Origin: Candidatus Omnitrophota bacterium
GTDB lineage: Bacteria > Omnitrophota > Gorgyraeia > Duberdicusellales > 4484-171
DNA length: 64,000 bases
NCBI GenBank assembly: GCA_024542985.1
Contig: JAMXCX010000001.1
Coordinates: forward strand, 3,137-67,136
Direction of reading: 5' to 3'
In this document: positions 1 through 64,000 of the stretch, piece after piece
Layout of the letters: each line of letters opens with the position of its first letter
How positions within the stretch are numbered: the stretch's first letter is position 1
Notes under the pieces: generated by a model
Databases searched by the model: none
What the model saw: the letters and a program-made list of their open reading frames with translations, nothing else
Told to the model about the DNA's origin: nothing
Program-made: the position numbers and the translations under genes

Positions 1-703
1 TAGTTAAAGATGGTGGTAAATATTGGCCCAGAGTCAAAAAATCACACTCTGTCTTCCTTAAATCTCTCAAAACCCCGATAACTTCATTATCGTTTTCACC
101 TAAGCCCAACATAAGGCCTGATTTAGTAAAAATTTGCTTATTCATACCTTTGAGCAGCTTTAAAATTCCTAGAGACCTCTGATAACTGGCTCCTTTTCTT
201 ATCTGAAGATATAAAGAAGGAGTAGTTTCTAAATTATGAGAAACTACTTGGGCCCCGCAATAAGCTATTCTTTTTATTAATTCGGCTTTTCCCAAAAAAT
301 CCGGTATCAATAATTCTATAGTTATTTTAGAATTCAGGCTTTTTATCGCTTTGATTGTCCGGCAGAAAATTTCAGCCCCGCAATCGAAGAGATCGTCTCT
401 GGTAGGTGAAGTTATTACTACATAGCTTAAGCCTAACTCTTTAACAGCTCTTTTTACCCTCCCGGGCTCATCAAAGTCAGGCTTAAAAGGCTCGCCTTTC
501 TTTATACCGCAAAAATTACAACCTCGGGTACAAATGTCACCTAAAATAATAAATGTCACCACACCACAAGAAAAACATTCAGAGATATTCGGACATAAAG
601 CTTCTTCGCATACAGTATGCAGACGATAACGCCTTAGAGTGTTCTTTAGATTATGGCAAGCACTAAGTTTTACTCTCTTATTTAACCATGCGGGTTTAAT
701 CAT
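1..703 (-). CDS. lipA: lipoyl synthase, partial (C-terminus runs off window start)
   Basis: Manual reverse-complement translation from ATG at 701-703: MIKPAWLNKRVKLSACHNLKNTLRRYRLHTVCEEALCPNISECFSCGVVTFIILGDICTRGCNFCGI... shows both LipA cysteine clusters (CEEAxCPNxxEC and radical-SAM CTRGCNFC); not in ORF track because truncated. Confidence 0.85.
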   Translation of the reverse strand, partial: MIKPAWLNKRVKLSACHNLKNTLRRYRLHTVCEEALCPNISECFSCGVVTFIILGDICTRGCNFCGIKKGEPFKPDFDEPGRVKRAVKELGLSYVVITSPTRDDLFDCGAEIFCRTIKAIKSLNSKITIELLIPDFLGKAELIKRIAYCGAQVVSHNLETTPSLYLQIRKGASYQRSLGILKLLKGMNKQIFTKSGLMLGLGENDNEVIGVLRDLRKTECDFLTLGQYLPPSLT

Positions 704-753
704 AGAGAAAGTTACTATAAAATATTTTTACTTCGGATAAACTTATTTTAAAC

Positions 754-1083
754 TTAATCATATTCATGGGTGACAAAGGCGTTAAGTTCTCCTGTAGCTG
801 TTAGATTAACCACAACTTGCATATGATCATGCTGAACCCAGCCAGCGTCGTTATCATTTCTTTGGCGTAATCCAAAACCTGTTTGTAGTGAGGCTCCGCC
901 GGGAATTAAATCTCCGGTTCTAGCATTAAGGTCGGCATACTCAAGTCCAGTATAATAAGCTACTTGTTGGGCCCGGCGCATGAAATCTTGGTCTACTAAA
1001 AGGGCAAAATTGGGGCTAAAACTTATAAAGGCAGTAAGAAGAATCGAAACCAACATTATACTTGAAATAATTATAACTATCAT
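754..1083 (-). CDS. small membrane-anchored hypothetical protein, last gene of pilin-like cluster
   Basis: N-terminal hydrophobic helix (IVIIISSIMLVSILLTAFISF); start overlaps stop of upstream gene in ATGA (1080-1083), indicating translational coupling. Confidence 0.45.
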   Translation of the reverse strand: MIVIIISSIMLVSILLTAFISFSPNFALLVDQDFMRRAQQVAYYTGLEYADLNARTGDLIPGGASLQTGFGLRQRNDNDAGWVQHDHMQVVVNLTATGELNAFVTHEYD

Positions 1084-1736
1084 AACCTTATTTCCATATA
1101 TTTAAAAAGAATCCCTTCCATAGTTTCATAAACTTCACCGTTGGGGACTGTTCCGGTAGTATTTACAGCTGCGGTAATAAAATTCGGATCATCACCTTCA
1201 CTATACATAAACTCTGCTTCCACCGGCCTAACATTACCGGTTTCATTAACACCCGGGTCTACTAAAGTCTCATATAAATTATAAACGCCCGGTGCATTAA
1301 AAGTTCCGCCTGTAGACCTTAGCAAAACTAAAGAACCTACTGCAGCATTAGATACACAATTGACTAAATCCGCTACGCAGTATCTATACCATACTTTAGT
1401 TCCTCCGGCAGAAGTCATGGTATGATTCCGGTCATCTATAATGTAAGGGTCATCCTCACCCACAAATGCGAGATTGTCTCTAACCCATTCTCTGTTGGGA
1501 AAAGACCCCCGAAAAGGATCACCTTCCCGAAAAGGTTGATCTATATTTACTGCTCCTAGGCAGCGAAGTTTTATATCCTCTAGGGCATAATTTACCTGAC
1601 TATACATATTGTAACGGTCGGCATTCAGGCGGACACCGTTTAAAAAAAACACAACAAAAGAAGTCGTTGCCAAAAGTATAAATGCAGAAATTACAAGTAC
1701 AATAATAATCTCGATTAAAGTAAATGATTTTTTCAT
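1080..1736 (-). CDS. prepilin-type N-terminal cleavage/methylation domain protein (pseudopilin/minor pilin-like)
   Basis: MKKS-FTLIEIIIVLVISAFILL: class III signal-peptide consensus FTLIE with Glu+5 and hydrophobic helix; Ser rather than Gly at -1. Confidence 0.7.
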   Translation of the reverse strand: MKKSFTLIEIIIVLVISAFILLATTSFVVFFLNGVRLNADRYNMYSQVNYALEDIKLRCLGAVNIDQPFREGDPFRGSFPNREWVRDNLAFVGEDDPYIIDDRNHTMTSAGGTKVWYRYCVADLVNCVSNAAVGSLVLLRSTGGTFNAPGVYNLYETLVDPGVNETGNVRPVEAEFMYSEGDDPNFITAAVNTTGTVPNGEVYETMEGILFKYMEIRL

Positions 1737-1753
1737 CTTAAAAAATACTTTTT

Positions 1754-2665
1754 TTAATTAACTGGCTCTGAAGCCTGTATAATTAAATTAGCTCTCCTGA
1801 CGCGAATATCTCCAAAACCGCCCACAGACCTATTGCTCCATTCAACTCCGATTAGATATGTCTGTCCGGCTCTCATTATATTTGCAACATTAAGCCTTCC
1901 GTTAATTGAAACCTGACTCATAATCGGAGTTTCTGCAATTATAGGATACCAGGTCCAGGTATTTCTGGGAGGACGGCCGCCAGTCACATCTACAATAAAA
2001 ACCCGACTCCGAAGAGCATCTGTAACCACTAAACCAACACCACTAACAATATCAAGAGCAATATTATAGGTTATTATTACATCCTTATCCGTCAAATATC
2101 TGACTTCTTCCGCTAAAGCCCAGGGTTGAGCACCCGGGGGTAGGCTACATCTGATATCATTAACACATTCGTAAATGCCGAAAGGAGCTCGATCTCCCTG
2201 CTGGCTAATTTCAACTGAATCTATATGCAAGGAGGGGTAAGGAACAAAACCTGTAAGCCTTACTTGTTTTCTAACCGGATCACGCATTAATGTATCTTCG
2301 TCATACTCAACATTAACCTCTACTTCCTGATAGGGTATTTGTCTTGTTACGGGAGGCCCGGCACTATCTACGCTCATATTTCTTTGAGTAATTATTACAT
2401 CCCATTCTAGGAGTTTGCCATGGCTAACTGTTCTACTATCAGGATGATTTCCCTGATCAGCGTCTAAGCTACCGTAAGATAATGCTGTCCAGCGATCCAG
2501 CTCTAAGTGGGCTCGATTCATAGCTGCTGCTTTATTTTGGGCCTGCTTTAGCATAACTTTTCCGGTAACAATCACGCCGCTTAAAAAAACTACACCAATG
2601 CCGACTATAACTGAAGCAACAATTACCTCAATTAAGGTAAAGGAATTTTTTTCCTTAATTTGCAT
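1754..2665 (-). CDS. prepilin-type N-terminal cleavage/methylation domain protein (303 aa, minor pilin-like)
   Basis: MQIKEKNS-FTLIEVIVASVIVGIGVVFL; Glu+5; Ser at -1. Confidence 0.7.
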   Translation of the reverse strand: MQIKEKNSFTLIEVIVASVIVGIGVVFLSGVIVTGKVMLKQAQNKAAAMNRAHLELDRWTALSYGSLDADQGNHPDSRTVSHGKLLEWDVIITQRNMSVDSAGPPVTRQIPYQEVEVNVEYDEDTLMRDPVRKQVRLTGFVPYPSLHIDSVEISQQGDRAPFGIYECVNDIRCSLPPGAQPWALAEEVRYLTDKDVIITYNIALDIVSGVGLVVTDALRSRVFIVDVTGGRPPRNTWTWYPIIAETPIMSQVSINGRLNVANIMRAGQTYLIGVEWSNRSVGGFGDIRVRRANLIIQASEPVN

Positions 2666-2684
2666 ATACCCGTTTTTATCTTAT

Positions 2685-3428
2685 CTAATTCTGAACCGGC
2701 ATAACCGTAATAATCAGGTTACGGGCAGTATTGCCGCCTTCATCCAGAGGGCTGATTATAATCAAAGATGTATTATTTAACCACTCGATTCTAAAATCCA
2801 TTCTATTAGGAAATTCGCCCCCGAAATCTTCCGGCCTAAGATAAGCACTGCCGGTTATAGTGGGGTCACTGGGAGTGTAGACTCCTATTCCGCCTTGAAA
2901 AGGAATAGTCATAACCGCTTCGTTGCCTCTTGGCTGGCCATTAACTAATAAACGGGTAAAAACTTTCCCGCCCTTAAATTCTTCATAAGCATAGCCGCTC
3001 CATCTACCGCCTATACCCAAGGCCTGACATACGGTTGCTATAGGCAAAAATTCAGCTTTACCTACCACGCGAATTGTCCAGGTCACAAAAATACCTGTAT
3101 ATTTTTGATACTCTCTGCCTATTCCTCCTTGGCCTCTGAAATTAACGGTTGTCTCTAATATCGGCTCAAACTCAAAAGGAGCACCCAATCTACTTTGTGT
3201 TATGGGTTTTCCGCCAACCATCAAACAAGCCTCTGCACATGCCTTGGCTGAAGAAGGATATCTTGAAAAGGTAAACTCAGGGTAGACTGTTAAGCCATAG
3301 CTCACCTCTCCTTGGCCTATTTCTTGTATTACTACCGGAGCCAGAGAAGGCCTTGTGTCGGCTGCAGCCGGAGAAACAGAAACAGCAGCTAAAAAAATAA
3401 TGCTTAGAATAAAATACATAAATTTCAT
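2685..3428 (-). CDS. secreted protein, paralog A of tandem pair (unknown family)
   Basis: Start reassigned to ATG at 3426-3428 (MKFMYFILSIIFLAAVSVSPAAA = Sec signal peptide) preceded by AGGAGGG Shine-Dalgarno; ~55% identical to 3755-4525 product with an identical 24-aa block MTIPFQGGIGVYTPSDPTITGSAY. Confidence 0.6.
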   Translation of the reverse strand: MKFMYFILSIIFLAAVSVSPAAADTRPSLAPVVIQEIGQGEVSYGLTVYPEFTFSRYPSSAKACAEACLMVGGKPITQSRLGAPFEFEPILETTVNFRGQGGIGREYQKYTGIFVTWTIRVVGKAEFLPIATVCQALGIGGRWSGYAYEEFKGGKVFTRLLVNGQPRGNEAVMTIPFQGGIGVYTPSDPTITGSAYLRPEDFGGEFPNRMDFRIEWLNNTSLIIISPLDEGGNTARNLIITVMPVQN

Positions 3429-3754
3429 TTTTTCCCTCCTTTTTTTAACCTTTAAATTTATTTGTAAAACAACTGTCATAACTGCTCTTACTAAAAAATT
3501 ATCCTCCTCCTTCATCTTTACTATAAACTAAGGATTTTTCCTTAGCCATAGTTATGAACAGGTATAGCAGTGGTAATAGCTTACCAAAGTATGAGCCTTA
3601 TCAGTTTAAACTAAGCTAATACGATTAAAATGCTTAACCTAACTATGTACAATAATATTATATCATTAAAAGGTGCAGTTCCTTAAAAAAACAGAACTAC
3701 CCTCTTGCTGAAACCAAGCTATTAATAGCAAACCTTTTTACTTAAGCCGGCCTA

Positions 3755-4525
3755 TTACTGAACCGGCATAATCGTAATAATCAGGTTCCGGCTAGTATTG
3801 CCGGTAATGCCACCTGGACCGTCCAGGGGACTGGTTATGGTCAAAGATGTATGGTTCAGCCAGGAGACTTCAAAATTCATTGTATTCGGAAACCTACCTC
3901 CCGGAAAATCTTTCGCCCTGATATAAGCGCTTCCGGTAATAGTAGGGTCACTGGGAGTATAGACCCCTATTCCGCCTTGAAAAGGAATAGTCATAATAGC
4001 AAGATTACCTTGTTGCGTACCATTAACAGTAAGCCGAGTTTCAACTTCCCCGCCTATAAATTCCTCATACACATAGCCATGCCAGTTACCAGCACCTAAT
4101 ACCTGGCATACACCCTTACGATCACCTGTCCATAAAGGCATAAACTCAGCACTACCGATTACACGTATGGTCCAAGTAATAAACATAGCTGTATTTTCTC
4201 GATACTCTGTTCCTATACCATTGACGCCAGTAAAATTAACAGTTGTGCTCAGTATCGGCTCGTAACTAAAAGGAGCACCAAAAACTGCTGCCTCAATGGG
4301 TTGACCTTCTACTGCATTACACTTATCTACACAGCGCTGTTCACCGCCAGAGTACCTGGAAAACCTATCAAAGAAAGGATAAACGGTCTTAGAATAAGTT
4401 ACTACTCCTGCTCCCATTTCCTGTATTACTAACGGGGGCAAAGAAGGTCTGGTAGCTGCTGTAGCGGTAAAAGTAAAAGATACCACCAGCAAAAGAACAC
4501 TTAAGCCAATTACAATACTTTTCAT
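3755..4525 (-). CDS. secreted protein, paralog B of tandem pair (unknown family)
   Basis: MKSIVIGLSVLLLVVSFTFTATAAT signal peptide; GGGAGG Shine-Dalgarno upstream; CxxxC+C pattern and conserved C-terminus NLIITIMPVQ shared with paralog A. Confidence 0.65.
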   Translation of the reverse strand: MKSIVIGLSVLLLVVSFTFTATAATRPSLPPLVIQEMGAGVVTYSKTVYPFFDRFSRYSGGEQRCVDKCNAVEGQPIEAAVFGAPFSYEPILSTTVNFTGVNGIGTEYRENTAMFITWTIRVIGSAEFMPLWTGDRKGVCQVLGAGNWHGYVYEEFIGGEVETRLTVNGTQQGNLAIMTIPFQGGIGVYTPSDPTITGSAYIRAKDFPGGRFPNTMNFEVSWLNHTSLTITSPLDGPGGITGNTSRNLIITIMPVQ

Positions 4526-4578
4526 TATCCACCTCCCTTATACGTTTAAACAAATTAATTAATCTCTCTAATCTATAT

Positions 4579-6438
4579 TTACTCCCTCGTCCTGGTCACA
4601 TAAAAATGCATGTTCAGCACTTTCATGGTTAAGGTGACATTCGGAACACTAGGGATAAAATATTCTAACCGCATACGATAAGTTTTTCCCGGAGTTAATT
4701 CTCCGGCATCGATATTGGTGCCGGCAAAAATAGTAAAAGCATTGGTAAAATCCTTTTGATGAAGCATACTGGAATGTTCCTGTATAACTTCTTCTTCACC
4801 GGCAGCGTTAAATCCATAAAGCATAGCCCGTGTGAAAAAATAAGCTTGATTAGCCCCAATAAGCGGTATGTCGGGATTCTCTGAATTAACCTCCCAAAAA
4901 ATCGCAAAGGATTCCCCGCTCTTAGGCACAAATTCATAAAAAAAGTCTCCATCAATTTCGCTATAGCAAGCAGTGCAATCCCATTCAGTCGGCTCACCGG
5001 CAAGGCATGCCTCAGCCATTATTAGCAGCTGGCCGCAAAAGCCTGAATCTAAAGAGTGTGTAGCACATGTTGCATCGTCGCCACTAACAGCATTTTTACC
5101 TAAGCCTATTTCTCCGCAACAATAATGCTCTGGTTCAGGCAATTGAAAATCAGGTAAAGTTCCGATTTCATCATCCCAATCCAATACGCCCTTAAGGTCT
5201 GGATCTGACCTTTCATCGCATGACCTAGGGCTACAGTTCTCTTGGAAACTGAAACCTGTTCCGCTGCATTCCTGGGGAGTTCCATCAGGCCATGTATCAG
5301 GACAACATATATTAGCCTCACAACAACTAACTTCTTTTAAACACCTTTCTAAATCTTGGGTATAAGTTATGCACTCACCAGTATAATCCCTAAAATCGTC
5401 ATCCGGCACATATTGATAGCAAGTTGGGATCGGATCCGGCGGGTCCGGCGGGTCTGGATCCGGGTCCGGGTCTCCGCCACCGACATTATCGCAATCAAAC
5501 CAACCATCAGCAACTTTATCATCAATATCCTTTAGCTTAACGCACTTTTTATCACTGTCTTTAACAAGACAATGCTTATTGGGTTTATTGCAAGGACTAT
5601 CCGTACAGGCAAAACAGGCTGGGTCACCGGCAGGTATCATTAAAAGGCCGGCTAGCTTTTTATCTGTATTTAGAGAACTCTGCTGTTGAGGAGGGATAAA
5701 ATCTGCCGGACAACTATCACCGGTAAGAACATCAGTAGGGTCTTTGTAATAATCATCTGAGGTGCTGGCTACATCCTTAAAAAATCTTTCCCTATAGTAC
5801 CCACTCAATGTAGGACTGCCATCCGGCCTACATCCGCTAAAAACAGGAAAAATATCGGGATCAGTACAATGCCATTCACCTGTTATAGGAGGAAACCTCT
5901 CACACCTTGCATCATCATTATCACTGGTGCCTGGATTAGGGTCAGTATTAGGACAACCTCTTGGTTGAGCCCCGTCAATAGGCCCAAGTGGTGTTTGGGT
6001 AGGAGGTACAGCATTAGTATCACCGTCAAGATAACTGCAGTCATTAAATTCAGTCCAGTCACCAGGCTGCATGTCAGTCTCACTACAAGTAAAAGGCGTA
6101 CGCTCACAACCATACCTGGCATTATGGTCTGCGGTGCATTTATACTTCTTTTCATATCTACTAGCAGGGTCTTCTACCAAGCAACAATCCGGGCATTGCC
6201 CTTGCGTTGTCAAAGTTATACATCTTGAGCACTGAGCACTCATATCAAGAAGATGTTGAACATCACAAGGGACAGTACCTAGGATGACATCGCCAACTGC
6301 AACCCAAGATATCTCATCACTGCTTTCATCACGCGCAATCCGGGCAATACTTGCAGTCCTTCTGGCATAAACAAATTGGGTGATAATTGTAAAAAATAAA
6401 AGTACTAGGATTATCCTAAACCATAGTAATTTCTTCAT
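4579..6438 (-). CDS. large cysteine-rich secreted protein with (DP)n linker; putative pilus-associated adhesin
   Basis: Start placed at MKKLLWFRIILVLLFF (ATG 6436-6438, GGGGGGAAGG Shine-Dalgarno upstream). About 50 Cys in recurring C..C/CC patterns; GGGDPDPDPDPPDPPDPIP linker; Cys-free C-terminal ~150 aa domain. Sits between pilin gene and secreted paralogs. Confidence 0.65.
   Translation of the reverse strand: MKKLLWFRIILVLLFFTIITQFVYARRTASIARIARDESSDEISWVAVGDVILGTVPCDVQHLLDMSAQCSRCITLTTQGQCPDCCLVEDPASRYEKKYKCTADHNARYGCERTPFTCSETDMQPGDWTEFNDCSYLDGDTNAVPPTQTPLGPIDGAQPRGCPNTDPNPGTSDNDDARCERFPPITGEWHCTDPDIFPVFSGCRPDGSPTLSGYYRERFFKDVASTSDDYYKDPTDVLTGDSCPADFIPPQQQSSLNTDKKLAGLLMIPAGDPACFACTDSPCNKPNKHCLVKDSDKKCVKLKDIDDKVADGWFDCDNVGGGDPDPDPDPPDPPDPIPTCYQYVPDDDFRDYTGECITYTQDLERCLKEVSCCEANICCPDTWPDGTPQECSGTGFSFQENCSPRSCDERSDPDLKGVLDWDDEIGTLPDFQLPEPEHYCCGEIGLGKNAVSGDDATCATHSLDSGFCGQLLIMAEACLAGEPTEWDCTACYSEIDGDFFYEFVPKSGESFAIFWEVNSENPDIPLIGANQAYFFTRAMLYGFNAAGEEEVIQEHSSMLHQKDFTNAFTIFAGTNIDAGELTPGKTYRMRLEYFIPSVPNVTLTMKVLNMHFYVTRTRE
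5433..5474 (-). repeat. imperfect in-frame hexanucleotide repeat (GGRTCY x7) encoding the (DP)n linker of the Cys-rich protein
   Basis: ggatccggcgggtccggcgggtctggatccgggtccgggtct on plus strand; encodes DPDPDPDPPDPPDP on minus. Confidence 0.5.
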
Positions 6439-6469
6439 AATAATACCTTCCCCCCTCAATGTTAGCCTT

Positions 6470-6892
6470 TTACCAAAAATCACAAGTTTGGCCTATCCTA
6501 CCTCTAATTTCAGTTACAAACATCTGCTCATTAGCACAAAGACCTTCATCGTGCCGGGTAGCAGTTGCATTAAACCCTCCAGTTACGCTCGCTGTAATAG
6601 TATAATCAAAAAACTTGTCATCAATATTAATGCCTAAGTTCAGCTTAATCGATTGCTTACTGCATGGATCACAGATATAATATACACCCATATTATCCAG
6701 CTTGTGCCTCTTTTGGGCATTATAAATACTAACCAATGTTAAACTGGCGATTTTACCCTTACTCCTTTCAATAGAACCCTGATAAGAAGGCACTGCGAAG
6801 GATAGTACAATACCCATAATTACCAGCACCACCATTATCTCTAATAGAGAAAAGGTTTGCCTTTTTATTGTATTTATGGCTTTTTTTTTCAC
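6470..6892 (-). CDS. type IV pilin-like protein (140 aa)
   Basis: GTG start with GAGGGAGG Shine-Dalgarno. MKKKAINTIKRQT-FSLLEIMVVLVIMGIVLSF: class III signal peptide with Glu+5; two Cys near C-terminus (D-region-like); Thr at -1. Confidence 0.7.
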   Translation of the reverse strand: MKKKAINTIKRQTFSLLEIMVVLVIMGIVLSFAVPSYQGSIERSKGKIASLTLVSIYNAQKRHKLDNMGVYYICDPCSKQSIKLNLGINIDDKFFDYTITASVTGGFNATATRHDEGLCANEQMFVTEIRGRIGQTCDFW

Positions 6893-6904
6893 GCGCCTCC
6901 CTCA

Positions 6905-6945
6905 TTAATTTATACCATATTTATATATATTATTCAATTTCCCGG
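6905..6945 (-). promoter_or_regulatory. sigma70-like promoter for pilin cluster
   Basis: On minus strand TTGAAT - 17 nt - TATAAA upstream of the pilin GTG start; AT-rich surroundings. Confidence 0.35.
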
Positions 6946-6977
6946 TATCCGGATAATTATAGAAAATAAAAGCGTTT

Positions 6978-7802
6978 TCAGTTTTTTCTCCCAGCATTCC
7001 AGCTTTCCAGGCTGTATTTATCCGCGAGCAGGCGGTTAACTTGCTTTCTTTCTGCAAAATCAATACCTTTGGCTTTAATCTTGAGCCCAAAACTAAGCTT
7101 AAAGCTTCTTGCCAGTAAAGAACGTAAATAGCTAAATTTAGTTTTCTCACCCAGAACCTTATCTAAACAAGTAGTTTTTTGCTTTAGATCCTCGGTTTGC
7201 TTTATAGATTCCCGTATCATTTTAAAATTTAACCTTTGAGGTATACTGCCCTGCTGGAAAATAATATTTCTCTTCCTCCTTTGAGCATTACCGCCTATTT
7301 TTTTATCCTTTATCAGCAAATCAAAATGCTGATAACTTAAAAAGCAAAAGTTGCTGTATAGGCCTAAGGTTTTTTGAGTTAATTTTAAGCTCTTATTTTT
7401 AGAATAACTCCCCTTTATTTTATCACCGGCAAAATGAGCCTCTAAGCCCAAACAGGAATAGAAACGCTTAAGCCAAGAACAAATTATTCGGTAAGAATCT
7501 TTAACTGATTTGGGTAGACTTAAGTCTTCTAAAGAACAAACTAAACTGTAGGTAATTTCCTGGTCATGAAGGATAGCTGAACCTCCGGTGCTTCTTCTTA
7601 CAAAGGGAAGGGTATTTTTGCTGGTTAAAACATCCTGGGGTTTTTGGTTATAACCCAGAGAAATAAACGGCTGAGCCCAGCCATATATTCTTAAGGTGGG
7701 GGTGTTGTTCTGATAATAGTTTAAATGCAAGGCCTCATCAAGGGCCATATTATAATAGCCTTCGCCTTTTTTATCTAAAATCAGTCTCCAGACTTTTCCC
7801 AT
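6978..7802 (-). CDS. lipoate-protein ligase family protein (LipM/LplA-like octanoyltransferase, BPL/LPL catalytic domain)
   Basis: YYNMALDEALHLNY...IYGWAQPFISLGYNQ...RRSTGGSAILHDQEITYSL matches LplA/LipM catalytic motifs; 274 aa (LipM-size); last gene of gcv operon. Confidence 0.75.
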   Translation of the reverse strand: MGKVWRLILDKKGEGYYNMALDEALHLNYYQNNTPTLRIYGWAQPFISLGYNQKPQDVLTSKNTLPFVRRSTGGSAILHDQEITYSLVCSLEDLSLPKSVKDSYRIICSWLKRFYSCLGLEAHFAGDKIKGSYSKNKSLKLTQKTLGLYSNFCFLSYQHFDLLIKDKKIGGNAQRRKRNIIFQQGSIPQRLNFKMIRESIKQTEDLKQKTTCLDKVLGEKTKFSYLRSLLARSFKLSFGLKIKAKGIDFAERKQVNRLLADKYSLESWNAGRKN

Positions 7803-9232
7803 TTTAAGTTAGGGAATCTTGCTGCTTTGACCTCATCAATTCTTTTTACTGAAACCGAGTGAGGTGCAGTTTTGACTTTGGCTAAATCCTGGTCTATCTC
7901 CTTATCTATATCTCTCATGGCTTTAATGAAATAATCCAAAGCCTGCTTGCTTTCAGTTTCTGTAGGTTCTATCATTAAAGCTTCAGCAACAATTAAGGGA
8001 AAATACATTGTCGGGGGATGGATACCAAAGTCAATTAACCTCTTGGCAATATCCAGGCTTGAAGCTCCCCGCTCTTTTTGCTTTTGACAGCTGAACACAA
8101 CTTCATGTAGACACCTTTTAGGGTAAGCTACCTCATATTGATTCTTTAACTTTTCCTTTATATAATTAGCATTTAAAGTCGACACCTGGGCTACCCTTAA
8201 CAAGCCTTGTTCTCCTAAGCGCAAGATATAGGCATAAGCTCTTACCAAGACAAGAAAATTGCCGTAAAATCCTTTTAAGCGGCCGATAGAATTTTTCACC
8301 TGGTAATTCAGGTAAAATTTGTCTCCCCTTTTATCTATCAAGGGAAAGGGCAAAAAATCCTCTAAGGTATCTCCTGCTCCTACTGCGCCGGCACCCGGGC
8401 CGCCGCAGCCGTGAGGTGTAGAAAAAGTCTTATGCAGATTTAAGTGGATAACATCAAACCCCATCAAAGAAGGATTAGTAACGCCTAGCAGAGGGTTGAA
8501 ATTAGCTCCGTCATAATAAAGCAAACCACCTTTTTTATGAACAATATCTCTTATCTCTAGAATATTCTCCTCAAATAACCCTAAAGTATTGGGGTTGGTA
8601 AGCATTATTGCTGCTACTTTATCGTCGACAATCTCTTTCAATCTGTTAATATTTACCAAACCGTCCTTAGTGCTTTCAACTGTCAATACTTGATAACCGC
8701 ACATACTGGCTGTAGCCGGATTAGTTCCGTGAGCGGAATCCGGAATAATAACTTTAGTTTTTTGATTGTTGTTTATCCGGTGAAATTTGCGAATCATCAG
8801 GAGCCCGGCTAACTCACCTTGGGCCCCGCTTGAAGGCTGAAAAGTAAACCTCTTCATCCCGGTAATTACACTTAAGGCTTGGGATAAATTATAAATAAGC
8901 TCTAAAGCACCTTGAATACAATCTGCGTTCTGGTAAGGATGGATATCAGTAAATCCGGCTAGAGAAGCTAAATACTCGTTAAGTTTAGGATTATATTTCA
9001 TAGTGCAGGAGCCTAAGGGGTAAAAATTGCTATCAACAGAAAAATTTGAACTGCTTAAACTAGTATAATGCCGAATTACTTCCAACTCCCCCAGGTTAGG
9101 TAAAGGTAGGTTCTCTCTTAGACAACTTTTAGGAATAACTTTATCCAGCTCAGCTAAAGGAGTATCCGGCTGGTTTATGTAATTAGTATTTTTTGAATTG
9201 CTGTTTTTGTCAAATATTTGTAGTTTCTCCAT
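7781..9232 (-). CDS. gcvPB: glycine dehydrogenase (aminomethyl-transferring) subunit 2
   Basis: PLP-dependent P-protein C-terminal half; start moved to MEKLQIF (ATG 9230-9232) to limit overlap with gcvPA; conserved operon position. Confidence 0.9.
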   Translation of the reverse strand: MEKLQIFDKNSNSKNTNYINQPDTPLAELDKVIPKSCLRENLPLPNLGELEVIRHYTSLSSSNFSVDSNFYPLGSCTMKYNPKLNEYLASLAGFTDIHPYQNADCIQGALELIYNLSQALSVITGMKRFTFQPSSGAQGELAGLLMIRKFHRINNNQKTKVIIPDSAHGTNPATASMCGYQVLTVESTKDGLVNINRLKEIVDDKVAAIMLTNPNTLGLFEENILEIRDIVHKKGGLLYYDGANFNPLLGVTNPSLMGFDVIHLNLHKTFSTPHGCGGPGAGAVGAGDTLEDFLPFPLIDKRGDKFYLNYQVKNSIGRLKGFYGNFLVLVRAYAYILRLGEQGLLRVAQVSTLNANYIKEKLKNQYEVAYPKRCLHEVVFSCQKQKERGASSLDIAKRLIDFGIHPPTMYFPLIVAEALMIEPTETESKQALDYFIKAMRDIDKEIDQDLAKVKTAPHSVSVKRIDEVKAARFPNLKWEKSGD

Positions 9233-10571
9233 GCAACACCTCAGCCAAAGTTTCAATAAAATTGTCAATATCTGCTTTAGTCTTCTTTTCAGTGCAACAG
9301 CTTAAAATAGCATTTTTATGTTTAGGAAATATCCTACCTACAAAATAGCCGGCAATAATATTCTTTTCATAAAGTTTCGCTATAACTGCGGCCGCATCCT
9401 GCACTTCCCAGATAAATTCATTAAATATTTGCTTAGAGTAAGGAATCTTTATACCCCTAATTTCTTTTAGGCGCTGGTAAAGATACTGTGTATTCTGAAA
9501 AGAGCTCAAAGCCACATTTTTCATTCCCTGTTGGCCCATCAACGAAAGATACACAGCTGCCCCGATTGCGTTTAAGGAGTGGTTGGAACAAATATTACTG
9601 GTAGCTTTTTCTCTTCTTATGTGCTGCTCCCGGGTTTGTAAAGTAAGGCAATAAGCCGGTTTAGTTTCTTTATCGGTAGTTTTTCCCACAATTCTTCCCG
9701 GAATTTGTCTTGTGTACTTCTTCCTAGCTGCCAAAAACCCCAATGACGGCCCGCCAAAACTTAAACTCCCCCCCAAAGGCTGGCCATCTCCGCAAACAAT
9801 ATCTACTCCTAATTCAGCCGGTTCTTTGAGAATAGCTAATGACATAGGGTTAGTCACCATAATCGTTATGGCGCCGTAACTAGCTACCGTATTAGATACC
9901 CGCTCTACATTTTCAACCAGTCCGAAAAAATTAGGGCTCTGCAAACAGCAACAAACAACATCATCATCTAAGTATCTCTCTAGAACATCTTTTTCTAAAA
10001 TGCCCTTATCCGCAACTTTTACCTGCTGGATAGTAAAATCAAAACCGCTTAAATAAGTATTTAAAGTCTCTTTGTATTCGGGATGCAAATATTCAGCGAC
10101 AAGAACCTTTTTTCTTTTAGTCATTCTTAAGGCCATAAGTACTGCTTCGGCTAAACTGGATGCACCGTCAAACATAGAGGCGTTAGAAACATCCATGCCT
10201 GTTAAAAGACAGATGTAACTTTGATACTCATAGATGGCCTGTAATATTCCTTGCGAACATTCAGCCTGATAGGGAGTGTAGGCAGTAAGAAACTGCGGCT
10301 GAGAGAGCATGTAGGGCAAAGCCGCCGGTATATAATGGTCGTAACAGCCTGCGCCTAAGAAAGAATTATATTTATCAAGAGTAATGTTTTTAGCTGCCAG
10401 TTCCTCTATTCTTTTCTTGACATCAAATTCGCTGCCACCCCTTGCTAAATCTAAAGGTTTTTTTAATCTTAACGAGGAAGGAATTTGAGCATATAACTCC
10501 TCCAGAGAACTCAAACCTACAACTTTAAGCATTTCTTCGATATCTTGGAGAGTATGGGGAATATAAGGCAT
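9210..10571 (-). CDS. gcvPA: glycine dehydrogenase (aminomethyl-transferring) subunit 1
   Basis: 453 aa; P-protein N-terminal half; between gcvH and gcvPB. Confidence 0.9.
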   Translation of the reverse strand: MPYIPHTLQDIEEMLKVVGLSSLEELYAQIPSSLRLKKPLDLARGGSEFDVKKRIEELAAKNITLDKYNSFLGAGCYDHYIPAALPYMLSQPQFLTAYTPYQAECSQGILQAIYEYQSYICLLTGMDVSNASMFDGASSLAEAVLMALRMTKRKKVLVAEYLHPEYKETLNTYLSGFDFTIQQVKVADKGILEKDVLERYLDDDVVCCCLQSPNFFGLVENVERVSNTVASYGAITIMVTNPMSLAILKEPAELGVDIVCGDGQPLGGSLSFGGPSLGFLAARKKYTRQIPGRIVGKTTDKETKPAYCLTLQTREQHIRREKATSNICSNHSLNAIGAAVYLSLMGQQGMKNVALSSFQNTQYLYQRLKEIRGIKIPYSKQIFNEFIWEVQDAAAVIAKLYEKNIIAGYFVGRIFPKHKNAILSCCTEKKTKADIDNFIETLAEVLHGETTNI

Positions 10572-10606
10572 AATATACTGCTTAAAAGTTTATAATCTGT
10601 AAAGCC

Positions 10607-10981
10607 TCAATGGCTTTCCTTGGCTATCAGTTCCCGGTAAGTACTCTCATCCATAAGGCTATTGAGCTCTGAATGATTTGTAATTTTAAGTTTAACCAGC
10701 CAGCCTTTATCATAAGGCGACTCATTTATCCACTGAGGATTATCAACCAAATCGCTGTTGACCTCAACTATTTCTCCGCTCAAAGGCACATATAATTCGC
10801 TAGCTGTTTTTGTAGATTCAATAGTGCCTAGCTGTTCAGATTTCTGCAACTTTGCTCCTGGCTGCGGTAATTCAATAAAAACTATATCTCCCAGCTGCTT
10901 CTGGGCGTAATCGGTTATGCCTATCGTCGCTATAGCCGCATCTTCTTTGACCCACTCGTGGGATTTAGAGAATTTTAGCAT
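10607..10981 (-). CDS. gcvH: glycine cleavage system H protein
   Basis: 124 aa; lipoyl-lysine motif ESTKTASELY. Confidence 0.9.
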   Translation of the reverse strand: MLKFSKSHEWVKEDAAIATIGITDYAQKQLGDIVFIELPQPGAKLQKSEQLGTIESTKTASELYVPLSGEIVEVNSDLVDNPQWINESPYDKGWLVKLKITNHSELNSLMDESTYRELIAKESH

Positions 10982-10985
10982 TTTA

Positions 10986-12107
10986 TCACACCTCTTTTTT
11001 TGACTTTGTGTTTATTTTAACAAAAGGATATTTAGCTATCTTTGCCTTATAAAACTTTTTTCTTATCTGAATTTCAATTGTTTTCCCGGTGGCTGCGTAT
11101 TCGGATAATACGTAGGCCATACCGATAAATTTATTCAAGTTCGGAGAAAATGTTCCGCTGCAAACTTCTCCTATTTTATTTCTTCCCAGATACAACCCAT
11201 AACCCTGACGGGCAAGAGCCTTCTCATCCATTATAAAACCGACTCTTATTTTCTTTAAGCCTTTATTTTTTATTCCTACAATTTCCTCCTTAGCAATAAA
11301 GTCTTTATTTGATTTTACTGCCCAACCTAAAGAAGCTTCATAGGGATTAGTCTCCTCATTAATCTCATGCCCATATAAAGGGTATCCGGCTTCTATTCTT
11401 AAAATGTCTCTTGAGCCTAGACCGCAGGAAATAAGGCCAAAGCCTTCCCCTTCCTGGATAAGCCTATCCCAAAAATACGGGGCATCTTTTGACTCAATAT
11501 ATATTTCAAACCCATCTTCACCGGTATAGCCGCTGCGGGATATAAGAACCTGCCGATGGTCAATTTCTTTTTTAGTAAAAAACATATAATCTAAGCTGGC
11601 AATCTTTTCGCCAAAAACCCTGGCTATTACTCTAGATGAGCTCGGCCCTTGAATAGAAATAAGGGCTGTTTCTTCACTTTTATCGATGAGCTCAACGCCC
11701 TGTTCCTTATTGTCTCTTAGCCAAGAAACCACTTTATCTTTATTGGAAGAATTTACAACACATAATAAGCTCTCATCGCAATAATAACACATAAAATCAT
11801 CAATAATACCCCCGGAGGTATTCAAAAAAAGATTATACTGCATCTGGCCCGGAGCTATCAAGGAAATATCGTTAGGAGTGAGTTTTTGCAGGAATTTGAA
11901 AGCTCCCTTCCCTTTTATTTCTATTTCACCCATGTGAGAGGCATCAAACAAACCGCAATTTAGGCGCACCTGTTTTGCCTCTTTGAGCATACTGCCATAA
12001 TCTAGAGGCAAGGCCCATCCTGCAAAATCAATTATCCGGCCTTTATTTTGAAGGTGTTTTTGGTAAAGCGGAGTTTTTCTTGATTCCATATTCCTATTTT
12101 TAGTCAA
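10986..12107 (-). CDS. gcvT: glycine cleavage system aminomethyltransferase T
   Basis: 373 aa; first gene of gcvT-H-PA-PB operon. Confidence 0.9.
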   Translation of the reverse strand: MTKNRNMESRKTPLYQKHLQNKGRIIDFAGWALPLDYGSMLKEAKQVRLNCGLFDASHMGEIEIKGKGAFKFLQKLTPNDISLIAPGQMQYNLFLNTSGGIIDDFMCYYCDESLLCVVNSSNKDKVVSWLRDNKEQGVELIDKSEETALISIQGPSSSRVIARVFGEKIASLDYMFFTKKEIDHRQVLISRSGYTGEDGFEIYIESKDAPYFWDRLIQEGEGFGLISCGLGSRDILRIEAGYPLYGHEINEETNPYEASLGWAVKSNKDFIAKEEIVGIKNKGLKKIRVGFIMDEKALARQGYGLYLGRNKIGEVCSGTFSPNLNKFIGMAYVLSEYAATGKTIEIQIRKKFYKAKIAKYPFVKINTKSKKEV

Positions 12108-12294
12108 ATCATAATCTCAACTCCTGCAAAAATTTAGGATATATTTTACCATACAATATTATAAATGTAAGAATAAATTTCCTAAAATGCCGGGCCACGC
12201 TAAAGCGTAACTAATACTCCTACCCGCCCAGCGCCTTCTCGAGCTTTCTGATATCGGGGTAAACCCTATTAAGGTATAAATTAATTATATTATA

Positions 12295-12960
12295 TTATCC
12301 TATATTTAAAATGAAAGAAAGGGTTCTAGAAGGAGTCTTTGTTCGACGGTAAGAGAAAAAAGGCTGCCTTGAACAAAAACTGCAAATATTTACATCAAAA
12401 ATGTTCTTTTGTCTTATCCCCTTTTTAATCAAAGCGGTTTTAGCAAAACCAACCGCATCAAAATAGATCTTAGCGTCCCGCAGCTTTAAAAAAGGCTTAA
12501 AAGCCTTATGCTCTAAAAATTCTCTCCCTACCTCAAAACAGCATTGACGCAAACCTACACCCAGAACGATTTTGAATGAACCCAGCTGGTAAGGAATTTT
12601 ACCCAATATACCTTTTTGGGCTGAACGCCAGCCCAGATGTAAAATACCTATTATACCTTTATCAGCTTGAGAGAAAAAAATTGGCAAACAATCTGCAGTT
12701 TTAACTACTAAAACATTATTTTTGGTCTTTGTAAAAAGGGCATCTCCGCTATATACCCCCGGTCTATCTAGGCAATGGATTTTTGCCGAATGCAGTTGGC
12801 TCATGTAGCTAACCGCCGGCTTAAACTTCAAAAAGGAAAGGACGTTGTGGACGTCTTGAGGAAGGATACCTTCTAAATTCGACTTACTAAACCCGCAGAC
12901 TACAGAAGAAAAAAATAAATCTTCTATCAGAAAATAACTTTTTTGTTCAACCAGTCTCAC
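12295..12960 (-). CDS. pgeF: YfiH/PgeF family purine nucleoside phosphorylase / peptidoglycan editing factor (DUF152)
   Basis: KTADCLPIFF...GILHLGWRS motifs typical of YfiH. Confidence 0.7.
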   Translation of the reverse strand: MRLVEQKSYFLIEDLFFSSVVCGFSKSNLEGILPQDVHNVLSFLKFKPAVSYMSQLHSAKIHCLDRPGVYSGDALFTKTKNNVLVVKTADCLPIFFSQADKGIIGILHLGWRSAQKGILGKIPYQLGSFKIVLGVGLRQCCFEVGREFLEHKAFKPFLKLRDAKIYFDAVGFAKTALIKKGIRQKNIFDVNICSFCSRQPFFSYRRTKTPSRTLSFILNIG

Positions 12961-13180
12961 TTATCCGGACTATCTTATCTCTCTGTTTTGCACCCTTAAT
13001 AATAGTTATATTGCCTTTTTTCGTATTATAATACCTAGCTAAAATCTCAATTAACTTCCTGTTGGCTCTGCCGTCAATCGCCGGCTCACTAAAGTATACT
13101 TTCAAACCATCTTCAAAGGATTCGACTTTTTCTTTTTTAGCCCGAGGCACTGCTCTCACTCTTACTGTCATCATTTTCAA
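12947..13180 (-). CDS. DUF167 (YggU) family protein
   Basis: 77 aa; VRAVPRAKKEKV...IDGRANRKLIEILARYY...IIKGAKQRDKIVRI pattern. Confidence 0.65.
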   Translation of the reverse strand: MKMMTVRVRAVPRAKKEKVESFEDGLKVYFSEPAIDGRANRKLIEILARYYNTKKGNITIIKGAKQRDKIVRISETG

Positions 13181-14075
13181 TAGAGCTTAGCTTAAAAGCT
13201 ATTTTTTCTGCTCTCTTTGTTACTTCTTCATATTTGGAGTAAGCGCTTCTTATGTGCGAACCTAAAATATTATGCTCCCGTATAAACACCAACATATCTT
13301 TCTCGAGCCTTTTCAAATTATCATAAATCTGCTTTGCTCTTTTTCCTATCTTTAAAGCCTGGAATCCCACAAAAATTGTCCGTAAATATGCGTATAAGGT
13401 ATTCGGCCCGACAATAAACACTTTTTTCTGATGAGCAAACTCCAGCAGCACAGTCTCGGTGATTATAAAATAATAAACCGCCTCTGAAGGCACATACATA
13501 AGAGAAAAGTCAACTGTCCCTTCGTCAGGATAAATATAACTAGAAGTTTCTGTGATGCGTTTTTTTATGCTGTCAATAAAAATACGGCGCTTGGCATCTT
13601 TTTGGTCTTGGGAAGCGTCAAGGTAATTCTTAAAAACCTCGTTTGAAAATTTAGCATCCACGGGCACAAGGCCTGAAGGAAGCTTAATCACAAAATCTAT
13701 CCTTTTACCGTCTTTGAACGTGTATTGAGAAATTATTGCCTCTTTAGGTAAAATATCTCTCAGCAAGTTTTCTAGAATACTTTCTCCTACTATCCCTCTT
13801 GCTTTGGTCGGCTTTAAAATATCATGAAATGATTTAGTCAGTTCTAGAATTTGGCGGCTTTCTTTATCCAGGCCGCCAATTTTCTCATAGAGTTTAGCCA
13901 GGCTATCGGAAACGCCTTGTGAAGAATCAAAAATTCTTTTGGTGAACTCCTGCTGCAGAGAATCCAGCTTATTATGAAGAATGATATCGTCTTTGCCTCT
14001 ATTAGACCTGAAAATAAGAATGTTGAGGATAATCAAAATAATCGCTAAGATTGCAAAAAGAAGATATGTTGTCAT
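13137..14075 (-). CDS. rmuC: DNA recombination protein RmuC
   Basis: N-terminal TM helix, coiled-coil, and RmuC core (DFVIKLPSGLVPVDAKF...GPNTLYAYLRTI). Confidence 0.7.
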   Translation of the reverse strand: MTTYLLFAILAIILIILNILIFRSNRGKDDIILHNKLDSLQQEFTKRIFDSSQGVSDSLAKLYEKIGGLDKESRQILELTKSFHDILKPTKARGIVGESILENLLRDILPKEAIISQYTFKDGKRIDFVIKLPSGLVPVDAKFSNEVFKNYLDASQDQKDAKRRIFIDSIKKRITETSSYIYPDEGTVDFSLMYVPSEAVYYFIITETVLLEFAHQKKVFIVGPNTLYAYLRTIFVGFQALKIGKRAKQIYDNLKRLEKDMLVFIREHNILGSHIRSAYSKYEEVTKRAEKIAFKLSSIENDDSKSESSASG

Positions 14076-14095
14076 GAAAGTAAAATTACTTTTTT

Positions 14096-14668
14096 TTAAA
14101 GATAAGTTTTTGTCTTCTTGTAAATATCTTGAGGTTCGGGCATTCTGCCTTCACCATAAATGCCGCAGGCAAGTTCGCCTTTTTGAGGTTTGAGAATAAT
14201 ATACTTTGGGGATATATTTGCGCCTATGGCGGATAATTTCTTCACATTTTCCTGAATAATAGGATTCTTCCACATGTTTTCGTTCATGGCCGGGGCAAGG
14301 ATAACCTTGGTATCCTTAGGTAAAGCACAAACCACAGTGGTAAGAAGGTTATCACATAGGCCTTGGGCTAATTTAGAGAGAGTATTAGCGGAAAGAGGCG
14401 CAATCAGGCAAAAATCAGCCCACTGAGAAAGTGCAATGTGCTGAGTATTCTCCTCTTCCAAAATCTGGAACATATCAATATAAACGGGGTTCTTCGAAAG
14501 ATTCTGGAATACAAGGGGAGTGACAAACTTCGCAGCTGCCTCAGTCATCATTACCTTAACTGAAAAACCGCCTTTAATAAAAAGACGCACCAACTCACAG
14601 GTTTTGTAAGACGCAATGCCTCCGCATATGCCAATTAAAACATTCTTACTCGCTCTTTTTTTGCCCAT
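14096..14668 (-). CDS. coaC: phosphopantothenoylcysteine decarboxylase (stand-alone flavoprotein CoaC)
   Basis: IGICGGIASYK...PAMNENMW...GEGRMPEP flavoprotein motifs. Confidence 0.8.
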   Translation of the reverse strand: MGKKRASKNVLIGICGGIASYKTCELVRLFIKGGFSVKVMMTEAAAKFVTPLVFQNLSKNPVYIDMFQILEEENTQHIALSQWADFCLIAPLSANTLSKLAQGLCDNLLTTVVCALPKDTKVILAPAMNENMWKNPIIQENVKKLSAIGANISPKYIILKPQKGELACGIYGEGRMPEPQDIYKKTKTYL

Positions 14669-14681
14669 GATAAGCCTTATT

Positions 14682-15341
14682 CTAATCTAAGAGGCCGTAA
14701 TTGTAAACTTTAATTTTATTATTTTGAGAAAGGTTAACTATTTTGTGGATAGTAGTAAAAAGGGCCTGTTTGGACCTAATGAGTTTTACCTTTTTGTCTT
14801 TATCAATTAAAAAAGCTCGGTAGGCTTTGCTTAAATCATCTAAAGCATTGGCCACCACATAATCAGATTTATTACTTTTAAGACTAGCATAGGCTGCTTC
14901 AATTAACCCTTCACGTTTAGTTTCAAGCTTAAATTGAATAAGTAAAGATTTTTTTGCCAAAGACCTTATAGATTTTATTATCTTCGGGACAGGGACCAAT
15001 TTTAAAGTAATTTGTTTTTTCCCGGAAGCAATCTTTCCGCTTTTAGAATTCTTAAGTTTATAGTCGCTTACAGCGGCAGTATGGATTATTACATCAAAAT
15101 ATTCCTGCTTTAGAAGTTTATTAATTGCCTTCTTGAATTCATCAAAATATTGATAAGTGATAACCTGCCTATCTCTTATCTCATCCAGGCAGTGAGAATT
15201 CACTAAAAGTTTAACTTTATGCCCATTTTTTTTAAACTCTTTGGCTAAATAAAGTCCGGTCTTACCGGTAAAACGGTTAGTAAGAATTCTCACAGCATCG
15301 ATTTTTACCCAAGTCGCTCCGGCAGTAATTAAAATTTTCAT
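14682..15341 (-). CDS. coaB: phosphopantothenate--cysteine ligase (stand-alone CoaB)
   Basis: ILITAGATWVKIDAVRILTNRFTGKTG = CoaB N-terminal signature; adjacent to coaC. Confidence 0.8.
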   Translation of the reverse strand: MKILITAGATWVKIDAVRILTNRFTGKTGLYLAKEFKKNGHKVKLLVNSHCLDEIRDRQVITYQYFDEFKKAINKLLKQEYFDVIIHTAAVSDYKLKNSKSGKIASGKKQITLKLVPVPKIIKSIRSLAKKSLLIQFKLETKREGLIEAAYASLKSNKSDYVVANALDDLSKAYRAFLIDKDKKVKLIRSKQALFTTIHKIVNLSQNNKIKVYNYGLLD

Positions 15342-15342
15342 T

Positions 15343-16137
15343 TTAGATTTTTTTAATAATAAGTTTTGTTTTTTTGCCCGGCGATATTTTAAAATAGTTT
15401 TTAGCGCTTTCTCCCTTTAGTGAAACTTCTAAATAGCCAAAACTGCCCTCAATGAAAAATGGTTCATTTGGCCTATTTTTGACGTAAGATCCGCTTAGGG
15501 TTTTAATTTTCTTCCCGGCTAAAGTAGCCCTAAATTTTTTACCCTTTAGAAACTTTTGCAGAAAACTTTTTTCTATGTTAGTAACCAGATTGCCGAATTT
15601 ATCTATATAAATAACTTCTCCCTCCAGAAACCTTCTCTTTTCTTTAGGCAAAACAAAATCAAGCTTTTTTATTCTTTCAATGGCCTTACCTAAATGAGAA
15701 AAATAAACGCCTCCGCAAAGATGAGCGGCTACCGGAGCAAAGATATCCCGGCCCTGGAACGTAGATGATATATTTTTTAAGAAAAAACGTTTGTCATTTA
15801 ATTCTATCATTTTCTTAATTCCGTCAGCTTCGGCAGCCGGCCATAAAACGCCGTTGTCGGGGCCGAGGAAATAATAGTTCTTTGTTTTTATGGCAATCGC
15901 TGCTCGCGATGAGCCAACCCCGGGGTCAACTACCACCAAAAAGACCATACCCTTGGGAAAGTAAGAAAAACTTGTCCGCAAAACAAAAGCTGCCTCGTTT
16001 ATCTTATGCGATTTTATCCTATGAGTGATATCTATCAATTTTACTCTCGGATTAATTGTTAAGATAACTCCTTTAACTACTCCGACATAATTATCATTTA
16101 GGCCGAAATCAGTAAGTAAAGCAACTGTATTCTTCAT
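15343..16137 (-). CDS. S-adenosyl-L-methionine hydroxide adenosyltransferase family protein (DUF62)
   Basis: LLTDFGLNDNYVGVVKGVIL...IDITHRI...VVVDPGVGSSR matches DUF62/SalL-like N-terminal domain. Confidence 0.7.
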   Translation of the reverse strand: MKNTVALLTDFGLNDNYVGVVKGVILTINPRVKLIDITHRIKSHKINEAAFVLRTSFSYFPKGMVFLVVVDPGVGSSRAAIAIKTKNYYFLGPDNGVLWPAAEADGIKKMIELNDKRFFLKNISSTFQGRDIFAPVAAHLCGGVYFSHLGKAIERIKKLDFVLPKEKRRFLEGEVIYIDKFGNLVTNIEKSFLQKFLKGKKFRATLAGKKIKTLSGSYVKNRPNEPFFIEGSFGYLEVSLKGESAKNYFKISPGKKTKLIIKKI

Positions 16138-17168
16138 CCTAATAGCCCGCCTGTTTCCTTTACATAAATCTCTGTATTTTTAATAATTTTATTCATCATA
16201 TCAACAACCTTAGCCGGATGTCTTCCTATGGCAGTTTCTGCGGATAAAAGTAGATGCGTTGCTCCGTCTAAAATCGCATTAGCCACATCACTGACTTCGG
16301 CCCTGGTAGGTGAAGGGCGCTCAATCATACTATCAAGCATCTGGGTAGCCACAACAACCGGTTTTTGTTTTATACGGCACATTTTAACAATTTCTTTTTG
16401 AATTACCGGAACCTTATAAATAGGTACACAAATCCCTAAGTCACCCCGGGCAACAATGATGCCATCACAAGAATCAATAATCTCCTCAAGATTTTTAAGA
16501 GCATCTCTGCTTTCAATTTTAGCGATTATCTTACATCCGGGATGTCTGGGTTTAATTAATTCTTTAAGCAGCCGTAAATCCTCGGCGCTGTTAACAAAAG
16601 ACTGGGCGATATAATCTAATTTTTCACCTATGCCAATATTTAAATCTTTTTTATCCTTTTCAGTCAAAGCCTCAAATTCTAACTTTGCTTGGGGTATATT
16701 TATGCCTTTGTGGCTTTGTAATAAACCCGGGGTAATAATCTTTAGTTTTATATGCTTTTTGCCAACTGATTTTACCTCTAAGACTATCCTCCCGTCATCA
16801 ACGTAAATCAAAAATCCCGGTTTTATTCTTTTTAGTGAGCCGAGATAATCAAAAGAGACTTCCCGCTCGCTGCCGACTATATCCTGCTGGGTAAAATAAA
16901 TATAACGGCTTTTTTTTAACTGCAAGGGTTCATTTAACCTGCCGACCCTTATGCGATACCCTTCTAAATCCTGCATTATCTTTATCGAGCGCCTCATCTT
17001 CGCATTAAGAGCCCGAATAAGTGAGATTTTTTCTAAATGTTCTTTAGAGGTGCCGTGAGAAAAATTAAGACGGACACAATCGAGCCCGCTAGTTATCATT
17101 TTGCGCAGGATAGCCTCATTGCTGCTTGAAGGGCCTAAGGTAGCGATAATTTTTGTTACGGGTATCAT
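16134..17168 (-). CDS. pyk: pyruvate kinase, short form lacking C-terminal domain
   Basis: KIIATLGP...NFSHG...KIIAKIES...VARGDLG...ATQMLDSMI PK signatures; protein ends right after the A-domain (344 aa). Confidence 0.8.
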   Translation of the reverse strand: MIPVTKIIATLGPSSSNEAILRKMITSGLDCVRLNFSHGTSKEHLEKISLIRALNAKMRRSIKIMQDLEGYRIRVGRLNEPLQLKKSRYIYFTQQDIVGSEREVSFDYLGSLKRIKPGFLIYVDDGRIVLEVKSVGKKHIKLKIITPGLLQSHKGINIPQAKLEFEALTEKDKKDLNIGIGEKLDYIAQSFVNSAEDLRLLKELIKPRHPGCKIIAKIESRDALKNLEEIIDSCDGIIVARGDLGICVPIYKVPVIQKEIVKMCRIKQKPVVVATQMLDSMIERPSPTRAEVSDVANAILDGATHLLLSAETAIGRHPAKVVDMMNKIIKNTEIYVKETGGLLG

Positions 17169-19012
17169 ATCTCTCTTTTTCGGGTCGAAGATAAAACCAG
17201 CATCCTTAATGATTCTTTATCCTTCATATCCATCCAGTGTTTATAGAAATTATGCTCGCGCACTATCTGGGCAATTGCCATTAAAACCCGCAAGTGAAAA
17301 TTTCTTACATCTTGAGAGCCAACCAGCACAAATGCAATATGTACCGGCTCTTCGTTAAGCGAAAAGGGTATACCGGGCCGTGACCTTGCTAAAATCATCT
17401 CAAACTTATTGGCTCCCGGCACAACGATATGCGGAATAGCCAGGCCTTTTTCAATAACCGTGTGTGATTCTTGCTCTCGTTTTAACAACAGATTTTTTAT
17501 TTGGGCCGCATCTATGTTAATTCGCTCAGATAAAACTTCACTAACCTGAGTAAAAAACTCATCCCTGCTCATTGGCTCCTCTATGTCCAACACCGGACAA
17601 TTCTCAATCAAATGGTCAAACCTGTCCTTTACTATATTATCCCGTTTATGAAGAATATCTTTTAATTCTTTCTCTAAAGAAGTATCAACAAACTCTTTAG
17701 CCGTAATTCTCTCTACTAAATGCATAAGGGCCGATTGTCTTTTTATCTTACGGGCTGAGAATAAAAACCAAACAAAGCTGACCATTGCAAAACAGCTACT
17801 TATAATAAGCGAGACCTTACCCATTTTAAAGATTAAAAAACTATAACTGATTAAGGCGAAAATCTGCAGCCAGGGATAAAAAGGCGTGCGAAATGTAGGC
17901 CGGTAATTTATTATCTTGCTTTCGCGCATTATAATAACCGAAAGGTTAACAAACATAAAAAGGATAATCATAAGGGTCGAAGCAATCTTTACTAAATCTT
18001 TAAGGTCTAAAAAAAGAATCAAAAGAAACATAAACAATCCTGTGACAATTACAGATAAAAAAGGAGTATTAAACTTCTTTGATAAAGAAGAAAACTTAGA
18101 AGGGAGTAAGCCATCTTTGGCCATAGCAAAAGGTATCCGCGAAGACGCGAATATACCGGCATTGGCAGTGCTAATAAAAGCGATAGCGGCCGCTAATGAT
18201 AACACTACAGCAAAGCTAACCCCTCCTAGCTTGAAAGCGCCGTGAGTCAAAGGTGTAAAGGTTGATACAAGTTCATGAGACGGTAAAATTCCAACTGTAA
18301 CTGCTATGCATAAACAATACAATACTTGCACGACAAAAAAAGCCAAAAACATACCCGTGGGAATAGTCTTGGAAGGATGCTTTGTATCTTCAGCAATAGA
18401 TGCCACTTTAGTGAGCCCCCCGTAGGAAATGAATACCAGGCCAACTACGGAAAGAAATGCTCCTTTACCTTGAGGCAAGAAAGGCTTAAAATTCTGCCAG
18501 GAAATATTCCTTACACCTAGAAAAACGTAGGTTGCGCATACCAAGAGTAGAAAAACAACCATCAGGTTCTGGATACGAGCGCTTAATTTAACGCTAAAAA
18601 TATTTATGATTACGAAAAGGACACAAAAAGAAGCAGCAACAAGTTTTACCTGAAAATAATCAAAAGAAGGCGAAAAATACTCTAAAAATAACCCTATACC
18701 CACCAAAGCAAAAGCACTTTTTAAAGCCAGCGAAAACCAGCTAGCCAAACCGCTAAATATCCCCAAAAACGGCCCAAAACTTCTCTCAATAAAAAAATAG
18801 GTCCCTCCGGCCTTAGGCATGGCAGTAATTAACTCTGATTTGCTTAAAATTGAAGGAATCATCAACAATCCGGCAAGAAAATAAGCTACAACTATAGAAG
18901 GCCCAGTTTGCCTATAAGCAATAGCCGGAAGTATGAATAACCCCGATGAAATCATAGTCCCGGTTGCCATACAGAAAATATCCCATAAACCAAGCTTTTC
19001 TTGAACTTTCAT
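17165..19012 (-). CDS. APC-family amino acid/polyamine permease fused to C-terminal PTS EIIA type-2 (EIIA-Ntr-like) domain
   Basis: ~440 aa with multiple TM helices (APC fold), then cytoplasmic domain ...KREQESHTVIEKGLAIPHIVVPG...PVHIAFVLVGSQD...HLRVLMAIAQIV matching PtsN/EIIA-2 with active-site His. Confidence 0.75.
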   Translation of the reverse strand: MKVQEKLGLWDIFCMATGTMISSGLFILPAIAYRQTGPSIVVAYFLAGLLMIPSILSKSELITAMPKAGGTYFFIERSFGPFLGIFSGLASWFSLALKSAFALVGIGLFLEYFSPSFDYFQVKLVAASFCVLFVIINIFSVKLSARIQNLMVVFLLLVCATYVFLGVRNISWQNFKPFLPQGKGAFLSVVGLVFISYGGLTKVASIAEDTKHPSKTIPTGMFLAFFVVQVLYCLCIAVTVGILPSHELVSTFTPLTHGAFKLGGVSFAVVLSLAAAIAFISTANAGIFASSRIPFAMAKDGLLPSKFSSLSKKFNTPFLSVIVTGLFMFLLILFLDLKDLVKIASTLMIILFMFVNLSVIIMRESKIINYRPTFRTPFYPWLQIFALISYSFLIFKMGKVSLIISSCFAMVSFVWFLFSARKIKRQSALMHLVERITAKEFVDTSLEKELKDILHKRDNIVKDRFDHLIENCPVLDIEEPMSRDEFFTQVSEVLSERINIDAAQIKNLLLKREQESHTVIEKGLAIPHIVVPGANKFEMILARSRPGIPFSLNEEPVHIAFVLVGSQDVRNFHLRVLMAIAQIVREHNFYKHWMDMKDKESLRMLVLSSTRKREI

Positions 19013-19063
19013 AATGTAAAAATCATACCATAATTTAAAAAAAGCTCAAAGTATAAAAGAATT

Positions 19064-19323
19064 ACCTGCCTGCTGTGTAGTTCTTCACAGTTTCAGTAAC
19101 AAGAAAGCAAAGATATGCAATAACAATTTTTGAGGAGGCTCTGAGGCCTTAAAAGCAAGGTATCCAGACCGAAGGGATGGATTTTTAAGGCCGAAGCGCC
19201 AGGCAAAAGTCCTGCCTGCTGCCGGCAGGCAGGACTTTTGGGTCCCAGAAAATTGTTAATGTATATCCATGGTCTTTTATCAAATGTTACCGAAATTCTG
19301 AAGTTGTACACGGTAGGCAGGCC
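19064..19323. promoter_or_regulatory. symmetric array of GC-rich CCTGCCTRC motifs (outer imperfect inverted repeats plus central palindrome CCTGCCTGCTGCCGGCAGGCAGG) directly upstream of the permease promoter
   Basis: 19066 fwd, 19211 fwd, 19224 rev, 19313 rev copies; a TTGAGC-16-TATGAT promoter lies between the left arm and the permease ATG. Confidence 0.4.
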
Positions 19324-19348
19324 TGGCTGTTGACAGCTTATACTGGCC

Positions 19349-22171
19349 TTACCGGCAAAGCCCTTGGAAAGGGCAATATCGACAACGCCTATCATGCCGG
19401 TCAGCCTCAAAAGGACAATTTAAATCAAATAATTCAGTAAATATTGCCGAAAGGGCCTCTAAGCATACTTGCATGATATCGTCTTTTTTGGAAAGATCGG
19501 ATTCTGAAAAAAGTGCTTTTCTCTGCAGTTTACGGATATTATATAATTCAGCGTTTGCGCAAATGCGAGGATAATCTTTTAAAACAAGATGATAATAAAT
19601 AGGTAATTGAAAAGACTTAATATTATTTTTTATCGCATCCCGGCTCATTGCCATATTTTTTAGGGCCGCGAAGCTCTTAGGTGCATAATTTGAGCCTCCG
19701 GTTTTATAATCGATGATTAAAATGCTGCCGTCGGAAAGTTCATCAATCCTGTCTACGGTATATCGAAAGTCAATTACATCCTCATTAAACTTTATCTGGC
19801 CCCTACGTCTTTCTTCAAGGCAGATAATTTTAGCCACTTCACGCTGGGCTTCCATTTCTAAAAACTTCTCAAGCCGGGCCCTGATTATTCCTTTCAGCAA
19901 AAATGAATCTGATTTCATACGCCTTACAATCTCTTTATCAAACTTATTATCCATCAATTTAAAAAAGCGCTTCTTAAAATTAGAATCTATCACGGGTTTC
20001 TGACCCTTAAATATTCCGAATGCCTCTTCTAACAGCTCATGGATAAAAGTCCCTATACCGGCAGCATCCGGACCCTCGAGCAAATCCTGGCTTTCCTTGA
20101 GGCCCAAAACATACTGAAAATAAAACTGCTGCGGACAAGCTAGATAAGTATTGATGCGGCTGGCAGAGTAAATCGATTCTTTTAAAAATCGTAATATTTC
20201 AGGAGTCTTTTTAACCTGCGATACTCCCACCTTAACATTTACTGAAAAATATGCTTTATAAGGCTTGATTACCTCTAACCTGTTTTGCTGTTTTTGTTTC
20301 TGCCACAGCAACCCTTCGATAAATCTACTCTTTTCTTTTTTTTGATTCTCTTCATAGATAAGATGCGTATTTTTTGCGCTAGATATAAGCCGCATAAACT
20401 GATACCTTTGTATTTCTTCTTCTTTCTCTAATCTGTTTAAGCCCAGACTCAACATAACCTCTCTGGGTATTAAGGGTTCATAAATTTTAAGTTTAGGAAA
20501 AACTGATTCGTTAGCATCCATTATAATCACATTATCAAAATTCAAAGAGCGCGTCTCCAGCAACCCCAATATTTGAGTTCCTTTTAAAGGAGACCCTTGA
20601 AAAGAAATAATCTCGCTTTGTAATTTCTGTTCGAAAACCTCCCAAATTTCAACACCGCTAAAGATTTCCTCACCGAATGAACAACTCCTAAACTCTTCTC
20701 CTATAAGGCGTAGTTTATCAATAACCTTAAAGTTAAAAGGAAAATTCAATATTAGGCTTTTGTCGATTAAAACATCAAGTAAAATCCCTAGTCTTTCGGC
20801 AAATATCTTAAAAGTATCTATATTCTCCCATATCTCAAAAAGCACCTCATGCAGCTTAAGCAGCACTTCTTTGCATTCATCAAGGCTGATTTCTATTTCC
20901 ATATTATTAAGAATTTCTGCGGAACGCAGATAAATCTTTTCTTCCTGCTCTATTTCCTTTAACCCTAAAAATAAACTTCCGCCCACTGAACTCTCTTCAC
21001 TGCCTTGCAGCAATTCTTCTATTTTATGCACAATTATACGCGTAATTCGCTGGTCCCTGAATAATTTCAAATTCTTAATTAAAGGCTGCCTTAAAACACT
21101 TAAATAGTCTTTTGTGTAATATTTATTGCCCTTTTTGCTCTTCTGAACTCTTCCTAAAGCACCAAATAAAGCATAAAATGAGCTTCTTTTTAATGGGTAG
21201 CCCATTGAAACATTAAATTCTTCTAATTCGCAAGAAACTTCTGTAAGCAAAGGAATAATAGTTTCCGGCCTGGGCACGACTATTACAGTACTATTTTTTC
21301 TGTTAATTTTTTTATTAATAATTCCCCTGACTAAACACACTTGGGAATGGATATCAAATCCCTGGTATAGACACAACCCCTCAACTGCCGGAGGTTCTTC
21401 TTTCGGCTTTATGGCCATTTTTAGTTGTAGGGAATTTTTCTTTAGTACCGACCAATGCTCTTGTGAACCCTGCCAGATACAAACCCCCTTATTCTTTTCT
21501 AAAATACCATTGATTATTTTTTGTTCTGTTGTATGTAAATAAAAAAAGTTACAAAATACTATCTTCTCAAACTCAAGCCAATCAGTATCCTTAACGGCTT
21601 TAGATGCCAACAGGTATTTTAGGCCTCGGGAATGAAAGCCTTTTTTACTCAAAGAATCATGGTAGGCTTTCCGCAAAGTTACTATATGCTCTAAGAGCGT
21701 ATTAATACTCTCCGGTATGTCGTACCCTATAGCAGCACTTTTTTCTATATTATGCAGAGATTCATCTTTTATATCCTCCAAATCCAGCTGTTCAATAAAA
21801 GAAATTAATTCTTTCGCCCAGGGAATAAATTCACTAAAAGAAATACTTTTCTTTAGTAAGTTTGGAAGATATTTTTTTGCCAAATTATAAATAAGAAAAT
21901 AAGAATCTAAACCGCCTATATTGGGTAAGTGTTCATCCCCGGCAATGACGTAATCGATAAATTCATCTATGGAAAAAATTTTGGGCGGAATAAAACTTTT
22001 CTTGATCCTTCTTGAGAGTTCTTTTCTTAGAAATAATGCCGGACGCCTGCCGCCGAAGATGCAAGCAACCCGGCTCAAATCATTATCCGGCTTTAGGTAA
22101 TTATCACATAGATAATCTGTGAGATTCCTAATAAAATTTTCTCCAAAATTATAAGTTATAACACGTTCCAT
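19349..22171 (-). CDS. addB: AddB/RexB-type helicase-nuclease subunit (PD-(D/E)XK nuclease with C-terminal Fe-S cysteines)
   Basis: 940 aa; C-terminal nuclease domain with IIDYKTG and CRYCPFQGLC cluster; immediately downstream of addA-like gene. Confidence 0.75.
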   Translation of the reverse strand: MERVITYNFGENFIRNLTDYLCDNYLKPDNDLSRVACIFGGRRPALFLRKELSRRIKKSFIPPKIFSIDEFIDYVIAGDEHLPNIGGLDSYFLIYNLAKKYLPNLLKKSISFSEFIPWAKELISFIEQLDLEDIKDESLHNIEKSAAIGYDIPESINTLLEHIVTLRKAYHDSLSKKGFHSRGLKYLLASKAVKDTDWLEFEKIVFCNFFYLHTTEQKIINGILEKNKGVCIWQGSQEHWSVLKKNSLQLKMAIKPKEEPPAVEGLCLYQGFDIHSQVCLVRGIINKKINRKNSTVIVVPRPETIIPLLTEVSCELEEFNVSMGYPLKRSSFYALFGALGRVQKSKKGNKYYTKDYLSVLRQPLIKNLKLFRDQRITRIIVHKIEELLQGSEESSVGGSLFLGLKEIEQEEKIYLRSAEILNNMEIEISLDECKEVLLKLHEVLFEIWENIDTFKIFAERLGILLDVLIDKSLILNFPFNFKVIDKLRLIGEEFRSCSFGEEIFSGVEIWEVFEQKLQSEIISFQGSPLKGTQILGLLETRSLNFDNVIIMDANESVFPKLKIYEPLIPREVMLSLGLNRLEKEEEIQRYQFMRLISSAKNTHLIYEENQKKEKSRFIEGLLWQKQKQQNRLEVIKPYKAYFSVNVKVGVSQVKKTPEILRFLKESIYSASRINTYLACPQQFYFQYVLGLKESQDLLEGPDAAGIGTFIHELLEEAFGIFKGQKPVIDSNFKKRFFKLMDNKFDKEIVRRMKSDSFLLKGIIRARLEKFLEMEAQREVAKIICLEERRRGQIKFNEDVIDFRYTVDRIDELSDGSILIIDYKTGGSNYAPKSFAALKNMAMSRDAIKNNIKSFQLPIYYHLVLKDYPRICANAELYNIRKLQRKALFSESDLSKKDDIMQVCLEALSAIFTELFDLNCPFEADRHDRRCRYCPFQGLCR

Positions 22172-22204
22172 GTCTCACCGGTCGTAAACCGTAAATTATA
22201 AGTT

Positions 22205-25200
22205 CTAAGTAGCGGTTACTTCCGCTTTTTTTAATTCATCAAGATAAACCAAAATGCCTCTTACCTTATGCCTAGGATATATATCACTGATAATCCGGAT
22301 ATATTCGTTAACCTGCTTTTTGTGTTGTTGTTCGTCAATTCTAGATAATTTATAATCAACTATCCAGACTTCATCATCTTTGACTATCAGGCGGTCGATT
22401 CTCTTCAAATCACCAAAGCTGTTGGCTACCTCTTTCTCACAAAATACATCTCCCTCACTGATATAAAAAATATCTCTTAAATTTTCGGCAGAAATAACTT
22501 GTTTTACTTTTTCGCATATTCCAACAGATGAAATTTCAAAAAAAGGATACTTGAGTTTGGCAAATTTAATTGCCTTGATAATTAAAGAGTCTAAATCCTG
22601 TTTCTGACAATTACCTACCCGGGAAAAAACTGCATGCAAAAAATTTCCTTCTAGTATTTTTTCTCGGTTCTCTACTTCTTTCGCATCGCCGAATTCATCT
22701 TTAAGTGCCTCTATCCAATCCTTATACACAGAGCAGGGAATACCGATAAAAAGTTGATCTTTATCTCTTTTATAATGTTTATATTTTTTTTGTAGGCCTT
22801 GGATTTTTATATCCTCCGGTATAAGAAATCTAACCTTATTCGTTGAGTTAGAACTTTTCTTAGGAATAAATGCATATAATTCATATTGGGCTCTTGTTAA
22901 GGCGACATAAATATTATTTAACTCATCAATACAAGCTTTCTTGTAATCCTGTGAATAAATTTTTTGCAGAAGAGGCGAAAAAGAACGGTAGACTTTAGTA
23001 ATACGCATTAAACCTAACTCTGGGCCTTCCTCATTCACAACATGGGAATTCGTGCCTTTGCCGGCGGTTTCAGGAACAATATCCATGCGTAAAAAGGGAA
23101 TAATTACTACTGCAAACTCTAACCCTTTCGCCTTATGGATAGTAAGCACTTTTACTGAATCACTGTGTGCGGCATTAACATATAAATCATCCGGGGAAGG
23201 ATCCTTTAAATATAATAGAAAATCTCCTAAGCCAGTGTATTCATCTTCATTTGTTTTTACCAACTCTAGAAATTTCATAAAAAACCCTTGCGAATCTTTA
23301 AATTTACGCATTAAGTCAAATCTCTGGTATATGCTCACTAAAAGCTCGTAAGGCGAGATAAATCCTACAGCCTTTAAAAACTTATCTATACATTCTTCCC
23401 ATTGTTGGGGAAATTCCTGGCTAAACGATTTATAAACCGCTTTTTTACTGCGAAATTTTCTTTCTTTATGTAAAGTAAATAAAAAATCTCTGATATCATC
23501 TTTGGGAATACCACTGACTGCTGAAAATATGTCGCCTAAAATAAAAGCCGAAAAACTCAAATCATCTATCGGGGAATGCAAAAATTTCAAAAAATATATA
23601 AGTTCTTTTGTCAAATTATTTTCAACTACGTTCAAGGTCTTCTCAGACTCAACAGACATTCCCGCCCCGAGAAGCCAAGAGGTAACTAGCTCAACTTCAC
23701 TGTTATCTCTAGTAAGGATAGCGATATCTTTCTCTCGAAACCTCCGGCTTAATTTTTTTATTAGCTCAAGTATTTTTTCCTGCATTATGGCATCACGTTC
23801 CTGTTGATTCTTTTCATTAATTCTCTCTATCTGCACGTACCCGAAATCATTTTCTACCTTATGCTGCTGAAACGAATCTTTGAAAATAGAAACTATATCT
23901 TCTGCTGACTGGGTATCAGCCAATTCTTTTACGATTTCGGAAGCAATTAACATCTCTTTTAGGTTTTCTTTCGAAAAAATCCTGTTATTAAAGTTAACTA
24001 TTTCTTTCTGGCTGCGCCAATTTTTTGCTAAATTAGTACCTCTAACACCAAACTGGGAGAATTCTTTCTTGACATCATCAAACAATCCAGCCTGTCCTCC
24101 TCTAAACCGGTATATTGCCTGTTTTTTATCTCCGACATAGAAAAACGTGCCTCCGGTTGATAAACCTTCTTTTACCATTTCATAGAGATTATGCCACTGC
24201 AGGAGGCTTGTGTCCTGAAACTCATCAATTAGATAATGCCTGAAACGAGTAGCCAGCCTATAGTAGGCTTCAGCAATAGTTATGCCATTTTCAGCGAAAA
24301 GAAGACGGGCTTTTGCGTTGAGTTCCTCTAGAAATAAAATATCCTCCTTTCGGGAAACTGCTTGAAAGAATTGAGCCAGCCGGTTAAAAAGTTTAATATA
24401 AGGGTTATAGGCAACCGTTGCCTCTAATTCTATAAGTCCTTTTAGCTGCTCGAAAATATTTTTCCACTTCTTGCTAAAAGAATTACCGGCTAAACTTTCC
24501 TTATTCATTCTTGCAAAAGGACTCATAAGCGCGGTAGGCAAAGATGATGTATCAAAAATATCTTTGTTTTTATCAAGAAATCTTATTATAGATTTTTTTG
24601 CCTTAGCATTAAGGCCTTCGGGAAAATCAAGCGAAAGATTATTAATTTGTTTATAGATATGTTTTTTCTTTTTTATCACATCTAAGCTCAAACCTTCAAA
24701 AGCCGCAAACCTCTTTCCATATTTATTACTCAGCCTGAAAAGAGAACGCATCAATTGCAAGATATCATCCCGGGGAAACCAACCTTCTCTGTTTTCAACA
24801 AATAGATAATGCTCCAGGAAATCTTCCAAAAATTCAAATACTTCCGCTTGTGTATGCGCCTGCTCAATAACTAAATCGAGACAGTAAGAAAGGTAATTTT
24901 CATAATTTCTTTTGATTTTAAAACTTGCCGAGCGATTGATATGTATAGCGCAGCCCAACAGAAGAGAATTGATAAAGCTATCTATTGTCTGGACCTGAAA
25001 AAAATTGTAGTTTGTAATAATCGCATCCATAAGCTCCAGGGCTTTACTTTGAGCCTTTTGCTTATCTAGACCTAAAAAATCAAAAATATCCTTCTCCTCA
25101 TCAGGCTCAGAAAATGAATCTAAAGCTATTCTTTTTAAAAACTCTAAAATTCTCTCCTTCATCTCCAGGGTGGCTCTATTGGTAAAGGTAATAGCCAAAA

Positions 25201-25381
25201 TATCCCTTAAAGGGTTTTGAATCTTTTTAAAATCTGAATTTATAAGCAAATATAGGTATCTTTTGGCAAGAGCCCGGGTTTTTCCCGATCCGGCCGAGGC
25301 TTCTACAACAATAACCTTAGGAGAATTGGAAGAGTTTAGGTCGGTTTCAACATTCATCAAATACTTGCGATCCGGAAACAA
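22205..25381 (-). CDS. addA: AddA-type ATP-dependent helicase/nuclease (UvrD-like helicase plus C-terminal PD-(D/E)XK)
   Basis: Walker A VVEASAGSGKTRAL; UvrD-like helicase motifs; C-terminal nuclease motif ...IVDYKLS. Confidence 0.8.
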   Translation of the reverse strand: MFPDRKYLMNVETDLNSSNSPKVIVVEASAGSGKTRALAKRYLYLLINSDFKKIQNPLRDILAITFTNRATLEMKERILEFLKRIALDSFSEPDEEKDIFDFLGLDKQKAQSKALELMDAIITNYNFFQVQTIDSFINSLLLGCAIHINRSASFKIKRNYENYLSYCLDLVIEQAHTQAEVFEFLEDFLEHYLFVENREGWFPRDDILQLMRSLFRLSNKYGKRFAAFEGLSLDVIKKKKHIYKQINNLSLDFPEGLNAKAKKSIIRFLDKNKDIFDTSSLPTALMSPFARMNKESLAGNSFSKKWKNIFEQLKGLIELEATVAYNPYIKLFNRLAQFFQAVSRKEDILFLEELNAKARLLFAENGITIAEAYYRLATRFRHYLIDEFQDTSLLQWHNLYEMVKEGLSTGGTFFYVGDKKQAIYRFRGGQAGLFDDVKKEFSQFGVRGTNLAKNWRSQKEIVNFNNRIFSKENLKEMLIASEIVKELADTQSAEDIVSIFKDSFQQHKVENDFGYVQIERINEKNQQERDAIMQEKILELIKKLSRRFREKDIAILTRDNSEVELVTSWLLGAGMSVESEKTLNVVENNLTKELIYFLKFLHSPIDDLSFSAFILGDIFSAVSGIPKDDIRDFLFTLHKERKFRSKKAVYKSFSQEFPQQWEECIDKFLKAVGFISPYELLVSIYQRFDLMRKFKDSQGFFMKFLELVKTNEDEYTGLGDFLLYLKDPSPDDLYVNAAHSDSVKVLTIHKAKGLEFAVVIIPFLRMDIVPETAGKGTNSHVVNEEGPELGLMRITKVYRSFSPLLQKIYSQDYKKACIDELNNIYVALTRAQYELYAFIPKKSSNSTNKVRFLIPEDIKIQGLQKKYKHYKRDKDQLFIGIPCSVYKDWIEALKDEFGDAKEVENREKILEGNFLHAVFSRVGNCQKQDLDSLIIKAIKFAKLKYPFFEISSVGICEKVKQVISAENLRDIFYISEGDVFCEKEVANSFGDLKRIDRLIVKDDEVWIVDYKLSRIDEQQHKKQVNEYIRIISDIYPRHKVRGILVYLDELKKAEVTAT

Positions 25382-25547
25382 TTAAAGCAGATTAACTCTA
25401 AATTTAGTGAAGATGATCTTTACTTCTAAAGTATGCCCGGTGAAAGGGTCAGGATTTGTTCAGGGTCAATGCTAGAGCGGCGTTTCAAACTTAAATCCAA
25501 ATGGCGGTGTTTTGGGCCGCAAAAGTATAAAGGCTAACAAAAAGAAT

Positions 25548-25901
25548 CTATTTTAAGAATTTTTCTTTTAACTTTTTGTAATAGTAGGTACAAAATTTAT
25601 CTTGTTTAGCTTGTTCTATATCCCTTATTTCTCCGCCGCAAAAATAGCCATTTTCAGGATCGATAAATTCTGACCACACTACTAATACCTTCAATTCAAC
25701 AGAATCTAATTCCTCAGGAATAAAGTAATCAATAAGAAGGACTTGCCCTTTCTTCCACTCGAGCTCAGAAGAAAAGCATATACCCATAAGCGTAAGGTCC
25801 TTACTTTTGCCTTTGTGCATCTTACCTGCTTCTTCTATGGACCTTATCTCCAGGAAATCTCCCGCGTTTAGCCTTATTAATTGCCTTCTATTATTTTCCA
25901 T
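25548..25901 (-). CDS. PilZ domain-containing protein (putative c-di-GMP receptor)
   Basis: RRQLIR (RxxxR) and DLTLMGICF (DxSxxG-like) motifs. Confidence 0.6.
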   Translation of the reverse strand: MENNRRQLIRLNAGDFLEIRSIEEAGKMHKGKSKDLTLMGICFSSELEWKKGQVLLIDYFIPEELDSVELKVLVVWSEFIDPENGYFCGGEIRDIEQAKQDKFCTYYYKKLKEKFLK

Positions 25902-25927
25902 AGCCTTTGATTATAACAAAAAATAGC

Positions 25928-26617
25928 CTAATTATCTATTCTTTTTTTATTTGGCCGGTATAAAACATTCTCTGCTTTTTTAAAAACGCTCTGCTTGAAA
26001 GTATGCTCCAAATCAATGCCGCAAGAGTGAGCTAAGGCACAAATATCAAATATTAGATTTGCAAAAAACGTTTGCTTATCGTGCTTCTCTTTAAGCAGTC
26101 TAAAATTGTTTTCTATAACAGAAGATAGCTCTGGCTGCGTATTTTTCTTCAATCGCTTCCCGTTAATATTAGCGCATTCCTTAAAAAAAATTCCTGCTAG
26201 TAGCAGAGCCGGCGCACTAATCGGCAGCCTATCCTTTATCGATTTTCTTTTTTTCTTTTTTGCTTTTTCTTGTATCCAAAACTTAAGAATACTTTTTTTG
26301 GTTCGCAATTTCTTTGATGAAAAAACATGGGGATGCCGAGAAATTAATTTACTACTGACAGCATCTAGAACCTTCTCTATGCTAACTCGCTTTTTCCTTT
26401 TAAGCATCTCAGTTATAACAACAAGAATGAGAAAAATATCCCCTAATTCTTCTTTTATAGTCTCAACATTGGCGTCATCAATACCATCTATCAACTCATA
26501 AACCTCCTCTAGGAGATATTTCTTCATATTGTCTATATTCTGCGCCCTATCCCAAGGACAGCCTTGGGGTGAACGCAGTATTCTTACTGTATCCAATAAT
26601 TTATCGAACTCTTTCAT
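25928..26617 (-). CDS. mazG: nucleoside triphosphate pyrophosphohydrolase MazG
   Basis: LRSPQGCPWDRAQNIDNMKKYLLEEVYEL classic MazG N-terminus. Confidence 0.8.
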   Translation of the reverse strand: MKEFDKLLDTVRILRSPQGCPWDRAQNIDNMKKYLLEEVYELIDGIDDANVETIKEELGDIFLILVVITEMLKRKKRVSIEKVLDAVSSKLISRHPHVFSSKKLRTKKSILKFWIQEKAKKKKRKSIKDRLPISAPALLLAGIFFKECANINGKRLKKNTQPELSSVIENNFRLLKEKHDKQTFFANLIFDICALAHSCGIDLEHTFKQSVFKKAENVLYRPNKKRIDN

Positions 26618-26660
26618 TCTACAAGTAAGACCTTAAAGCTCCTCATTCCAATAATGGGGA

Positions 26661-26683
26661 TACCTACCTGCCGGTAGGTAAGG
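26661..26683. repeat. GC-rich palindromic motif TACCTACCTGCCGGTAGGTAAGG (variant of CTGCCGGCAG family) ~45-65 nt upstream of mazG
   Basis: Read directly. Confidence 0.45.
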
Positions 26684-26750
26684 AGCTATTTTCTTGACAT
26701 TTCGCCCGCTCTGAGGCAAGCTTCTCCCTTATCATCGGACAGATGGGATA

Positions 26751-27350
26751 TCAAGCCTGGAGAGTTGTCAAGCTATCAAAATATATGATATCCTTTAAGG
26801 ACCGTTTAGGAACATGCAGCCTGTTTTTTTTATCCAGCCAATATTTTATGTTTTTTGCATCTTGCTCTAATTTAGGCTCCTCAGCCGCAAACCCCCCGGC
26901 AATTACAGAATCGATTTCATAATTCTTAGGTATATTTAAAAAATTACCTAAAGACTTTCTATCCAAAGAAGCAATCCAGCATGCCCCTACTCCCTGCTCT
27001 AAAAATGTCAATATCATATTCTCAGCAGCTGCTCCCACATCCCTAAGGTCGAAATTTTGAGATTTCTCTTTATTCATAAGTATAAATACATAAAAAGTCG
27101 GCCTCATGCCAGCCGGAGGAGTCCTTCTAGGGTATAAATAACCGGCCCAACGGGTATAAGTAAAAATCTTCTCTCTTAAGAGTTTATCTTTTACTACTAG
27201 ATATTCTAAAAACTGCAAGTTTGCTGCACAAGGAGCAAGACGCGCAGCATTTACTCCTTTTTTAATTACAGCCGAAGGAACTTTCCTTTGTTTAAATAAG
27301 CGTATTGATCTGCGCTTTATAATCAAATTGTATAATTTTTGCTGCATCAC
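26751..27350 (-). CDS. nitroreductase family protein
   Basis: IKRRSIRLFKQRKV N-terminal nitroreductase signature. Confidence 0.7.
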   Translation of the reverse strand: MMQQKLYNLIIKRRSIRLFKQRKVPSAVIKKGVNAARLAPCAANLQFLEYLVVKDKLLREKIFTYTRWAGYLYPRRTPPAGMRPTFYVFILMNKEKSQNFDLRDVGAAAENMILTFLEQGVGACWIASLDRKSLGNFLNIPKNYEIDSVIAGGFAAEEPKLEQDAKNIKYWLDKKNRLHVPKRSLKDIIYFDSLTTLQA

Positions 27351-27376
27351 TTCTTCTTACGATAATTTGAATTGCT

Positions 27377-28513
27377 CTAATATCTAAGATATCCTTCAAT
27401 AAGAATATCCTCCCCTATTTTTTTTATTTCAATTTTATCCAGATAAGGCGAAATACCCGGCGAGGTGAAACCTTTTGCTCCCACTGAGGTAAGCGCACTC
27501 TTCCCGCCGATAATTTTAGGCGAAATAAAAAAATAAGCTTTATCGATTAGTTTTCTTTTAAAAAAACGCCCCAGAGTGTCAGAACCACCTTCAATAAACA
27601 CCGACATTATTCCCAGTTTATAGAGTATTTTCAAAATATTTCTTAACGGTAACTCACCTTTGGTTTCTTTTAAAAAAATCAATTTCACAGCTTTGGGAAT
27701 ATTATCCAGTTTATTTCTGTTTTTATAAGAAGAAAAAATTATCAATTTATGAGGGTTTGTTTTAAAAAGATAATGGCTTGGCGGTAAATTTAATTGTGAT
27801 GAGATTACTATCTTGTATGGTATTTTCCTCAAACCGTTAAGGTGAGGATTGTCTTTTATGAAAGTATTAGCCCCTACTAATACACTGTCATATTTATCTC
27901 TCAAAGAGAGTACCAGCTTTCTGGATTTAGCTGTCGTAATCCACTTTGACAATCCTTTTACGGTGGCAATTTTTCCATCTAGGCTTTGGGCAACTTTAAC
28001 AACTACAAAAGGCATTTTATATTTCATATTTTTAAAAAATACTTCATTTAGCTTCCGGGCTTCATCACGCAGTAAACCCACATCTACTTTAATGCCTGCC
28101 TTTTTTAGTTTGCGAACTGATTTTCCTTTTACTGTCGGATTGGGGTCGAGAGTAGATATAACTACCCTTTTAATTTTATTCTTAATTATCTGATCAACAC
28201 AGGGAGGGGTTCTTCCAAAATGCGAGCAGGGCTCTAAATTCACATAGAGAGTTGAACCGCAAAGATGTTTTTGTTTAGTTTTATGAATAGCTTCTATTTC
28301 TGCATGAGCTAATCCGCATCTTTTATGGTAACCTCCGGCTATAATTTTATTATCTTTAACAATAAGTGCGCCTACTAAAGGATTCGGTGAAGTAAAAGCC
28401 TGGCCCTTTTTAGCAAGTAGAAATGTTTTCTGTATAAACTGGCTATCTAAAACGGCAGGGAGCTTCATTAATTTCCGACTCTCACAAGATAATCTTTCAT
28501 CTCCTGTACCCAA
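27377..28513 (-). CDS. ribD: bifunctional riboflavin biosynthesis deaminase/reductase RibD
   Basis: HAEIEAI...LYVNLEPCSHFGRTPPC deaminase zinc motif plus C-terminal reductase domain. Confidence 0.85.
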   Translation of the reverse strand: MGTGDERLSCESRKLMKLPAVLDSQFIQKTFLLAKKGQAFTSPNPLVGALIVKDNKIIAGGYHKRCGLAHAEIEAIHKTKQKHLCGSTLYVNLEPCSHFGRTPPCVDQIIKNKIKRVVISTLDPNPTVKGKSVRKLKKAGIKVDVGLLRDEARKLNEVFFKNMKYKMPFVVVKVAQSLDGKIATVKGLSKWITTAKSRKLVLSLRDKYDSVLVGANTFIKDNPHLNGLRKIPYKIVISSQLNLPPSHYLFKTNPHKLIIFSSYKNRNKLDNIPKAVKLIFLKETKGELPLRNILKILYKLGIMSVFIEGGSDTLGRFFKRKLIDKAYFFISPKIIGGKSALTSVGAKGFTSPGISPYLDKIEIKKIGEDILIEGYLRY

Positions 28514-29313
28514 TCATAAGGAATAGTTATCCCGCCTACCTCTATGAACTCTTTATAGCTGCCATGGGCATCGGAACCGCCACTCCTTAAAAGCCCTGAC
28601 TCAATAGCCATATTGGTGTAAAGTGACCTTTTAGCTTGAGACATATTGTGATAAGTTAGCTCCAGGCCATCAATGCCCAGCGATATAAACTCCCCTATCC
28701 AGGACTGATCGGGAATCATATGAGGATGAGCCAATATAGCGACGCCTCGATACTTCTTAATAAGACCTATGGCTTCCTGGGCTGAATATTTAGTACGAAC
28801 CTTATAGGCCGGCTTTCCCGGGGAAATATACTTTTTAAAAGCCTCCCGCAAAGAATTAACTTTCCCCTTTTGCAGAAGGTATAAGGCTAGGTGCAATCTT
28901 GTAGGTATGGCTTCTTTTATTATACAAAATAACTCTTTTTCATCAACCTCAACGCCTAAACAATTTAGCTTCCTCGTCATCCACAGAAGCCTTTCTTTTC
29001 TTAATTCTCTTACCTGCTTGAGTTCGGTACGGAGACTTTGATCGTCAATATCAATAAAATATCCCAGAATGTGCACCTCACAATCCTTATACTGGGCGCT
29101 TAGCTCAATACCTTCAATTAGTTCAATATCATAAATCTTACTATAAAGGCGTGCTTTAGCTACTCCTTCGATGGTATCATGATCAGTAATAGCAATACAT
29201 CTTAAATTTTTCTGGCGGGCTTGCCTAAAAATACTTTCTAAAGAAGCGTCACTATCAGAAAAATCAGAATGAATATGCAAGTCGCAAACACCCTGGGTAT
29301 CTTGGTTCATCAA
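28468..29313 (-). CDS. PHP domain phosphoesterase
   Basis: CDLHIHSDFSDSDASLE...AITDHDTIEG PHP N-terminal His motif. Confidence 0.7.
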   Translation of the reverse strand: MMNQDTQGVCDLHIHSDFSDSDASLESIFRQARQKNLRCIAITDHDTIEGVAKARLYSKIYDIELIEGIELSAQYKDCEVHILGYFIDIDDQSLRTELKQVRELRKERLLWMTRKLNCLGVEVDEKELFCIIKEAIPTRLHLALYLLQKGKVNSLREAFKKYISPGKPAYKVRTKYSAQEAIGLIKKYRGVAILAHPHMIPDQSWIGEFISLGIDGLELTYHNMSQAKRSLYTNMAIESGLLRSGGSDAHGSYKEFIEVGGITIPYDWVQEMKDYLVRVGN

Positions 29314-29723
29314 TCCTTTTTACACTCCATTTTATATATCTTATCCAGTATGCCATTAACAAAACGCGGTGAATCTATATCTCCAAAGCACTTTGCCAGT
29401 TCAATAGCCTCGTTAATAGATACCTTAGGAGGAATGTCATCTAAAAAAATCAGCTCAAAACAGGCCATGCGCAAAATATTACGGTCGATAACAGCCATTC
29501 TTTCGATTCCCCAATTTTTTGCGTGTTTTCTTATCGAAGAATCAATCAACTCTTTATTGGTTAAGACTCCTTCTATCAAAAAGGATGAAAAATCAATTAT
29601 TTCTTTTTGGCTTGGCGTCCTCTCGAAATGATTTTGGATGGTTTGACGGAAATCAGATTTAGTGAGCTCTATCTGATAAAGAAGACATAAAGCAACTTCT
29701 CTTGCTTTTGATCTCAGCCTCAT
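29310..29723 (-). CDS. nusB: transcription antitermination factor NusB
   Basis: RSKAREVALCLLYQIEL...; position inside rib cluster as in many bacteria. Confidence 0.8.
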   Translation of the reverse strand: MRLRSKAREVALCLLYQIELTKSDFRQTIQNHFERTPSQKEIIDFSSFLIEGVLTNKELIDSSIRKHAKNWGIERMAVIDRNILRMACFELIFLDDIPPKVSINEAIELAKCFGDIDSPRFVNGILDKIYKMECKKD

Positions 29724-29840
29724 ATTGTCATAGATTAAGGCAACTACAAACTCACTTTAGTGATGAGTTCATCTCTTAAAAAACATTATTTCAAATATCA
29801 CGCACAAGATAAAATACCGCCTAAAAATCAATATTCTTTG

Positions 29841-30299
29841 CTAAATTTGTGAATAAACGCTGGCCATCTCTAAAGCGAAAAGGGCTGCGTCTCTTCCTTT
29901 ATTGCCTTGTTTTGTACCTGACCTTTCAACTGCTTGGTCAACACTGTCAGCAGTAATAACCCCAAAAATAACCGGGATCTTTTTATCCTGCGAGATACGC
30001 GCAATCCCTTTCGAAACCTCTGAAGCAATATATTCAAAATGAGGCGTATCGCCTCTTATAATCGCACCCAAGGCAATAATAGCATTTAATTTCCCTGTAT
30101 CCAGTTTACTTAAAACCTGGGGTATTTCAAAAGAACCGGGAGTCCAAATGACAAGAATATTTTCACTTAAAACTCCTGATTTATCCAAAGTATCCAAACA
30201 CCCTTGCAGTAATTGGGTGCTGATAAATTCGTTAAACCTAGAAACGACAACGGCTATTTTTTTATCTTTACCGCTAAAATTCCCTCTTATTTCTTTCAT
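29841..30299 (-). CDS. ribH: 6,7-dimethyl-8-ribityllumazine synthase
   Basis: KIAVVVSRFNEFIS...GAIIRGDTPHFEY. Confidence 0.9.
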   Translation of the reverse strand: MKEIRGNFSGKDKKIAVVVSRFNEFISTQLLQGCLDTLDKSGVLSENILVIWTPGSFEIPQVLSKLDTGKLNAIIALGAIIRGDTPHFEYIASEVSKGIARISQDKKIPVIFGVITADSVDQAVERSGTKQGNKGRDAALFALEMASVYSQI

Positions 30300-30330
30300 A
30301 TGGCTCCTCCTTCAAGATTAAGGAATTACT

Positions 30331-31518
30331 CTATAATATGTGATCCATTTTCGCTTTTTTGGTCTGTAAATAATACTCGTTGTCAGAAGATGCCTCTATT
30401 TTTATAGGCACCCTCTCAACAATTTCCAAGCCATAGCCTTCCAAACCAATAATTTTTTTGGGGTTATTAGTAAGAAGTTTCAATTTCTTAACTCCTAAAT
30501 CTACAAGTATTTGGGCCCCTATTCCGTAATCGCGCAAGTCAGCTGCAAAGCCCAACATTTCATTAGCCTGAACTGTATCAACGCCTTTTTCCTGCAAACC
30601 ATAGGCTTTAATTTTATTCTTAAGCCCTATGCCCCTGCCTTCCTGACGCATATATAAAAGCACTCCGCCGAACTTAGCAATTATTTCCAAAGACTTCTTC
30701 AGCTGCTTGCCGCAATCACAGCGGCATGATAAAAAGGTATCACCGGTAAGACACTCTGAATGCACTCTTACAAAAACTGCCCTTTCTTTTAAGTCGCCTT
30801 TTACTAAAGCGATATGCTCACTGCCATCAATAATAAATTCATAAAGATAAAAATCAAATTCTCCATATTCAGTAGGAAGCACTATTTTTTCACTTCGAGC
30901 TATGAGCCTTTCTTTCTTTCTACGGTACTCAATCAAAGAAGCTATAGTACAAATTTTCAAATTATATTTTTTGGAAAAATCTATCAAGTCCGGCAAGCGG
31001 GCCATCAAGCCGTCTTTTTTTATAATTTCACAGATAATCCCTCCTGGATAAAGACCGGCTAGCCTTGCTAAATCAACGACTGCCTCAGTATGGCCTGCCC
31101 TCACCAAAACTCCTCCCTCTTTTGCTTCTAAGGGAAAAACGTGTCCGGGCTTGATTAAATCTTTAGGCTTAGCTTTGGGGTTTATCAGAATCTCAACAGT
31201 CCTAGCCCGGTCAAAAGCAGATATCCCCGTAGTAATTCCGCTTGCTGCATCAACAGATACTCTCCAGGCAGTCTTAAAGGGATCTTTTGTACCCCGATAA
31301 TGCATCGGCTCAAGCTGCAACTCTTCTATGCGCTTTCTGGGTAAAGGAACACATACCAATCCTTTCCCTTCAGTAATCATAAAATTTATCACCTGAGGAG
31401 TCGCAAATTGGGCGGCAACTACCAAATCGCCTTCGTTTTCTCTCCCTTCATCATCAACAACAATGAGAGGTTTTCCTTTTTTTATCTCCTCAAGAATTTC
31501 TTCAATTCGACTAAACAT
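30331..31518 (-). CDS. ribBA: bifunctional 3,4-dihydroxy-2-butanone-4-phosphate synthase / GTP cyclohydrolase II
   Basis: [12 protein letters not shown] (DHBP synthase) and CxxxxxxxCDC zinc motif of GTP cyclohydrolase II ([15 protein letters not shown]). Confidence 0.9.
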
Positions 31519-31840
31519 ATTTGCTTTAATAAATAGACGATTTATGAGACGAAAGTATCACCTAAATCGTAGGCCAAAGGCCGTTTGCAAATTGACCCCA
31601 AGCCTTATCTTGTCCAGGATGACCGGCTAAAAGGTATGGGATAAATTCAACTGCAGACCCGCCAAAACGGGACTAAATTTCATTTCAAATAACTTAACGC
31701 ATATACCAATAATTGTCAAGATTTTTAAAAATTACCCTTTTTGTTGGCTTATTTAGATAAACTAAAAAAACAGCTATAAAATTATACTGATTTAACCTGA
31801 AGGGTGACTAAGGATCAATCTTGGATGAAAAGTAGCAGCT

Positions 31841-32245
31841 TTATCGTTTAGTCCACTGGAACCTACGGCGGGCACCTTTACGGCCATATTTCTTTCTTTC
31901 TTTGGCGCGAGGGTCACGGGTAAGTAAATCTTCTCTTCTAAACACAACTCTCAAATTAGGATTCCATTCAACCAGACATCTAGAAATTCCTAAGCTTATT
32001 GCTCCAGCCTGGCCGTTTGTTCCTCCACCACTTACATTGGCAAAAACATCTATTTTACCTTCTAATTCACTTGCTAAAAGAGGCTTTCTAATTTGCGTCT
32101 GACTATCAATAGTAGAGAAATAACTCTTGCAATCTTTGCCGTTAACAACGAATTTGCCTTTTCCTTCGGCAACGACTCGAATCCTGGCAACCGCTTTTTT
32201 CCTTCGGCCGGTAGCAGCAAATATCTTTTTTATTTTTTCTGCCAT
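31841..32245 (-). CDS. rpsI: 30S ribosomal protein S9
   Basis: 134 aa; ATGRRKKAVARI...; downstream of rplM. Confidence 0.9.
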   Translation of the reverse strand: MAEKIKKIFAATGRRKKAVARIRVVAEGKGKFVVNGKDCKSYFSTIDSQTQIRKPLLASELEGKIDVFANVSGGGTNGQAGAISLGISRCLVEWNPNLRVVFRREDLLTRDPRAKERKKYGRKGARRRFQWTKR

Positions 32246-32247
32246 AA

Positions 32248-32673
32248 CTAAATACTCATTGCCTCCGGCTTCTGGGCCTGATGCTTATGTCCGCCTTCAG
32301 GGTATATTTTTAAAGACTTAAACATTGCTCTTCCCAAATTGCTTTTAGGGAGCATACCTTTAACCGCTGCGGCAAGAATAGAGATAGGATTTTTACCCAT
32401 CAATAGCTTAAGGCTTATTTCTTTACGCCCGCTAGGATAACCAGTATATTTGTCATAAATTTTGCTATCGTATTTATTTGCCGTAAGCTTAACATATTTT
32501 GCATTGGTAACTATAACCCTATCTCCACACAAAAAATTAGGGGTGTAGGTTGCCTTATTTTTCCCTTGCAAAATCCTTGCTATGCGGGTAGCTAATCTGC
32601 CTAAAACCTTATCTTTGGCATCAACCAGAACCCATTTTCTCTCTACTTGGTTAAAAAACTTTGTCGTTTTCAT
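32248..32673 (-). CDS. rplM: 50S ribosomal protein L13
   Basis: WVLVDAKDKVLGRLATRIARIL. Confidence 0.9.
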   Translation of the reverse strand: MKTTKFFNQVERKWVLVDAKDKVLGRLATRIARILQGKNKATYTPNFLCGDRVIVTNAKYVKLTANKYDSKIYDKYTGYPSGRKEISLKLLMGKNPISILAAAVKGMLPKSNLGRAMFKSLKIYPEGGHKHQAQKPEAMSI

Positions 32674-32758
32674 TTTAAAAATATACTGATTTTGTTATAT
32701 TTTTGCTCCTCTGCCGATAAGAGTTAGCTCCTATGTAAGGGCTTTTTATATCATATTT

Positions 32759-33487
32759 TCAAATATTGTCAATGTTTAAATATTCTTTTGCCTCTGAAAG
32801 CTTTATCCTGCCTTCATACAAGGCTTTGCCTACAATAACTCCCCAAATAAAAGGGAAATTTTTCTCTACCAGCTTGAGGTCATCTAAAGAAGCTACGCCT
32901 CCGGCAAGAATAATATTCATTCCCTCAAATAGCTTTAATTTTTTAGTTTCTTTACAGTCTAAACCTTCCAGTGTTCCGTCCCGGGATATATCAGTATAAA
33001 TTATCCACTTAATCATTTTAAGCTGCAGGTAAGCAATAAAATCAAGGCCGCTAAAATCAGTTTTCTTCTTCCAACCTTCTACTGCCATCAAGGAGTCAAT
33101 CACATCTACGCCTACTGCGATTTTCTCACTGTCTATTTCCTTTGTTAGCCTATTTAAAAAATCCTCATCTAACCCTTTAGTGCCGATTATTACTCTTTGA
33201 GCACCTAAATCTACTAATTCTTTTGCCTTTTCTAGACTCCTTATGCCTCCTCCTATCTCTATTTTGACTTTTAGCTCTCTAAGAAAAGTCTTTATAATTT
33301 CGAAATTATCTCCCTGGCCCAAAGCAGCAGAAAGATCAACTACGTGAAGCAATTTTGCCCCTTCGTCTTCCCATTTTTTTGCCATTTCCAAGGGATTATT
33401 GCTATAGACTTTAGATTGGGCAGGATCCCCTTTAATCAAACGAACAACATTACCCTGGTATAAATCAATAGCCGGAATTATTAACAT
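32759..33487 (-). CDS. hisA: ProFAR isomerase HisA
   Basis: MLIIPAIDLYQGNVVRL. Confidence 0.85.
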   Translation of the reverse strand: MLIIPAIDLYQGNVVRLIKGDPAQSKVYSNNPLEMAKKWEDEGAKLLHVVDLSAALGQGDNFEIIKTFLRELKVKIEIGGGIRSLEKAKELVDLGAQRVIIGTKGLDEDFLNRLTKEIDSEKIAVGVDVIDSLMAVEGWKKKTDFSGLDFIAYLQLKMIKWIIYTDISRDGTLEGLDCKETKKLKLFEGMNIILAGGVASLDDLKLVEKNFPFIWGVIVGKALYEGRIKLSEAKEYLNIDNI

Positions 33488-34104
33488 AGCTCCAAAAAAT
33501 TATTAAAAAGCTTTAAACCTGACTTTTGGCTTTTTTCAGCGTGAAATTGAACTGCCCAAATATTATCTTTATGAATACTTGATGCAAATTCAACACCGTA
33601 ACCAGTGGTACTCAAAACTACTCGGCTGTCTTTTGGTACACAATAGTAAGAATGCACAAAATAGAAAAAACTCCTATCCGCAAGGCCCTTAAACAATAGA
33701 TTTCTCTTGTTCCGTAACCCGCAATCCCTAATCCGCACTTGGTTCCATCCCATATGAGGAATAATCAAATCCTTTGCTTTGAACTTTTTTATCTCGCCTT
33801 TAATAACATCCAGGCCCTTTACGCCCTTAGCTTCCTGGCTTTGGGAAAATAAAACCTGCATCCCCACACAAATGCCTAAAAAAGGGACCCCTTCTTTTAT
33901 CTTACCCTTCAAAACTGCAAAAAGACTTCTTTTTTTAAGCTCATAAATTGCTTGGCCGAAATGCCCGACACCGGGAAAAATAATTTTTTTTGCCTTTTTC
34001 AAAGTAGCCTTTGAATCAGTAACCACTACTCTTTTTCCCAAAACAAGAGCAGCATTCTGCACACTTTTTAAATTACCCATACCATAGTCAACAACAGCTA
34101 TCAT
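33481..34104 (-). CDS. hisH: imidazole glycerol phosphate synthase glutamine amidotransferase subunit HisH
   Basis: MIAVVDYGMGNLKSV...GICVGMQ. Confidence 0.85.
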   Translation of the reverse strand: MIAVVDYGMGNLKSVQNAALVLGKRVVVTDSKATLKKAKKIIFPGVGHFGQAIYELKKRSLFAVLKGKIKEGVPFLGICVGMQVLFSQSQEAKGVKGLDVIKGEIKKFKAKDLIIPHMGWNQVRIRDCGLRNKRNLLFKGLADRSFFYFVHSYYCVPKDSRVVLSTTGYGVEFASSIHKDNIWAVQFHAEKSQKSGLKLFNNFLELC

Positions 34105-34141
34105 ATTTTTAGACCCTAGACCATAGGCCCTTGTCTATAGT

Positions 34142-34759
34142 CTAATCAATTATTCCTTTAGTTGAAGGAACCCCTTTGCGGCGAGGATCAATTTGAGTGG
34201 CTTGATCAAGAGCCTTACCCATTGCCTTAAAAAGTGCTTCCAGTATGTGATGCAGATCTCCTTCTGCAGATTTTATGATATAAACCAGGCTTATTCCGGC
34301 ATGTTGGGTAAAGGCTTCTAGAAATTCTTCAGCCTGCTTAAAAGTAAAATTTGTATCATCAAAAGTGCCATTTTCTAATATATTAGAAACAGCTTGATAA
34401 TTCTCAACGATTGGCGCTCTACTCAAAGAAGGCCTGCCGCTTATATCAATATTTACTTCAACTACTACTTTATCCATAGTAAGAGAAAATGTCCCATAAC
34501 GGTTAATGCCGGACTTATCACCTAAAGCTTGTTTTAAGGCCTTGCCGAGAGCTATACCTATATCTTCGATTATATGATGAGCCAAATCCCCGGAAGCTTG
34601 TAATTCTAAGTCAAAAAGCCCATGAAAAGAAAATAAAGTGAGTAAGTGATTTAAAGGCTCAAACCCGGTCTTTATTTTAGAATTACCCCGGCCGTCAATA
34701 TTAAATTCTCCTTTTATGTCCACTTCATTTGTTTTTCGTACTATCTCAGCTTTCCTCAT
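34142..34759 (-). CDS. hisB: imidazoleglycerol-phosphate dehydratase
   Basis: HHIIEDIGIALG metal-binding motifs. Confidence 0.85.
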   Translation of the reverse strand: MRKAEIVRKTNEVDIKGEFNIDGRGNSKIKTGFEPLNHLLTLFSFHGLFDLELQASGDLAHHIIEDIGIALGKALKQALGDKSGINRYGTFSLTMDKVVVEVNIDISGRPSLSRAPIVENYQAVSNILENGTFDDTNFTFKQAEEFLEAFTQHAGISLVYIIKSAEGDLHHILEALFKAMGKALDQATQIDPRRKGVPSTKGIID

Positions 34760-34812
34760 GATTTCTCCTAGGATTTAATTTCCTACCCCACTAAGGTGGT
34801 TTGTTTGCCTAA

Positions 34813-36033
34813 TTATCCTGCTAACCTCTTTTTTACGCTTTCGATGTGCTTGGTCATGCCTTCTAAGCTAGCTATTTTTTCTAACACTTGGGCCTCCTCC
34901 TGCAATGCTCTTTTGGTATAACTTATCACATGGACTTCTTTAAGAAAATCCTTTACTGAAAGGCAGGAAAAAAAACGCGCGCTCCCTCCGGTAGGAAGAA
35001 CGTGGCTAGGCCCGGCAGTATAATCACCTAAAGCAACAGGAGTATTTTCGCCTAAAAATATCGCCCCGGCATTCCTTATCTTACTCAAAAGAGCAGCCGG
35101 TTCTTTAGTTAAAATCTCAAGGTGCTCAGGAGCAATCCTGTTTACTACCCGGCAACCCTCGTCTAAATTTCTAACCCGAAGAACTAGACCGGTAACCTTT
35201 TTCTCGCGTAACTCTCTTATGATTTTCCTGGAAGTAGTAACTAAAATCCCTGAGCCATTATGGTGTTCTATCTGTGATTCTAAATCAGATATAATGTAAT
35301 CTAAGTTTGCATCTTTAGAGGCTAAAATAACAATTTCTGAAGGCCCGGCAAGCATATCAATATCAACTTCACCAAAAAGCTGCCGCTTGGCCTCAGTAAC
35401 AAACTCGTTGCCGGGGCCGACAATTTTATCTACCCTCTTGATTGTTTTAGTCCCGTAAGCTAAAGCAGCTATTGCTTGAGAGCCGCCCACCCGGTATATC
35501 TCTTTTATTTTCAACAAAGATGCTATGGCCAGAATAAAAGGGTTTATATCCTTATTTCCACAAGGGGGCGAAGCTAAAACAACTTCTTTTACTCCAGCGA
35601 CTAAAATCGGAATAACCGCCATATAGACTGAAGAAACCAAAGGAGCTGTCCCGGCAGGAACATAAACTCCTACTCTTTCTAAAGGAACGTAGCGAATAGC
35701 AAGAGTTTTCCCGTTGGCTTCCTTTATCCTTGTTGCCTTAGGAATCTGCTGTCTATAGAATTTAGTTACATTATCTATGGCTATCTTAAATGCAGAGATA
35801 ATAGATGAATCCAGTTCGTTAAAGGCTGCGCTTATTTCTGTTTCGCTTATCCGCAGTTCTTTTAAAGATATTTTTACTTTATCAAACTTTTTTGTGTATT
35901 CGACCAAAGCATTATCCCCGTTTTCGCTGACGTTTTTTATGATTTTTGAAACTTTGTCGTGAATCTTATTTTTACGCAGCCGCTTTTTTTGCAGTATCTT
36001 CTCCAAACTGTCTAAATTTCTTACTACTCTCAT
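34813..36033 (-). CDS. hisD: histidinol dehydrogenase
   Basis: 406 aa; conserved HisD core. Confidence 0.9.
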   Translation of the reverse strand: MRVVRNLDSLEKILQKKRLRKNKIHDKVSKIIKNVSENGDNALVEYTKKFDKVKISLKELRISETEISAAFNELDSSIISAFKIAIDNVTKFYRQQIPKATRIKEANGKTLAIRYVPLERVGVYVPAGTAPLVSSVYMAVIPILVAGVKEVVLASPPCGNKDINPFILAIASLLKIKEIYRVGGSQAIAALAYGTKTIKRVDKIVGPGNEFVTEAKRQLFGEVDIDMLAGPSEIVILASKDANLDYIISDLESQIEHHNGSGILVTTSRKIIRELREKKVTGLVLRVRNLDEGCRVVNRIAPEHLEILTKEPAALLSKIRNAGAIFLGENTPVALGDYTAGPSHVLPTGGSARFFSCLSVKDFLKEVHVISYTKRALQEEAQVLEKIASLEGMTKHIESVKKRLAG

Positions 36034-38681
36034 CAGCTTGTAAATTTACGAAAGGCTTCTTTTACCTTATCTAAAAAATCATCACCCATATTTAACACGA
36101 CTCCGCGAACTATTTTATCTGTTCCTCCGCCAGTCAAAGATAACTCTTTTTTAAACCCGGAAATAAATTTTTTACAACTTAATCCCTTTTTAAAAAGATC
36201 ATCTGTAGCTGAACAAATAAAAATGTCTTTACCTTCAGCGCTCCTTACGATAAAAATAAATACCGAACCTATCCCTTGTTTTAGCCTATCTGACAATAAG
36301 GGCATTATACGGGATTGTTCTTTACTTGAAAATGAATCATTATTAAAATTAAATAAAAAATTAACCCCATTTATACTTTCTTTACCGATAATATCCCCTT
36401 TTTGAGATATTATTTGTTCCTTTTGCCGGGTAACTTCCTGATTAATTTGCTTCTGGCTGAGCTTTTCATCTTCCTTTGAACTCTTGCTCTCTTGCTCTTT
36501 CGCGCTCTTGAGAGCCTGCCTTAAGTTTTCTGCTTCCTTACCCACTACAGCTCTAATACGCCTGATGCCGCTGCTTATAGAAGTTTCCGATTCAATTTCA
36601 AAATCTCCTATTTGGGAAGTATTATCAACATGAGTTCCGCCGCATAATTCTTTACTGTAATCAGAAATAGAGACTACTCTTACTTTATCCTGGTATTTAT
36701 CCTTAAAAAAAGCAAGTGCGCCTTGTTTTTTTGCTTCTTCCAAGCTAAGCTCTTTCTTCTCAACCTTTTGCGAATTTGAGATGAATCTCATGACTAAATT
36801 TCCTACTTTTTCCAATTCCTCTTTAGTCAACCGATTAAAATGTGTAAAATCGAATCTGAATTTATCTTCATCGACCAAAGAACCTTGTTGAACCACGTGC
36901 TCTCCTAAAACTTTCCTTAAAGCGGCCTGCAGGAGATGAGTGGCACTATGGGCCCTGGCCAGAGCTTGCCTTCTTTCTTTATCGACTGAAGCAGCTGCCT
37001 TACCCGGATGTATCTCTCCCTTGATAACTTTTCCTTTATGAAGAATAGAAACACCTGCCATTTTATAGACTATTTCTACGCTAAATTCTCCACTTTTTGT
37101 CTTTATGCGTCCCTTATCTGATAACTGGCCGCCGCCCTCCGGGTAAAAGGGTGTTTTATTTTCCCCAAAATTAATCAGTCCTTCCTCACCTTCTTTTAAA
37201 ACAGCTGCTTCCTTTGTGTAATCAGTTTTCTCATTCTTAACAGAAAAAATTTGAACTATTTCTGTTTCTAATTCTAAATCTTCCTGACCGGCAAAAATAC
37301 CTACACCTTTAACAATAGTAACATTGTCTTTAAAAATATTTCCATCAAACATACTTGCCTTACGGGAGCGCTCCTGCTGTTCTTTAAGCAGTTTTTTAGC
37401 TCCTACAAAATCTATAACCTGCTCATCTATACCATAATTACTAGCGGTGGCTGCAATTGCATCAAAAGAAAACCCCCAAGTATCATGAAGATTAAATAAT
37501 GTTTGTGCGTCTATTTTATCTTGTGATCCTTTTTTTACTTTTTCGGACTCAGCTAAAAACTTTTGGGCTCCCTGTTTTAATATAGGAATAAAACTTTTCT
37601 CCTCAGCCTTAATTACTTTGCTAATAATGTCTTTTTTCTTTAAGATATCATCATAGGCCTTAGCAGGATAAGCATCTTGCATAAGCTGCCCATAGATATT
37701 AACAAGTTCATATAAGAACGGCTTATCATTTCCTAAAAGATATGCGTTGCATAGCGCTTTCCTGATAATTTTACGTATCACATATCCTCGACCCTCATTA
37801 GAAGGGTATATACCGTCAGAAATCGCAAAAGTTGCCGCCCGGGAATGGTCAACGATTAAATATATTAAGCTTTTATTTTTTTTGTCCAGCTGATTAACTT
37901 TTAGTATTTTCTGAACTAGCTCAACTGCCGGCTGTAAAATATCAATTTCAAAATTGGATTCTTTACCCTGTAAGACTGCAGCCATTCTCTCTAGGCCCAT
38001 TCCGGTATCAATATTTTTCTGCGGCAGGGGCTCTAATTTATTTTTCCCTACCCGGTTAAACTGGGTAAAAACTAAATTCCAAATCTCAACAAACCGGCCA
38101 CAGCTGCAATCGGGATTACAACTTTTTTTACCGCAACCAATAGTCTTCCCTCTATCAACAAAAATCTCTGAACACGGCCCGCAAACTCCGTTGGGTCCCT
38201 GGGAAGGAGCATTTGCCGGCCAATAATTACTTTCCTCCCCCAGTTTTACTATTTTTTTCTCCGGCACCCCAATACAATTTTTCCAAACAGAATAAGCTTG
38301 TTTGTCATCTTTATAAACAGAGACCCATAAATTTTCTTTTGAAATATTCACCTCTTTAGTTACAAATTCCCAGGCAAATTCAATTGCTTCTTTTTTAAAG
38401 TAATCACCAAAGGAAAAATTACCCAGCATCTCAAAGAAAGTATGGTGGTAATCTGTCTTGCCAACTCTCTCTAAGTCTCCGGTGCGCAAGCACTTCTGGC
38501 AAGATACAGCTCTCTTTATATCCTTTTTTTCTCCTAAAAAATAGGGCTTAAACTGGTTCATTCCGGCAGAGGTAAAAAGAAGAGATTTATCAGCAGGCAC
38601 TAAGGTATCTGAAGAAAAAAGAGTATGACTTTTCTTCTTAAAAAACTCTAAAAATCTTTTTCTTAATTCGTTAGTTTTCAA
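36033..38681 (-). CDS. alaS: alanine--tRNA ligase
   Basis: 882 aa; class II aaRS catalytic, editing (HxxxH...CGGTH) and C-terminal DHHA1 domains. Confidence 0.95.
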   Translation of the reverse strand: MKTNELRKRFLEFFKKKSHTLFSSDTLVPADKSLLFTSAGMNQFKPYFLGEKKDIKRAVSCQKCLRTGDLERVGKTDYHHTFFEMLGNFSFGDYFKKEAIEFAWEFVTKEVNISKENLWVSVYKDDKQAYSVWKNCIGVPEKKIVKLGEESNYWPANAPSQGPNGVCGPCSEIFVDRGKTIGCGKKSCNPDCSCGRFVEIWNLVFTQFNRVGKNKLEPLPQKNIDTGMGLERMAAVLQGKESNFEIDILQPAVELVQKILKVNQLDKKNKSLIYLIVDHSRAATFAISDGIYPSNEGRGYVIRKIIRKALCNAYLLGNDKPFLYELVNIYGQLMQDAYPAKAYDDILKKKDIISKVIKAEEKSFIPILKQGAQKFLAESEKVKKGSQDKIDAQTLFNLHDTWGFSFDAIAATASNYGIDEQVIDFVGAKKLLKEQQERSRKASMFDGNIFKDNVTIVKGVGIFAGQEDLELETEIVQIFSVKNEKTDYTKEAAVLKEGEEGLINFGENKTPFYPEGGGQLSDKGRIKTKSGEFSVEIVYKMAGVSILHKGKVIKGEIHPGKAAASVDKERRQALARAHSATHLLQAALRKVLGEHVVQQGSLVDEDKFRFDFTHFNRLTKEELEKVGNLVMRFISNSQKVEKKELSLEEAKKQGALAFFKDKYQDKVRVVSISDYSKELCGGTHVDNTSQIGDFEIESETSISSGIRRIRAVVGKEAENLRQALKSAKEQESKSSKEDEKLSQKQINQEVTRQKEQIISQKGDIIGKESINGVNFLFNFNNDSFSSKEQSRIMPLLSDRLKQGIGSVFIFIVRSAEGKDIFICSATDDLFKKGLSCKKFISGFKKELSLTGGGTDKIVRGVVLNMGDDFLDKVKEAFRKFTS

Positions 38682-39144
38682 AGCTCCCCAACCCTAAATT
38701 CTGCATCTCCCTAAAGATATCTTCATAATCAAACCCTTTTGCCGTTAAGACCCTAATTATGCGCTGGTATATTAACTTTTTGGATAAAGAAGGCTTAATT
38801 TTTCTATAATAAGCACTTCTTTTTTGGGCAATTTCTCTGATTCTATCAGAATATACTTGTCCCTGTAATGCTTGCTCGCGGAAGCGAAAGGATATGCCTA
38901 ATTTTTTAAGATTGAAATCAATTCTTCTCGGCCCCCACCCTTTCTGTAATGAATAGGAAACAAAAGAATCGACAAACTTTTTATCATTTATATAATTATT
39001 ATCTTCCAGATAATTTAGTACTTCTTTGGCTAGGGAGAAACTATAACCTTTTTTCTTCAGGCGAAAGATTAGCTCATTTTTACTTCTTTCTCTATACTTT
39101 AGAAGCAAAAAGGAATACTTGAGAGCTTTATTAAAATCTTTCAC
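38671..39144 (-). CDS. recX: regulatory protein RecX
   Basis: 157 aa; helical repeats; conserved position between recA and alaS. Confidence 0.75.
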   Translation of the reverse strand: MKDFNKALKYSFLLLKYRERSKNELIFRLKKKGYSFSLAKEVLNYLEDNNYINDKKFVDSFVSYSLQKGWGPRRIDFNLKKLGISFRFREQALQGQVYSDRIREIAQKRSAYYRKIKPSLSKKLIYQRIIRVLTAKGFDYEDIFREMQNLGLGSFEN

Positions 39145-40562
39145 CGCTTGGAATCGCTCTTAACCACAAAAAATCCTCTATTCGTTTTAAAAAGACAGTT
39201 CCCTTTTATCTTAGATATAGCAAATTTAAAATCTTCCTTTTTGCGTATTTTAGTTTTTTCTATCTTCAAAATAACATCACCTATCCGAATCCCGCTTTTA
39301 TCGGCTAAAGAGCCGTCTTCAATGTCAATGATTACTACTCCTTTTTCTGCCTTTATTCGAAATTTTCTCTTGTAAACAGCTGATATATTATCCACAGTCA
39401 TGCCTCGAAAATATGTCTCTATATTTTGTGCTTTGGCTCGAGATTCTTGAGCACCAGTGGGCAACTTGCCTATTCTTACCCGTATAGTCATTGCTTCTCC
39501 TGAGCGGACTATCCTAAAAGGAATAATACTGCCAACTTCAGAATAAGAAACCATTGTCACTATATCTTTTGTTGTCTTTACCGGCTGATCGCCAAAAGAT
39601 AAAATTAAATCTCCTTCTTTAAGACCGCTTTTTTCTGCCGGAGAATCTTTATAAACCTTTAATACTATCACGCCTTTTCTTTCTTTAATCCCGAAATAAT
39701 TACGTAAATCATCGTTTAAATCCTGAATATTTACTCCTAACCAACCATAGAGAACTTTCTCTCCCTTTATCAACTTACTTAAAATTAGCTTCGCTCTGTT
39801 AATTGGTATAGCAAAACCTATTCCTTGATAACCGCCGGAAGTAGTAATAATGGCGGTATTAATACCGATAACCTTTCCTTCTAGATTCACTAACGGGCCT
39901 CCGCTGTTCCCGGGATTAATAGCAGCATCAGTCTGGATGAGGTCATCGTAGCCAACCTCTCTTCTTCCTAAAGCCGGCAAATAACGGTGCAAAGCGCTTA
40001 CTACCCCTACAGTAACAGTAGGTTCAGGACTACCGATGGCAAAACCAAAGGGATTTCCTACCGCTATAACCCATTGGCCTATCTTTAAGTTGTTTGAATT
40101 GCCGAGCTTTGCCGCTGGTAACCTTTTAGCGTCTATCTTTATTACGGCTAAATCTCTTCTTTTATCCGTTCCTTTAATTTCGGCATTAAATTCTCTTCCG
40201 TCAGAAAGCTTAACTTTTACTTGGCTTGCTCCGGATATAACATGCTCGTTAGTAAGAATATAACCGTCCTTATCAATTATTATTCCGCTGCCTAAACCTA
40301 CTCTTTCATATTCACGTTCCGGAAGAGATCCAAAAAACTCTTCAAAAAATCTCTGAAAATAACTGTCTTGAAAATCATTGAACGGAGAATTAAAATAAGA
40401 TCTCCTGCCAAGCTTTTCTTTAACTACACTGCTAATCGAAACCACTGATTCTCCGATCTTAGATGCAACATCTATTGTGGATTTTTCGATAGTCTGGAGA
40501 TTTTGAGAATAAAGCGGGAAAGGGATAAAAATGCAGATTAATAATATTATGTATTTTCTCAT
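39141..40562 (-). CDS. degP: Do/DegP-family periplasmic serine endoprotease with two PDZ domains
   Basis: Start at MRKYIILLICIF (ATG 40560-40562, AAGAGGAG Shine-Dalgarno); catalytic motifs NEHV...DLAVIKI...GNSGGPL. Confidence 0.85.
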   Translation of the reverse strand: MRKYIILLICIFIPFPLYSQNLQTIEKSTIDVASKIGESVVSISSVVKEKLGRRSYFNSPFNDFQDSYFQRFFEEFFGSLPEREYERVGLGSGIIIDKDGYILTNEHVISGASQVKVKLSDGREFNAEIKGTDKRRDLAVIKIDAKRLPAAKLGNSNNLKIGQWVIAVGNPFGFAIGSPEPTVTVGVVSALHRYLPALGRREVGYDDLIQTDAAINPGNSGGPLVNLEGKVIGINTAIITTSGGYQGIGFAIPINRAKLILSKLIKGEKVLYGWLGVNIQDLNDDLRNYFGIKERKGVIVLKVYKDSPAEKSGLKEGDLILSFGDQPVKTTKDIVTMVSYSEVGSIIPFRIVRSGEAMTIRVRIGKLPTGAQESRAKAQNIETYFRGMTVDNISAVYKRKFRIKAEKGVVIIDIEDGSLADKSGIRIGDVILKIEKTKIRKKEDFKFAISKIKGNCLFKTNRGFFVVKSDSKR

Positions 40563-40644
40563 TACTGCTCCTCTTTTATAATTCACAACTCATAGCCCTA
40601 AAGCCGTCAGATTACCGAGCGTAAAATTTTCTATAGACTGGCCG

Positions 40645-41664
40645 TTAGTTCTGTTTTGCTGCAGAAACCGTCTTTTCTAATTCTTCCTCAACCTCTTTCT
40701 TTAAGGACTCGCTTTCGTTGAATAAGCCTCTTAATTGCTCCTTGCCTTGAGCTAAGTTTTTATCTTTGTAAGAAAACCAGCTCCCAGATTTTTTTATTAC
40801 CCCTTCCTCTATTGCGGCATCGATTAAAGCGCCTACTTTTGACACGCCTTCATTATACATTATTTCAAAAATAGCTTCCTTAAACGGCGGGGCAACCTTA
40901 TTCTTTACTATTTTTGCTCTTACCTTTATACCCACTGCTCCTTGGGAAGTTGTAATGGTAGCTATCCTTCTTAAATCTATCCTCATCGAGGAATAGAATT
41001 TCAAAGCTCTGCCTCCCGGAGTGACCTCCGGAGAGCCAAACATCACGCCTATTTTTTGCCGCAATTGGTTAATAAACACCACGCATACCTTGGACTTACC
41101 TATCGCTGCTGTCAACTTCCGTAAAGCTTGGCTCATCAAACGCGCCTGCAAGGCAATCTGATGATCTCCCATTTGGCCCTCTATCTCCGCACGAGGCACT
41201 AAAGCAGCAACAGAATCAACTACAATTATATCAACTGCATTGGATCTAACCAAAGCCTCTACAATCTCTAAGGCTTGCTCTCCTGTATCCGGCTGAGAAA
41301 TCAAAAGATCTTCTAATTTTACCCCAATTAACTTGGCATAACTAGGATCGAAAGCGTGCTCAGCATCTATAAAAGCTGCGACTCCGTCAGGAGCTTCTTG
41401 AGCTTGAGCGATAATACTCAAAGTGAGGGTTGTTTTACCTGAAGATTCAGGTCCGTAAACCTCAACTACTCTGCCCCGAGGAAGACCCCCGATGCCCAAG
41501 GCTTTATCTAATGAAAATATACCTGTAGGTAAACACTCTACGTCAAATCTTACACTTTCACCCATTCTCATTATTGCGCCTTTACCGAATTGCTTTTCTA
41601 TCTGGGCAAGAGCCAAATCCAAAGCTTTTTGTTTGTTTGTTGACACATTCTTCTCTTTTGCCAT
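40645..41664 (-). CDS. recA: recombinase RecA
   Basis: [10 protein letters not shown] Walker A and full RecA core. Confidence 0.95.
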
Positions 41665-41885
41665 AAATCCTCCCTTTTTTCTAGCCCCTAGTCCCCAGCC
41701 GATAAGCCCCTAGACTATGTGCGGTTTTAAAGTTATATTTGCACCCACTACCGCTGATAAATACCAAACTTTAATATTCTTAACTGTTAATTAAAATTAA
41801 CCCATCTTTAAAATTATACAAATTATACCTTTGATAATATTTTCTGTCAAACAGCTTAAATCCTTAAAAAATCTGGGCTTATATA

Positions 41886-42494
41886 TTAAAAACGGTTTTC
41901 ACGTCTATTCAGCAGCCTCTTTATATTTTTCTTATGCCTTAGCAAAATAAATATAAAGAGAAGAAAAGAAAGAATTTTAACCTCTTTAGATAAAGAAAAG
42001 ATAAAGGAAAAAACAAGAAATGCTGCTGCTGCAAATATAGAGGCCAAAGACACAAATCTAGATACGAGAAAAACAATAACCCAAATACAAAGGGAAAAAA
42101 CTAAAACAATCCATAATTTAGGAAAAATCAAACTCAAACCAGTCATTGCTCCCAAGCTAGTTGCAACTCCTTTGCCGCCTTTAAACCTTAAAAATATAGT
42201 CCAATTATGCCCGCAAACAGTAAACACAGTCACTAAAACTGCTGCAATATGAATATGGCTGGTTCCCCCCACATACGATTTAACCAAAAAAAGAGGCAAA
42301 AACCCCTTTAAAAAATCAAGAATAAAGACAAAAATGCCCCATTTTCTGCCTACTACACGGAAAACATTGGTTGCTCCGATATTACCAGAACCGAATTTCC
42401 TAATATCTATCCCTTTGACAAAGTAAGCAACCAGGAAACCAGAAGGTATACTTCCTATAAGATAACTAAGTACTATAAGGCTAATTATTCCCAT
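41886..42494 (-). CDS. plsY: glycerol-3-phosphate acyltransferase PlsY
   Basis: GSGNIGATN...GGKGVAT motifs. Confidence 0.85.
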   Translation of the reverse strand: MGIISLIVLSYLIGSIPSGFLVAYFVKGIDIRKFGSGNIGATNVFRVVGRKWGIFVFILDFLKGFLPLFLVKSYVGGTSHIHIAAVLVTVFTVCGHNWTIFLRFKGGKGVATSLGAMTGLSLIFPKLWIVLVFSLCIWVIVFLVSRFVSLASIFAAAAFLVFSFIFSLSKEVKILSFLLFIFILLRHKKNIKRLLNRRENRF

Positions 42495-43035
42495 TATTTA
42501 TAGCTTTTATTCCTCTTATAAAATAGTCTATTCCGGAAATCAAGGTAAAAGTTACTGCTATTTTCCAAACCCATGAGAAAAACGGCACATTAAACAAAAG
42601 ACTCAAAATTGTAAACATTTGGAAAAAAGTGGTTAATTTACCCGCTAAAGTCGGAGCTAGGGATGTCTCTACTTTAAGAAAATTAAGTATTGTCAATCCT
42701 GAAATAATAATTATATCCCTACTTACAACTACAAGAACAATACCCAGAGGCATTTGGTACTTTAAAGGCAAAACCTCTCTTAAGAGATAAAGCGAAATAA
42801 AAGCTGAAAACAAAAGGAGTTTATCGGCTAAAGGGTCAATAATCTGCCCGATATTTGATTTTTCTTTCCTTATCCTTGCTGCCAAACCGTCAAAAAAATC
42901 GCTAAGTACTGCTAGGATAAATACCCCTGCCGCCCATAGGATTAAATTATGATATGTCCGCGAATAGATCAACAAAGAAACAAATACCGGAATAAGAATA
43001 ATCCTTATACTAGATAGTTTATCAGCTAAATTCAT
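42481..43035 (-). CDS. pgsA: CDP-alcohol phosphatidyltransferase (PgsA-like)
   Basis: DFFDGLAARIRKEKSNIGQIIDPLADKLL = D(x)2DG(x)2AR...G(x)3D(x)3D motif. Confidence 0.75.
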   Translation of the reverse strand: MNLADKLSSIRIILIPVFVSLLIYSRTYHNLILWAAGVFILAVLSDFFDGLAARIRKEKSNIGQIIDPLADKLLLFSAFISLYLLREVLPLKYQMPLGIVLVVVSRDIIIISGLTILNFLKVETSLAPTLAGKLTTFFQMFTILSLLFNVPFFSWVWKIAVTFTLISGIDYFIRGIKAINNGNN

Positions 43036-43056
43036 CTTTTAGCAAAAGTTGTCCTT

Positions 43057-43347
43057 TTAAGGCTTTAAAGCTGTTCCGTCGTAAGGACAATATTCAACTG
43101 AAGAAGAAAACTTTCTACCGCAAACAGAACAAAATAGTTTTCGTTTTTCAAGCTTTGCAACCGCACTAGATGCAGTAGGGGCTACTCTTTTTGATTTATT
43201 CTTTATGCTGCCCGAAGCTGCCCTAGGGCTGGAACGCACCGGAAACATATCTTCAATCGCACTGGCAGTTGTGGCTTCTCTTTGAATTATTGTGCACCCA
43301 GCCAAAAAATACAAATACCCGGCTATAAATACTGCTAAACACCTCAT
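43057..43347 (-). CDS. small lipoprotein with C-terminal zinc-ribbon-like CxxC...CxxDG
   Basis: Lipobox FLAG-C; CSVCGRKF...YCPYDG. Confidence 0.4.
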   Translation of the reverse strand: MRCLAVFIAGYLYFLAGCTIIQREATTASAIEDMFPVRSSPRAASGSIKNKSKRVAPTASSAVAKLEKRKLFCSVCGRKFSSSVEYCPYDGTALKP

Positions 43348-43389
43348 GACTGCCCTCCTTAATGAAACTTACGTTTTTTCATAGCTCAA

Positions 43390-43974
43390 CTACTCTATAG
43401 TAGTTATTCTCTTTGGCGGCCACCAAATAAATATAGCCTTTCCAACAATATCAGATTCTTCAACAAAACCCCAAAATCGGCCGTCCAATGAGGAAATGCT
43501 ATTATCTCCGAGAAAAAAATACTTACCCTTCGGGATGACTATTTCTTGGGCATCTTTAGCCCACTTTCCCTGGTTATAATAATAATTTCTTGCTATCCTA
43601 GGGTCAACTAAAATTTTACCGTTTACATAAACATTGCCGTCTTTCAAAACGACGGTATCTGAGCCTTGAGCAATCAACCTTTTTATATAAGCTTTCTTTC
43701 TATCATGAGGAGGTATGAAAACAATAACCTCTCCCGCTTTAGGCTTTGTAAACCCTTTTATGCGAAATTTAGTAAAGGGTATCTTTGGGCCAAAGGTGAG
43801 TTTGCTTACAAAAATCTTATCTCCCGGCATAAGGGTAGGAACCATGGAAGTTGTAGGAATTTTATAAATCTGGAAGAAAAATGTCCGTAAGAATATTGCT
43901 AAAACAGCAGCAATAATTATTGATTCAACCCATTCTCTTAATTGACTTTTTTTATTGGTTATATTCTTATCCAT
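43390..43974 (-). CDS. lepB: signal peptidase I
   Basis: IPTTSMVPTLMPGDKIFV...GDNSISSLDGR S26 motifs. Confidence 0.8.
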   Translation of the reverse strand: MDKNITNKKSQLREWVESIIIAAVLAIFLRTFFFQIYKIPTTSMVPTLMPGDKIFVSKLTFGPKIPFTKFRIKGFTKPKAGEVIVFIPPHDRKKAYIKRLIAQGSDTVVLKDGNVYVNGKILVDPRIARNYYYNQGKWAKDAQEIVIPKGKYFFLGDNSISSLDGRFWGFVEESDIVGKAIFIWWPPKRITTIE

Positions 43975-43999
43975 AGTTATCTCCGGCTGAATCTAGCTC

Positions 44000-45796
44000 T
44001 TACATCTTCAGGACTTCTAAAAACGCACTCTGGGGGACACTTATATTGCCTAATTGTTTCATTCTCTTTTTACCCTCTTTTTGTTTTTCCCAAAGTTTTC
44101 TCTTACGAGTAATATCTCCACCATAGCATTTAGCAGTAACATTTTTTTTCAAAGCTGACACCCTGGCAGAGGCAATAATTTTTGCTCCTATTGCAGCTTG
44201 AATATTTACTTCGTACATCTGACGCGGAATTAATTCTTTAAACCTATCGACTACTGCCCGAGCTTTACTTTCTGCTTTCATTCGATGCACAAGAAGAGAA
44301 AAAGCTTCTGTTTTTTTCTTATTAAAAAGAATATCAATCTTTACGATATCGGTTTTCCGGTATTCTATAAACTCATAGTCAAAAGAAGCATAACCCTTAG
44401 TCAAAGACTTTATCTTATCATAAAAATCAACAATTATTTCTGCTAGAGGAAGGTTAAAGATAATACTCAACCTATCTTTGCCTAAATAATCCATTTTTAC
44501 GAATTCTCCCCGCCGGGATTTTGCCAAATTGCATAAAGATTCCATACCGTCAATTGGTGAAATTATAGTGGCTTTAACAAAAGGTTCCCTAATCTGCTCT
44601 ATACAAGAAGGGTCTGGGAGCTGATGAGGGCTTGCGATATTTTCTACTTCTTGGCTCCCTTTTCTTTCTAATTTATACATAACGTTAGGAGAAGTAGGAA
44701 TAAGATCTAGACCGTATTCCCGCTGTAGCCTCTCTTGAACTATTTCCATATGAAGAAGGCCAAGAAAACCGCAATGGAAACCATGCCCTAAAGCGCCTAA
44801 AGTGTCGGGTTCGTAAGTAAAAGAAGGATCTGACAATTTCAGTTTCTCTATAGCTTCTCTTAAAGCCGGATAGTCTTTCGGGGCTGAAGGAAATACCCCG
44901 CAAAAAACCATAGGCGACATCTTGGTATACCTCTCAAAGGGCCTCTTCGTAGGATTAGTTGATGAAGTAACCGTGTCACCTACGTCAATTTCTTGAGGGT
45001 TTTTTATGTTGCAACATATATAGCCAACCTCGCCGCAAAAAAGCGATTCTTTTTTCTGCGCTTGAGGCAAAAACACTCCTACTTCTTCCACCCTATAACT
45101 TTTATTTTGATGCATAAGAAGAATAGTATCGCCTAGAGATATTTTACCGTCAAATACCCTTAAAAAAAGGACAACTCCCCTATAAGAATCATAACTAGAA
45201 TCAAATAAAACTGCCCTTAACGGCTTATCAATATCACCCAGGGGCGCAGGAGTTTCTTCAATAACCCTTTGTAATAATTCCTGTGTTCCTTTACCATCCT
45301 TGGCAGAAATAAGATAAATTTCTTCTTCTTTAAAACCAAAAGCATCAAAAAGCTCATTCTTGCTTCTGGGGATATCTGCTCCAGGCAAATCTATTTTATT
45401 AAGCACCGGTATAATCTTTAAATTAGCTTCTAAGGCCAAATTAAAATTAGCTACTGTTTGAGCTTCAACCCCTTGAGAAGCATCAACCAGAAGAATAGCG
45501 CATTCACAAGCTTTTAAGGATTTAGCTACCTCATAAGCAAAATCAACATGTCCTGGGGTATCAATGAGATTTAAGATATAGTCCTGATTATTATACTTAA
45601 AATTCAGACGCACTGCTTTTGCTTTTATGGTAATTCCTCTTTCTTTTTCCAAATCCATATCATCAAGCATTTGCTCAGCTATTTTGTTTTTATTTACAGC
45701 CCCGGTCATTTCTAAAAACCGGTCGGCTAAGGTAGACTTGCCATGGTCAATGTGGGCGATAATACAAAAATTTCTTATTTGTTTCTGGTGGTCCAT
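44000..45796 (-). CDS. lepA: translation elongation factor 4 (LepA)
   Basis: IRNFCIIAHIDHGKSTLADR GTPase motifs; 598 aa. Confidence 0.95.
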   Translation of the reverse strand: MDHQKQIRNFCIIAHIDHGKSTLADRFLEMTGAVNKNKIAEQMLDDMDLEKERGITIKAKAVRLNFKYNNQDYILNLIDTPGHVDFAYEVAKSLKACECAILLVDASQGVEAQTVANFNLALEANLKIIPVLNKIDLPGADIPRSKNELFDAFGFKEEEIYLISAKDGKGTQELLQRVIEETPAPLGDIDKPLRAVLFDSSYDSYRGVVLFLRVFDGKISLGDTILLMHQNKSYRVEEVGVFLPQAQKKESLFCGEVGYICCNIKNPQEIDVGDTVTSSTNPTKRPFERYTKMSPMVFCGVFPSAPKDYPALREAIEKLKLSDPSFTYEPDTLGALGHGFHCGFLGLLHMEIVQERLQREYGLDLIPTSPNVMYKLERKGSQEVENIASPHQLPDPSCIEQIREPFVKATIISPIDGMESLCNLAKSRRGEFVKMDYLGKDRLSIIFNLPLAEIIVDFYDKIKSLTKGYASFDYEFIEYRKTDIVKIDILFNKKKTEAFSLLVHRMKAESKARAVVDRFKELIPRQMYEVNIQAAIGAKIIASARVSALKKNVTAKCYGGDITRKRKLWEKQKEGKKRMKQLGNISVPQSAFLEVLKM

Positions 45797-45841
45797 ATCA
45801 TTTTAAATAGCTTATTAAAGAATAATCGCTCCTTTTGCTTC

Positions 45842-46510
45842 CTATTTCGTAGAGGAGTGATCTGTTGACTTAGATTCAATATGCCTAGCCAATAGCTCAA
45901 CTGTACCTTCGATAGTTAAAGTGCTAGTGTCAATGCGCACGGCATCTTCACTAATAGTCAAAGGGCCAACCGTTCTATTTTTATCTGCATAATCACGTTT
46001 TTCTAAATCTGTTCTGACTTCTTCAGGGTCAACATCAAGACCTTTTTCTTTTAGTTCTTTAAAACGCCTTTGGGCTCTTATTTTTGGGTCAGCATCAAGA
46101 TAAAATTTGTATTTACTTTCAGGAAAAACAACAGTAGTTATATCTCGCCCTTCTACTACAAAATTTCCTTCCGAGGCTATTTTTCTTTGCAACTCGACCA
46201 TTACTTTGCGGACCTGCGGGAAAGATACTACCGTAGAGATATTTTTATCTATGAGAGGATCTCTTATTTTCTTGCTTATATCTATACCTTTTAGGTATAT
46301 TTCGTTAGCGTTTATTCTTATATCTAAATTTTTTGCTAAATTTAGCAGCGAATTCTCATCGGATAAGCTCAAACCGCCTTCTATGGCCGCGTAAGTTAGA
46401 GAACGGTAAGTGGCTCCTGTATCAAGATAAAAAAACCCTATTTTTTTCGCTAGAAGCTTAGCGGTTGATGTTTTGCCAGAACCAGCAGGACCATCTATGG
46501 CTATAATCAT
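45842..46510 (-). CDS. cmk: cytidylate kinase
   Basis: IIAIDGPAGSGKTSTAKLLA. Confidence 0.9.
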   Translation of the reverse strand: MIIAIDGPAGSGKTSTAKLLAKKIGFFYLDTGATYRSLTYAAIEGGLSLSDENSLLNLAKNLDIRINANEIYLKGIDISKKIRDPLIDKNISTVVSFPQVRKVMVELQRKIASEGNFVVEGRDITTVVFPESKYKFYLDADPKIRAQRRFKELKEKGLDVDPEEVRTDLEKRDYADKNRTVGPLTISEDAVRIDTSTLTIEGTVELLARHIESKSTDHSSTK

Positions 46511-47343
46511 ATAATTCGTCTTTGTTTAGCATTTACTTTGTCAATTAAACCGGTAATTTTATTTTTATTACCCTTTTTTAACAAATTCTCATAAGTTTTT
46601 AAAGTTCTAATAAACTTATTTAAATCTTTTAGAATATTCTTCTTGTTTGATAAAAATATATCTGTCCATACAGCAGCTGGGGAATTTGAAATTCTAGTTA
46701 AATCCTTAAAGCTGCCTGAGGAAAACTTTAAATAATTTTGCGGAATAAATTGAGTGAGAGAAAACGAAATAATATGAGGTAAATGAGAGACACAAGAGAG
46801 AACTTTATCATGCCAATCAGATTTAATAAATAACACCTTAGAACCTAAACTCTTCCATAACCCTCTTACTGTTCTAGCTGCCCTTTGATTAGAAAAACAC
46901 GCAATCAGACAAAGGGCTCCTTTGTAAAGATCCTTATTGCTAAATTCTGCTCCGCTTTTTTCGCTGCCGCATAGAGGGTGACAACCGACAAAATTAGCAG
47001 TCTTCGGCAACAATCTATGGGCCTGGGTTTCTATTTCTTTCTTACTACTGCCTAGATCAAAAATTATTGCTCCTGGTTTTAAAAAAGGAGATATTATCTT
47101 GAAATATTCGATGATAGCTTTTATCGGCAGGGCCAAAACAACTATATCTGCATCTTTAATGAGAATTTGGCAATCCCGGGTCACTTTATCGAGAATTTTC
47201 AGCTTCTTTAGCTTATCGTAAGTTTTTTTACTTCTTGAATACCCCCAAATAGAAATATTAGAAAATTTCTCCCGTAAAGCCAAGGCCAAAGAACCTCCCA
47301 TAAATCCTACGCCAATTATTGCTATTTTTTTAATATTATTCAT
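46507..47343 (-). CDS. tyrA: prephenate dehydrogenase
   Basis: IAIIGVGFMGGSLALAL NAD-binding motif; aromatic amino-acid gene context. Confidence 0.75.
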   Translation of the reverse strand: MNNIKKIAIIGVGFMGGSLALALREKFSNISIWGYSRSKKTYDKLKKLKILDKVTRDCQILIKDADIVVLALPIKAIIEYFKIISPFLKPGAIIFDLGSSKKEIETQAHRLLPKTANFVGCHPLCGSEKSGAEFSNKDLYKGALCLIACFSNQRAARTVRGLWKSLGSKVLFIKSDWHDKVLSCVSHLPHIISFSLTQFIPQNYLKFSSGSFKDLTRISNSPAAVWTDIFLSNKKNILKDLNKFIRTLKTYENLLKKGNKNKITGLIDKVNAKQRRII

Positions 47344-47428
47344 CTTTATTTTTTTAAGATTATAGGCACTTACCGTTTACGACTTATAACTTACCTAATA
47401 GGTCCCCTTATCGGATAGGACTTAAATT

Positions 47429-48445
47429 TTATATTTCCCTGCCTACGGCTTCTGCTACCTTTTTTAGCTCTTTCATAAGACTGACAAAATTATCAGGCCT
47501 GAGCTGTTGGGTGCCATCACTCAACGCTTCTTGAGGATTGCTATGGACTTCTATCATAAGGCCATCAGCACCACAGGCAACAGCAGCCTTACTCAAAGGA
47601 CTAACCAAACCCCATTTACCTGTCGCATGAGAAGGGTCAACCACAACCGGAAGATGCGACAACATTTTTATTGCCGGAACTGCACTTAAATCTAAAGTGT
47701 TGCGCGTGAAATCTTCAAATGTCCTTATGCCTCTTTCGCACAATATAACATTAAAATTGCCCTCTGATAAAATGTATTCTGCGCTCATCAGCAATTCTTT
47801 TATAGTCGCACTTAAGCCTCTTTTTAAAAGAATAGGCTTCTTTGTCTGGCCGACTTCTTTTAAAAGATTAAAATTCTGCATATTTCTGGCACCGATTTGC
47901 AGAATATCCGAATATCTAGCAACTAATTCAACATCCCTTGTGTCCATAACTTCGGTAGCTGTAGGTACATTTAATTCGCAAGAAATATCTTTTAGTATTT
48001 TCAAGCCGTCTTCTCCCAAACCCTGGAAACTATAAGGTGATGTGCGCGGTTTAAACGCTCCTCCCCGTATAATAAGAGCTCCGGACCCTTTTACATCTTT
48101 GGCTATCTTGCTTAATTGGTCTTTGGTTTCAATAGAACACGGCCCGGCAATTACCACAACTCTCTTTGAGCCGATTTCAACACTGTTGCTTATTTTAATA
48201 ACACTTGATTCTTTCTTAAATTCACGGGATACAAGCTTATACGGGGCCAACACCGGCATTACTTTATCGACACCGGGGAAAACATCTAAAGGATATAGGC
48301 GTATAACATCTTCAGGGCCAATAACGCCGACGATGGTTCTTTCCTCGCCTTTAGAAATCATTGCTTTTAAACCTAAATTTTCTACTCGCTTAATAAGATT
48401 GTTAACTTGCTTTTCTGTTGCGCCTTTCTTAAAAACAATAATCAT
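47429..48445 (-). CDS. 3-deoxy-7-phosphoheptulonate (DAHP) synthase, type I-beta with N-terminal regulatory domain
   Basis: VIAGPCSIE...KPRTSPYSFQG...DPSHATG KDO8PS-like DAHPS motifs. Confidence 0.85.
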   Translation of the reverse strand: MIIVFKKGATEKQVNNLIKRVENLGLKAMISKGEERTIVGVIGPEDVIRLYPLDVFPGVDKVMPVLAPYKLVSREFKKESSVIKISNSVEIGSKRVVVIAGPCSIETKDQLSKIAKDVKGSGALIIRGGAFKPRTSPYSFQGLGEDGLKILKDISCELNVPTATEVMDTRDVELVARYSDILQIGARNMQNFNLLKEVGQTKKPILLKRGLSATIKELLMSAEYILSEGNFNVILCERGIRTFEDFTRNTLDLSAVPAIKMLSHLPVVVDPSHATGKWGLVSPLSKAAVACGADGLMIEVHSNPQEALSDGTQQLRPDNFVSLMKELKKVAEAVGREI

Positions 48446-48464
48446 CGGATAAGCCTCCTATTTT

Positions 48465-49550
48465 CTATTTTTGAGAGAAGCATTGCCTTAAACAACTTAT
48501 AAACTTTTTATTTTCTTTATGTTTCCCTACAGTAACTCTAAAAAAATTATCCAATCCCCAACTTTTTAAAGTCCGCACAACGATACCTTTACTTAACAAG
48601 TAATTATAGAGTCCTGTTGTATCTTTTCCATAATCAATAAGAATAAAATTAGTTGCACTTTGCCTAAAGCATAATCCGCATTTTTTTAACTCTTTATAAA
48701 GATATAACTTTTCTCTTTTTATATATGAAACTACCTTTTTTAAAAAATACTTATCCTTTAAGGCAGCTATGGCTGCTACTTGCGCAAATCTGTTTACATT
48801 AAAAGGTTCCCTAACTTTATTTAAAATTTCGGCGAGCTCTCTTGAGGCTACTCCGTAGCCGATACGCAATCCGGCCAAACCATAGGCTTTCGAAAATGTA
48901 CGCGTTAGCATTACGTTCTTTCTTCCCTTTAGAAATTGCAGTGTCCTGGGAAAATCTTTAGGTGCAAATTCAAAATACGCTTCGTCAAAATACACCAAGA
49001 CTCTATCGGGAATTTTTTTAAGAAAAGATTCTACATCTCTATGCGGTAAATATGTCCCTGTAGGATTATCAGGATTAGCGATAAAAATAATTTTTGTTTT
49101 TTTAGTAACCTTCTTGGCAATTTCATCTAAACAATAACCCAAATTTTTTAGGGGAACTTTTATCACTTTTGCATTGTTTATTCTGGCCTGGATTTCATAA
49201 ATCAAAAACGTAGGATAAGAAACTATTACCTCATCACCTTTCTCTATTAAAGCCCTCAAAGTCAAAACAATCAATTCGTCCGAACCATTGCCAAAAATAA
49301 TCTGGTTCTTAGCTACTTTTAATTTTTTAGCTATGCGTTCTCTTAAATAAAAACATCCTCCTTCAGGATAACGATTAATATTTTTTAAGTCATCTAGAAT
49401 AGCTTTATCTATATAGAAGGGAGAAAATGGAATCTCGTTTGAAGCAAGTTTATAAACTTGGGCTAAACCTAATTCTCTTTTTACTTCCTCTATAGGCTTG
49501 CCGGGCTTATAGCCCTTTATTTTTTCTAATTCTTGCCTATATATTTTCAT
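48465..49550 (-). CDS. hisC: histidinol-phosphate / aromatic aminotransferase
   Basis: LASNEIPFSP (LASNENP-like) and PLP-lysine region SKAYGLAGLRIGY. Confidence 0.8.
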   Translation of the reverse strand: MKIYRQELEKIKGYKPGKPIEEVKRELGLAQVYKLASNEIPFSPFYIDKAILDDLKNINRYPEGGCFYLRERIAKKLKVAKNQIIFGNGSDELIVLTLRALIEKGDEVIVSYPTFLIYEIQARINNAKVIKVPLKNLGYCLDEIAKKVTKKTKIIFIANPDNPTGTYLPHRDVESFLKKIPDRVLVYFDEAYFEFAPKDFPRTLQFLKGRKNVMLTRTFSKAYGLAGLRIGYGVASRELAEILNKVREPFNVNRFAQVAAIAALKDKYFLKKVVSYIKREKLYLYKELKKCGLCFRQSATNFILIDYGKDTTGLYNYLLSKGIVVRTLKSWGLDNFFRVTVGKHKENKKFISCLRQCFSQK

Positions 49551-49638
49551 AAACCAATCTTTTGTTTAGAGCTAGCCTCTTTTTTCTGTGATTGTATTTT
49601 ATAAATACTCTTAAATGCAAATAAATTGGTATGTGTTA

Positions 49639-50697
49639 TCAGCTTTCTTTGGGGTAAGAGCCAAGAATTTTGATGAAAATACAATTTCTCTTTAATTTCG
49701 CCAAAGCCTTTTTAACAAAGGGAAAGCTTCTGTGCCCTTCGATATCTACAAAGAAGTAATACTCCCAAGGCTTTTTCTTAGAAGGCCTGGATTCAATCTT
49801 AGTAAGATTAATGCTACAGCTCTTAAACGAATAAAGAACATCATAAAGGGCTCCTACTTTGTCTTTTATAGAGAATAAAATAGAAGTCTTATCCTTGCCT
49901 GAGGCAAAACTGTCATTTTTAGCTATAACCAGAAACCTTGTGTAATTATTAGGAGAATCTTCTATCGAAGAAGCTATAATCTTTAAATCGTAAATATTGG
50001 CAAGAACCTTATTACCTATACAGGCACCGTAGGCATCTTTTTTGGCCTTGAGGGCAGCTTTGGCAGTTGAAAAAACAGGAACTAGCTCTGCGCCTTTTAA
50101 AGAACGCGATATCCACTTTCTGCACTGTGCAAATACTTGGGGATTGGAATAAACTCTTTTTATCCTTTTTAAAGACTTTCCGCAAAGGGCCTGGGAAATA
50201 TTCAGGGTTATTTCAGCACATATGCTTAGTGTAGATACGAAAAACATATCTAAGGTATAGTTAACAACACCTTCTGTGGAATTTTCTATTGGAACAACTC
50301 CGTAATCCACTTCGCCCTTCTCTACTTTGTCAAAAACATCACTGATACTTTCTGTAGGCAAATATTTTGATTTTTTACCAAACTTTTTCATTGACGCTAA
50401 ATGAGTAAATGTACCTTGCGGCCCCAAATAGGCTATTTCTAAGACAGAATGTTGCGATCTGCAGGCTGATAGTATTTCGCGAAAAACATTTTCTACGTCT
50501 GTAGAACTGAAAATTCCTTCATTGATTTTTTTAAGATGGTTTAGCATGGCAGCTTCTCTCTCGGGAGAAAAGGTTTTGATATTTTTCTTTTTTTTCAGCT
50601 TACCAACCTTTATGACTTCCGATGCTCTCTGGTTAAGAAGACCTAGAATCTTTTCGTCTATTGTATCAATCTTATCTCTTAACTTTTTTAGTTGCAT
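49639..50697 (-). CDS. pheA: bifunctional chorismate mutase / prephenate dehydratase
   Basis: N-terminal CM helix LRDKIDTIDEKILGLLNQRA; PDT domain; C-terminal ACT domain. Confidence 0.85.
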   Translation of the reverse strand: MQLKKLRDKIDTIDEKILGLLNQRASEVIKVGKLKKKKNIKTFSPEREAAMLNHLKKINEGIFSSTDVENVFREILSACRSQHSVLEIAYLGPQGTFTHLASMKKFGKKSKYLPTESISDVFDKVEKGEVDYGVVPIENSTEGVVNYTLDMFFVSTLSICAEITLNISQALCGKSLKRIKRVYSNPQVFAQCRKWISRSLKGAELVPVFSTAKAALKAKKDAYGACIGNKVLANIYDLKIIASSIEDSPNNYTRFLVIAKNDSFASGKDKTSILFSIKDKVGALYDVLYSFKSCSINLTKIESRPSKKKPWEYYFFVDIEGHRSFPFVKKALAKLKRNCIFIKILGSYPKES

Positions 50698-50792
50698 ATT
50701 TTTTATCCCCCGCCTTGCTATAAAACCTTATAAATTTTATCCTTAAACCTATTATGCTCCTTAATAGCCTGTTAAAAACATATTAATTTGAC

Positions 50793-51527
50793 TTAATTTT
50801 TGAATTCTTTTTCGGCTTCTTTTAAAGAATCGAAATGCCCGATATCAATCCATTCTCCCTCTAAAGTATATCCGAAAACTTCTTTGGTTTGAACCAACCA
50901 CCTTATATACGTTCCGGAGGCATCAACATTATTGCTTTGGCTCAAGAACGAATTTAACAAATCTAAAGATTTTTTAGGAAAAAAATAAACACACGACGCT
51001 GCCAATGTTGAAGGTGGATCTTTTGGCTTTTCTTCAAACCTTACTATTTTGCCATTTCCGTCTAGAAGCACCACGCCAAAACGCCTAGCCGCTTCTTTAT
51101 ACTTAACATCATAAAGGCCTATAGAAGAATGCGGTTCTTTGCTCCTGGCAAACTTGATAAATTTCACTAAATTGTCTCTAAATAAATTATCTCCCCCTAA
51201 AACTAAACAATCAGTTTCAGCCCCTCTTATAGCTAATTCCATATCCTTAACAGCACCTAGCCTATCATCGGGTGTATTTGAGCCATCGTTAATGATTTCT
51301 GCATTAACATTGTATTTATTTTTCCATTCTAAAAAGCTTTCATAAAATTTGTTGTTAACTACAACTCTTACCTCATCTACTGCAAAATTATTTTTTAATA
51401 TTGCAATTTTATCAAGCAAAAAATTGATTATAGGCTTATTATTTATCGGAACTAGAGGTTTGGCTATTTTCTGAGTTAAGGGGTAAAGCCTAGTCCCGTA
51501 ACCAGCTGCGAGAATGACTATAAGCAT
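50793..51527 (-). CDS. sugar-phosphate nucleotidyltransferase (NTP_transferase family)
   Basis: ILAAGYGTRLYPLTQKIAKPLVPI signature. Confidence 0.6.
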   Translation of the reverse strand: MLIVILAAGYGTRLYPLTQKIAKPLVPINNKPIINFLLDKIAILKNNFAVDEVRVVVNNKFYESFLEWKNKYNVNAEIINDGSNTPDDRLGAVKDMELAIRGAETDCLVLGGDNLFRDNLVKFIKFARSKEPHSSIGLYDVKYKEAARRFGVVLLDGNGKIVRFEEKPKDPPSTLAASCVYFFPKKSLDLLNSFLSQSNNVDASGTYIRWLVQTKEVFGYTLEGEWIDIGHFDSLKEAEKEFKN

Positions 51528-51528
51528 A

Positions 51529-53289
51529 TTAAACCATTAAAATGTTGCGGTAAGATTCACTTGTTAAAATCCTCTTTAATTCACTATGCAAATACTTCTC
51601 CACTTCTTTGGGCGTATGAAGTTTCAAAGTGTTCTCAACAATGCCTTTAGCATTCTCAAAGTTAATGCTATTTATTAATTCTTTTATCTTAGGTATCTGA
51701 GGAGCAGACATGCTAAATTTGTCAAGCCCCATACCTAAAAGCAAAAAGGCAAAAAGCGGATCTCCTGACATTTCACCGCACATACCTACCGGAATATTAT
51801 TATTATGAGCAGCATCAATAATGCCTTTTATCAGTTTTAAAACCCCGGGGTGGCCCGGTTCGTAAAGATAGGCTACCTTTTCATTGCCTCTATCTACAGC
51901 CAACGAATATTGGATTAAATCATTTGTGCCGATGCTAAAGAAATCACACTCTTTTGCTAAAATATCAGCAGTTAAAGCAGCTGAAGGGACTTCAATCATT
52001 GCACCTACAGCGATATCCTCATCAAATATTTTACGTTCACTCTTTAACTCTTTCTTGCACTCTTTTAGAAGGGCTTTTGCCTGTCTTAACTCTTCGATTC
52101 CTGAAATCATCGGAAACATTACCTTCACGTTCTTTTTCACAGAGGCTCTTAAAATTGCTCGCAATTGAACCTTAAAGAGGTCTGGATGCGCCAGGCAAAA
52201 CCTAATCGCTCTCCAGCCCAAAAAAGGACTCATTTCTTTAGGAACTTCGGGACGTGAAAGAAATTTGTCACCTCCGATATCAATAGTCCTAAATACCACC
52301 GAATGAGGACTAATATCCTTAGCTACGCTAAGATAAGCCGCATATTGTTCATCCTCTGAAGGAGAATCTCTCCTTCCCAAGAAAATATATTCTGTTCTGT
52401 AAAGACCAATACCCTCTGCTCCGTATTCCTTAACTAAAGAAAGTTCTTCAGGAAGCTCCATATTGGCAGAAATTGTGGCTTCTTTTCCGTCTTTAGTGCG
52501 GGCTTTAAGTGCCCGGGGTATATGGATTGCCTTTACTTCTTTAGCATATGCAGTTGATTTTTTATGGTATTCTCTTAATGTCTTATCTGTAGGACGACAA
52601 ATAACATAGCCTGAAGAACCATCAACTATAACTTTATCCCCGGATTTTACATTTTCTGTAGCTATTTCCACTCCTACAACAGCCGGAATTCTTAAAGCCC
52701 GGGCGATAATTGCAGTATGCGAAGTCCTACCTCCTATATTAGTTACAAAGCCTAAGATATTTTCTTTAGGCAAAGACGCAGTTTGAGAAGGAGAAAGATC
52801 ATGAGCAACAATAACTACCTTTTCTTTCAAATCACTTAAAGTAGCAGCTTTTTCTTTAAGCATCTTCCTTAAAACTCTTTTGGAAACATCCTCAATGTCT
52901 ATTACTCTTTCCCTTAAGTATTCATCATTAAGTTTTAACAAAGTATCGACATACTTTTTTACGCTCTGCGAAAAAGCATATTCAACATTTACGTGCTTGT
53001 TCTTAATCTGCATAATAACATCCTCAATCAAAACTCTATCTTCTAAAACGAGAAAATGTGCCTCAAATATTCTGCCGTGGTCAAAACCGATTTCTTTAGA
53101 AATTTTTTTCTGCAAATTAGATATCTCTCGACGGGTATCAATCAAAGATTCCTCCAGATGATAAATCTCCCGGGAAATTTCGTCGTGACTAATTTTTCGC
53201 TTGGGTACAGTAAGCTCGTCCTTTCTTAGTAATAAAACCTTACCTATCCCAACTCCCCCAGAAACGCCAATACCTTTTAACTTAATCAT
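51529..53289 (-). CDS. ptsI: phosphoenolpyruvate-protein phosphotransferase (PTS Enzyme I)
   Basis: 586 aa; GGRTSHTAIIARAL phospho-His region; PEP-utilising C-terminal domain; no N-terminal GAF. Confidence 0.85.
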   Translation of the reverse strand: MIKLKGIGVSGGVGIGKVLLLRKDELTVPKRKISHDEISREIYHLEESLIDTRREISNLQKKISKEIGFDHGRIFEAHFLVLEDRVLIEDVIMQIKNKHVNVEYAFSQSVKKYVDTLLKLNDEYLRERVIDIEDVSKRVLRKMLKEKAATLSDLKEKVVIVAHDLSPSQTASLPKENILGFVTNIGGRTSHTAIIARALRIPAVVGVEIATENVKSGDKVIVDGSSGYVICRPTDKTLREYHKKSTAYAKEVKAIHIPRALKARTKDGKEATISANMELPEELSLVKEYGAEGIGLYRTEYIFLGRRDSPSEDEQYAAYLSVAKDISPHSVVFRTIDIGGDKFLSRPEVPKEMSPFLGWRAIRFCLAHPDLFKVQLRAILRASVKKNVKVMFPMISGIEELRQAKALLKECKKELKSERKIFDEDIAVGAMIEVPSAALTADILAKECDFFSIGTNDLIQYSLAVDRGNEKVAYLYEPGHPGVLKLIKGIIDAAHNNNIPVGMCGEMSGDPLFAFLLLGMGLDKFSMSAPQIPKIKELINSINFENAKGIVENTLKLHTPKEVEKYLHSELKRILTSESYRNILMV

Positions 53290-53548
53290 CTCCTCTCTCC
53301 AAAAATTCTTTTAGATCATTCATGGCACTAGAGGCATCGTTACCTTCTATGATCAGCCTTATTTTCATACCATTATTTATCCCTAAGCTCAATATGGCAA
53401 TGATTGACTTACCATCGACAGCTTCACCATCTTTTTCCATCTTGACTGACGAATCAAATTTATTAGCCATTTGGACAAAGACAGACGCTGGACGCGCATG
53501 TAAACCATGAATTTTATTCACAATTATTTGTTTTTCGAATCTCTCCAT
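53282..53548 (-). CDS. ptsH: phosphocarrier protein HPr/NPr
   Basis: 88 aa; NKIHGLHARPAS (His15 region) and KSIIAILSLG (Ser46 region). Confidence 0.85.
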   Translation of the reverse strand: MERFEKQIIVNKIHGLHARPASVFVQMANKFDSSVKMEKDGEAVDGKSIIAILSLGINNGMKIRLIIEGNDASSAMNDLKEFLERGDD

Positions 53549-54786
53549 TTTTTCTTACCTTGAGTATAAATTTTCATAATCTCTTTAGCTGATTTTTTTG
53601 AATCATGCCTCAAGTAATTACGCTTACTAACAACATCTGCTTCAAAAACATCTATGTCCATCCTTTTAATCCTTTCTCTATCAAAAACTACAGGAAATGA
53701 TTTCTCCTCTGCGTATTTAATCAACAACTGGTACCTCAAACGCCCCGAATTAACTAAGCAACAGTTGACAATATCTTTTCTGGCATGAAAAAGTATCATT
53801 CTAAGGTGATCAGAAGCTGTAAAACCATCTGTTTCGCCTTGTTGTGTCATGACATTACAAAGATACAATTTTTTTACATTCCGCTTAGCGATTTCATCTG
53901 CAATATCGCCTATTAAGATATTCGGAATTATGCTAGTAAATAAACTCCCTGGCCCAAAAAGAATTATTTCTGCTTCCCTTATAGCCTCAATAACCTCCGG
54001 ATTTGGCTTGGCTTCTTGGGGAATTAAACATACCCTTCTTATAGTCTTTTCCTCATCAGGAATTTTATCCTCACCTACTTTAGCAGTCCCATCACTATAC
54101 TCTGCCCTAAGACGCAAACTATCTAAACTCGAAGGTAATACCTTACCCCTTATGGCTAAAACTATGCTGGATTCTTTTATTGCATCTTTAAAGCTCCCCG
54201 ACACTTGGGTCATGGCGGTAATAAAAAGATTGCCAAAACTATGGCCTTTAATTCCATCGCCTTCTTCGAAACGATACTGGAACAAATCACGCATTAGTTG
54301 CGGAACTTCGGCCAAAGAAACAAGACAATTCCTTATGTCCCCAGGCGGTAAAATACCAAACTCCTCTCTTAAGCGGCCTGATGAACCGCCTTCGTCGGCA
54401 ACTGCAACCACTGCAGTTATGTTAGAAGTATACTCTTTCAAGCCTTCTAATATAGTAGCTAGGCCTGTCCCGCCTCCTATGGCGACAACCTTCGGGCCTT
54501 TAGAGAGAAATCTCTTTTCATAAATTACGTCTATGAGCTCTTTATTTTTCTCAGACCAAATAACTTCAAAAAAACTTTTGATGAGAGACTTTAAACCGGC
54601 TATAAGACCTATAAAAGAAAATGTAAATAAAAACGCATCAAATACTTTTAAAAGAACATCTTTATCTTTAGAGAATCTTACTGATGAATAAATTACGAAA
54701 AACAAGCTTAAAGACAATAAAATGAACCATCTTTTTATCTTCAATCCCGGATAAAACCATTTTATAACTTTTATAAACTTCTTCAT
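53524..54786 (-). CDS. YvcK/UPF0052 (CofD-like, gluconeogenesis factor) family protein with ~100-aa N-terminal membrane anchor
   Basis: KVVAIGGGTGLATIL...VADEGGSSGRLR core; N-terminal extension with two hydrophobic helices. Confidence 0.75.
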   Translation of the reverse strand: MKKFIKVIKWFYPGLKIKRWFILLSLSLFFVIYSSVRFSKDKDVLLKVFDAFLFTFSFIGLIAGLKSLIKSFFEVIWSEKNKELIDVIYEKRFLSKGPKVVAIGGGTGLATILEGLKEYTSNITAVVAVADEGGSSGRLREEFGILPPGDIRNCLVSLAEVPQLMRDLFQYRFEEGDGIKGHSFGNLFITAMTQVSGSFKDAIKESSIVLAIRGKVLPSSLDSLRLRAEYSDGTAKVGEDKIPDEEKTIRRVCLIPQEAKPNPEVIEAIREAEIILFGPGSLFTSIIPNILIGDIADEIAKRNVKKLYLCNVMTQQGETDGFTASDHLRMILFHARKDIVNCCLVNSGRLRYQLLIKYAEEKSFPVVFDRERIKRMDIDVFEADVVSKRNYLRHDSKKSAKEIMKIYTQGKKKWRDSKNK

Positions 54787-54847
54787 GTCAACATTATTCT
54801 GAAATATAGCGCTAAAATCAAATTGCCTTGATTCAGCAATTACGCTA

Positions 54848-54867
54848 GCAACTGCCGGCAGGCAAGC
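54848..54867. repeat. GC-rich palindromic motif GCAACTGCCGGCAGGCAAGC (CTGCCGGCAG family) upstream of yvcK-like gene
   Basis: Read directly, ~65 nt upstream of the 54786 start. Confidence 0.45.
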
Positions 54868-54870
54868 TTA

Positions 54871-55341
54871 TTATCTTACTACCCGCTGCTGGTTATCCAA
54901 CAACATAAGCACATCTTTTTCATCTTTAACACTTTTAAGCCTCTGGACAAGGTATTTATCACGCAGAATTCTAGCCAAAAACGCCAACATCTTAAGATGC
55001 AAGCCTGCCTCTTTTTGATTGGAAAGAAGAAGAGCGATAACGTTAACCGGTTCTTGGTCTAAAGAGTCAAAATCAACTCCTTCTTTGGAAATAGCTATGC
55101 AGATTATAATACTTTTTACTGAGGTAAGCCTAGCATGAGGAAAAGCGATATGATTACCAATAGCGGTTGAACCCATCTCCTCTCTTTGGCAGATAAGCTT
55201 GAGAATTTCTTTTTTTTCACGGCTTTCTACTTTTCCTTTCTGGACAAGATGATCAAGAATAACAGATACAGTATTCTTTTTGCTTCTTTTTTTTAACCCT
55301 AAAATAATGCCATCTTTATCTAAATAATCCAAAATATTCAT
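54871..55341 (-). CDS. ptsN: PTS EIIA type-2 (EIIA-Ntr, PtsN-like)
   Basis: REEMGSTAIGNHIAFPHARL...PVNVIALLL...HLKMLAFLARIL. Confidence 0.75.
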   Translation of the reverse strand: MNILDYLDKDGIILGLKKRSKKNTVSVILDHLVQKGKVESREKKEILKLICQREEMGSTAIGNHIAFPHARLTSVKSIIICIAISKEGVDFDSLDQEPVNVIALLLSNQKEAGLHLKMLAFLARILRDKYLVQRLKSVKDEKDVLMLLDNQQRVVR

Positions 55342-55380
55342 ATAGTCAAAAAAATATTTAAGCAGAAAAATGATAACTAC

Positions 55381-55398
55381 TCTTCGCGTACGCGAAGA
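55381..55398. promoter_or_regulatory. perfect 18-bp palindrome TCTTCGCGTACGCGAAGA ~45 nt upstream of ptsN start (candidate operator)
   Basis: Read directly; GC-rich palindrome in AT-rich promoter region. Confidence 0.4.
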
Positions 55399-55418
55399 TA
55401 TATTTTAGTCAACCTTCA

Positions 55419-55443
55419 CCTTGCCTGCCTGCCGGCAGGCCTG
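55419..55443. repeat. GC-rich palindrome CCTTGCCTGCCTGCCGGCAGGCCTG (CTGCCGGCAG family)
   Basis: Between tRNA-Gly 3' end and ptsN start; followed by CTGTTTGCTAAAAAACAG hairpin. Confidence 0.5.
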
Positions 55444-55505
55444 TTTGCTAAAAAACAGTAATTATTTTGTTCACTGTAAACCTTGCAGCCAAAAGAGCAT
55501 TTATC

Positions 55506-55579
55506 AGCGGAGGAAGGGAATTGAACCCTCAACCTTCACGTTGGCAACGTGACGCTCTAGCCGATTGAGCTACCCCCGC
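55506..55579 (-). tRNA. tRNA-Gly(GCC)
   Basis: Minus-strand GCGGGGGTAGCTCAATCGGCTAGAGC... cloverleaf; anticodon loop TTGCCAA; T-arm GAGGGTTCAATTCCCTT. Confidence 0.8.
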
Positions 55580-55659
55580 AGTTACAGCTATAAGCTATAA
55601 GCTTTAAGTTGTAAGTATAAAGAGCAAGCACTTTCTAGCGCTGTAGCGAAATCGGGAAA

Positions 55660-55745
55660 CCGATTGTTCAATGAGACTTGAACTTTTGCAAGTAGTAAGG
55701 CTCAGCAAAAGTTCTTAGTCGAATTAATCCCGACGAGCGCAGCGA
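55660..55745 (-). repeat. inverted copy of ~85-nt intergenic repeat family (see 58871-59040)
   Basis: Reverse complement aligns to the unit1/unit2 junction of the rpsB-upstream tandem repeat (…gtcgggattaattcgactaagaacttttg… and …caaaagttcaagtctcattgaac…). Confidence 0.55.
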
Positions 55746-55752
55746 TGTCGGG

Positions 55753-55815
55753 GAGCTACCCCCGCAATTATAGCTTTAAGCTACAAGCGGTAAGCTGTAA
55801 GCTTTAAGTTGTAAA
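55753..55815 (-). other. duplicated 5' end (14 nt) of tRNA-Gly plus upstream leader (direct repeat of 55567-55625, period ~187 bp)
   Basis: gagctacccccgca + ...agct(t/a)taagct...gctttaagttgtaa(a)g repeated; copies flank the inverted repeat element. Confidence 0.5.
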
Positions 55816-55909
55816 GAACAAATACAGAAAATTAGTACTTATTTTTTCAATGATATAATATTTATTGCGAATCAATTCTACTATCGATTATTAACAATCA
55901 GCGACTATG

Positions 55910-55991
55910 TGCGGACGGGGAGAGTTGAACTCCCACCTCTTACGAGACTAGATCCTAAGTCTAGCGCGTCTGCCAATTCCGCCACGTCCGC
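55910..55991 (-). tRNA. tRNA-Leu(TAG)
   Basis: GCGGACGTGGCGGAATTGGCAGACGC...; anticodon loop CTTAGGA; long variable arm; discriminator A. Confidence 0.8.
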
Positions 55992-56041
55992 TAATATACA
56001 GACGCTGGCTTTAATATCTTATCTTTGCACTGAAATAATCG

Positions 56042-56115
56042 TGAGCCGCCCCAGGATCGAACTGGGGACAGCCGCCTTAAAAGGGCGGTGCTCTACCAAA
56101 CTGAGCTAGCGGCCC
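56042..56115 (-). tRNA. tRNA-Lys(TTT)
   Basis: GGGCCGCTAGCTCAGTTTGGTAGAGC...; anticodon loop CTTTTAA; T-arm CCCCAGTTCGATCCTGGGG. Confidence 0.8.
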
Positions 56116-56149
56116 GCAGTGCGTTATCCTTTGATTACAAAATAAAAGA

Positions 56150-56710
56150 TCAAAACTCTTTAAGCTCTCTCTCTTTGTCTTCCAAAATCTTATCTATACT
56201 TTTTATGCAGCTATCAGTTAGTTTCTGCAATACATCTTCTGACTTAAATCTATCGTCTTCAGTAATCTTTTTGCTCTTCTCTAAGCTTTTTATTTCTTCC
56301 TTCCCATCTCTTCTCACTGTTCTAATAGATACTTTGCCTTCCTCAACTATTCTTTTAACTATTTTTATCAATTCTTGCCTACGCTCCTGCGATAAAGGCG
56401 GCACTATTAACCTTATGATTTTTCCATCGTTAACCGGAGTAATTCCTAGATCCGATTGCAAAATAGCCTTCTCGATTTCCTTAGAAGAAGAAGGATCATA
56501 AGGGCTTATCACAATCATTCTTGCTTCAGGTATTCCTATGGTTGCAATTTCTTTAAGCAATGTCAGTGTCTCGTAGTAATTTACCTTAATCCCTTCGACC
56601 ATTTTAGTATTGGCTCTACCTGAACGTAACTCGGCTAGTTCTCGCTTAGTAGCCTCTATCGCTTTCTTCATATCCCTTTCTATTTCTTTTAAAATTTCTT
56701 TTGTCAGCAT
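56150..56710 (-). CDS. frr: ribosome recycling factor
   Basis: Start taken at MLTKEILKEIERDMKKAIE... (internal Met of track ORF); conserved rpsB-tsf-pyrH-frr order. Confidence 0.85.
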   Translation of the reverse strand: MLTKEILKEIERDMKKAIEATKRELAELRSGRANTKMVEGIKVNYYETLTLLKEIATIGIPEARMIVISPYDPSSSKEIEKAILQSDLGITPVNDGKIIRLIVPPLSQERRQELIKIVKRIVEEGKVSIRTVRRDGKEEIKSLEKSKKITEDDRFKSEDVLQKLTDSCIKSIDKILEDKERELKEF

Positions 56711-56724
56711 AATAGGAGACTTTT

Positions 56725-57453
56725 TTACCTGATAATAGTTCCAATTTTCTGGCCACAAACTACTTTTTTTAGATTACCTTTCTGCATAAAATTAAATACA
56801 ATTATCGGCAGTTTATTTTCCATACACAAGCTAATAGCTGTAGTATCCATTATCCGCAAGCCTTTATTAATCACCTGCATATAGTTTAATTCTTTAAACA
56901 TCTTTGCCTTCCTGTTTCTAAGAGGGTCGCACGAATAGACTCCATCTACTTTTGTGCCTTTGAACAATGCATCGACCCCTATCTCTACACTTCTTAAAGC
57001 TGCCGCCGTATCAGTAGTAAAATAAGGATTGCCGGTTCCGGCAACAAATATCACTACTCTTTTTTTCTCCAGATGCCGCACAGCTCTTAGGCGAATATAA
57101 GGCTCAGCTATCCTTTCCATCTCAATTGCAGTCATAACCCGGCTGGGAATACCCTGATTTTCTAAAGCATTTTGCAAAGCAAGACCATTTAAAACAGTGG
57201 CTAACATTCCCATGTAATCGGCAACTGTCCTTTGCATCTGGAGTTCGCTAGATTTAGAAACCCCTCTAAATATATTACCGCCTCCAACTACCAGAGATAT
57301 TTCTACTCCTAAATTCACTATCTCTTTAATTTGTTTAGCCAAATGCGCACAGACGGAAGTATCAATACCGTGAGAATATCTGCCGGAGAAAGCTTCTCCG
57401 CTTAGTTTAAGAAGAATTCTCTTATACTTAGCACTTGTCTTTTTGGTCTTCAT
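56725..57453 (-). CDS. pyrH: UMP kinase
   Basis: KRILLKLSGEAF... Confidence 0.9.
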   Translation of the reverse strand: MKTKKTSAKYKRILLKLSGEAFSGRYSHGIDTSVCAHLAKQIKEIVNLGVEISLVVGGGNIFRGVSKSSELQMQRTVADYMGMLATVLNGLALQNALENQGIPSRVMTAIEMERIAEPYIRLRAVRHLEKKRVVIFVAGTGNPYFTTDTAAALRSVEIGVDALFKGTKVDGVYSCDPLRNRKAKMFKELNYMQVINKGLRIMDTTAISLCMENKLPIIVFNFMQKGNLKKVVCGQKIGTIIR

Positions 57454-57991
57454 CTTTTTCTCCTAATGAAAAACGTATAAACCTTTTGATTACAACGTTT
57501 TCGCCAGTTTGAGACACAATATCTCTTAAGTATTCTCCAACGGAAATTTTATTATTTTTTATAAAAGGCTGTTCCAAAAGACAATGCTGCTTTACATACT
57601 CATTTGGATTTTTGACATCTTTTAAAAAATCAGAAGGAATGTTCTCTTTCTTTATATACTCAGGGTTACTCGCTGCTACCTGCATAGCCATATCCTTAAC
57701 AAATTTCTTAAATATTTCTGTGCGTCCGACAAAATCAGTTTCGCAATTTACCTCAATTAGCACTCCTAGATTACCCCTAAAATGTACATAAGAATCTATC
57801 AAGCCCTCATGAGCTGCTCTTGCGCTCTTTTTCTCAAGCATTCTTATTCCTCTCTTTTTCAATATTTTTAGAGCCTCGTTGAAATCACCCTCAGATTCAC
57901 TTAAAGCTTTTTTACAATCATTAACACCTAGAGATGTCAACTCTCTCAACTTCTTAATGTCAGTCAAGCCCACCTTATTCCTCCTTTTCAT
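57428..57991 (-). CDS. tsf: translation elongation factor Ts (short form)
   Basis: IKKLRELTSLGVNDCKKAL UBA-like N-terminus; 187 aa. Confidence 0.85.
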   Translation of the reverse strand: MKRRNKVGLTDIKKLRELTSLGVNDCKKALSESEGDFNEALKILKKRGIRMLEKKSARAAHEGLIDSYVHFRGNLGVLIEVNCETDFVGRTEIFKKFVKDMAMQVAASNPEYIKKENIPSDFLKDVKNPNEYVKQHCLLEQPFIKNNKISVGEYLRDIVSQTGENVVIKRFIRFSLGEKDEDQKDKC

Positions 57992-58021
57992 GGTAACTTT
58001 TCAAAACTTCTATTCTTTAGC

Positions 58022-58813
58022 CTAGGCATCTACTACTTTATCGCCTTTTGGGTGTAGATTTTCTGCTGCTTTTGGTTCAGAATCTGCTGCATCAGCTACC
58101 AACGTCTTATCTTTTACGGTATCTTTAGTCTTTTTCAGACCTTCTTCAATGGCCTCAATAAGACACGAAGTTATATATTTTACTGATTTTATGGAATCAT
58201 CATTACCTGGTATTGGGTAATCAATAATCTCAGGGTCAGCGTCAGTATCAATTAAAGCTACTATAGGTATGTCTAGCTTACGCACTTCTCTTACGCAGGA
58301 AGTTTCCTTTTTAGGATCAACAACATAAACACAATCAGGTAAAGTCTCTAATGAAGTCACTCCGCTGTAGCTCTTTTCCATTCTTTCTAATTGACGGTTT
58401 AATTTCACCACCTCTTTCTTTATCATTTTATCAAATCCACCCGTATCTCTTTTCTTTACAAGCTCTATATATTTATTTACCCTGCTTCTTACGGTAGCAA
58501 AATTGGTAAGTAACCCCCCGACCCATCTCTCGGTTACATAAGGCATATCACAAGAAGAAGCCATCTCCTTAATCAACCCCCTAAGCTGTTTTTTAGTAGC
58601 AACAAAAAGAATCTTTCCTCCTGTTTGAGCTTGCTGCTTTAAGAAATCTTTCGCTTCCTGGATTTTTTGGGCCGTTTTCTCCAAATCGATTATATATACA
58701 TTCTTTTTTTTGCCAAAAATAAACCCTTTCATTTTGGGATTCCAGTGTTTACTCAAGTGGCCAAAATGAACGCCACTTTCTAATAATCCTTTAATTATTT
58801 CCGGTAAAGCCAT
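58022..58813 (-). CDS. rpsB: 30S ribosomal protein S2
   Basis: Start at MALPEIIKGLLESGVHFGH (ATG 58811-58813) preceded by AAGGAGG Shine-Dalgarno. Confidence 0.9.
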   Translation of the reverse strand: MALPEIIKGLLESGVHFGHLSKHWNPKMKGFIFGKKKNVYIIDLEKTAQKIQEAKDFLKQQAQTGGKILFVATKKQLRGLIKEMASSCDMPYVTERWVGGLLTNFATVRSRVNKYIELVKKRDTGGFDKMIKKEVVKLNRQLERMEKSYSGVTSLETLPDCVYVVDPKKETSCVREVRKLDIPIVALIDTDADPEIIDYPIPGNDDSIKSVKYITSCLIEAIEEGLKKTKDTVKDKTLVADAADSEPKAAENLHPKGDKVVDA

Positions 58814-58870
58814 AGTACTTTTCCTCCTTACAATGCTGATACTCAGCACAAGTTTCAACTACACAGTTTT

Positions 58871-59040
58871 TCTTCGCTGTTGGCTCGAAAAACTATAAGT
58901 CTCATTGAGCCCTGCGACGCTACTCGCGTCCCAGGATTAATTCAACTAAACACTTTTGGGCGCTTCGCTTCAAAAGTGTAAGTTTCATTGAACCCTTGGG
59001 GTTAAAACCCTAAGGGTTTCCTGCGTCGGGATAAGACTAA
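58871..59040. repeat. two diverged tandem copies of an ~85-nt intergenic repeat (unit1 58871-58960, unit2 58961-59040)
   Basis: Shared blocks: cttcgct...aaaa(c/g)t(a/g)taagt(c/t)tcattga(g/a)ccc ... gcgtc(cca/g)gga(t)taa...actaaa; also present inverted at 55660-55745 and in modified form at 61091-61225. Confidence 0.55.
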
Positions 59041-59167
59041 AAATACAGTAAAATCACTAGTATTTAGACAACTGCTTAATCTCCAATTAGACAGAAAGTA
59101 TATCATATTTTCTAATATTTTCAACAATATATTATCTATAGATTTCTCGATATAAAATCAGGAGTAT

Positions 59168-60985
59168 CTATTCAGAAAATTGTAAATCGTAGAACTTTTT
59201 ATATAAACTATTTGCTTTTAATAATTGCTGATGTGTTCCTACCTCAGCAATTCTACCTTTATCCAAAACGGCTATTCTATCGGCCTTTTGGATAGTGGAA
59301 AGCCGGTGGGCAATAACAAAAGAAGTTTTTCCTTCCATTAAGGCATAAAGAGCATCCTTTATTAATTGCTCGGATACAGAATCAAGATGGCTAGTTGCCT
59401 CATCTAAAATCAAAATAGGCGCGTCTTTTAAAATCGCCCGGGCAATAGCAATTCTTTGTTTCTGGCCTCCGGACAATCTAAAGCCTCTGTCACCTACAAT
59501 TGTATTGAAATTTTCCGGCAATTTCATAATAAACTCATAGGCATGAGCTTTTTTGGCTGCTTCGATAATTTCAGAAGATGAAGCTCCCTCTTTCCCGTAA
59601 GCGATATTATCTTTTATGGTCGTATTAAAAAGAACAGTCTCTTGAGAAACAATTGAGATTAGGGAACGCAGGTCTTTTAATTTAACTTCTTTTATATCTA
59701 AACTATCTATACAAATTGTTCCCTTCTGCGGGTCATAAAATCTCAGCAATAATCCCACCAGGGTAGTTTTACCTGCCCCAGAATGCCCAACCAAAGCCAG
59801 CACTTCTCCCTTTTTTACCTCTAAATTAATATCTTCCAATATATAGCCATCTTCCTGGTTATACTCAAAACTAATTCCCTTAAAGGCAATTTGAGCACGC
59901 AGTTGCTTTAATCCTTTAGCTTCCCCTGCGTCTTTTATTGTAGGCTTTTGTTCTAGAATTTCATAAATCCGTGCAGATGCTGCTAGAGCTTTTTGGTTAA
60001 TGGCATGGACATTGGCTAATTTCTTTAAAGGACGTATCATAGACAAAAGAAAAATAAGAAATGTAGCAAAAACACCAAAAGAAAGCTTACCCGCAAGTAA
60101 CTCCGAGGATATTATGCACATGACTGCTATACCTCCTGCAATACCAAAAAATTCAGTCAAAGGTGATAATAGAAGGATTCTCTTAGTGCTTTTCAAAGTG
60201 AATTTATAATAATCCTGATTGATATTTTTAAATCTCTCCATTTCATAACTCTCACGGCAAAAAGCCTTTACAACATGTGCACCCTGGATGGTCTCTTGCA
60301 TTTGGGAATTTAAATCCGCTATTTTCTTTTGCACCTCTACGCTGAATTTTTTAACTCGCTTGCCTATCCTTGCAACCGGAATCATTATCGGCGGAAAAAT
60401 AAAAAAAATAACCAAGGGTAATTTCCAAGATATCTGAAAACCAATCCAAAGAGCCATAAAAACAAAAAATACCAATTTCATTGACTCAAAAATAAAATCC
60501 CTAAGGGCGTAAGAAATTGCATTGGTAATTATAGCAACATCATTGGTAACGCGGGACATTAATTCTCCCACCCTTTGTTTACCGTAAAAATCCAGGGATA
60601 AATCCTGTAATTTAGCATATAATTTATTTCTTACATCCTTTACTACACCTTCACCGACAACATTCATGAGGTAACCCTGCAAGAAGATGAATAGCCCTTT
60701 AACCAGAAACAAAATCGGCAGAAATACAACCATGTACTTAAAAAACACTGCCGGTTCTATTGAATTTAATTTCTCAACAATATCAGCTAAAAATTGAGGT
60801 AATTGACCGGGAATAACTATCGGTTTGTTGGTAAACACTCTATCGGTTAGAGGCCCCATCATGCCTAAGCTTATCCCCTCAAAGATAGTAGATGCCCCCA
60901 TGCAAAGAGCTGCCACAGCCAGGGTTTTGATATAAGACCTTGCAAACTTAAGCAATTTAAAGTATTCTTTCAGGTGTTTTTTCAT
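59168..60985 (-). CDS. msbA: ABC transporter permease/ATPase, MsbA-like lipid exporter
   Basis: Six-TM N-terminal domain plus Walker A GHSGAGKTTL, signature LSGGQKQRIAIARAIL; start chosen at ATG MKKHLKE (track ORF begins at TTG 12 nt upstream). Confidence 0.8.
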   Translation of the reverse strand: MKKHLKEYFKLLKFARSYIKTLAVAALCMGASTIFEGISLGMMGPLTDRVFTNKPIVIPGQLPQFLADIVEKLNSIEPAVFFKYMVVFLPILFLVKGLFIFLQGYLMNVVGEGVVKDVRNKLYAKLQDLSLDFYGKQRVGELMSRVTNDVAIITNAISYALRDFIFESMKLVFFVFMALWIGFQISWKLPLVIFFIFPPIMIPVARIGKRVKKFSVEVQKKIADLNSQMQETIQGAHVVKAFCRESYEMERFKNINQDYYKFTLKSTKRILLLSPLTEFFGIAGGIAVMCIISSELLAGKLSFGVFATFLIFLLSMIRPLKKLANVHAINQKALAASARIYEILEQKPTIKDAGEAKGLKQLRAQIAFKGISFEYNQEDGYILEDINLEVKKGEVLALVGHSGAGKTTLVGLLLRFYDPQKGTICIDSLDIKEVKLKDLRSLISIVSQETVLFNTTIKDNIAYGKEGASSSEIIEAAKKAHAYEFIMKLPENFNTIVGDRGFRLSGGQKQRIAIARAILKDAPILILDEATSHLDSVSEQLIKDALYALMEGKTSFVIAHRLSTIQKADRIAVLDKGRIAEVGTHQQLLKANSLYKKFYDLQFSE

Positions 60986-61015
60986 GGTTAAAATCAAGGA
61001 ATTTTACCACACCGA

Positions 61016-61044
61016 TTGACTTTTCACAAGAGATTTGATACAAT
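61016..61044 (+). promoter_or_regulatory. sigma70-like promoter TTGACT - 17 nt - TACAAT driving the plus-strand leader/Gfo-lpxB operon
   Basis: Read directly; only near-consensus -35/-10 pair in this divergent intergenic region. Confidence 0.45.
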
Positions 61045-61098
61045 CAGCAAACAGAAAACAACGGACAGATCGCTAATTTCTGACATCTGACTCTTGAA

Positions 61099-61183
61099 AT
61101 GGAGCCCCACCCGGGCTAAAGCCCGGGGTTCCCTTAGGGGCGCAATCCCTGCCTACCGGCAGGCAGGCCCGACCCGCCTCCAT
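61099..61183 (+). ncRNA. structured GC-rich 5' leader element closed by AUGGAG/CUCCAU helix (candidate riboswitch-like or attenuator RNA)
   Basis: Contains hairpin CCCGGGC-UAAA-GCCCGGG, CCCUUAGGGG and the palindrome CCUGCCUACCGGCAGGCAGG; related to the 85-nt repeat family. Confidence 0.35.
61147..61170. repeat. GC-rich palindromic motif CCCTGCCTACCGGCAGGCAGGCCC (CTGCCGGCAG family) in msbA / Gfo-lpxB divergent region
   Basis: Read directly; lies inside the structured plus-strand leader. Confidence 0.45.
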
Positions 61184-61184
61184 T

Positions 61185-61211
61185 CTCGGTCTAAAGGCCG
61201 AGGTTTTGTGG
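61185..61211 (+). terminator. intrinsic-terminator-like hairpin CUCGGUC-UAAA-GGCCGAG followed by GUUUUGUGG, 17 nt before start codon at 61228
   Basis: 7-bp GC-rich stem (one G-U) with tetraloop and U-rich tail on the plus strand only. Confidence 0.4.
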
Positions 61212-61227
61212 CGTCGGGATAAACGAT

Positions 61228-62130
61228 ATGAAAGCAGGAATAATAGGTATAGGAAAATTAGGAAGCATACACTTACGTATCTATAAGGAGCTCAAGGAAA
61301 TAAGTAAAATATACCTTGTAGATATAGATAAAAAAAAATTAGCTGCCCACAATTATTTGGCTACCTTTAATGATTACAAGCAATTAAAGGACAAGGTTAA
61401 TCTTGTAAGCATTGCTACCCCTACACCTAGCCATTTTAAAATTGCTAAGTTCTTCCTTGAGAATAAAATTCCCGTGCTGGTAGAAAAACCTCTTACCCAG
61501 AATGCAAAAGAAGCAGAAAAACTAGTAGAGATATCCCGAAAACACAAAACCCTCCTTTTTGTCGGGCATGTTGAAAGATACAATAATGCCTATCTGGCAA
61601 TAAAAAAAATTATTACTACTCCTCTATTTATAGAATGTCATCGCCTAAGCCTATATCCTCATAGATCATTAGATACCAGTGTTGTACTTGATTTAATGAT
61701 TCATGACTTAGATATAATTCTTGATCTTCTAAAAGATAAAGTAAAAAAAGTAGAGGCAAAAGGAGTAAAGGTGCTTTCACCTTCTCAAGACATAGCTAAT
61801 GCCCGCATAACTTTTTCAAAAGGCTGCGTTGCCAATATAACATCCTCGCGGATATCAACAAAGAAAGAAAGAAAAATCCGAATATTTATGCCGAATCTCT
61901 ATATTTCTCTGGATTACGCCCAGCAAACAGTAGAAATTTATAGAAAAATAAAGAAAAAGATAATAAAAAAAATTCTCACCATAAACAAAGAAGAACCTCT
62001 AAAAAAAGAAATAGCCGCTTTTGTGAATTTGGTCAAGACAAAGAGCTTTTCTTTGGAATATGCTGATAAAGCGAAGGATGCTTTAAAGCTTGCGCTAAAA
62101 ATACAAAAAATCATTGAAAACAGCGGCTAA
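61228..62130 (+). CDS. Gfo/Idh/MocA family NAD-binding oxidoreductase (possible GnnA-like UDP-GlcNAc 3-dehydrogenase)
   Basis: MKAGIIGIGKLGSIHLRIY Rossmann N-terminus...EKPL motif; immediately upstream of lpxB. Confidence 0.7.
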   Translation: MKAGIIGIGKLGSIHLRIYKELKEISKIYLVDIDKKKLAAHNYLATFNDYKQLKDKVNLVSIATPTPSHFKIAKFFLENKIPVLVEKPLTQNAKEAEKLVEISRKHKTLLFVGHVERYNNAYLAIKKIITTPLFIECHRLSLYPHRSLDTSVVLDLMIHDLDIILDLLKDKVKKVEAKGVKVLSPSQDIANARITFSKGCVANITSSRISTKKERKIRIFMPNLYISLDYAQQTVEIYRKIKKKIIKKILTINKEEPLKKEIAAFVNLVKTKSFSLEYADKAKDALKLALKIQKIIENSG

Positions 62131-62183
62131 GAAGCTTAAAACTTCTACCCTTCCAAGAAAATAGAACAAAAACTTTAAACGAG

Positions 62184-63284
62184 ATGAAAAAGATAATTAT
62201 TGTAGCCGGAGAACCTTCAGGCGATTTATACGGAAGCCTATTAGCAGAAAAATTAAAAACTAAATTCCCCTCTTTAGATATTTTCTCTTTTGGCGGACCA
62301 AAACTAGCCAAACACTCTAAACAGTTAATTAATCTTCTTAATTACTCGGTTTCAGGAATAATAGAAGTACTCTCACACTTAAGGAGAATACTCAAAGTTT
62401 TTAAAGGAGTCCTACAATATATCCACGATATAAAACCCGACTTAATAATACTTATTGATTTTCCTGACTTCAATTTACGGCTGGCAAAAACGCTCAACAA
62501 AAAATTTCCTATTTTTTACTATGTAAGCCCTCAAGTCTGGGCCTGGAGAAAAAAAAGAATAAGTTTAATTAAACAACTCGTAGAAAAAATAATTGTGATT
62601 TTTAAGTTTGAAGAAAAATTCTATCAAAATGAAGGCATAAATGCTCTTTACTTCGGACATCCTTTGTTGGATGTAATTAAAAAACAGGGTATTAATACAA
62701 AAAAAATAATATCTTTACTACCCGGTTCACGGAAAAACGAAATACAAAAACACTTACTTTTAATGCAGCAAACAAAAACAATTTTACAGAAAGAGTTACC
62801 TGGCTATTCTTTTCGGATATTAAAACCACAAAATATAGAAAAAACTTTTTATGAAGAATTTCCTCTGGACACAGATATAGAAATAACAGACTATTCTTAC
62901 CAAGCAATTGAAGAATCAAAATTTATTATCGCCTCTTCAGGAACAGCAACCGTAGAAATTGCCATATTAGAAATTCCTTATATAATCATATACAAAGTTA
63001 ATCCTATAAGCTGGTATATCCTAAAAAGGTTAGTAAAAACAGACTACATTGGTATGGTTAATATTCTGCAGTCGAGGAAAGTAGTCACTGAATTGCTGCA
63101 AACTCAAGCAACACCTGACAATATCGCTAAGGCCTCTCTAAGGTACCTAAAAAATCCTCAAGAGTATTCGCAATTAAAATCCGCTTTAGGCAAAACCAAA
63201 GAAATACTTTCTCCTTACGGAGCAACAGAAAAATTCACTGATTTTATAGCTCAATATTTAGAACTTAAAAATTCCCAAAAGTGA
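62184..63284 (+). CDS. lpxB: lipid-A-disaccharide synthase
   Basis: KIIIVAGEPSGDLYGSLLAEKLK N-terminal LpxB signature; 366 aa. Confidence 0.85.
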   Translation: MKKIIIVAGEPSGDLYGSLLAEKLKTKFPSLDIFSFGGPKLAKHSKQLINLLNYSVSGIIEVLSHLRRILKVFKGVLQYIHDIKPDLIILIDFPDFNLRLAKTLNKKFPIFYYVSPQVWAWRKKRISLIKQLVEKIIVIFKFEEKFYQNEGINALYFGHPLLDVIKKQGINTKKIISLLPGSRKNEIQKHLLLMQQTKTILQKELPGYSFRILKPQNIEKTFYEEFPLDTDIEITDYSYQAIEESKFIIASSGTATVEIAILEIPYIIIYKVNPISWYILKRLVKTDYIGMVNILQSRKVVTELLQTQATPDNIAKASLRYLKNPQEYSQLKSALGKTKEILSPYGATEKFTDFIAQYLELKNSQK

Positions 63285-63304
63285 TCCTGGCCGAAAGTTA
63301 TCCT

Positions 63305-64000
63305 TTAACTCTTGGGCTTTTTATATTTTATAAAATTATATATATTTAAAATTGCCGCTGGGGTGATACCGCTTATTTTAAGAGCCTCATCCAAAGAAGA
63401 AGGCTTAAACCTCTCCAATTTTTCTCTTACCTCTTTCGATAACGAATCAATATGACTGTAATCCATCCTAGGCATTTTGATCCTTTCGAGATTTTTTAAC
63501 TCTTTGCGCCATATTGATTCCCGGCGTAAAAATCCTTCATATTTTGCAATTATTTCTATTTCCCTTCTGATACTTAAATCTTTTATTTTTTCTCCTAATT
63601 GTCTTTCGACTGCCTTAAAAGACACTTTGGGGTTTTTAAACATATCAAAGAGAGAAATTCTCTTATTAGCAAACACTACTTTTTTATTCTTTAGCTTCTC
63701 AATGCTTTCGGCAATTTTTTCCTTTTTATCCAAGCTAAGCTTATAATCACTCTTTGTCAGTAAACCTAAATTATACCCGTAAGCAGCCAGCCTGATATCG
63801 GCGTTGCTTTCCCGCAACGAAAGACGAAATTCACTTCGCGAGGTAAACATACGATATGGCTCATCTACCCCTTTAGTAGTTAAATCATCTGCCAAAACTC
63901 CTATATAGGCCATATCTCTTTTTAAAATAAACGGCTTCTCATCTTTTATACTCAAAGCGGCATTTATCCCCGCAATTAATCCTTGAGCGGCAGCTTCCTC
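63305..64000 (-). CDS. mnmG: tRNA uridine 5-carboxymethylaminomethyl modification enzyme MnmG, C-terminal part (gene continues beyond window end)
   Basis: ...SIKDEKPFILKRDMAYIGVLADDLTTKGVDEPYRMFTSRSEFRL...ISGITPAAI; reverse complement of 63956-64000 continues in frame as EEAAAQGLIAGINA. Confidence 0.85.
   Translation of the reverse strand, partial: EEAAAQGLIAGINAALSIKDEKPFILKRDMAYIGVLADDLTTKGVDEPYRMFTSRSEFRLSLRESNADIRLAAYGYNLGLLTKSDYKLSLDKKEKIAESIEKLKNKKVVFANKRISLFDMFKNPKVSFKAVERQLGEKIKDLSIRREIEIIAKYEGFLRRESIWRKELKNLERIKMPRMDYSHIDSLSKEVREKLERFKPSSLDEALKISGITPAAILNIYNFIKYKKPKS

Follow-up and report, generated by a model that had tools for sequence, protein, structure and literature searches.

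What is a run of pilin-like and secreted-protein genes for in an Omnitrophota genome when the machinery that would assemble a filament is not encoded beside it, and is the run resident at its site or inserted there? The Omnitrophota are an abundant group of ultra-small nanobacteria that has not been cultured and whose members are presumed predators or parasites; to our knowledge, neither their hosts nor their attachment mechanisms are known. In the window (the whole stretch of 64,000 nucleotides that was analyzed), seven co-directional genes lie on the minus strand at positions 754-6892 between lipA and an LplA/LipM-like gene, the latter being the end of a gcvT-H-PA-PB operon (Table 1). The open reading frames and coordinates are as described in an earlier note on this DNA, which had read the cluster as a pilin-plus-adhesin accessory island that had been inserted between lipA and the lipM/gcv operon.

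Table 1. The operon, its flanks and associated sequence features (positions in the window).
Feature	Position	Strand	Remarks
140-aa type IV pilin (PilE/ComP/GspG-like)	6470..6892	-	GTG start; leader ends ...KRQT|FSLLE; 4 Cys
Cys-rich Sec-secreted protein, 619 aa from ATG	4579..6438	-	mechanical ORF reaches GTG at 6483
TNF/C1q-like jelly-roll protein (predicted fold), Sec-secreted, paralog A, 256 aa	3755..4525	-	
Intergenic gap between paralogs, 326 nt	3429..3754	-	weak hairpin and U-run after paralog A
TNF/C1q-like paralog B (predicted fold), 247 aa	2685..3428	-	from SD-preceded ATG
303-aa minor-pilin-like protein (KNS|FTLIE)	1754..2665	-	large novel globular domain
218-aa minor-pilin-like protein (KKS|FTLIE)	1080..1736	-	
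109-aa leaderless pilin-like protein	754..1083	-	N-terminal hydrophobic helix, without E5
Allele-replaced (putative), hypervariable tract relative to L002	600..6760	.	
Upstream flank: LplA/LipM-like lipoate/octanoyl transferase	6978..7802	-	PF21948, 7e-30; 89% identical to L002
Downstream flank: lipA (lipoyl synthase)	1..703	-	cut by window edge; NF004019, 3e-91; 87% identical to L002
Promoter-like TTGAAT-17-TATAAA, then SD GAGGGAGG	6909..6937	-	read from sequence, upstream of first gene

The cluster has the layout of an operon, with some qualifications. Two genes do overlap in ATGA at 1080-1083, where the 109-aa gene starts within the preceding stop. The strong Shine-Dalgarno sites noted earlier for most genes were found at 4/7 starts, but those at 1754-2665, 1080-1736 and 754-1083 are weak, and the tight spacing is not uniform, since the two paralogs are separated by the 326-nt gap (3429-3754). 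The TTGAAT-17-TATAAA sequence is present at 6937-6909, in a stretch that is 92-95% identical to the contig of a close relative (L002), but as a promoter it does not stand out statistically from chance occurrence: it fails the criterion of the promoter scanner, and 19 promoter-like sites were found against 18.4 expected from shuffles. At the other end, lipA begins just 50 nt past the last gene of the block, with no terminator detected in the interval. The gap was considered as a structured RNA or terminator and rejected, its fold (z-score -1.05) being no better than that of shuffles and its conservation weak. L002 and a further locus, L003, also have a gap of 237-252 nt after the position-1 paralog. 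A scan of positions 1-8000 against Rfam gave no matches.

The same six gene families recur, in almost the same order, at 9/9 distinct loci in five neighborhoods (the window, L002, L003, L010/11, L012, L013-15, L016/17, L018/19 and L020). The module consists of a pilin of ~140 aa, a Cys-rich protein of 430-620 aa, a secreted protein of ~250 aa, pilins of ~300 and ~200 aa, and a pilin-like protein of ~110 aa. An ortholog of the 140-aa pilin takes the first position in all complete loci. Orthologs of the 303-aa protein (273-317 aa) and of the 218-aa protein (182-207 aa) are present in all modules, and orthologs of the 109-aa protein (109-132 aa) stand last in every complete module. The earlier note had named homologs of the secreted proteins outside pilin neighborhoods as evidence that would count against its proposal; none were found, all nine loci carrying the module.

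Comparison with L002, the one close-relative contig on which the following rests, revealed an abrupt change at the borders of the block. Amino-acid identity is 87-96% in the flanks and 45-65% in the cassette. Nucleotide identity is 40-60% within 600-6760 and 92-95% outside, with sharp breakpoints at ~6760 (~130 nt into the pilin gene) and ~600 (~100 nt into lipA). The value of dN is 0.24-0.52 in the cassette and 0.02-0.07 in the flanks, and that of dS is 0.7-2.6 in the cassette and 0.15-0.29 in the flanks. The contrast in identity and dS, taken with the sharp breakpoints, indicates that the cassette alleles were replaced by recombination between near-identical strains, as judged from sequence. 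Positive selection by itself was discarded as an explanation of the divergence, since dS, too, is raised 5-15 times over the flank values.

How, then, does the accessory-insertion proposal fare? The GC content is mildly higher inside the block (0.40-0.47, compared to 0.35-0.39 in the immediate flanks), the block splits functionally linked lipoylation genes, other lineages have the module in other neighborhoods, and its evolutionary history is unlike that of the flanks, all of which would suit a recent island. This last point would follow as well from the exchange of alleles, and breakpoints that fall within the module and lipA genes fit homologous allele exchange and not site-specific insertion. 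Moreover, the module of L002 occupies the same site. In L011, a distant relative whose YfiH is only 45% identical, the gcv-lplA genes are missing, yet the module is present and the upstream RmuC-DUF167-YfiH genes adjoin it too. No integrase was found in the window and no flanking direct (att-like) repeats at the block borders, the nearest tRNAs are ~49 kb away, and the module is present in every Omnitrophota-type locus sampled. As to whether lipA and lipM/gcv adjoin in relatives that lack the block, L002 is the sole close relative recovered and has the module there. Scans for empty sites added little: GTDB species representatives searched with the LplA-like protein gave only an irrelevant Halanaerobium match (23% identity), and a JGI scan with LplA gave L007 (60% identity), which ends inside lplA and is uninformative on the site, as are the distant high-GC loci L008 and L009. 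We consider a recent island highly improbable; judged by synteny, the block is a resident locus.

We turn to what the secreted parts of the module are. The 619-aa protein contains 38 Cys, a CPDCCL motif, a (DP)n linker and a conserved C-terminal domain of ~130 aa with an invariant C-terminal R-x-R-E. Sec signal peptides can be read in the sequences of this protein and of both paralogs. Neither the 619-aa protein nor its homologs matched a Pfam or NCBIfam family or a PDB sequence, and word-indexed searches with the single sequence and with a 3-sequence profile returned only the query itself. Its homologs were thus taken from synteny; they are 430-544 aa long and 28-43% identical, with Cys positions and C-terminus conserved. 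A PilY1/PilC-type C-terminal beta-propeller is absent at the sequence level (Pfam, NCBIfam, PDB). A single-sequence AF2 model was unusable (pLDDT 36). The C-terminal domain was also tried as a further TNF-like domain, for which hhalign found nothing.

The two smaller secreted proteins (256 and 247 aa) are paralogs, as had been noted, with 59% identity (E 2e-101). Paralog B has its nearest relative in the position-2 paralog of L003 (68%) and is absent from L002. The paralog model, a single model of moderate confidence (pLDDT 72) built from an 8-sequence alignment, is a ten-strand jelly-roll beta-sandwich whose best structural neighbors are lectins and fiber-tip heads. This predicts, with moderate confidence, a TNF/C1q-like fold, which is used for target binding by C1q, TNF and phage tail fibers; the proteins are probably trimeric. 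None of 60 family members matched a Pfam family, C1q (PF00386) and TNF (PF00229) included, and a 60-sequence profile found no match among PDB sequences. The statement that the three secreted proteins belong to no recognizable family accordingly stands for Pfam, NCBIfam and PDB sequence searches, but not for the predicted fold of the paralogs. Those family members with a named source come from Omnitrophota MAGs, and a JGI metagenome scan gave no confirmed locus. A phage origin of the family was considered and rejected, no relative being found in IMG/VR viral contigs.

The machinery is the next consideration. PilB/GspE, PilC/GspF, a secretin and a prepilin peptidase were not found in the 64 kb, in agreement with the earlier note, and the remainder of the window is made up of housekeeping genes. 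Likewise, no gene for an assembly ATPase, platform protein, secretin or peptidase lies within 10 kb at 9/9 loci. Genes for T4aP machinery have been reported from almost every Omnitrophota class (PMC10066038), and tip complexes encoded apart from their machine are documented for the M. xanthus PilY1/minor-pilin clusters (PMC7541494) and for the interchangeable Kil "Tips" (PMC12075869). In the window and at the other loci, pilin-like genes occur with a gene for a Sec-exported non-pilin, separate from assembly genes. The architecture is closest to that of minor-pilin/PilY1-type tip operons, as first suggested.

The pilin calls themselves hold in Pfam for three proteins. PF07963 (N_methyl) scored 26.0, 23.2 and 22.0 bits for the 140-, 303- and 218-aa proteins, above the gathering score of 21.2, and F+1 and E+5 are present in 3/3, as in class III signal peptides (PF07963/TIGR02532). 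Glycine at -1 of prepilins is near-invariant. The residue at this position of the putative prepilin-peptidase site is T, S and S, respectively, in the three proteins of the window, so their processing by the peptidase is uncertain. In orthologs the residue is G in L010, L016, L018 and L020, with A or S elsewhere; the canonical G-1/F+1/E+5 is thus found at other loci, and some 303-aa orthologs have it as well at -1. By these alignments the pilin family is canonical at -1 and the copies in the genome of the window deviate. The 303-aa protein matched PilV (TIGR02523) at 8e-4, with 19.9 bits against a cutoff of 52.2, over the N-terminal helix only, and the NCBIfam search of the minor-pilin-like proteins gave XpsI at 0.027, again over the N-terminal helix only. 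Pfam found nothing beyond N_methyl in the larger pilin-like proteins, PDB profile searches matched alpha-1 helices only, and none of the three could be assigned by sequence to a PilV/W/X or GspI/J/K class or to FimU/GspH. The 109-aa protein had been listed as a small membrane protein. It is not a generic one: it recurs as a conserved member of the module, carries a pilin-like helix at its N-terminus and has M1, I2, P24, D33, A42 and R55 invariant in its family. It has no family match in Pfam, NCBIfam or PDB profile searches, and for this reason we propose its class only as a candidate, that of a PilX/GspK/ComGG-type cap.

Which machine would these pilins use? In one reading, the operon encodes the pseudopilus of a T2SS-type system together with its cargo: the 140-aa protein would be a GspG-like major pseudopilin, the others I/J/K-like, and the passengers periplasmic substrates that exit via a secretin as free lectins or effectors and not as tip-bound adhesins. 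GspG is indeed the best NCBIfam match of the 140-aa protein (N-terminal, 3.7e-10), the family profile matches GspG 5wda at 3e-11, and both kinds of passenger have Sec signal peptides. Pgp3, a structural neighbor of the paralog model, is a soluble secreted trimer of Chlamydia, which shares the PVC superphylum, and the presence of GspF-type T2SS genes among Omnitrophota has been reported (bioRxiv 10.64898/2026.06.07.730766). However, TIGR01710 (GspG) gave 40 bits on the N-terminal helix only, compared to an equivalog cutoff of 88.85. Pseudopilin genes are usually embedded in gsp operons, whereas neither gspD/E/F nor other gsp genes were found within 10 kb at any of the nine loci, and the pilin-like genes number four instead of five. 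We regard this reading as unlikely.

The same 140-aa protein could instead be the major subunit of a self-contained second filament on a shared machine (cf. the wide and narrow pili of Thermus), with the module specifying the entire fiber. Its family profile matches the major pilin Thermus PilA4 over the full length (8e-9) and M. xanthus PilA over the N-terminal part (5e-15), its gene is always the first and best-translated of the module, and L016 has three tandem pilin genes at this position. A low-abundance linker pilin is equally compatible with the ComP_DUS/PilE-type matches. A second filament is a possibility that we rate below even chances; it differs from the reading we prefer, set out below, only in which pilin forms the shaft.

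ComP_DUS (PF16732) matches, at 25.5 bits here and at E <= 1e-5 in L010, L011 and L016, bring up a competence pilus with a DNA-binding pilin, by which a nanobacterium of reduced genome would scavenge DNA or nucleotides. The score here is slightly under the gathering threshold, and this Pfam family also takes in many PilE-like pilins that do not bind DNA. Further, comEA, comEC and dprA were not found nearby at any locus, and known DNA-uptake pili make no use of a Cys-rich protein or a hypervariable lectin-type head. DNA uptake is thus very improbable as the function.

We favor, with somewhat more belief than doubt, the reading that the operon supplies subunits and passengers of the tip (priming) complex of a type IV filament whose machinery is encoded elsewhere. 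The tip location, the adhesin role and the choice of the assembling machine are each inferred from the comparisons. The four pilin-like proteins (140, 303, 218 and 109 aa) would enter the inner membrane via their N-terminal helices, the three with F+1/E+5 would be cut by a prepilin peptidase encoded elsewhere, and together they would form the nucleus of a filament built by a T4aP (or T2SS-like) machine, also encoded elsewhere. The Sec-exported Cys-rich and TNF/C1q-like proteins would join the complex in the periplasm, where the two paralogs, if trimeric, could form homo- or heterotrimers. These passengers would then ride out on the filament tip as a receptor-binding head for attachment to host cells or surfaces. 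Because the head would be the specificity determinant, the whole cassette would be exchanged between strains by homologous recombination, anchored in lipA and in the conserved N-terminal coding region of the pilin gene, and selection on host specificity may drive this exchange. More tentatively, and with the odds against it, we suggest a tip complex specific to the Omnitrophota lineage, a C1q/TNF-like trimer with a disulfide-rich partner on three or four minor pilins, that is swapped to change host or prey specificity.

Published genomic work on Omnitrophota names T4aP and Tad machinery, but no determinants of specificity (PMC10066038). The module is a concrete candidate for host recognition: it is recognizable in every Omnitrophota-type locus examined, and its secreted parts are hypervariable between strains. 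The locus could serve as a marker for strain typing and host-range inference, and the TNF/C1q-like head and its Cys-rich partner are defined proteins for pull-downs against candidate hosts. A C1q/TNF-fold protein would be a new type of non-pilin passenger in type IV filament biology. If the proposal is true, cassette swapping would be the cellular counterpart of phage tail-fiber swapping, and host range in an uncultured phylum could be read from one locus.

Several known systems share parts of this design. The T2SS GspG-K set likewise combines a GspG-like N-terminal helix and one subunit of ~140 aa with larger accessory pseudopilins; the module differs in scoring below the equivalog cutoffs, in lying outside a gsp operon and in the number and sizes of its members. 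Trimeric TNF/C1q-like heads are present in Bacillus BclA, the F-ENA tip fibrillum, the Bdellovibrio Bd2734 fiber tip, the N-terminal lectin of Burkholderia Bc2L-C, the Photorhabdus TNF-like lectin, Chlamydia Pgp3 and phage tail-fiber tips. Compared to these, the module protein is without a collagen-like or coiled-coil stalk, being a free-standing mature chain of ~230 aa with a small N-terminal CxxxC subdomain; its gene lies in a pilin operon, and it has no sequence similarity to them, the likeness coming from the predicted fold.

Alleles of the pilin/minor-pilin groups of P. aeruginosa diverge between strains, and strain-divergent alleles are common to T4aP minor-pilin/PilY1 operons and to the module. 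Those operons are also encoded apart from pilBCD/MNOPQ and include a PilE-like pilin of ~140 aa and a leaderless or E5-less last member. In fimU-pilVWXY1Y2E of P. aeruginosa and clusters 1-3 of M. xanthus (PMC7541494), co-directional pilin-like genes likewise accompany a large Sec-exported non-pilin. The module departs from them in that the PilY1/PilC beta-propeller is replaced by a Cys-rich protein of 430-620 aa with a novel C-terminal domain, in its one or two TNF/C1q-like proteins, in having four pilin-like genes and not five or six, and in globular domains with no detectable sequence similarity to PilV/W/X. The Tips of the Myxococcus Kil (Tad) system are likewise minor-pilin sets in separate modules that place variable domains at the pilus end, where these recognize different prey, a function tied to the predatory lifestyle (PMC12075869). 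No TNF/C1q-like passenger is described for the Tips (PMC12075869), and Kil is of the Tad/Flp type, whereas the pilins of the module are T4a/GspG-like. Myxococcus carries several Tips in one genome; the module is one locus with alternative alleles in different strains.

Seven co-directional minus-strand genes lie between an LplA/LipM-like gene and lipA in the window. Pfam and NCBIfam confirmed both flanking genes, lipA and that of the LplA-type enzyme, and three of the proteins were confirmed to carry the prepilin N-terminal motif. The gene set described in the earlier note, a reading of the sequence alone, stands with minor caveats; the overlap of the last gene with its predecessor is likewise present. 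The 619-aa, 256/247-aa and 109-aa proteins have no Pfam or NCBIfam match. The 256- and 247-aa proteins (paralogs A and B) are indeed paralogous, at 59% identity, and Sec signal peptides of the ordinary type were read directly from both and from the 619-aa protein (in that order, ...TATA↓ATRPS, ...PAAA↓DTRPS and ...FVYA↓RRTAS). The NCBI entries NG737_00045/50/55, from an 87-kb contig of an "Omnitrophica bacterium" MAG, have sequences identical to these window proteins. An independent assembly from the same sample, ENA contig ZHAO22-1 scaffold_572 (L001), ends inside paralog A (window 3890-4525). The 68%-identical paralog genes probably cause such breaks in short-read assemblies, and the module may therefore be under-recovered in MAGs.

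Features of the locus, with amino-acid identity to the close relative L002
Feature	Position	Strand	Identity to L002	Remark
gcvT	10986-12107	minus		then gcvH, gcvPA, gcvPB in transcription order
GcvPA			95%	
GcvPB			96%	
LplA/LipM-like catalytic-domain protein	6978-7802	minus	89%	3' of gcvPB in transcription order
140-aa pilin	6470-6892	minus	65%	GTG start
619-aa Cys-rich protein	4579-6438	minus	45%	
256-aa protein (paralog A)	3755-4525	minus	52-53% (both paralogs)	then 326-nt gap
247-aa protein (paralog B)	2685-3428	minus	52-53% (both paralogs)	
303-aa pilin	1754-2665	minus	51%	
218-aa pilin	1080-1736	minus	62%	
109-aa protein	754-1083	minus	53%	ATG overlaps TGA of preceding gene
lipA	703 to window edge	minus	87%	50 nt beyond 109-aa gene
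Codons around prepilin cleavage sites	6850-6860, 2635-2645, 1720-1730			
Cys-rich C-termini compared	4579-4593; L002:4184-5818; L010:1784-3379; L013:8653-9945; L016:8383-9963; L012:2-694			

A word-indexed search for relatives of the paralogs returned only 9; an exhaustive profile search of 1.84 billion cluster representatives gave 140 proteins at E <= 1e-3 (125 of them at E <= 1e-10), nearly all of 220-300 aa. Members bearing a source name come from Candidatus Omnitrophota MAGs, apart from one Elusimicrobia-labelled MAG, whose protein falls in a 90%-identity cluster with Omnitrophota entries, and one plant protein. The latter (P0143, 2015 aa, Pistacia integerrima) matches profile positions 86-127 in six stretches at E 1e-6 and is probably spurious and repeat-driven. 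Genomic context was retrieved for eight members (E-values 1e-105 to 5e-7), and none of them lay outside a pilin neighbourhood, a possibility that the earlier note had raised. All eight share one gene set: a ~130-150-aa pilin, a 430-544-aa Cys-rich protein, a TNF-like protein, pilins of 273-317 and 182-207 aa, and a 109-132-aa protein. The order is constant except in L010, where the TNF-like gene precedes the Cys-rich gene. The block is thus a conserved module, not a one-off. Its neighbourhoods are YfiH/gcv...lipA (window and L002), RmuC-DUF167-YfiH and an excisionase-like HTH on either side (L010/L011), RlmN/GDSL...beta-lactamase/RND efflux (L013-15), greA...Na/Ca exchanger (L016/17) and DAHP synthase/MJ1433-like...BatD/RecG (L018-20). 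The excisionase/AlpA-like ORF directly downstream of the module in L010 (L010:5450-5575, MSKKKRLPRLLSVEELADYLGLKKQTIYNWL...) hints at a mobile element beside it in that lineage.

The earlier note regarded the block as an accessory insertion between lipA and lipM/gcv, and a recent island is the rival to be weighed here. Integrase, tRNA and border repeats are absent at the module. L002, a 9.95-kb contig from a different sample with the gene order of the window, carries the module at the same place, and the distant relative L011 keeps RmuC-DUF167-YfiH directly upstream of it, without gcv-lplA (YfiH is only 45% identical). The module is therefore long resident in this neighbourhood, and the differing part, if anything, is the gcv-lplA block rather than the module. 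Searches for an empty site turned up no suitable relatives in the collections covered, and the insertion is not supported.

What is strongly supported is a history of the locus different from that of its flanks. Between the window and L002, the only close relative compared, Nei-Gojobori estimates were dS 0.15-0.29 and dN 0.02-0.07 for the flanks, whereas the module gave dS 0.72-2.6 and dN 0.24-0.52. Faster protein evolution alone is insufficient for this contrast, because dS is also 5-15 times higher. The two cassettes are much older than the split of their genomes. In a 100-nt sliding comparison, identity is 92-95% from lplA through the intergenic/promoter region and on into the pilin gene as far as ~130 nt, the part that codes for the conserved N-terminal helix; it falls abruptly to 40-60% at ~6760 and returns to ~90% at ~600, inside lipA. 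This pattern is the signature of homologous allele-cassette replacement anchored in conserved sequence, as is known for pilin and O-antigen loci. The sole indel-rich spot in the flanks, themselves 92-99% identical, is the gcvPA/gcvPB junction (window 9159-9258, 36 gap columns); the called gcvPB start also differs.

The TTGAAT-17-TATAAA sequence proposed as promoter is located at 6937-6909, but such hexamer pairs are no commoner in the window than in shuffled sequence; Shine-Dalgarno sites, described as strong at most genes, are so at four of the seven starts. Neither the stretch from lplA to the first pilin gene (6893-6977) nor the 50 nt that separate the last module gene from lipA (703-754) showed a terminator. 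The module may share a transcript with the lipoylation genes, and lipA expression could therefore hinge on read-through of the cassette.

The profile of the 140-aa family matched M. xanthus PilA (5e-15), GspG (3e-11) and, over its full length, Thermus PilA4 (8e-9), and ComP_DUS reached or exceeded threshold in orthologs. The family resembles major and PilE-type pilins. For the 303- and 218-aa families, similarity to known pilins is confined to the N-terminal helix. A hydrophobic helix stands right at the start of the 109-aa family, without leader and without E5, which is the pattern of PilX/GspK/ComGG-type capping subunits; we infer such a cap. The module of L016 opens with a tandem of three pilin genes (150, 133 and 145 aa; L016:6905-8373) rather than a single one, which shows this position to be expandable. 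The -1 residues of the three window prepilins are T, S and S (RQT↓F, KNS↓F, KKS↓F), not the near-invariant glycine, and prepilin processing in this genome is therefore uncertain. At this site G, A or S is found in orthologs from other Omnitrophota-type contigs, several being canonical (KG↓FTLIE, KG↓FSLVE, RG↓FSFMEIL), and the peptidase of this lineage may be of relaxed specificity.

The secreted components had been said to match no recognisable family. This holds for Pfam and NCBIfam, but an AlphaFold2 model of paralog A (8-sequence alignment, pLDDT 72, pTM 0.68) has as structural neighbours BclA, ectodysplasin, many TNF and C1q ligands, and phage needle and tail-fibre tips. Foldseek searches of the PDB and of viral models were concordant, their hits including Pgp3, adiponectin, the N-terminal lectin of Bc2L-C and phage fibre proteins of collagen-like or C1q type. 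No sequence-level support for TNF/C1q membership was found, so the call is a fold assignment only: with moderate confidence, the paralogs are predicted to adopt a TNF/C1q-like fold. Proteins with this fold are as a rule trimeric heads that sit distally and bind ligands. Paralog B has its closest match in the position-2 paralog of L003 (68%), and the one copy that L002 has is nearest to the L003 paralog at position 1 (68%); the duplication is older than the alleles. The 619-aa protein contains 38 cysteines. Conserved in it are a CPDCCL motif and a C-terminal domain of ~130 residues; an insertion of ~75 residues, which includes a (DP)n linker, is lineage-specific. The family of this protein ends in an invariant R-x-R-E (RGQ in L018) preceded by a hydrophobic beta-strand-like stretch, which could be a docking or sorting motif. 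Word-indexed and PDB sequence searches detected no relatives outside the module, profile comparison found no relationship to the TNF-like family, and a single-sequence structure model was unusable.

As the earlier note had stated, PilB/GspE, PilC/GspF, secretin and prepilin peptidase are all absent from the 64 kb, and no filament machinery lies within 10 kb of the module in any neighbourhood examined. The rest of the window is housekeeping only, including riboflavin, histidine and aromatic amino-acid synthesis, an AddAB-like helicase/nuclease, recA, alaS, lepA, rpsB-tsf-pyrH-frr and lpxB. A 615-aa ORF (17165-19012) is a fusion of an amino-acid permease (AA_permease) with a PTS EIIA-2 domain at the C-terminus; with separate EIIA-2, HPr and Enzyme I genes at 51.5-55.3 kb and no EIIB/EIIC seen, it suggests a regulatory PTS. 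Some 4 kb upstream of its module, L018 encodes a protein (L018:2938-3879) in which PilZ is combined with MshEN, the N-domain that binds c-di-GMP in MshE-type pilus ATPases; this protein is a possible c-di-GMP receptor tied to pilus control.

A type IV-filament priming/tip complex fits best. The four pilin-like proteins would nucleate a fibre on an assembly machine whose genes lie elsewhere; T4aP clusters are reported from nearly all Omnitrophota classes (PMC10066038). Both kinds of Sec-exported passenger would bind to this complex in the periplasm and be displayed at the tip, with the TNF/C1q-like protein as ligand-binding head and cassette exchange altering specificity. Besides the recent island, the competing readings are a T2SS-like pseudopilus that exports the passengers as cargo, given the GspG match; a complete second pilus type, with the major-pilin-like 140-aa protein as shaft subunit; and a DNA-uptake pilus, given the ComP_DUS match. 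The functional claims for the priming/tip complex draw on a single model of moderate confidence, on synteny and on the comparison with one close relative. The module offers a concrete, testable host-recognition candidate in an uncultured phylum. Searches of an open-access library turned up no account of pilin operons with a C1q/TNF-fold protein or with this Cys-rich family, and none of this module in Omnitrophota; the locus reads as a minor-pilin/tip-adhesin operon with new passengers and lineage-specific allele swapping. Precedents for it are found in the PilY1/minor-pilin clusters of Pseudomonas and of Myxococcus (PMC7541494) and in the interchangeable Kil-pilus Tips of Myxococcus (PMC12075869).

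Follow-up and report, generated by a model that had tools for sequence, protein, structure and literature searches.

A predicted amino acid permease of the APC superfamily with a PTS EIIA type-2 domain as its cytoplasmic tail, from Omnitrophota and other uncultured phyla

Can the target of a regulatory phosphotransferase system (PTS) be covalently joined to one of its components? Regulatory, sugar-independent PTSs are widespread, but their targets have been worked out in only a few Proteobacteria, and there only from interactions in trans, which sequence does little to predict. The question is raised by one gene in a stretch of 64,000 nucleotides from an Omnitrophota contig (here called the window), which a preliminary description presented as an APC-type permease fused to a PtsN-like EIIA domain, with a PTS phosphorelay encoded in the same window. 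The parts of this gene are as follows.

17165..19012, minus strand: APC permease-EIIA-2 fusion, whole gene, 615 aa, stop codon at 17165-17167 (open reading frame list and Pfam)
17753..19012, minus strand: permease core, aa 1-420, 12-TM APC/LeuT fold (Pfam, hydropathy, AF2, Foldseek)
17600..17752, minus strand: conserved cytoplasmic linker, aa 421-471 (alignment of 116 full-length homologs)
17192..17599, minus strand: PTS EIIA type-2 fold, aa 472-607 (PF00359, PtsN structures, AF2, Foldseek)
17477..17479, minus strand: codon of Arg512, the EIIA-2 family active-site Arg, aligned with the 'RE' of PtsN and invariant
17429..17431, minus strand: codon of His528, predicted phospho-acceptor (AIPH, aa 525-528), aligned with the GVAIPH His of PtsN structures
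17294..17296, minus strand: codon of His573, second active-site His (FHLR)
17168..17191, minus strand: basic C-terminal tail SSTRKREI, aa 608-615, with R611 and R613 invariant in the ortholog alignment

The reading frame lies at exactly the positions first reported for it; only 11 in-frame codons lie 5' of the ATG, and the start Met coincides with that of the homologs. The protein is 100% identical to the NCBI entry 'MAG: amino acid permease [Omnitrophica bacterium]' (P0001). The initial division into about 440 and about 150 aa is roughly correct, the measured layout assigning 420 aa to the permease, 51 to the linker, 136 to the EIIA fold and 8 to the basic tail; a Pfam scan for the expected architecture (AA_permease plus PTS_EIIA_2) matches both domains in this single frame. 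The product is apparently a membrane amino acid transporter with a complete, phosphorylatable-looking PTS EIIA domain as its cytoplasmic tail.

The N-terminal part is the multi-TM APC-type transporter that had been proposed. Pfam AA_permease_2 is matched at aa 7-395 (E 4e-45, 154.9 bits against a gathering score of 27) and AA_permease at aa 12-400 (E 2.6e-43, 148.9 bits against 24.6); hydropathy gives about 12 TM segments, the last near aa 418, followed by a hydrophilic tail of 195 aa. The AF2 model of the permease has pLDDT values mostly of 80-95 and aligns with GkApcT, AdiC, BasC and ApcT at TM 0.81-0.86; its closest Foldseek match is GkApcT (6f34/5oqt; TM 0.85, rmsd 2.5 Å), a proton-coupled amino acid transporter, and phmmer against the PDB finds 5oqt at E 1.7e-31. 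The 12-TM LeuT fold of aa 1-420 is common to GkApcT, ApcT, AdiC, BasC and SLC7 proteins; however, GkApcT and the other APC transporters stop shortly past TM12, none has an EIIA domain, and their identity to the fusion is only about 22%. On this evidence the protein is predicted to be a secondary transporter of the APC superfamily with an amino acid or related amine as substrate. No curated NCBIfam subfamily is passed by the permease (TIGR00909 229 vs 557, BcaP 180 vs 690, FrlA 112 vs 800 bits), and Rfam at gathering threshold gives no substrate-revealing riboswitch or leader RNA at 19013-19348. The Rfam matches in the window are three tRNAs, all located elsewhere.

The C-terminal part matches PTS_EIIA_2 (PF00359) at aa 481-606 far beyond chance (E 4.7e-20, score 72.5 bits, cutoff 27), the match extending over positions 15-141 of the 144 in the profile. 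The PtsN structures 4gqx, 2a0j and 3urr are found at E ~1e-6 in a PDB sequence search; the domain is modelled at pLDDT 90-97, and its best six PDB matches in Foldseek are all PtsN/IIA-Ntr (TM 0.79-0.86, rmsd 2.1-3.0 Å), the top matches being 2a0j, 3urr, 1a6j, 4gqx, 3oxp, 1xiz and 1a3a. The MtlA structure 9a2w also appears among the Foldseek matches of this domain. Profile, sequence and structure searches agree on the PtsN/EIIA-2 fold suggested at the outset, and the two landmarks by which it had been recognized are in place: the AIPH motif (nt 17429-17440) with the active-site His, and the HL...LA helix at aa 573-581 (FHLRVLMAIAQ). A TrkA-C or USP fold was considered for the domain and rejected, as neither finds support in the Pfam, PDB sequence or Foldseek results, all of which give EIIA-2. 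A covalent link between transporter and EIIA is also found in EIICBA sugar permeases, e.g. MtlA, and this is the sole point in favor of an unconventional Enzyme II whose EIIA domain energizes or phosphorylates the transported substrate, with group translocation through the APC fold. Such a function is very improbable: no EIIB, EIIC or PRD is found among the Pfam matches of the fusion, its transmembrane domain has a standard APC fold nearest to GkApcT, and amino acids are not known as PTS phosphoryl acceptors.

The active site is conserved across several phyla, at identities as low as ~49%. Arg512 and His528 are invariant in 116/116 orthologs, and His573 is kept in 114, with Tyr in the other two; all three residues are intact in the 82 fused frames from 80 species genomes, and Planctomycetota relatives have the full triad in 119 of 120 and His528 in all 120. 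The putative phospho-His that might have been absent from orthologs is thus present throughout these sets, and such conservation is hard to explain unless catalysis, i.e. phosphoryl acceptance, is under selection. Among 79 more distant APC-fused representatives the acceptor His is replaced by N, F or S in five and the second His by Tyr in ten; the five imply that the domain can persist without phosphorylation in some lineages. These exceptions favor a phosphorylation-independent, EIIA-like domain serving in oligomerization, docking or ligand binding, whose conserved His would have a non-phosphoryl role, as do the conserved linker and RKR tail, which fall outside the catalytic site. A parallel exists in the SLC4 exchangers (Band 3/AE1, AE2, NDCBE), which have an EIIA-2-like cytoplasmic regulatory domain covalently attached to a secondary transporter; the Foldseek matches to 5jho (NDCBE), 8gv9 (AE2), 8eeq and 7tw0 are significant (E 4e-6 to 2e-4). 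The SLC4 domain, however, is N-terminal, eukaryotic, joined to another transporter fold and devoid of phospho-His chemistry, and its matches are weaker than those of PtsN (E ~1e-5 vs 1e-10) at 10-18% identity. With the Arg/His/His residues kept in the close orthologs and in all other architectures examined, and with Enzyme I (EI) and HPr present in the genome, a phosphorylation-independent domain is considered unlikely.

The linker that joins the two domains begins with a basic RKIKRQ past TM12 and continues as three short helices with the elements SALMHLVERIT, LExELKxIL, RD and DRFD (the last at nt 17615-17626). A428, L446, E449, L450, I453, R457, D458, D463 and D466 are invariant in all 116 full-length homologs, R464 is found in 113 and F465 in 115; despite this conservation, aa 440-460 are modelled by AF2 at pLDDT <50. 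Since the whole-fusion pTM is 0.68 as well, the interdomain arrangement of the model is unreliable and discloses no structural mechanism. The R-x-R tail is found in nearly all of the 82 genome frames.

The fusion is neither rare nor out of the ordinary in these phyla, and automatic annotation already labels it. At least 576 species genomes have it (Omnitrophota, Planctomycetota, Cloacimonadota, Latescibacterota and others); the hosts returned by two large protein searches and by 80 genome loci are MAGs throughout, apart from one single-cell genome, with no cultured host among them. An assembly or frameshift join of neighboring genes, or a recent fusion under no selection, is refuted by these data: 78 of the 80 loci, each from an independent species genome, have one continuous fused frame, thousands of NCBI, JGI, ENA and Logan protein clusters agree with it in length and in possessing both Pfam domains, and the linker junction itself is among the most conserved segments. 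The one locus that would fit an artefact is L059, where the two parts are split by a stop or frameshift. No curated family for the fusion was found, and a full-text literature search returned no account and no experimental study of a transporter joined to EIIA-2, whether APC or another; Barabote & Saier 2005 (MMBR) may list such fusions.

The fusion gene lies between genes for an AddB-like nuclease and a pyruvate kinase, with the following neighboring features.

19211..19229, minus strand: terminator-like hairpin at the end of the upstream AddB-like gene (sequence scan)
19022..19049, minus strand: promoter-like TTGAGC-16-TATGAT, its -10 extended by TG, which ends 9 nt short of the ATG (consensus match only)
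16134..17168, minus strand: pyruvate kinase, barrel domain only, 344 aa (PF00224, E 7e-102)

The hairpin that closes the AddB-like gene suggests that the permease heads its own transcription unit. The pyruvate kinase ATG overlaps the permease stop codon (ATGA), and the two genes are therefore probably co-transcribed and translationally coupled; on TIGR01064 the enzyme scores 415 bits, although only positions 3-339 of 476 are covered. Half of the 22 closest genome loci (11) have pyruvate kinase immediately downstream of the fusion, as does L001. It was rejected as a universal partner of the fusion, being restricted to the Omnitrophota-type clade and absent from Cloacimonadota and Planctomycetota loci.

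No EI, HPr or other PTS genes occur within 6 kb of the fusion in the 80 loci; in the window, the relay is encoded 33 kb away.

51529..53289, minus strand: Enzyme I, PtsI type, without GAF; three PEP-utiliser domains, TIGR01417 644 bits against a cutoff of 342
53282..53548, minus strand: HPr, with His17 (GLHARPA) and Ser48 (GKSII) present; PF00381 E 2e-27, TIGR01003 91 bits against a cutoff of 48
54871..55341, minus strand: stand-alone EIIA-2 paralog, 156 aa, with AFPH His69; PF00359 E 7e-33, 114 bits

The phosphorelay reported at 51529-55341 is borne out: EI, HPr and the YvcK protein of this cluster (TIGR01826, 369 bits against a cutoff of 196) pass curated models, and the stand-alone protein passes PTS_EIIA_2. 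EI scores 623 bits on the PtsI model vs 422 on that of PtsP, and the relay is of the general PtsI/HPr type, without GAF, rather than the PtsP/NPr type of proteobacterial PtsN. The name EIIA-Ntr given earlier to the stand-alone protein holds for the EIIA-2 domain and not for membership in PtsN; its score is below the NCBIfam cutoffs of both PtsN (TIGR01419, 76.3 vs 138.7 bits) and FruA-IIA (96 vs 104 bits), so that 'EIIA-Ntr' expresses a resemblance rather than curated membership. The fused domain does not pass the PtsN equivalog model either (29.6 bits). On the first description of the relay as sugar-permease-less, these 64 kb show that the 40 Pfam-scanned frames, drawn from the 54 that reach 150 aa, have no EIIB or EIIC domain. 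A profile built on the fused cassette sets the fused clade apart from free EIIA, the stand-alone protein scoring 62.6 bits vs 328.8 for the fused domain and at least 165 for the 150 best-scoring library proteins; it finds no second cassette-bearing protein in the window. A recent duplication of the free EIIA as the origin of the fused domain was rejected on these scores and on the identity of 28% between the two.

It is likely that phosphotransfer from PEP through EI and HPr to His528 switches the permease in cis, a reading that draws on the conserved active site and the encoded relay. EI would be the PEP-dependent phosphoryl donor and HPr the direct donor to His528, whose occupancy would track PEP:pyruvate in the cell; phosphorylated and unphosphorylated EIIA would differ in how they contact the permease by way of the conserved linker, presumably turning uptake on or off in cis. 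The stand-alone EIIA-2 would compete for the same phosphoryl donor, and at loci with a co-transcribed pyruvate kinase, to which this one probably belongs, feedback by way of the PEP:pyruvate ratio is a conceivable, if speculative, extension. The fusion would in this way probably tie nutrient uptake directly to the phosphoenolpyruvate status of the cell.

Known systems offer partial models for such a switch. In PRD activators of the MtlR/LicR/ManR type, a C-terminal EIIA-2 is a phosphorylation-controlled regulatory module in cis on a non-PTS effector; that effector is DNA-binding and has PRD and EIIB-Gat domains, whereas the effector here is a 12-TM permease without PRD or EIIB. EIIA-Glc, through inducer exclusion (LacY, MalK, GlpK), directly modulates non-PTS uptake by its phosphorylation state; however, it is of a separate superfamily, EIIA-1, and it works in trans, with sugar flux as its driver, while the fusion has EIIA-2 in cis. 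The closest fold is that of proteobacterial PtsN/EIIA-Ntr (1a6j, 2a0j, 3urr, 4gqx), which has the same R...AIPH...HL active-site layout as the fused domain and acts in trans on the K+ transport proteins TrkA and KdpD, TrkA being a target in E. coli. PtsN is a free protein of ~160 aa that binds reversibly and is typically encoded in an rpoN-linked cluster; the fused domain, in contrast, is covalently tethered to its presumed target by a linker, has a basic tail, and is encoded beside an AddB-like nuclease and pyruvate kinase. The proposed cis switch would be the covalent counterpart of free PtsN acting on K+ transport proteins. PtsN takes its input from a PTS relay for which sugar transport is not required, and what it controls is membrane transport; PtsN-dependent control of K+ transport in trans is established (PMC9239096), and permease-less regulatory PTSs are documented for Brucella (PMC2937029).

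The same linker and EIIA cassette is found on CPA2-TrkA_N antiporters (Na_H_Exchanger plus TrkA_N), P-type ATPases, an F1-alpha-like protein and a protein with carbonic anhydrase and TrkA_N domains. With E values of 1e-43 to 1e-61 on the cassette profile, these sister architectures fall in the EIIA clade of the fused permease; they share the DRFD motif, the R/H/H triad and the basic tail, but differ in the N-terminal effector, and the CPA2 forms are without the first two linker helices; the triad is intact in 11/11 CPA2 plus TrkA_N fusions and also in the P-type ATPase, F1-alpha-like and carbonic anhydrase fusions. No characterization of any sister architecture was found in the literature. With its active site intact on several transport proteins, this EIIA clade behaves as a portable regulator of transport proteins.

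Reuse of the cassette also bears on the direction in which a signal would run. The permease could be a transceptor that senses its substrate and alters, by coupling, the exchange of phosphate between EIIA and HPr; phosphorylation of HPr and of the stand-alone EIIA-2 would then shift and report external amino acid availability to the PTS regulatory network. Transport activity sets EIIA phosphorylation in sugar PTSs, the stand-alone EIIA-2, whose gene is beside those of EI and HPr, would draw on the same HPr~P pool, and the conserved linker of low pLDDT is compatible with state-dependent docking; these points give the transceptor some weight. We nevertheless regard it as improbable, because without an EIIB or phosphoryl sink substrate transport would not drain phosphate, a shift in equilibrium would by itself be a weak signal, and a cassette on antiporters, ATPases and carbonic anhydrase is more simply explained by one input with many outputs.

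Beyond the cis switching of the permease, it is possible, and put forward here tentatively, that the linker, EIIA-2 and RKR cassette is a general, portable PEP-status switch, which hard-wires a permease-less PTS onto many transport and energy proteins (APC permeases, CPA2-TrkA_N antiporters, P-type ATPases, an F1-ATPase alpha-like subunit and carbonic anhydrase) of Omnitrophota, Planctomycetota, Cloacimonadota and allied uncultured phyla. If so, these proteins would form a cis-encoded 'PTS-Ntr regulon', and the E. coli PtsN-TrkA interaction would have its Rosetta-stone record in the TrkA_N-EIIA fusions.

The fusion brings no conceptual surprise; the domain pair is visible in automatic annotation, and PTS control of transporters is textbook knowledge. 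Its value is that a covalent fusion names a PTS target outright: the presumed output of the EI/HPr relay would be an amino acid permease in at least 576 species and, in the sister proteins, ion antiporters and ATPases. The fusion is a compact, single-polypeptide system for EIIA-2 control of a LeuT-fold transporter, and it would provide a direct, testable handle on how nutrient and ion fluxes might be gated by carbon and energy status, as PEP:pyruvate, in phyla that are large, uncultured and abundant in the environment.

17165-19012, minus strand: ORF of the APC permease-EIIA-2 fusion, 615 aa

The fusion begins at a Met that also starts its homologs, with just 11 in-frame codons upstream of the ATG; Pfam assigns aa 7-395 to AA_permease_2 (E 4e-45) and aa 481-606 to PTS_EIIA_2 (E 4.7e-20, 72.5 bits vs a gathering score of 27). 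Hydropathy analysis shows approximately 12 TM segments, the last near aa 418, and the remaining 195 aa are hydrophilic, opening with the basic stretch RKIKRQ. APC proteins have both the N- and C-terminus inside, which places the 195-aa tail in the cytoplasm; it would therefore be accessible to HPr. In an AlphaFold2 model built from 69 homologs, both domains are predicted with confidence (mean pLDDT 84). The closest structural match to the membrane part is GkApcT, a bacterial CAT homologue (6f34/5oqt; TM 0.85, rmsd 2.5 Å), followed by AdiC, BasC, ApcT and SLC7 proteins; sequence searching agrees, likewise returning GkApcT (5oqt, E 1.7e-31).

The C-terminal domain belongs to the EIIA-2 family and resembles PtsN in shape. 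Among solved structures, sequence comparison matches it to EIIA-2 proteins only, the top being PtsN of Burkholderia, Neisseria and E. coli, with its GLAIPH aligned to the GVAIPH of the PtsN structures. A separate model of aa 420-615 reaches pLDDT 90-97 over the EIIA fold; with Foldseek, IIA-Ntr structures take the first six places among the PDB matches (TM 0.79-0.86, rmsd 2.1-3.0 Å), ahead of sugar EIIA-2 domains; the regulatory domains that SLC4 anion exchangers carry on the cytoplasmic side rank next. The EIIA-2 type proposed in the preliminary description is thus confirmed, with neither a TrkA-C nor a USP fold among the Foldseek PDB matches. On curated models the domain was rejected both as a PtsN equivalog (29.6 vs 138.7 bits) and as FruA-IIA (46 vs 103.5 bits).

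A structural domain that acts without phosphorylation, as in SLC4, was considered; the residues that bear on this are the triad of R512, H528 (the predicted phospho-acceptor) and H573. R512 and H528 are invariant in 116/116 full-length homologs (49-100% identity), while H573 is kept in 114, the other two having Tyr. All three residues (R-H-H) are found in 82/82 fused ORFs from 80 species-representative genomes, and in 119 of the 120 proteins of a Planctomycetota branch, with S-H-H in the remaining one. The putative phospho-His of the preliminary description is therefore present in the orthologs, H528 being found in 116/116, 82/82 and 120/120. Variation in the triad is more marked in the most divergent set than in the closer ones: among 79 APC-fused representatives at 50% identity, R-H-H is kept by 60 and R-H-Y is seen in 10; the acceptor His is lost from five, and the other four vary at the Arg or second His or are gapped.

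The segments flanking the EIIA fold are also conserved.

17600-17752, minus strand: conserved linker (aa 428-466 highlighted), identified by conservation
17168-17191, minus strand: R-x-R tail, conserved at the level of catalytic residues

Conservation of the linker, which is approximately 50 aa long, equals that of the catalytic site; A428, L446, E449, L450, I453, R457, D458, D463 and D466 are invariant in 116 homologs, R464 and F465 are nearly so, and the R-x-R at the extreme C-terminus is invariant. Linker aa 440-460 have pLDDT below 50 in both the full-length and the isolated-domain models. Since linker and tail are strongly conserved yet have no confident intramolecular position, they may contact another surface or partner; this could be HPr, a second protomer, or the permease itself, whose cytoplasmic face might be contacted in one state. 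The pattern points to the linker as a docking segment whose partner is absent from the AlphaFold model.

Several further proteins carry the same EIIA clade (cassette profile E 1e-43 to 1e-61) at their C-terminal end, as a cassette of linker, EIIA-2 fold and basic tail; representatives include P0216/P0270, P0189, P0240 and P0188.

C-terminal cassette on Na_H_Exchanger+TrkA_N proteins (CPA2), by cassette profile
C-terminal cassette on a Na_H_Exchanger+TrkA_C protein, by cassette profile
C-terminal cassette on a P-type cation ATPase, which JGI calls Mg-transporting ATPase/PTS IIA
C-terminal cassette on an F0F1 alpha-like subunit from Victivallales (NCBI MCK5843070.1, P0216/P0270), from three independent sources
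C-terminal cassette on a beta-carbonic anhydrase+TrkA_N protein, by cassette profile

The DRFD motif of the linker and the basic tail are common to all of these architectures, and the Arg and acceptor His are intact in each. R-H-H is found in 11/11 CPA2+TrkA_N representatives, the second His is Tyr in both P-type ATPase representatives, and the first two linker helices are present in the ATPase, the ATP-synthase and one CPA form. Because one clade recurs on varied transport and energy proteins, the cassette appears to behave as a mobile regulator of such proteins; its fusion to TrkA_N echoes E. coli, where PtsN interacts with TrkA.

Both Pfam domains are present in 120/120 best matches of the window protein and in 120/120 best matches of a Planctomycetota relative, which itself retrieves 6,139 clusters at E<=1e-50. 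A linker+EIIA profile searched against 1.84 billion proteins gives 251 representatives (50% identity) at E<=1e-30 and 1,100 at E<=1e-10, and matches at least 576 species genomes; those listed include Omnitrophota, Planctomycetota (Phycisphaerae, Sedimentisphaerales, Brocadiia, Pirellulales), Cloacimonadota, Latescibacterota, Gemmatimonadota, Stahlbacteria and Coatesbacteria. One locus (L015, JAIWAR010000002.1; cassette 72% identical) comes from a contig of 70 kb that was placed in the bin of a Methanosarcinales archaeon; as its sequence is Omnitrophota-like, this is probably a binning error and not a true archaeal occurrence. An artefactual fusion, in which two genes were wrongly joined, is effectively excluded; the fusion is a single ORF in 78/80 loci; one of the two exceptions runs off the end of its contig, and a stop or frameshift interrupts the other. 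Tandem paralogs occur in two loci (L057, 3773-7523; L064, 2792-6585), with R/H/H intact in both copies.

NCBI holds the exact protein as 'MAG: amino acid permease [Omnitrophica bacterium]'; automatic labels on other members include 'amino acid transporter/mannitol/fructose-specific PTS IIA component (Ntr-type)', 'APA family antiporter' and 'PotE'. No cultured organism with the fusion was found in the protein searches and 80 genome loci, nor was a curated family model, and full-text literature searches found no paper describing it.

Around the gene, the following features are present.

19229-19211, minus strand: terminator-like hairpin ending the upstream AddB-like gene, from a sequence scan
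19049-19022, minus strand: promoter-like site with TG-extended -10, by consensus match, ending 9 nt before the ATG
16134-17168, minus strand: pyruvate kinase, barrel domain only, 344 aa (TIGR01064 positions 3-339 of 476)
6978-12107, minus strand: glycine cleavage genes GcvT, GcvPA and GcvPB with lipoate-protein ligase, 5-10 kb downstream

With the promoter-like -10 ending 9 nt from the ATG and no Shine-Dalgarno sequence evident before it, transcription may yield an mRNA with little or no leader. The pyruvate kinase start overlaps the fusion stop (ATGA), and the enzyme has no allosteric PK_C domain. Of the 22 closest genome loci, 11 have the same short kinase directly after the fusion, as does CP070684.1; Cloacimonadota, with a PspC-domain gene at this position, and Planctomycetota do not. 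Since PEP is both the relay's donor and a substrate of pyruvate kinase, the pairing is suggestive but clade-limited. A glycine cleavage block on the same strand is also found in another Omnitrophota genome (L004, 10628-13866); with unrelated genes intervening, this synteny hints at the substrate only faintly, if at all. Pfam gives no match at E<=1e-5 for five successive minus-strand ORFs at 1080-6483 (218, 303, 276, 256 and 634 aa).

Elsewhere the window encodes the relay, together with a free EIIA-2 and one further gene.

53524-54786, minus strand: YvcK/CofD-family protein (TIGR01826)

Enzyme I has three domains and no GAF domain (TIGR01417, 644 vs 342; PtsI model 623 vs PtsP model 422), and HPr (TIGR01003, 91 vs 48) has His17 and Ser48. 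The free EIIA-2 (156 aa) falls under both the PtsN and FruA-IIA cutoffs; it shares only 28% identity with the fused domain, and the cassette profile gives it 62.6 bits vs 328.8 for that domain. The YvcK-family protein (369 vs 196) has an extra hydrophobic N-terminus of approximately 100 aa; its gene lies between the HPr gene, whose start it overlaps, and that for the free EIIA-2, a position held by RapZ in proteobacterial ptsN-npr clusters. An unconventional Enzyme II is effectively excluded. Pfam was run on 40 of the window's ORFs, and none showed an EIIB, EIIC or HprK domain; any label of 'permease-less' applies to these ORFs of a 64-kb stretch only.

A transceptor, in which the permease would report substrate to the PTS, was also considered; the best-supported reading is cis-regulation by PEP-driven phosphorylation of His528. 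Phosphate passing from PEP through Enzyme I and HPr to His528 would set the state of the tethered PtsN-like domain, which would act through the conserved linker to gate the permease. The folds, topology, conserved active site, co-encoded relay and modular reuse are observed, while we infer the phosphotransfer, its effect, the sign of that effect and the substrate. The direct control of transport suggested in the preliminary description stands on domain identity and the conserved putative phospho-His, its regulatory effect being the predicted part. The fusion is a real finding of moderate novelty; its family, widespread and visible in databases, represents a cis form of a regulatory principle already known.

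Follow-up and report, generated by a model that had tools for sequence, protein, structure and literature searches.

A 20-bp palindrome in intergenic DNA of Omnitrophota, probably a very short insertion element of the REP-like kind

Background

Do similar GC-rich palindromes in five spacers of one Omnitrophota genome serve as operators of a common regulator, or do they belong to a family of repeats with interests of its own? A preliminary description of the 64-kb stretch of DNA analysed here in its entirety (the window) left both readings side by side. We judge the palindromes to be a REP-like selfish family. Each of the five sites is probably a degenerate copy of a GC-rich, palindromic insertion element of very small size, with the consensus CCTGCCTGCCGGCAGGCAGG, a perfect palindrome of 20 bp that reads (CCTG)2-CCGG-(CAGG)2.

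Results and discussion

Palindrome copies in the window

All five copies were recovered at the places originally reported (sites A to E, Table 1), and the enrichment of the motif was borne out: CTGCCGGCAG with at most one mismatch had six matches in the window against 0.57 expected, a number reached by none of 100 shuffles, and CCTGCCNNNNGGCAGG with at most two mismatches had nine against 0.81 expected. Intergenic DNA presents 8.6 % of the window and holds all five sites (0.086^5, about 5e-6, by our arithmetic). The sixth match to CTGCCGGCAG, at 37925, is intragenic and looks like a chance match. The window copies are all imperfect and their family membership is based on a similarity of 12 to 20 nt; among the five sites the resemblance is confined to a core of 12–18 nt, with unrelated flanks. 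Site A is a copy with three extra bases, TGC, at its centre, placed inside an A/T-rich outer stem. Site B lies between the mazG start (26617) and the nitroreductase stop (26751), site C 4 nt past the ptsN stop codon and 62 nt ahead of the yvcK-like start, and site D between tRNA-Gly and ptsN. Only site E occupies a truly divergent promoter region, as had been described; its sequence is a variant seen at least 21 times in a scan of a species-genome collection. Distances to the start codons of 44–210 bp agree with the claim of a promoter-proximal siting, but sites A to D lie equally 4–150 bp downstream of a preceding gene or tRNA, nearly all genes of the window being on the minus strand.

Table 1 Features of the palindrome family and its surroundings in the window
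Feature	Position	Strand	Description
Site A	hairpin 19205-19239, core 19211-19233		15-bp stem AAAAGTCCTGCCTGC / TGCCG / GCAGGCAGGACTTTT
Site B	26663-26683		CCTACCTGCCGGTAGGTAAGG, degenerate; 4 mismatches vs 20-mer consensus
Site C	54852-54866		CTGCCGGCAGGCAAG, short copy
Site D	55424-55443		CCTGCCTGCCGGCAGGCCTG, 2 mismatches; contains perfect 14-mer GCCTGCCGGCAGGC
Site E	61148-61167		CCTGCCTACCGGCAGGCAGG
Left half-site of outer copy around site A	19065-19073		CCTGCCTGC
Right half-site of outer copy around site A	19311-19321		CGGTAGGCAGG
Expanded tRNA-Gly-ptsN spacer	55342-55505	-	164 nt vs 45-50 nt in relatives
GC-rich multi-hairpin block carrying site E	61045-61227 (~183 nt)	+	without counterpart in relatives

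Two half-sites around site A, missing from the preliminary description, join to a single 20-mer, CCTGCCTGC^CGGTAGGCAGG, with 237 nt between its positions 9 and 10; the comparison of AGAATTA with CCTGGCT revealed no target duplication for this outer copy. Besides site D, two further sequences lie in the expanded spacer between tRNA-Gly and ptsN: 11 nt that repeat an internal part of the tRNA-Gly (GTGAAGGTTGA) and another palindrome, TCTTCGCGTACGCGAAGA, at 55381–55398. The block with site E is located between a conserved divergent promoter (TTGACT at 61016–61021, TACAAT at 61039–61044) and the gfo start at 61228; this spacer has a GC content of 0.53 against 0.37 for the window, and the block folds well (z -3.5). 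A structured RNA or riboswitch was considered for the block and rejected, as it is absent from relatives and matches no family. Three further hairpin modules found in the window, CCCGGGCTAAAGCCCGGG, CTCGGTCTAAAGGCCGAG and TCTTCGCGTACGCGAAGA, did not recur in the loci fetched for comparison.

Occurrence in other phyla and in viruses

The 20-mer, with one R and one Y position allowed, was present in at least 120 stretches or species genomes of the collection, with unrelated flanks, where about two chance matches are expected by our arithmetic for a uniform base composition. The hosts, among the matches listed, were cultured Bacteroidota, CPR lineages, Omnitrophota, Planctomycetota, Nitrospirota and Chloroflexota; altogether the same form occurs in at least ten bacterial phyla as well as in viruses, with about 40 perfect copies among 118 stretches of viral contigs. 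In plasmids (7.3 Gb) and cultured phages (2.3 Gb) the 20-mer was essentially absent, and partial matches were at chance level. The element accumulates in intergenic DNA: 19 % of the copies lie in long open frames, compared to 73 % of random positions. The spacers with a copy were co-directional (35), divergent (11) or convergent (7), without strand bias, and the neighbouring genes in 238 fetched loci were unrelated. In the variant CCTGCCTGTCGACAGGCAGG, compensating changes preserve the symmetry. Literature searches with the sequence string returned unrelated primer matches only, and keyword searches no description of this element; its occurrence across phyla appears to be previously undescribed.

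Insertion as a discrete unit

Duplicated tRNA segments provided internally controlled comparisons. In L148, L175, L110 and L216, the last with two events, the segment with the element and the segment without it differ by exactly the 20-mer, which identifies a discrete inserted unit. The element is added as exactly 20 bases, without loss of target bases and without a target-site duplication, which was absent from all five of these insertions, each of them paired with an uninterrupted version at its own locus. A direct repeat of 7 bp lies immediately next to 6.7 % of the copies versus 0.25 % of controls, at odds with the five duplication-free insertions. The tRNA-like fragments are truncated duplicates next to intact tRNAs; the idea that they are full tRNAs interrupted by the 20-mer was discarded, since ARAGORN found no full tRNA after its removal. 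Scans of viral contigs for the empty sites of two further loci (L014, L068) gave no match.

Insertion takes place usually between a purine and G or T: of 60 oriented copies, 58 came after a purine, and none was followed by A. Copies are nested within copies at a fixed position, CCG^G. The element is often found in the loop or centre of other hairpins, namely in terminator loops, in the D- or anticodon-loops of pseudo-tRNAs and in the centre of its own copies; an outer inverted repeat was formed by the flanks of 17 % of the copies, compared to 5 % of controls.

Related genomes and strains

In this Omnitrophota lineage, the copies occupy stretches that are missing from related genomes. Omnitrophota loci that are syntenic or related (about 85 kb, 70–78 % protein identity) contained no copy, and the window carries DNA without counterpart in relatives of about 75 nt at site C, about 110 nt at site D and 165–183 nt at site E. 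In relatives the ptsN-yvcK spacer is 4 bp long or replaced by a 4-bp overlap.

Among close strains, L001, with 99.76 % identity over 14.5 kb, is devoid of the palindrome at site C, where its spacer is shorter by 15 nt and carries many substitutions. Site C is the only polymorphic copy of the window, and the difference is an untidy patch, not a clean gap of 20 bp. Site B is the same in strain L244, and copies A, B and D recur in a near-identical strain whose assembly was recorded independently (ENA ERZ23499028). The contig of a third strain (L245) stops exactly at the half-site 19065–19073, as expected of a multi-copy repeat. No empty site was obtained for any window copy: a metagenome scan for site E with a gap of 0–30 nt found neither the empty nor the filled allele. 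The exact-protein look-up of ptsN retrieved no record.

Mobilisation and the GIY-YIG nucleases

Neither a transposase nor a RAYT was detected among the open reading frames of the window, in the 238 fetched loci or between pairs of half-sites. All-against-all clustering of 5,759 ORFs from the 238 loci, performed as a search for linked genes, yielded only phage structural genes, histidine kinases, ABC ATPases and ParB, and half-site pairs 0.04–4 kb apart enclosed ordinary genes (terminase, amidase, glycosyltransferases). A ParB gene is adjacent to the element in four loci (L126, L192, L113, L085), a weak association noticed post hoc.

The element would be non-autonomous and mobilised in trans. 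By analogy to REP/RAYT and IS200/IS605, the likeliest route, to be seen as tentative, would lead a hairpin-forming single strand into single-stranded loop DNA; alternatively, a small GIY-YIG nuclease encoded beside several copies may participate. Effects on neighbouring genes would be by-products of hairpin formation, e.g., at site E in the putative 5' leader of gfo-lpxB.

Perhaps CCTGCCTGCCGGCAGGCAGG represents a new kind of mobile DNA that transposes as a unit, homes to loops, spreads horizontally and is possibly driven by GIY-YIG nucleases. The targets would be loops of DNA or RNA hairpins, including the D- and anticodon loops of tRNA genes, terminators and the element's own centre, and the spread would be that of one unchanged sequence through ten or more bacterial phyla and their viruses. 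The nuclease possibly also builds the cassettes that duplicate tRNAs. Other members of its class may exist, as CCGCCAGCTGGCGG and CCGATAGCTATCGG show similar behaviour.

A closer tie to these nucleases, in which the 20-mer belongs to the workings of small free-standing homing enzymes of the GIY-YIG type, is rather unlikely. On this reading the enzymes might recognise or cut the 20-mer, or the 20-mer might disrupt their site protectively or be left behind by repair; solitary copies would then mark past nuclease activity. A profile for small GIY-YIG ORFs (Pfam PF01541) detected nine in the 238 loci, seven or eight of them within 150 nt of a copy, in the recurring order of tRNA 5' fragment, 20-mer, GIY-YIG ORF and intact tRNA. 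The tRNA-Gly of the window has the same layout, but with a different GC hairpin and without the ORF. However, a GIY-YIG gene is near only about 5 % of the copies, and none is encoded in the window. One locus (L235) has the nuclease gene and the tRNA-duplication cassette without the 20-mer, hence the cassette does not require the element. The association may also be indirect, as the neutral pseudo-tRNA hairpins made by the cassettes would be good targets for insertion.

Hairpins and transcription termination

Hairpins of this kind could have been kept as intrinsic terminators or RNA-stabilising 3' hairpins, the shared sequence reflecting selection for a good hairpin. As an explanation of the copies this is unlikely. 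On the transcribed strand, each of sites A to D follows a gene or tRNA, and in L234 a terminator of canonical form, AAAAAACCCCGC..GCGGGGTTTTTT, encloses a copy. Transcription probably ends at site A: its long stem leads into a T-run on either strand, with folding energies of -29.9 and -30.9 kcal/mol (z -5.3 and -5.5), and a terminator scan detected it on both strands as the only one of the five sites. The T-run is missing at sites B to E, however, and the z-scores are weak at B, C and E. Site B has an 8-bp stem (minus strand, z -1.6; plus strand, z -2.75), the palindrome of site C falls outside the minimum-energy fold, and site D reaches z -3.0. Moreover, site E lies in a divergent promoter region, and the orientation of copies relative to transcription is unbiased (7 versus 5). 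Selection for hairpins leaves one exact 20-mer across phyla and the insertions into pseudo-tRNA loops unexplained. In a search of the whole window against Rfam 15, only three tRNAs passed the gathering threshold; matches in regions A and E were far under threshold and implausible.

Operators or artefact

The proposal that the palindromes are operators of a dimeric transcription factor controlling the PTS-Ntr module and neighbouring genes drew on their symmetry, on their distance upstream of start codons and on the three of five sites that adjoin EIIA-type or yvcK-like genes. The placement at PTS-Ntr-like genes is correct, but the association reflects the fact that the spacers flanking ptsN are lineage-specific insertions. 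Orthologous spacers in relatives with conserved gene order do not contain the motif, the finding named in advance by the preliminary description as contradicting operators; the short or overlapping ptsN-yvcK junction of relatives leaves no room for one, and site C is missing in a near-identical strain. The same 20-mer stands by unrelated genes in at least 120 genomes and in viruses, and it inserts into pseudo-tRNAs and its own centre. An operator needs a coherent set of regulated genes; with unrelated neighbours across the 238 loci and copies between convergent genes, this candidate was rejected as very unlikely.

An artefact of sequencing, library preparation or assembly is hardly credible: an adapter or linker would indeed give an identical short palindrome in unrelated assemblies, but the 20-mer is present in isolates from several laboratories, long-read complete chromosomes, a single-cell genome and short-read MAGs, it has degenerate and compensated variants and a strong intergenic bias, it is nearly absent from the plasmid and cultured-phage data, and copies A, B and D are found again in the independent assembly.

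Comparison with known elements

The suggestion of a REP-like family holds in kind, while several defining REP features fail and the spread is far wider. Like REP/REPIN-RAYT systems and BIMEs, the element is a short GC-rich palindrome (20–40 bp in REPs), presumably with many copies, almost all of them extragenic (five of five in the window, and predominantly elsewhere), often clustered with other palindromes, inserted without target-site duplication and possibly acting as terminator or RNA stabiliser. REPs carry a conserved tetranucleotide head, GTAG or CGTC, at one end of the palindrome (PMC3733652), whereas the 20-mer is perfectly symmetric without such a head, GTAG occurring only inside the T-variant. 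REPs are specific to species or genera, unlike this sequence with its identical form in many phyla and viruses, which also stands apart by its insertion into hairpin loops and its own centre. A genome with REPs has a cognate RAYT gene, encoding a Y1/HUH tyrosine transposase (TnpA-REP) and as a rule flanked by REPs; for the 20-mer none was detected in the window or the 238 loci. The density is five copies in 64 kb, REPs counting tens to hundreds per genome. The REP surveys PMC3733652 and PMC12306157 do not list the 20-mer.

Elements of the IS200/IS605 type and their gene-less derivatives (PATEs) are likewise hairpin-based and do not duplicate their target. Their left and right subterminal hairpins differ, however, and insertion takes place on the 3' side of a specific tetra- or pentanucleotide; the 20-mer is a single symmetric hairpin with a preference only for the purine at position -1 and the following G or T, and no TnpA was found. 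With the MITEs of DDE transposons the element shares the non-autonomous nature, the intergenic location, two inverted ends, here abutted 10-bp arms, and a 7-bp direct repeat at a minority of copies. It differs in the five internally controlled insertions without duplication, and no parent IS with the same ends was found. To our knowledge, 20 bp is far under the size of any described MITE.

Fungal mitochondria contain mobile GC clusters (yeast) and PstI palindromes (Neurospora) alongside free-standing GIY-YIG and LAGLIDADG endonuclease genes. These are scattered in AT-rich spacers near tRNA genes, and their mobility was deduced from presence and absence. The resemblance to the 20-mer is one of description; these elements are organellar, longer and lineage-specific. 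The uptake sequences of Neisseria and Haemophilus and the cyanobacterial HIP1 are also short over-represented words, sometimes palindromic or paired as terminator hairpins, but they are words of 8–12 nt in genes and spacers of one lineage, spread by recombination or uptake bias, in contrast to discrete 20-bp insertions common to many phyla.

Implications

For the sites in the window, an annotation as regulon is unwarranted; the link to PTS-Ntr genes follows spare spacer DNA. Such elements break short-read assemblies, as seen at the contig end of strain L245, and produce hypervariable spacers like that of site C as well as extra hairpins in leaders and at 3' ends. If truly mobile, the 20-mer would be the smallest transposable unit known to us, and an unusual case of an exact non-coding sequence common to distant phyla and viruses, which implies that it spread horizontally in recent times or is recognised by an enzyme that many lineages share. 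Gene flow among uncultivated lineages, CPR and Omnitrophota for example, could be traced with the copies, and the link to GIY-YIG nucleases offers a testable lead on the function of a very common, uncharacterised protein family.

Palindromic sites in the window

Scanning the window with CTGCCGGCAG, at most one mismatch allowed, yielded 6 matches where 0.57 were expected, a number reached by none of 100 shuffles; the gapped form CCTGCCNNNNGGCAGG gave 9 matches against 0.81 expected. Five of the six were the palindromes of the preliminary description, here sites A to E, located where it had placed them and flanked by the genes it had named. The sixth (37925) lies within a gene and looks like a chance match. 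Just 5,482 nt (8.6 %) of the window is intergenic, thus the presence of all five copies in spacers is far from random. Common to the sites is only a core of 12-18 nt in unrelated flanks, built of tetranucleotides in the form (CCTR)n-CCGG-(YAGG)n, and they were read as imperfect copies of a 20-bp perfect palindrome, (CCTG)2-CCGG-(CAGG)2, the 20-mer. Half-sites on the two sides of site A together make up one 20-mer interrupted by 237 nt.

Because nearly all genes of the window are on the minus strand, each of sites A-D follows one gene or tRNA and precedes the next one; site E alone has divergent neighbours. Site A forms a hairpin with a 15-bp stem and T-runs on both sides (about -30 kcal/mol, z about -5.4), site D a moderate one (z -3.0), sites B and E fold weakly, and the palindrome of site C is outside the minimum-energy fold. 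The Rfam search matched three tRNAs only, and no transposase domain was present among the window ORFs. At the beginning of the window, six successive ORFs without Pfam match adjoin a 140-aa protein with a prepilin N-terminal methylation motif; they may be a pilus or pseudopilus block of unknown proteins.

Positions of the features (L-numbers, fetched loci of other genomes or viral contigs)
Feature	Position	Remark
Site A	19211-19233	
Site B	26663-26683	
Site C	54852-54866	
Site D	55424-55443	
Site E	61148-61167	
Left half-site CCTGCCTGC	19065-19073	beside site A
Right half-site CGGTAGGCAGG	19311-19321	other side of site A
ptsN to yvcK spacer	site C	window 84 bp; relatives 4 bp or 4-bp overlap
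tRNA-Gly to ptsN spacer	site D	window 164 nt; relatives 45-50 nt
gfo / msbA divergent spacer	site E	window 230 bp; relatives 50-63 bp
tRNA-Gly duplicate	55753-55801	minus strand, with 55506-55579
Copy of internal tRNA-Gly segment, GTGAAGGTTGA	55409-55419	11 nt, abutting site D
Perfect 18-bp palindrome TCTTCGCGTACGCGAAGA	55381-55398	unrelated, 25 nt off
ORFs without Pfam match	754-6892	minus strand, 109-634 aa
GIY-YIG genes at tRNAs	L148 3550-3810, L175 2115-2402, L110 454-816, L216 1400-1738, L241 2727-3038, L235 2359-2571	
(T)CCGCCAGCTGGCGG(A)	L137 3333, L144 2858, L145 161, L169 967, L178 2963 and 4469	CPR and other MAGs
CCCGATAGCTATCGGG	L151 5453, L180 5426, L196 1633, L215 319, L227 3288	Bacteroidota
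Tandem 21-mer ATGCCTACCGGCAGGCAGGCC	L118 3920-4128, L046 632-2700	viral contig IMGVR_UViG_3300025106_000007
ParB-family genes	L126 2446-3539, L192 7455-8000, L113 1-900, L085 1417-3471	directly adjoining 20-mer copies
GC-rich repeats ..CCCTTCGACTTCGCTCAGGATCGA.. / ..GAACGAAGTGAAGGATCTC..	L247 9859-10000	relative's spacer upstream of permease-EIIA orthologue

Distribution and properties of the 20-mer

A viral-contig scan with CCTRCCTGCCGGYAGG matched 118 stretches, about 40 of which contained the full 20-mer CCTGCCTGCCGG[C/T]AGGCAGG in unrelated flanks and at GC contents of 33-71 %. Searching one genome per species with the pattern CCTGCCTRCCGGYAGGCAGG gave at least 120 matches; our own arithmetic puts the chance expectation at about 2 for a uniform base composition and much lower for AT-rich genomes. 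Among the matches listed were cultured Bacteroidota (Winogradskyella echinorum, Olivibacter oleidegradans, Flagellimonas yonaguniensis, Longitalea luteola, Flavivirga, Thermobacterium salinum), many CPR lineages, at least nine Omnitrophota, Planctomycetota, Nitrospirota, Chloroflexota, Bdellovibrionales and Ignavibacteria as well as MAGs labelled gamma- or deltaproteobacteria. The symmetric form accounts for 80 occurrences and two variants with a single changed base for 25 and 21, one of these variants being the sequence of site E. From plasmids (7.3 Gb) and cultured phages (2.3 Gb) the 20-mer was essentially missing, thus the element is broadly distributed, not universal; this absence, like the occurrence of copies in long-read and isolate assemblies, counts against an artefact. 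A published description was not found by sequence string or keyword in a literature collection that omits most subscription journals, and an earlier one is possible.

Copies are mostly intergenic: in loci with a GC content of at most 0.5, 19 % were inside long open frames versus 73 % of random positions. The spacers were co-directional (35), divergent (11) or convergent (7), and the asymmetric variant had no bias relative to transcription (7 vs 5). Of 60 oriented copies, 58 have a purine directly before the element and 55 have G or T directly after it; none has A there. Nested copies occupy a single fixed position, CCG^G, which is the same purine-G junction. The element is framed by an outer inverted repeat of 6 nt or longer in 17 % of the copies, compared with 5 % of controls, and is thus often found in a larger hairpin's loop; the copy of L234 is in a canonical terminator, a form also taken by site A. 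One variant preserved the symmetry via two compensating changes.

Other palindromes, CCGCCAGCTGGCGG and CCGATAGCTATCGG, were each present in five unrelated loci. Some copies of CCGCCAGCTGGCGG-type palindromes and of CCCGATAGCTATCGGG are within 50 nt of a 20-mer, and both may form one class of elements with it. On one viral contig, at least ten tandem units of a 21-mer were observed, and the large terminase gene lies between 42-nt compound palindromes composed of the element. The adjacency of ParB-family genes to 20-mer copies is a modest excess over expectation, spotted post hoc.

Insertion into tRNA gene duplicates and possible mobilising agents

Four loci (L148, L175, L110, L216) carry a small GIY-YIG ORF (Pfam PF01541) between a truncated upstream 5' duplicate of a tRNA and the intact tRNA, and the duplicate differs from the intact gene by exactly the 20-mer. 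It is located at the 3' edge of the D-loop, in L216 additionally at the anticodon loop. In these five events with an uninterrupted twin in the same locus, no base was duplicated and none lost. The layout is as expected for a homing cassette restoring its target gene. Genes inserted in this way encode about 80-100 aa, and their hosts are CPR bacteria, Bacteroidota, Bdellovibrionales and one viral contig. In L177 another GC palindrome occupies the D-loop position that the 20-mer has elsewhere. The arrangement recurs, without the ORF, at the tRNA-Gly of the window: about 49 nt, made up of the first 13 nt of the gene (GCGGGGGTAGCTC) and about 36 nt from upstream of it, are duplicated about 170 nt ahead of the intact gene, and the duplicate continues, where the D-loop would be, into another GC hairpin, CCCGACATCGCTGCGCTCGTCGGG. 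A further, internal segment of this tRNA is copied next to site D (see table).

The element thus inserts as a unit, builds up in spacers as well as hairpin loops and is common to several phyla. No linked transposase was found in the 238 loci or between half-site pairs; we infer a non-autonomous element mobilised in trans. As the most likely route, put forward tentatively, a hairpin-forming single strand would insert into single-stranded loop DNA in the manner of REP/RAYT or IS200/IS605. The main alternative is mobilisation by the neighbouring GIY-YIG nuclease, since seven or eight of the nine ORF instances found by profile search in the 238 loci are at most 150 nt from a 20-mer copy; however, L235 has the same cassette with the GIY-YIG gene and no 20-mer.

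At odds with the duplication-free events, an abutting 7-bp direct repeat accompanies 6.7 % of the copies and 0.25 % of controls; it is exact in L068, L189 and L229, with an exact 8-bp repeat in L014. A lag-7 periodicity is about fivefold commoner in the element flanks than in control spacers, and the 20-mer is flanked on either side by degenerate tandem words of 7-8 nt in L203, L194, L213, L081, L029, L222 and L229, the 8-nt word of L203 in the forms GAACCGAG and GAACCCAG. The direct repeats may stem from heptamer arrays in the same spacers, not from the insertion chemistry. No empty site was recovered for a window copy: a metagenome scan for site E gave none, and scans of viral contigs for the copies of L014 and L068 were likewise negative.

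The element works like a REP, and to this extent the REP-like family proposed in the preliminary description holds. However, REP elements have a GTAG or CGTC head, which the 20-mer lacks, they are lineage-specific, which it is not, and they are partnered by a RAYT gene, none of which was seen in the window or the 238 loci.

Comparison with relatives and strains

The window belongs to an Omnitrophota MAG. Relatives at 76-78 % YvcK identity keep the gene order lpxB-gfo / msbA-rpsB-tsf-pyrH-frr-tRNAs-ptsN-yvcK-HPr-ptsI. Neither their loci with conserved order nor two loci around the permease-EIIA orthologue contained a copy of the palindrome, and the spacers of sites C, D and E are shorter in the relatives. 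The window sites are lineage-specific copies. The other proposal, operators of a dimeric regulator, had been staked on the motif recurring in orthologous promoters and fails with its absence from these spacers. One relative's spacer upstream of the permease-EIIA orthologue holds other GC-rich repeats, presumably like those of many environmental genomes.

A second strain (ENA ERZ23499028) is identical to the window at 99.76 % over 14.5 kb and 99.93 % over 21.8 kb, including identical sites A, B and D. Nearly all differences of the 14.5-kb segment fall into the site C spacer, where the palindrome is missing in this strain: window 54787-54870 and L001 3214-3279 differ at about 25 positions and by a 15-nt indel within 84 nt, mostly G/C in the window versus A/T in the other strain. 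This patch is not a clean excision and could stem from recombination or local hypermutation. The contig of a third strain ends precisely at the 19065 half-site.

In the gfo / msbA spacer, the conserved promoter block was kept and about 165-183 nt of GC-rich hairpins were gained on the gfo side. The block (61045-61227, about 183 nt, three or four hairpins) lies between this promoter and the gfo start. Its last hairpin, CTCGGTCTAAAGGCCGAG, is terminator-like, with GTTTTG behind it, about 17 nt short of the ATG. In the relatives the gfo ATG is 2-3 nt past the -10 box, pointing to a leaderless mRNA, and in the window an attenuator-like leader may have arisen through the insert. The effects of the window copies on genes, termination at site A and a structured leader at site E, are probably incidental.
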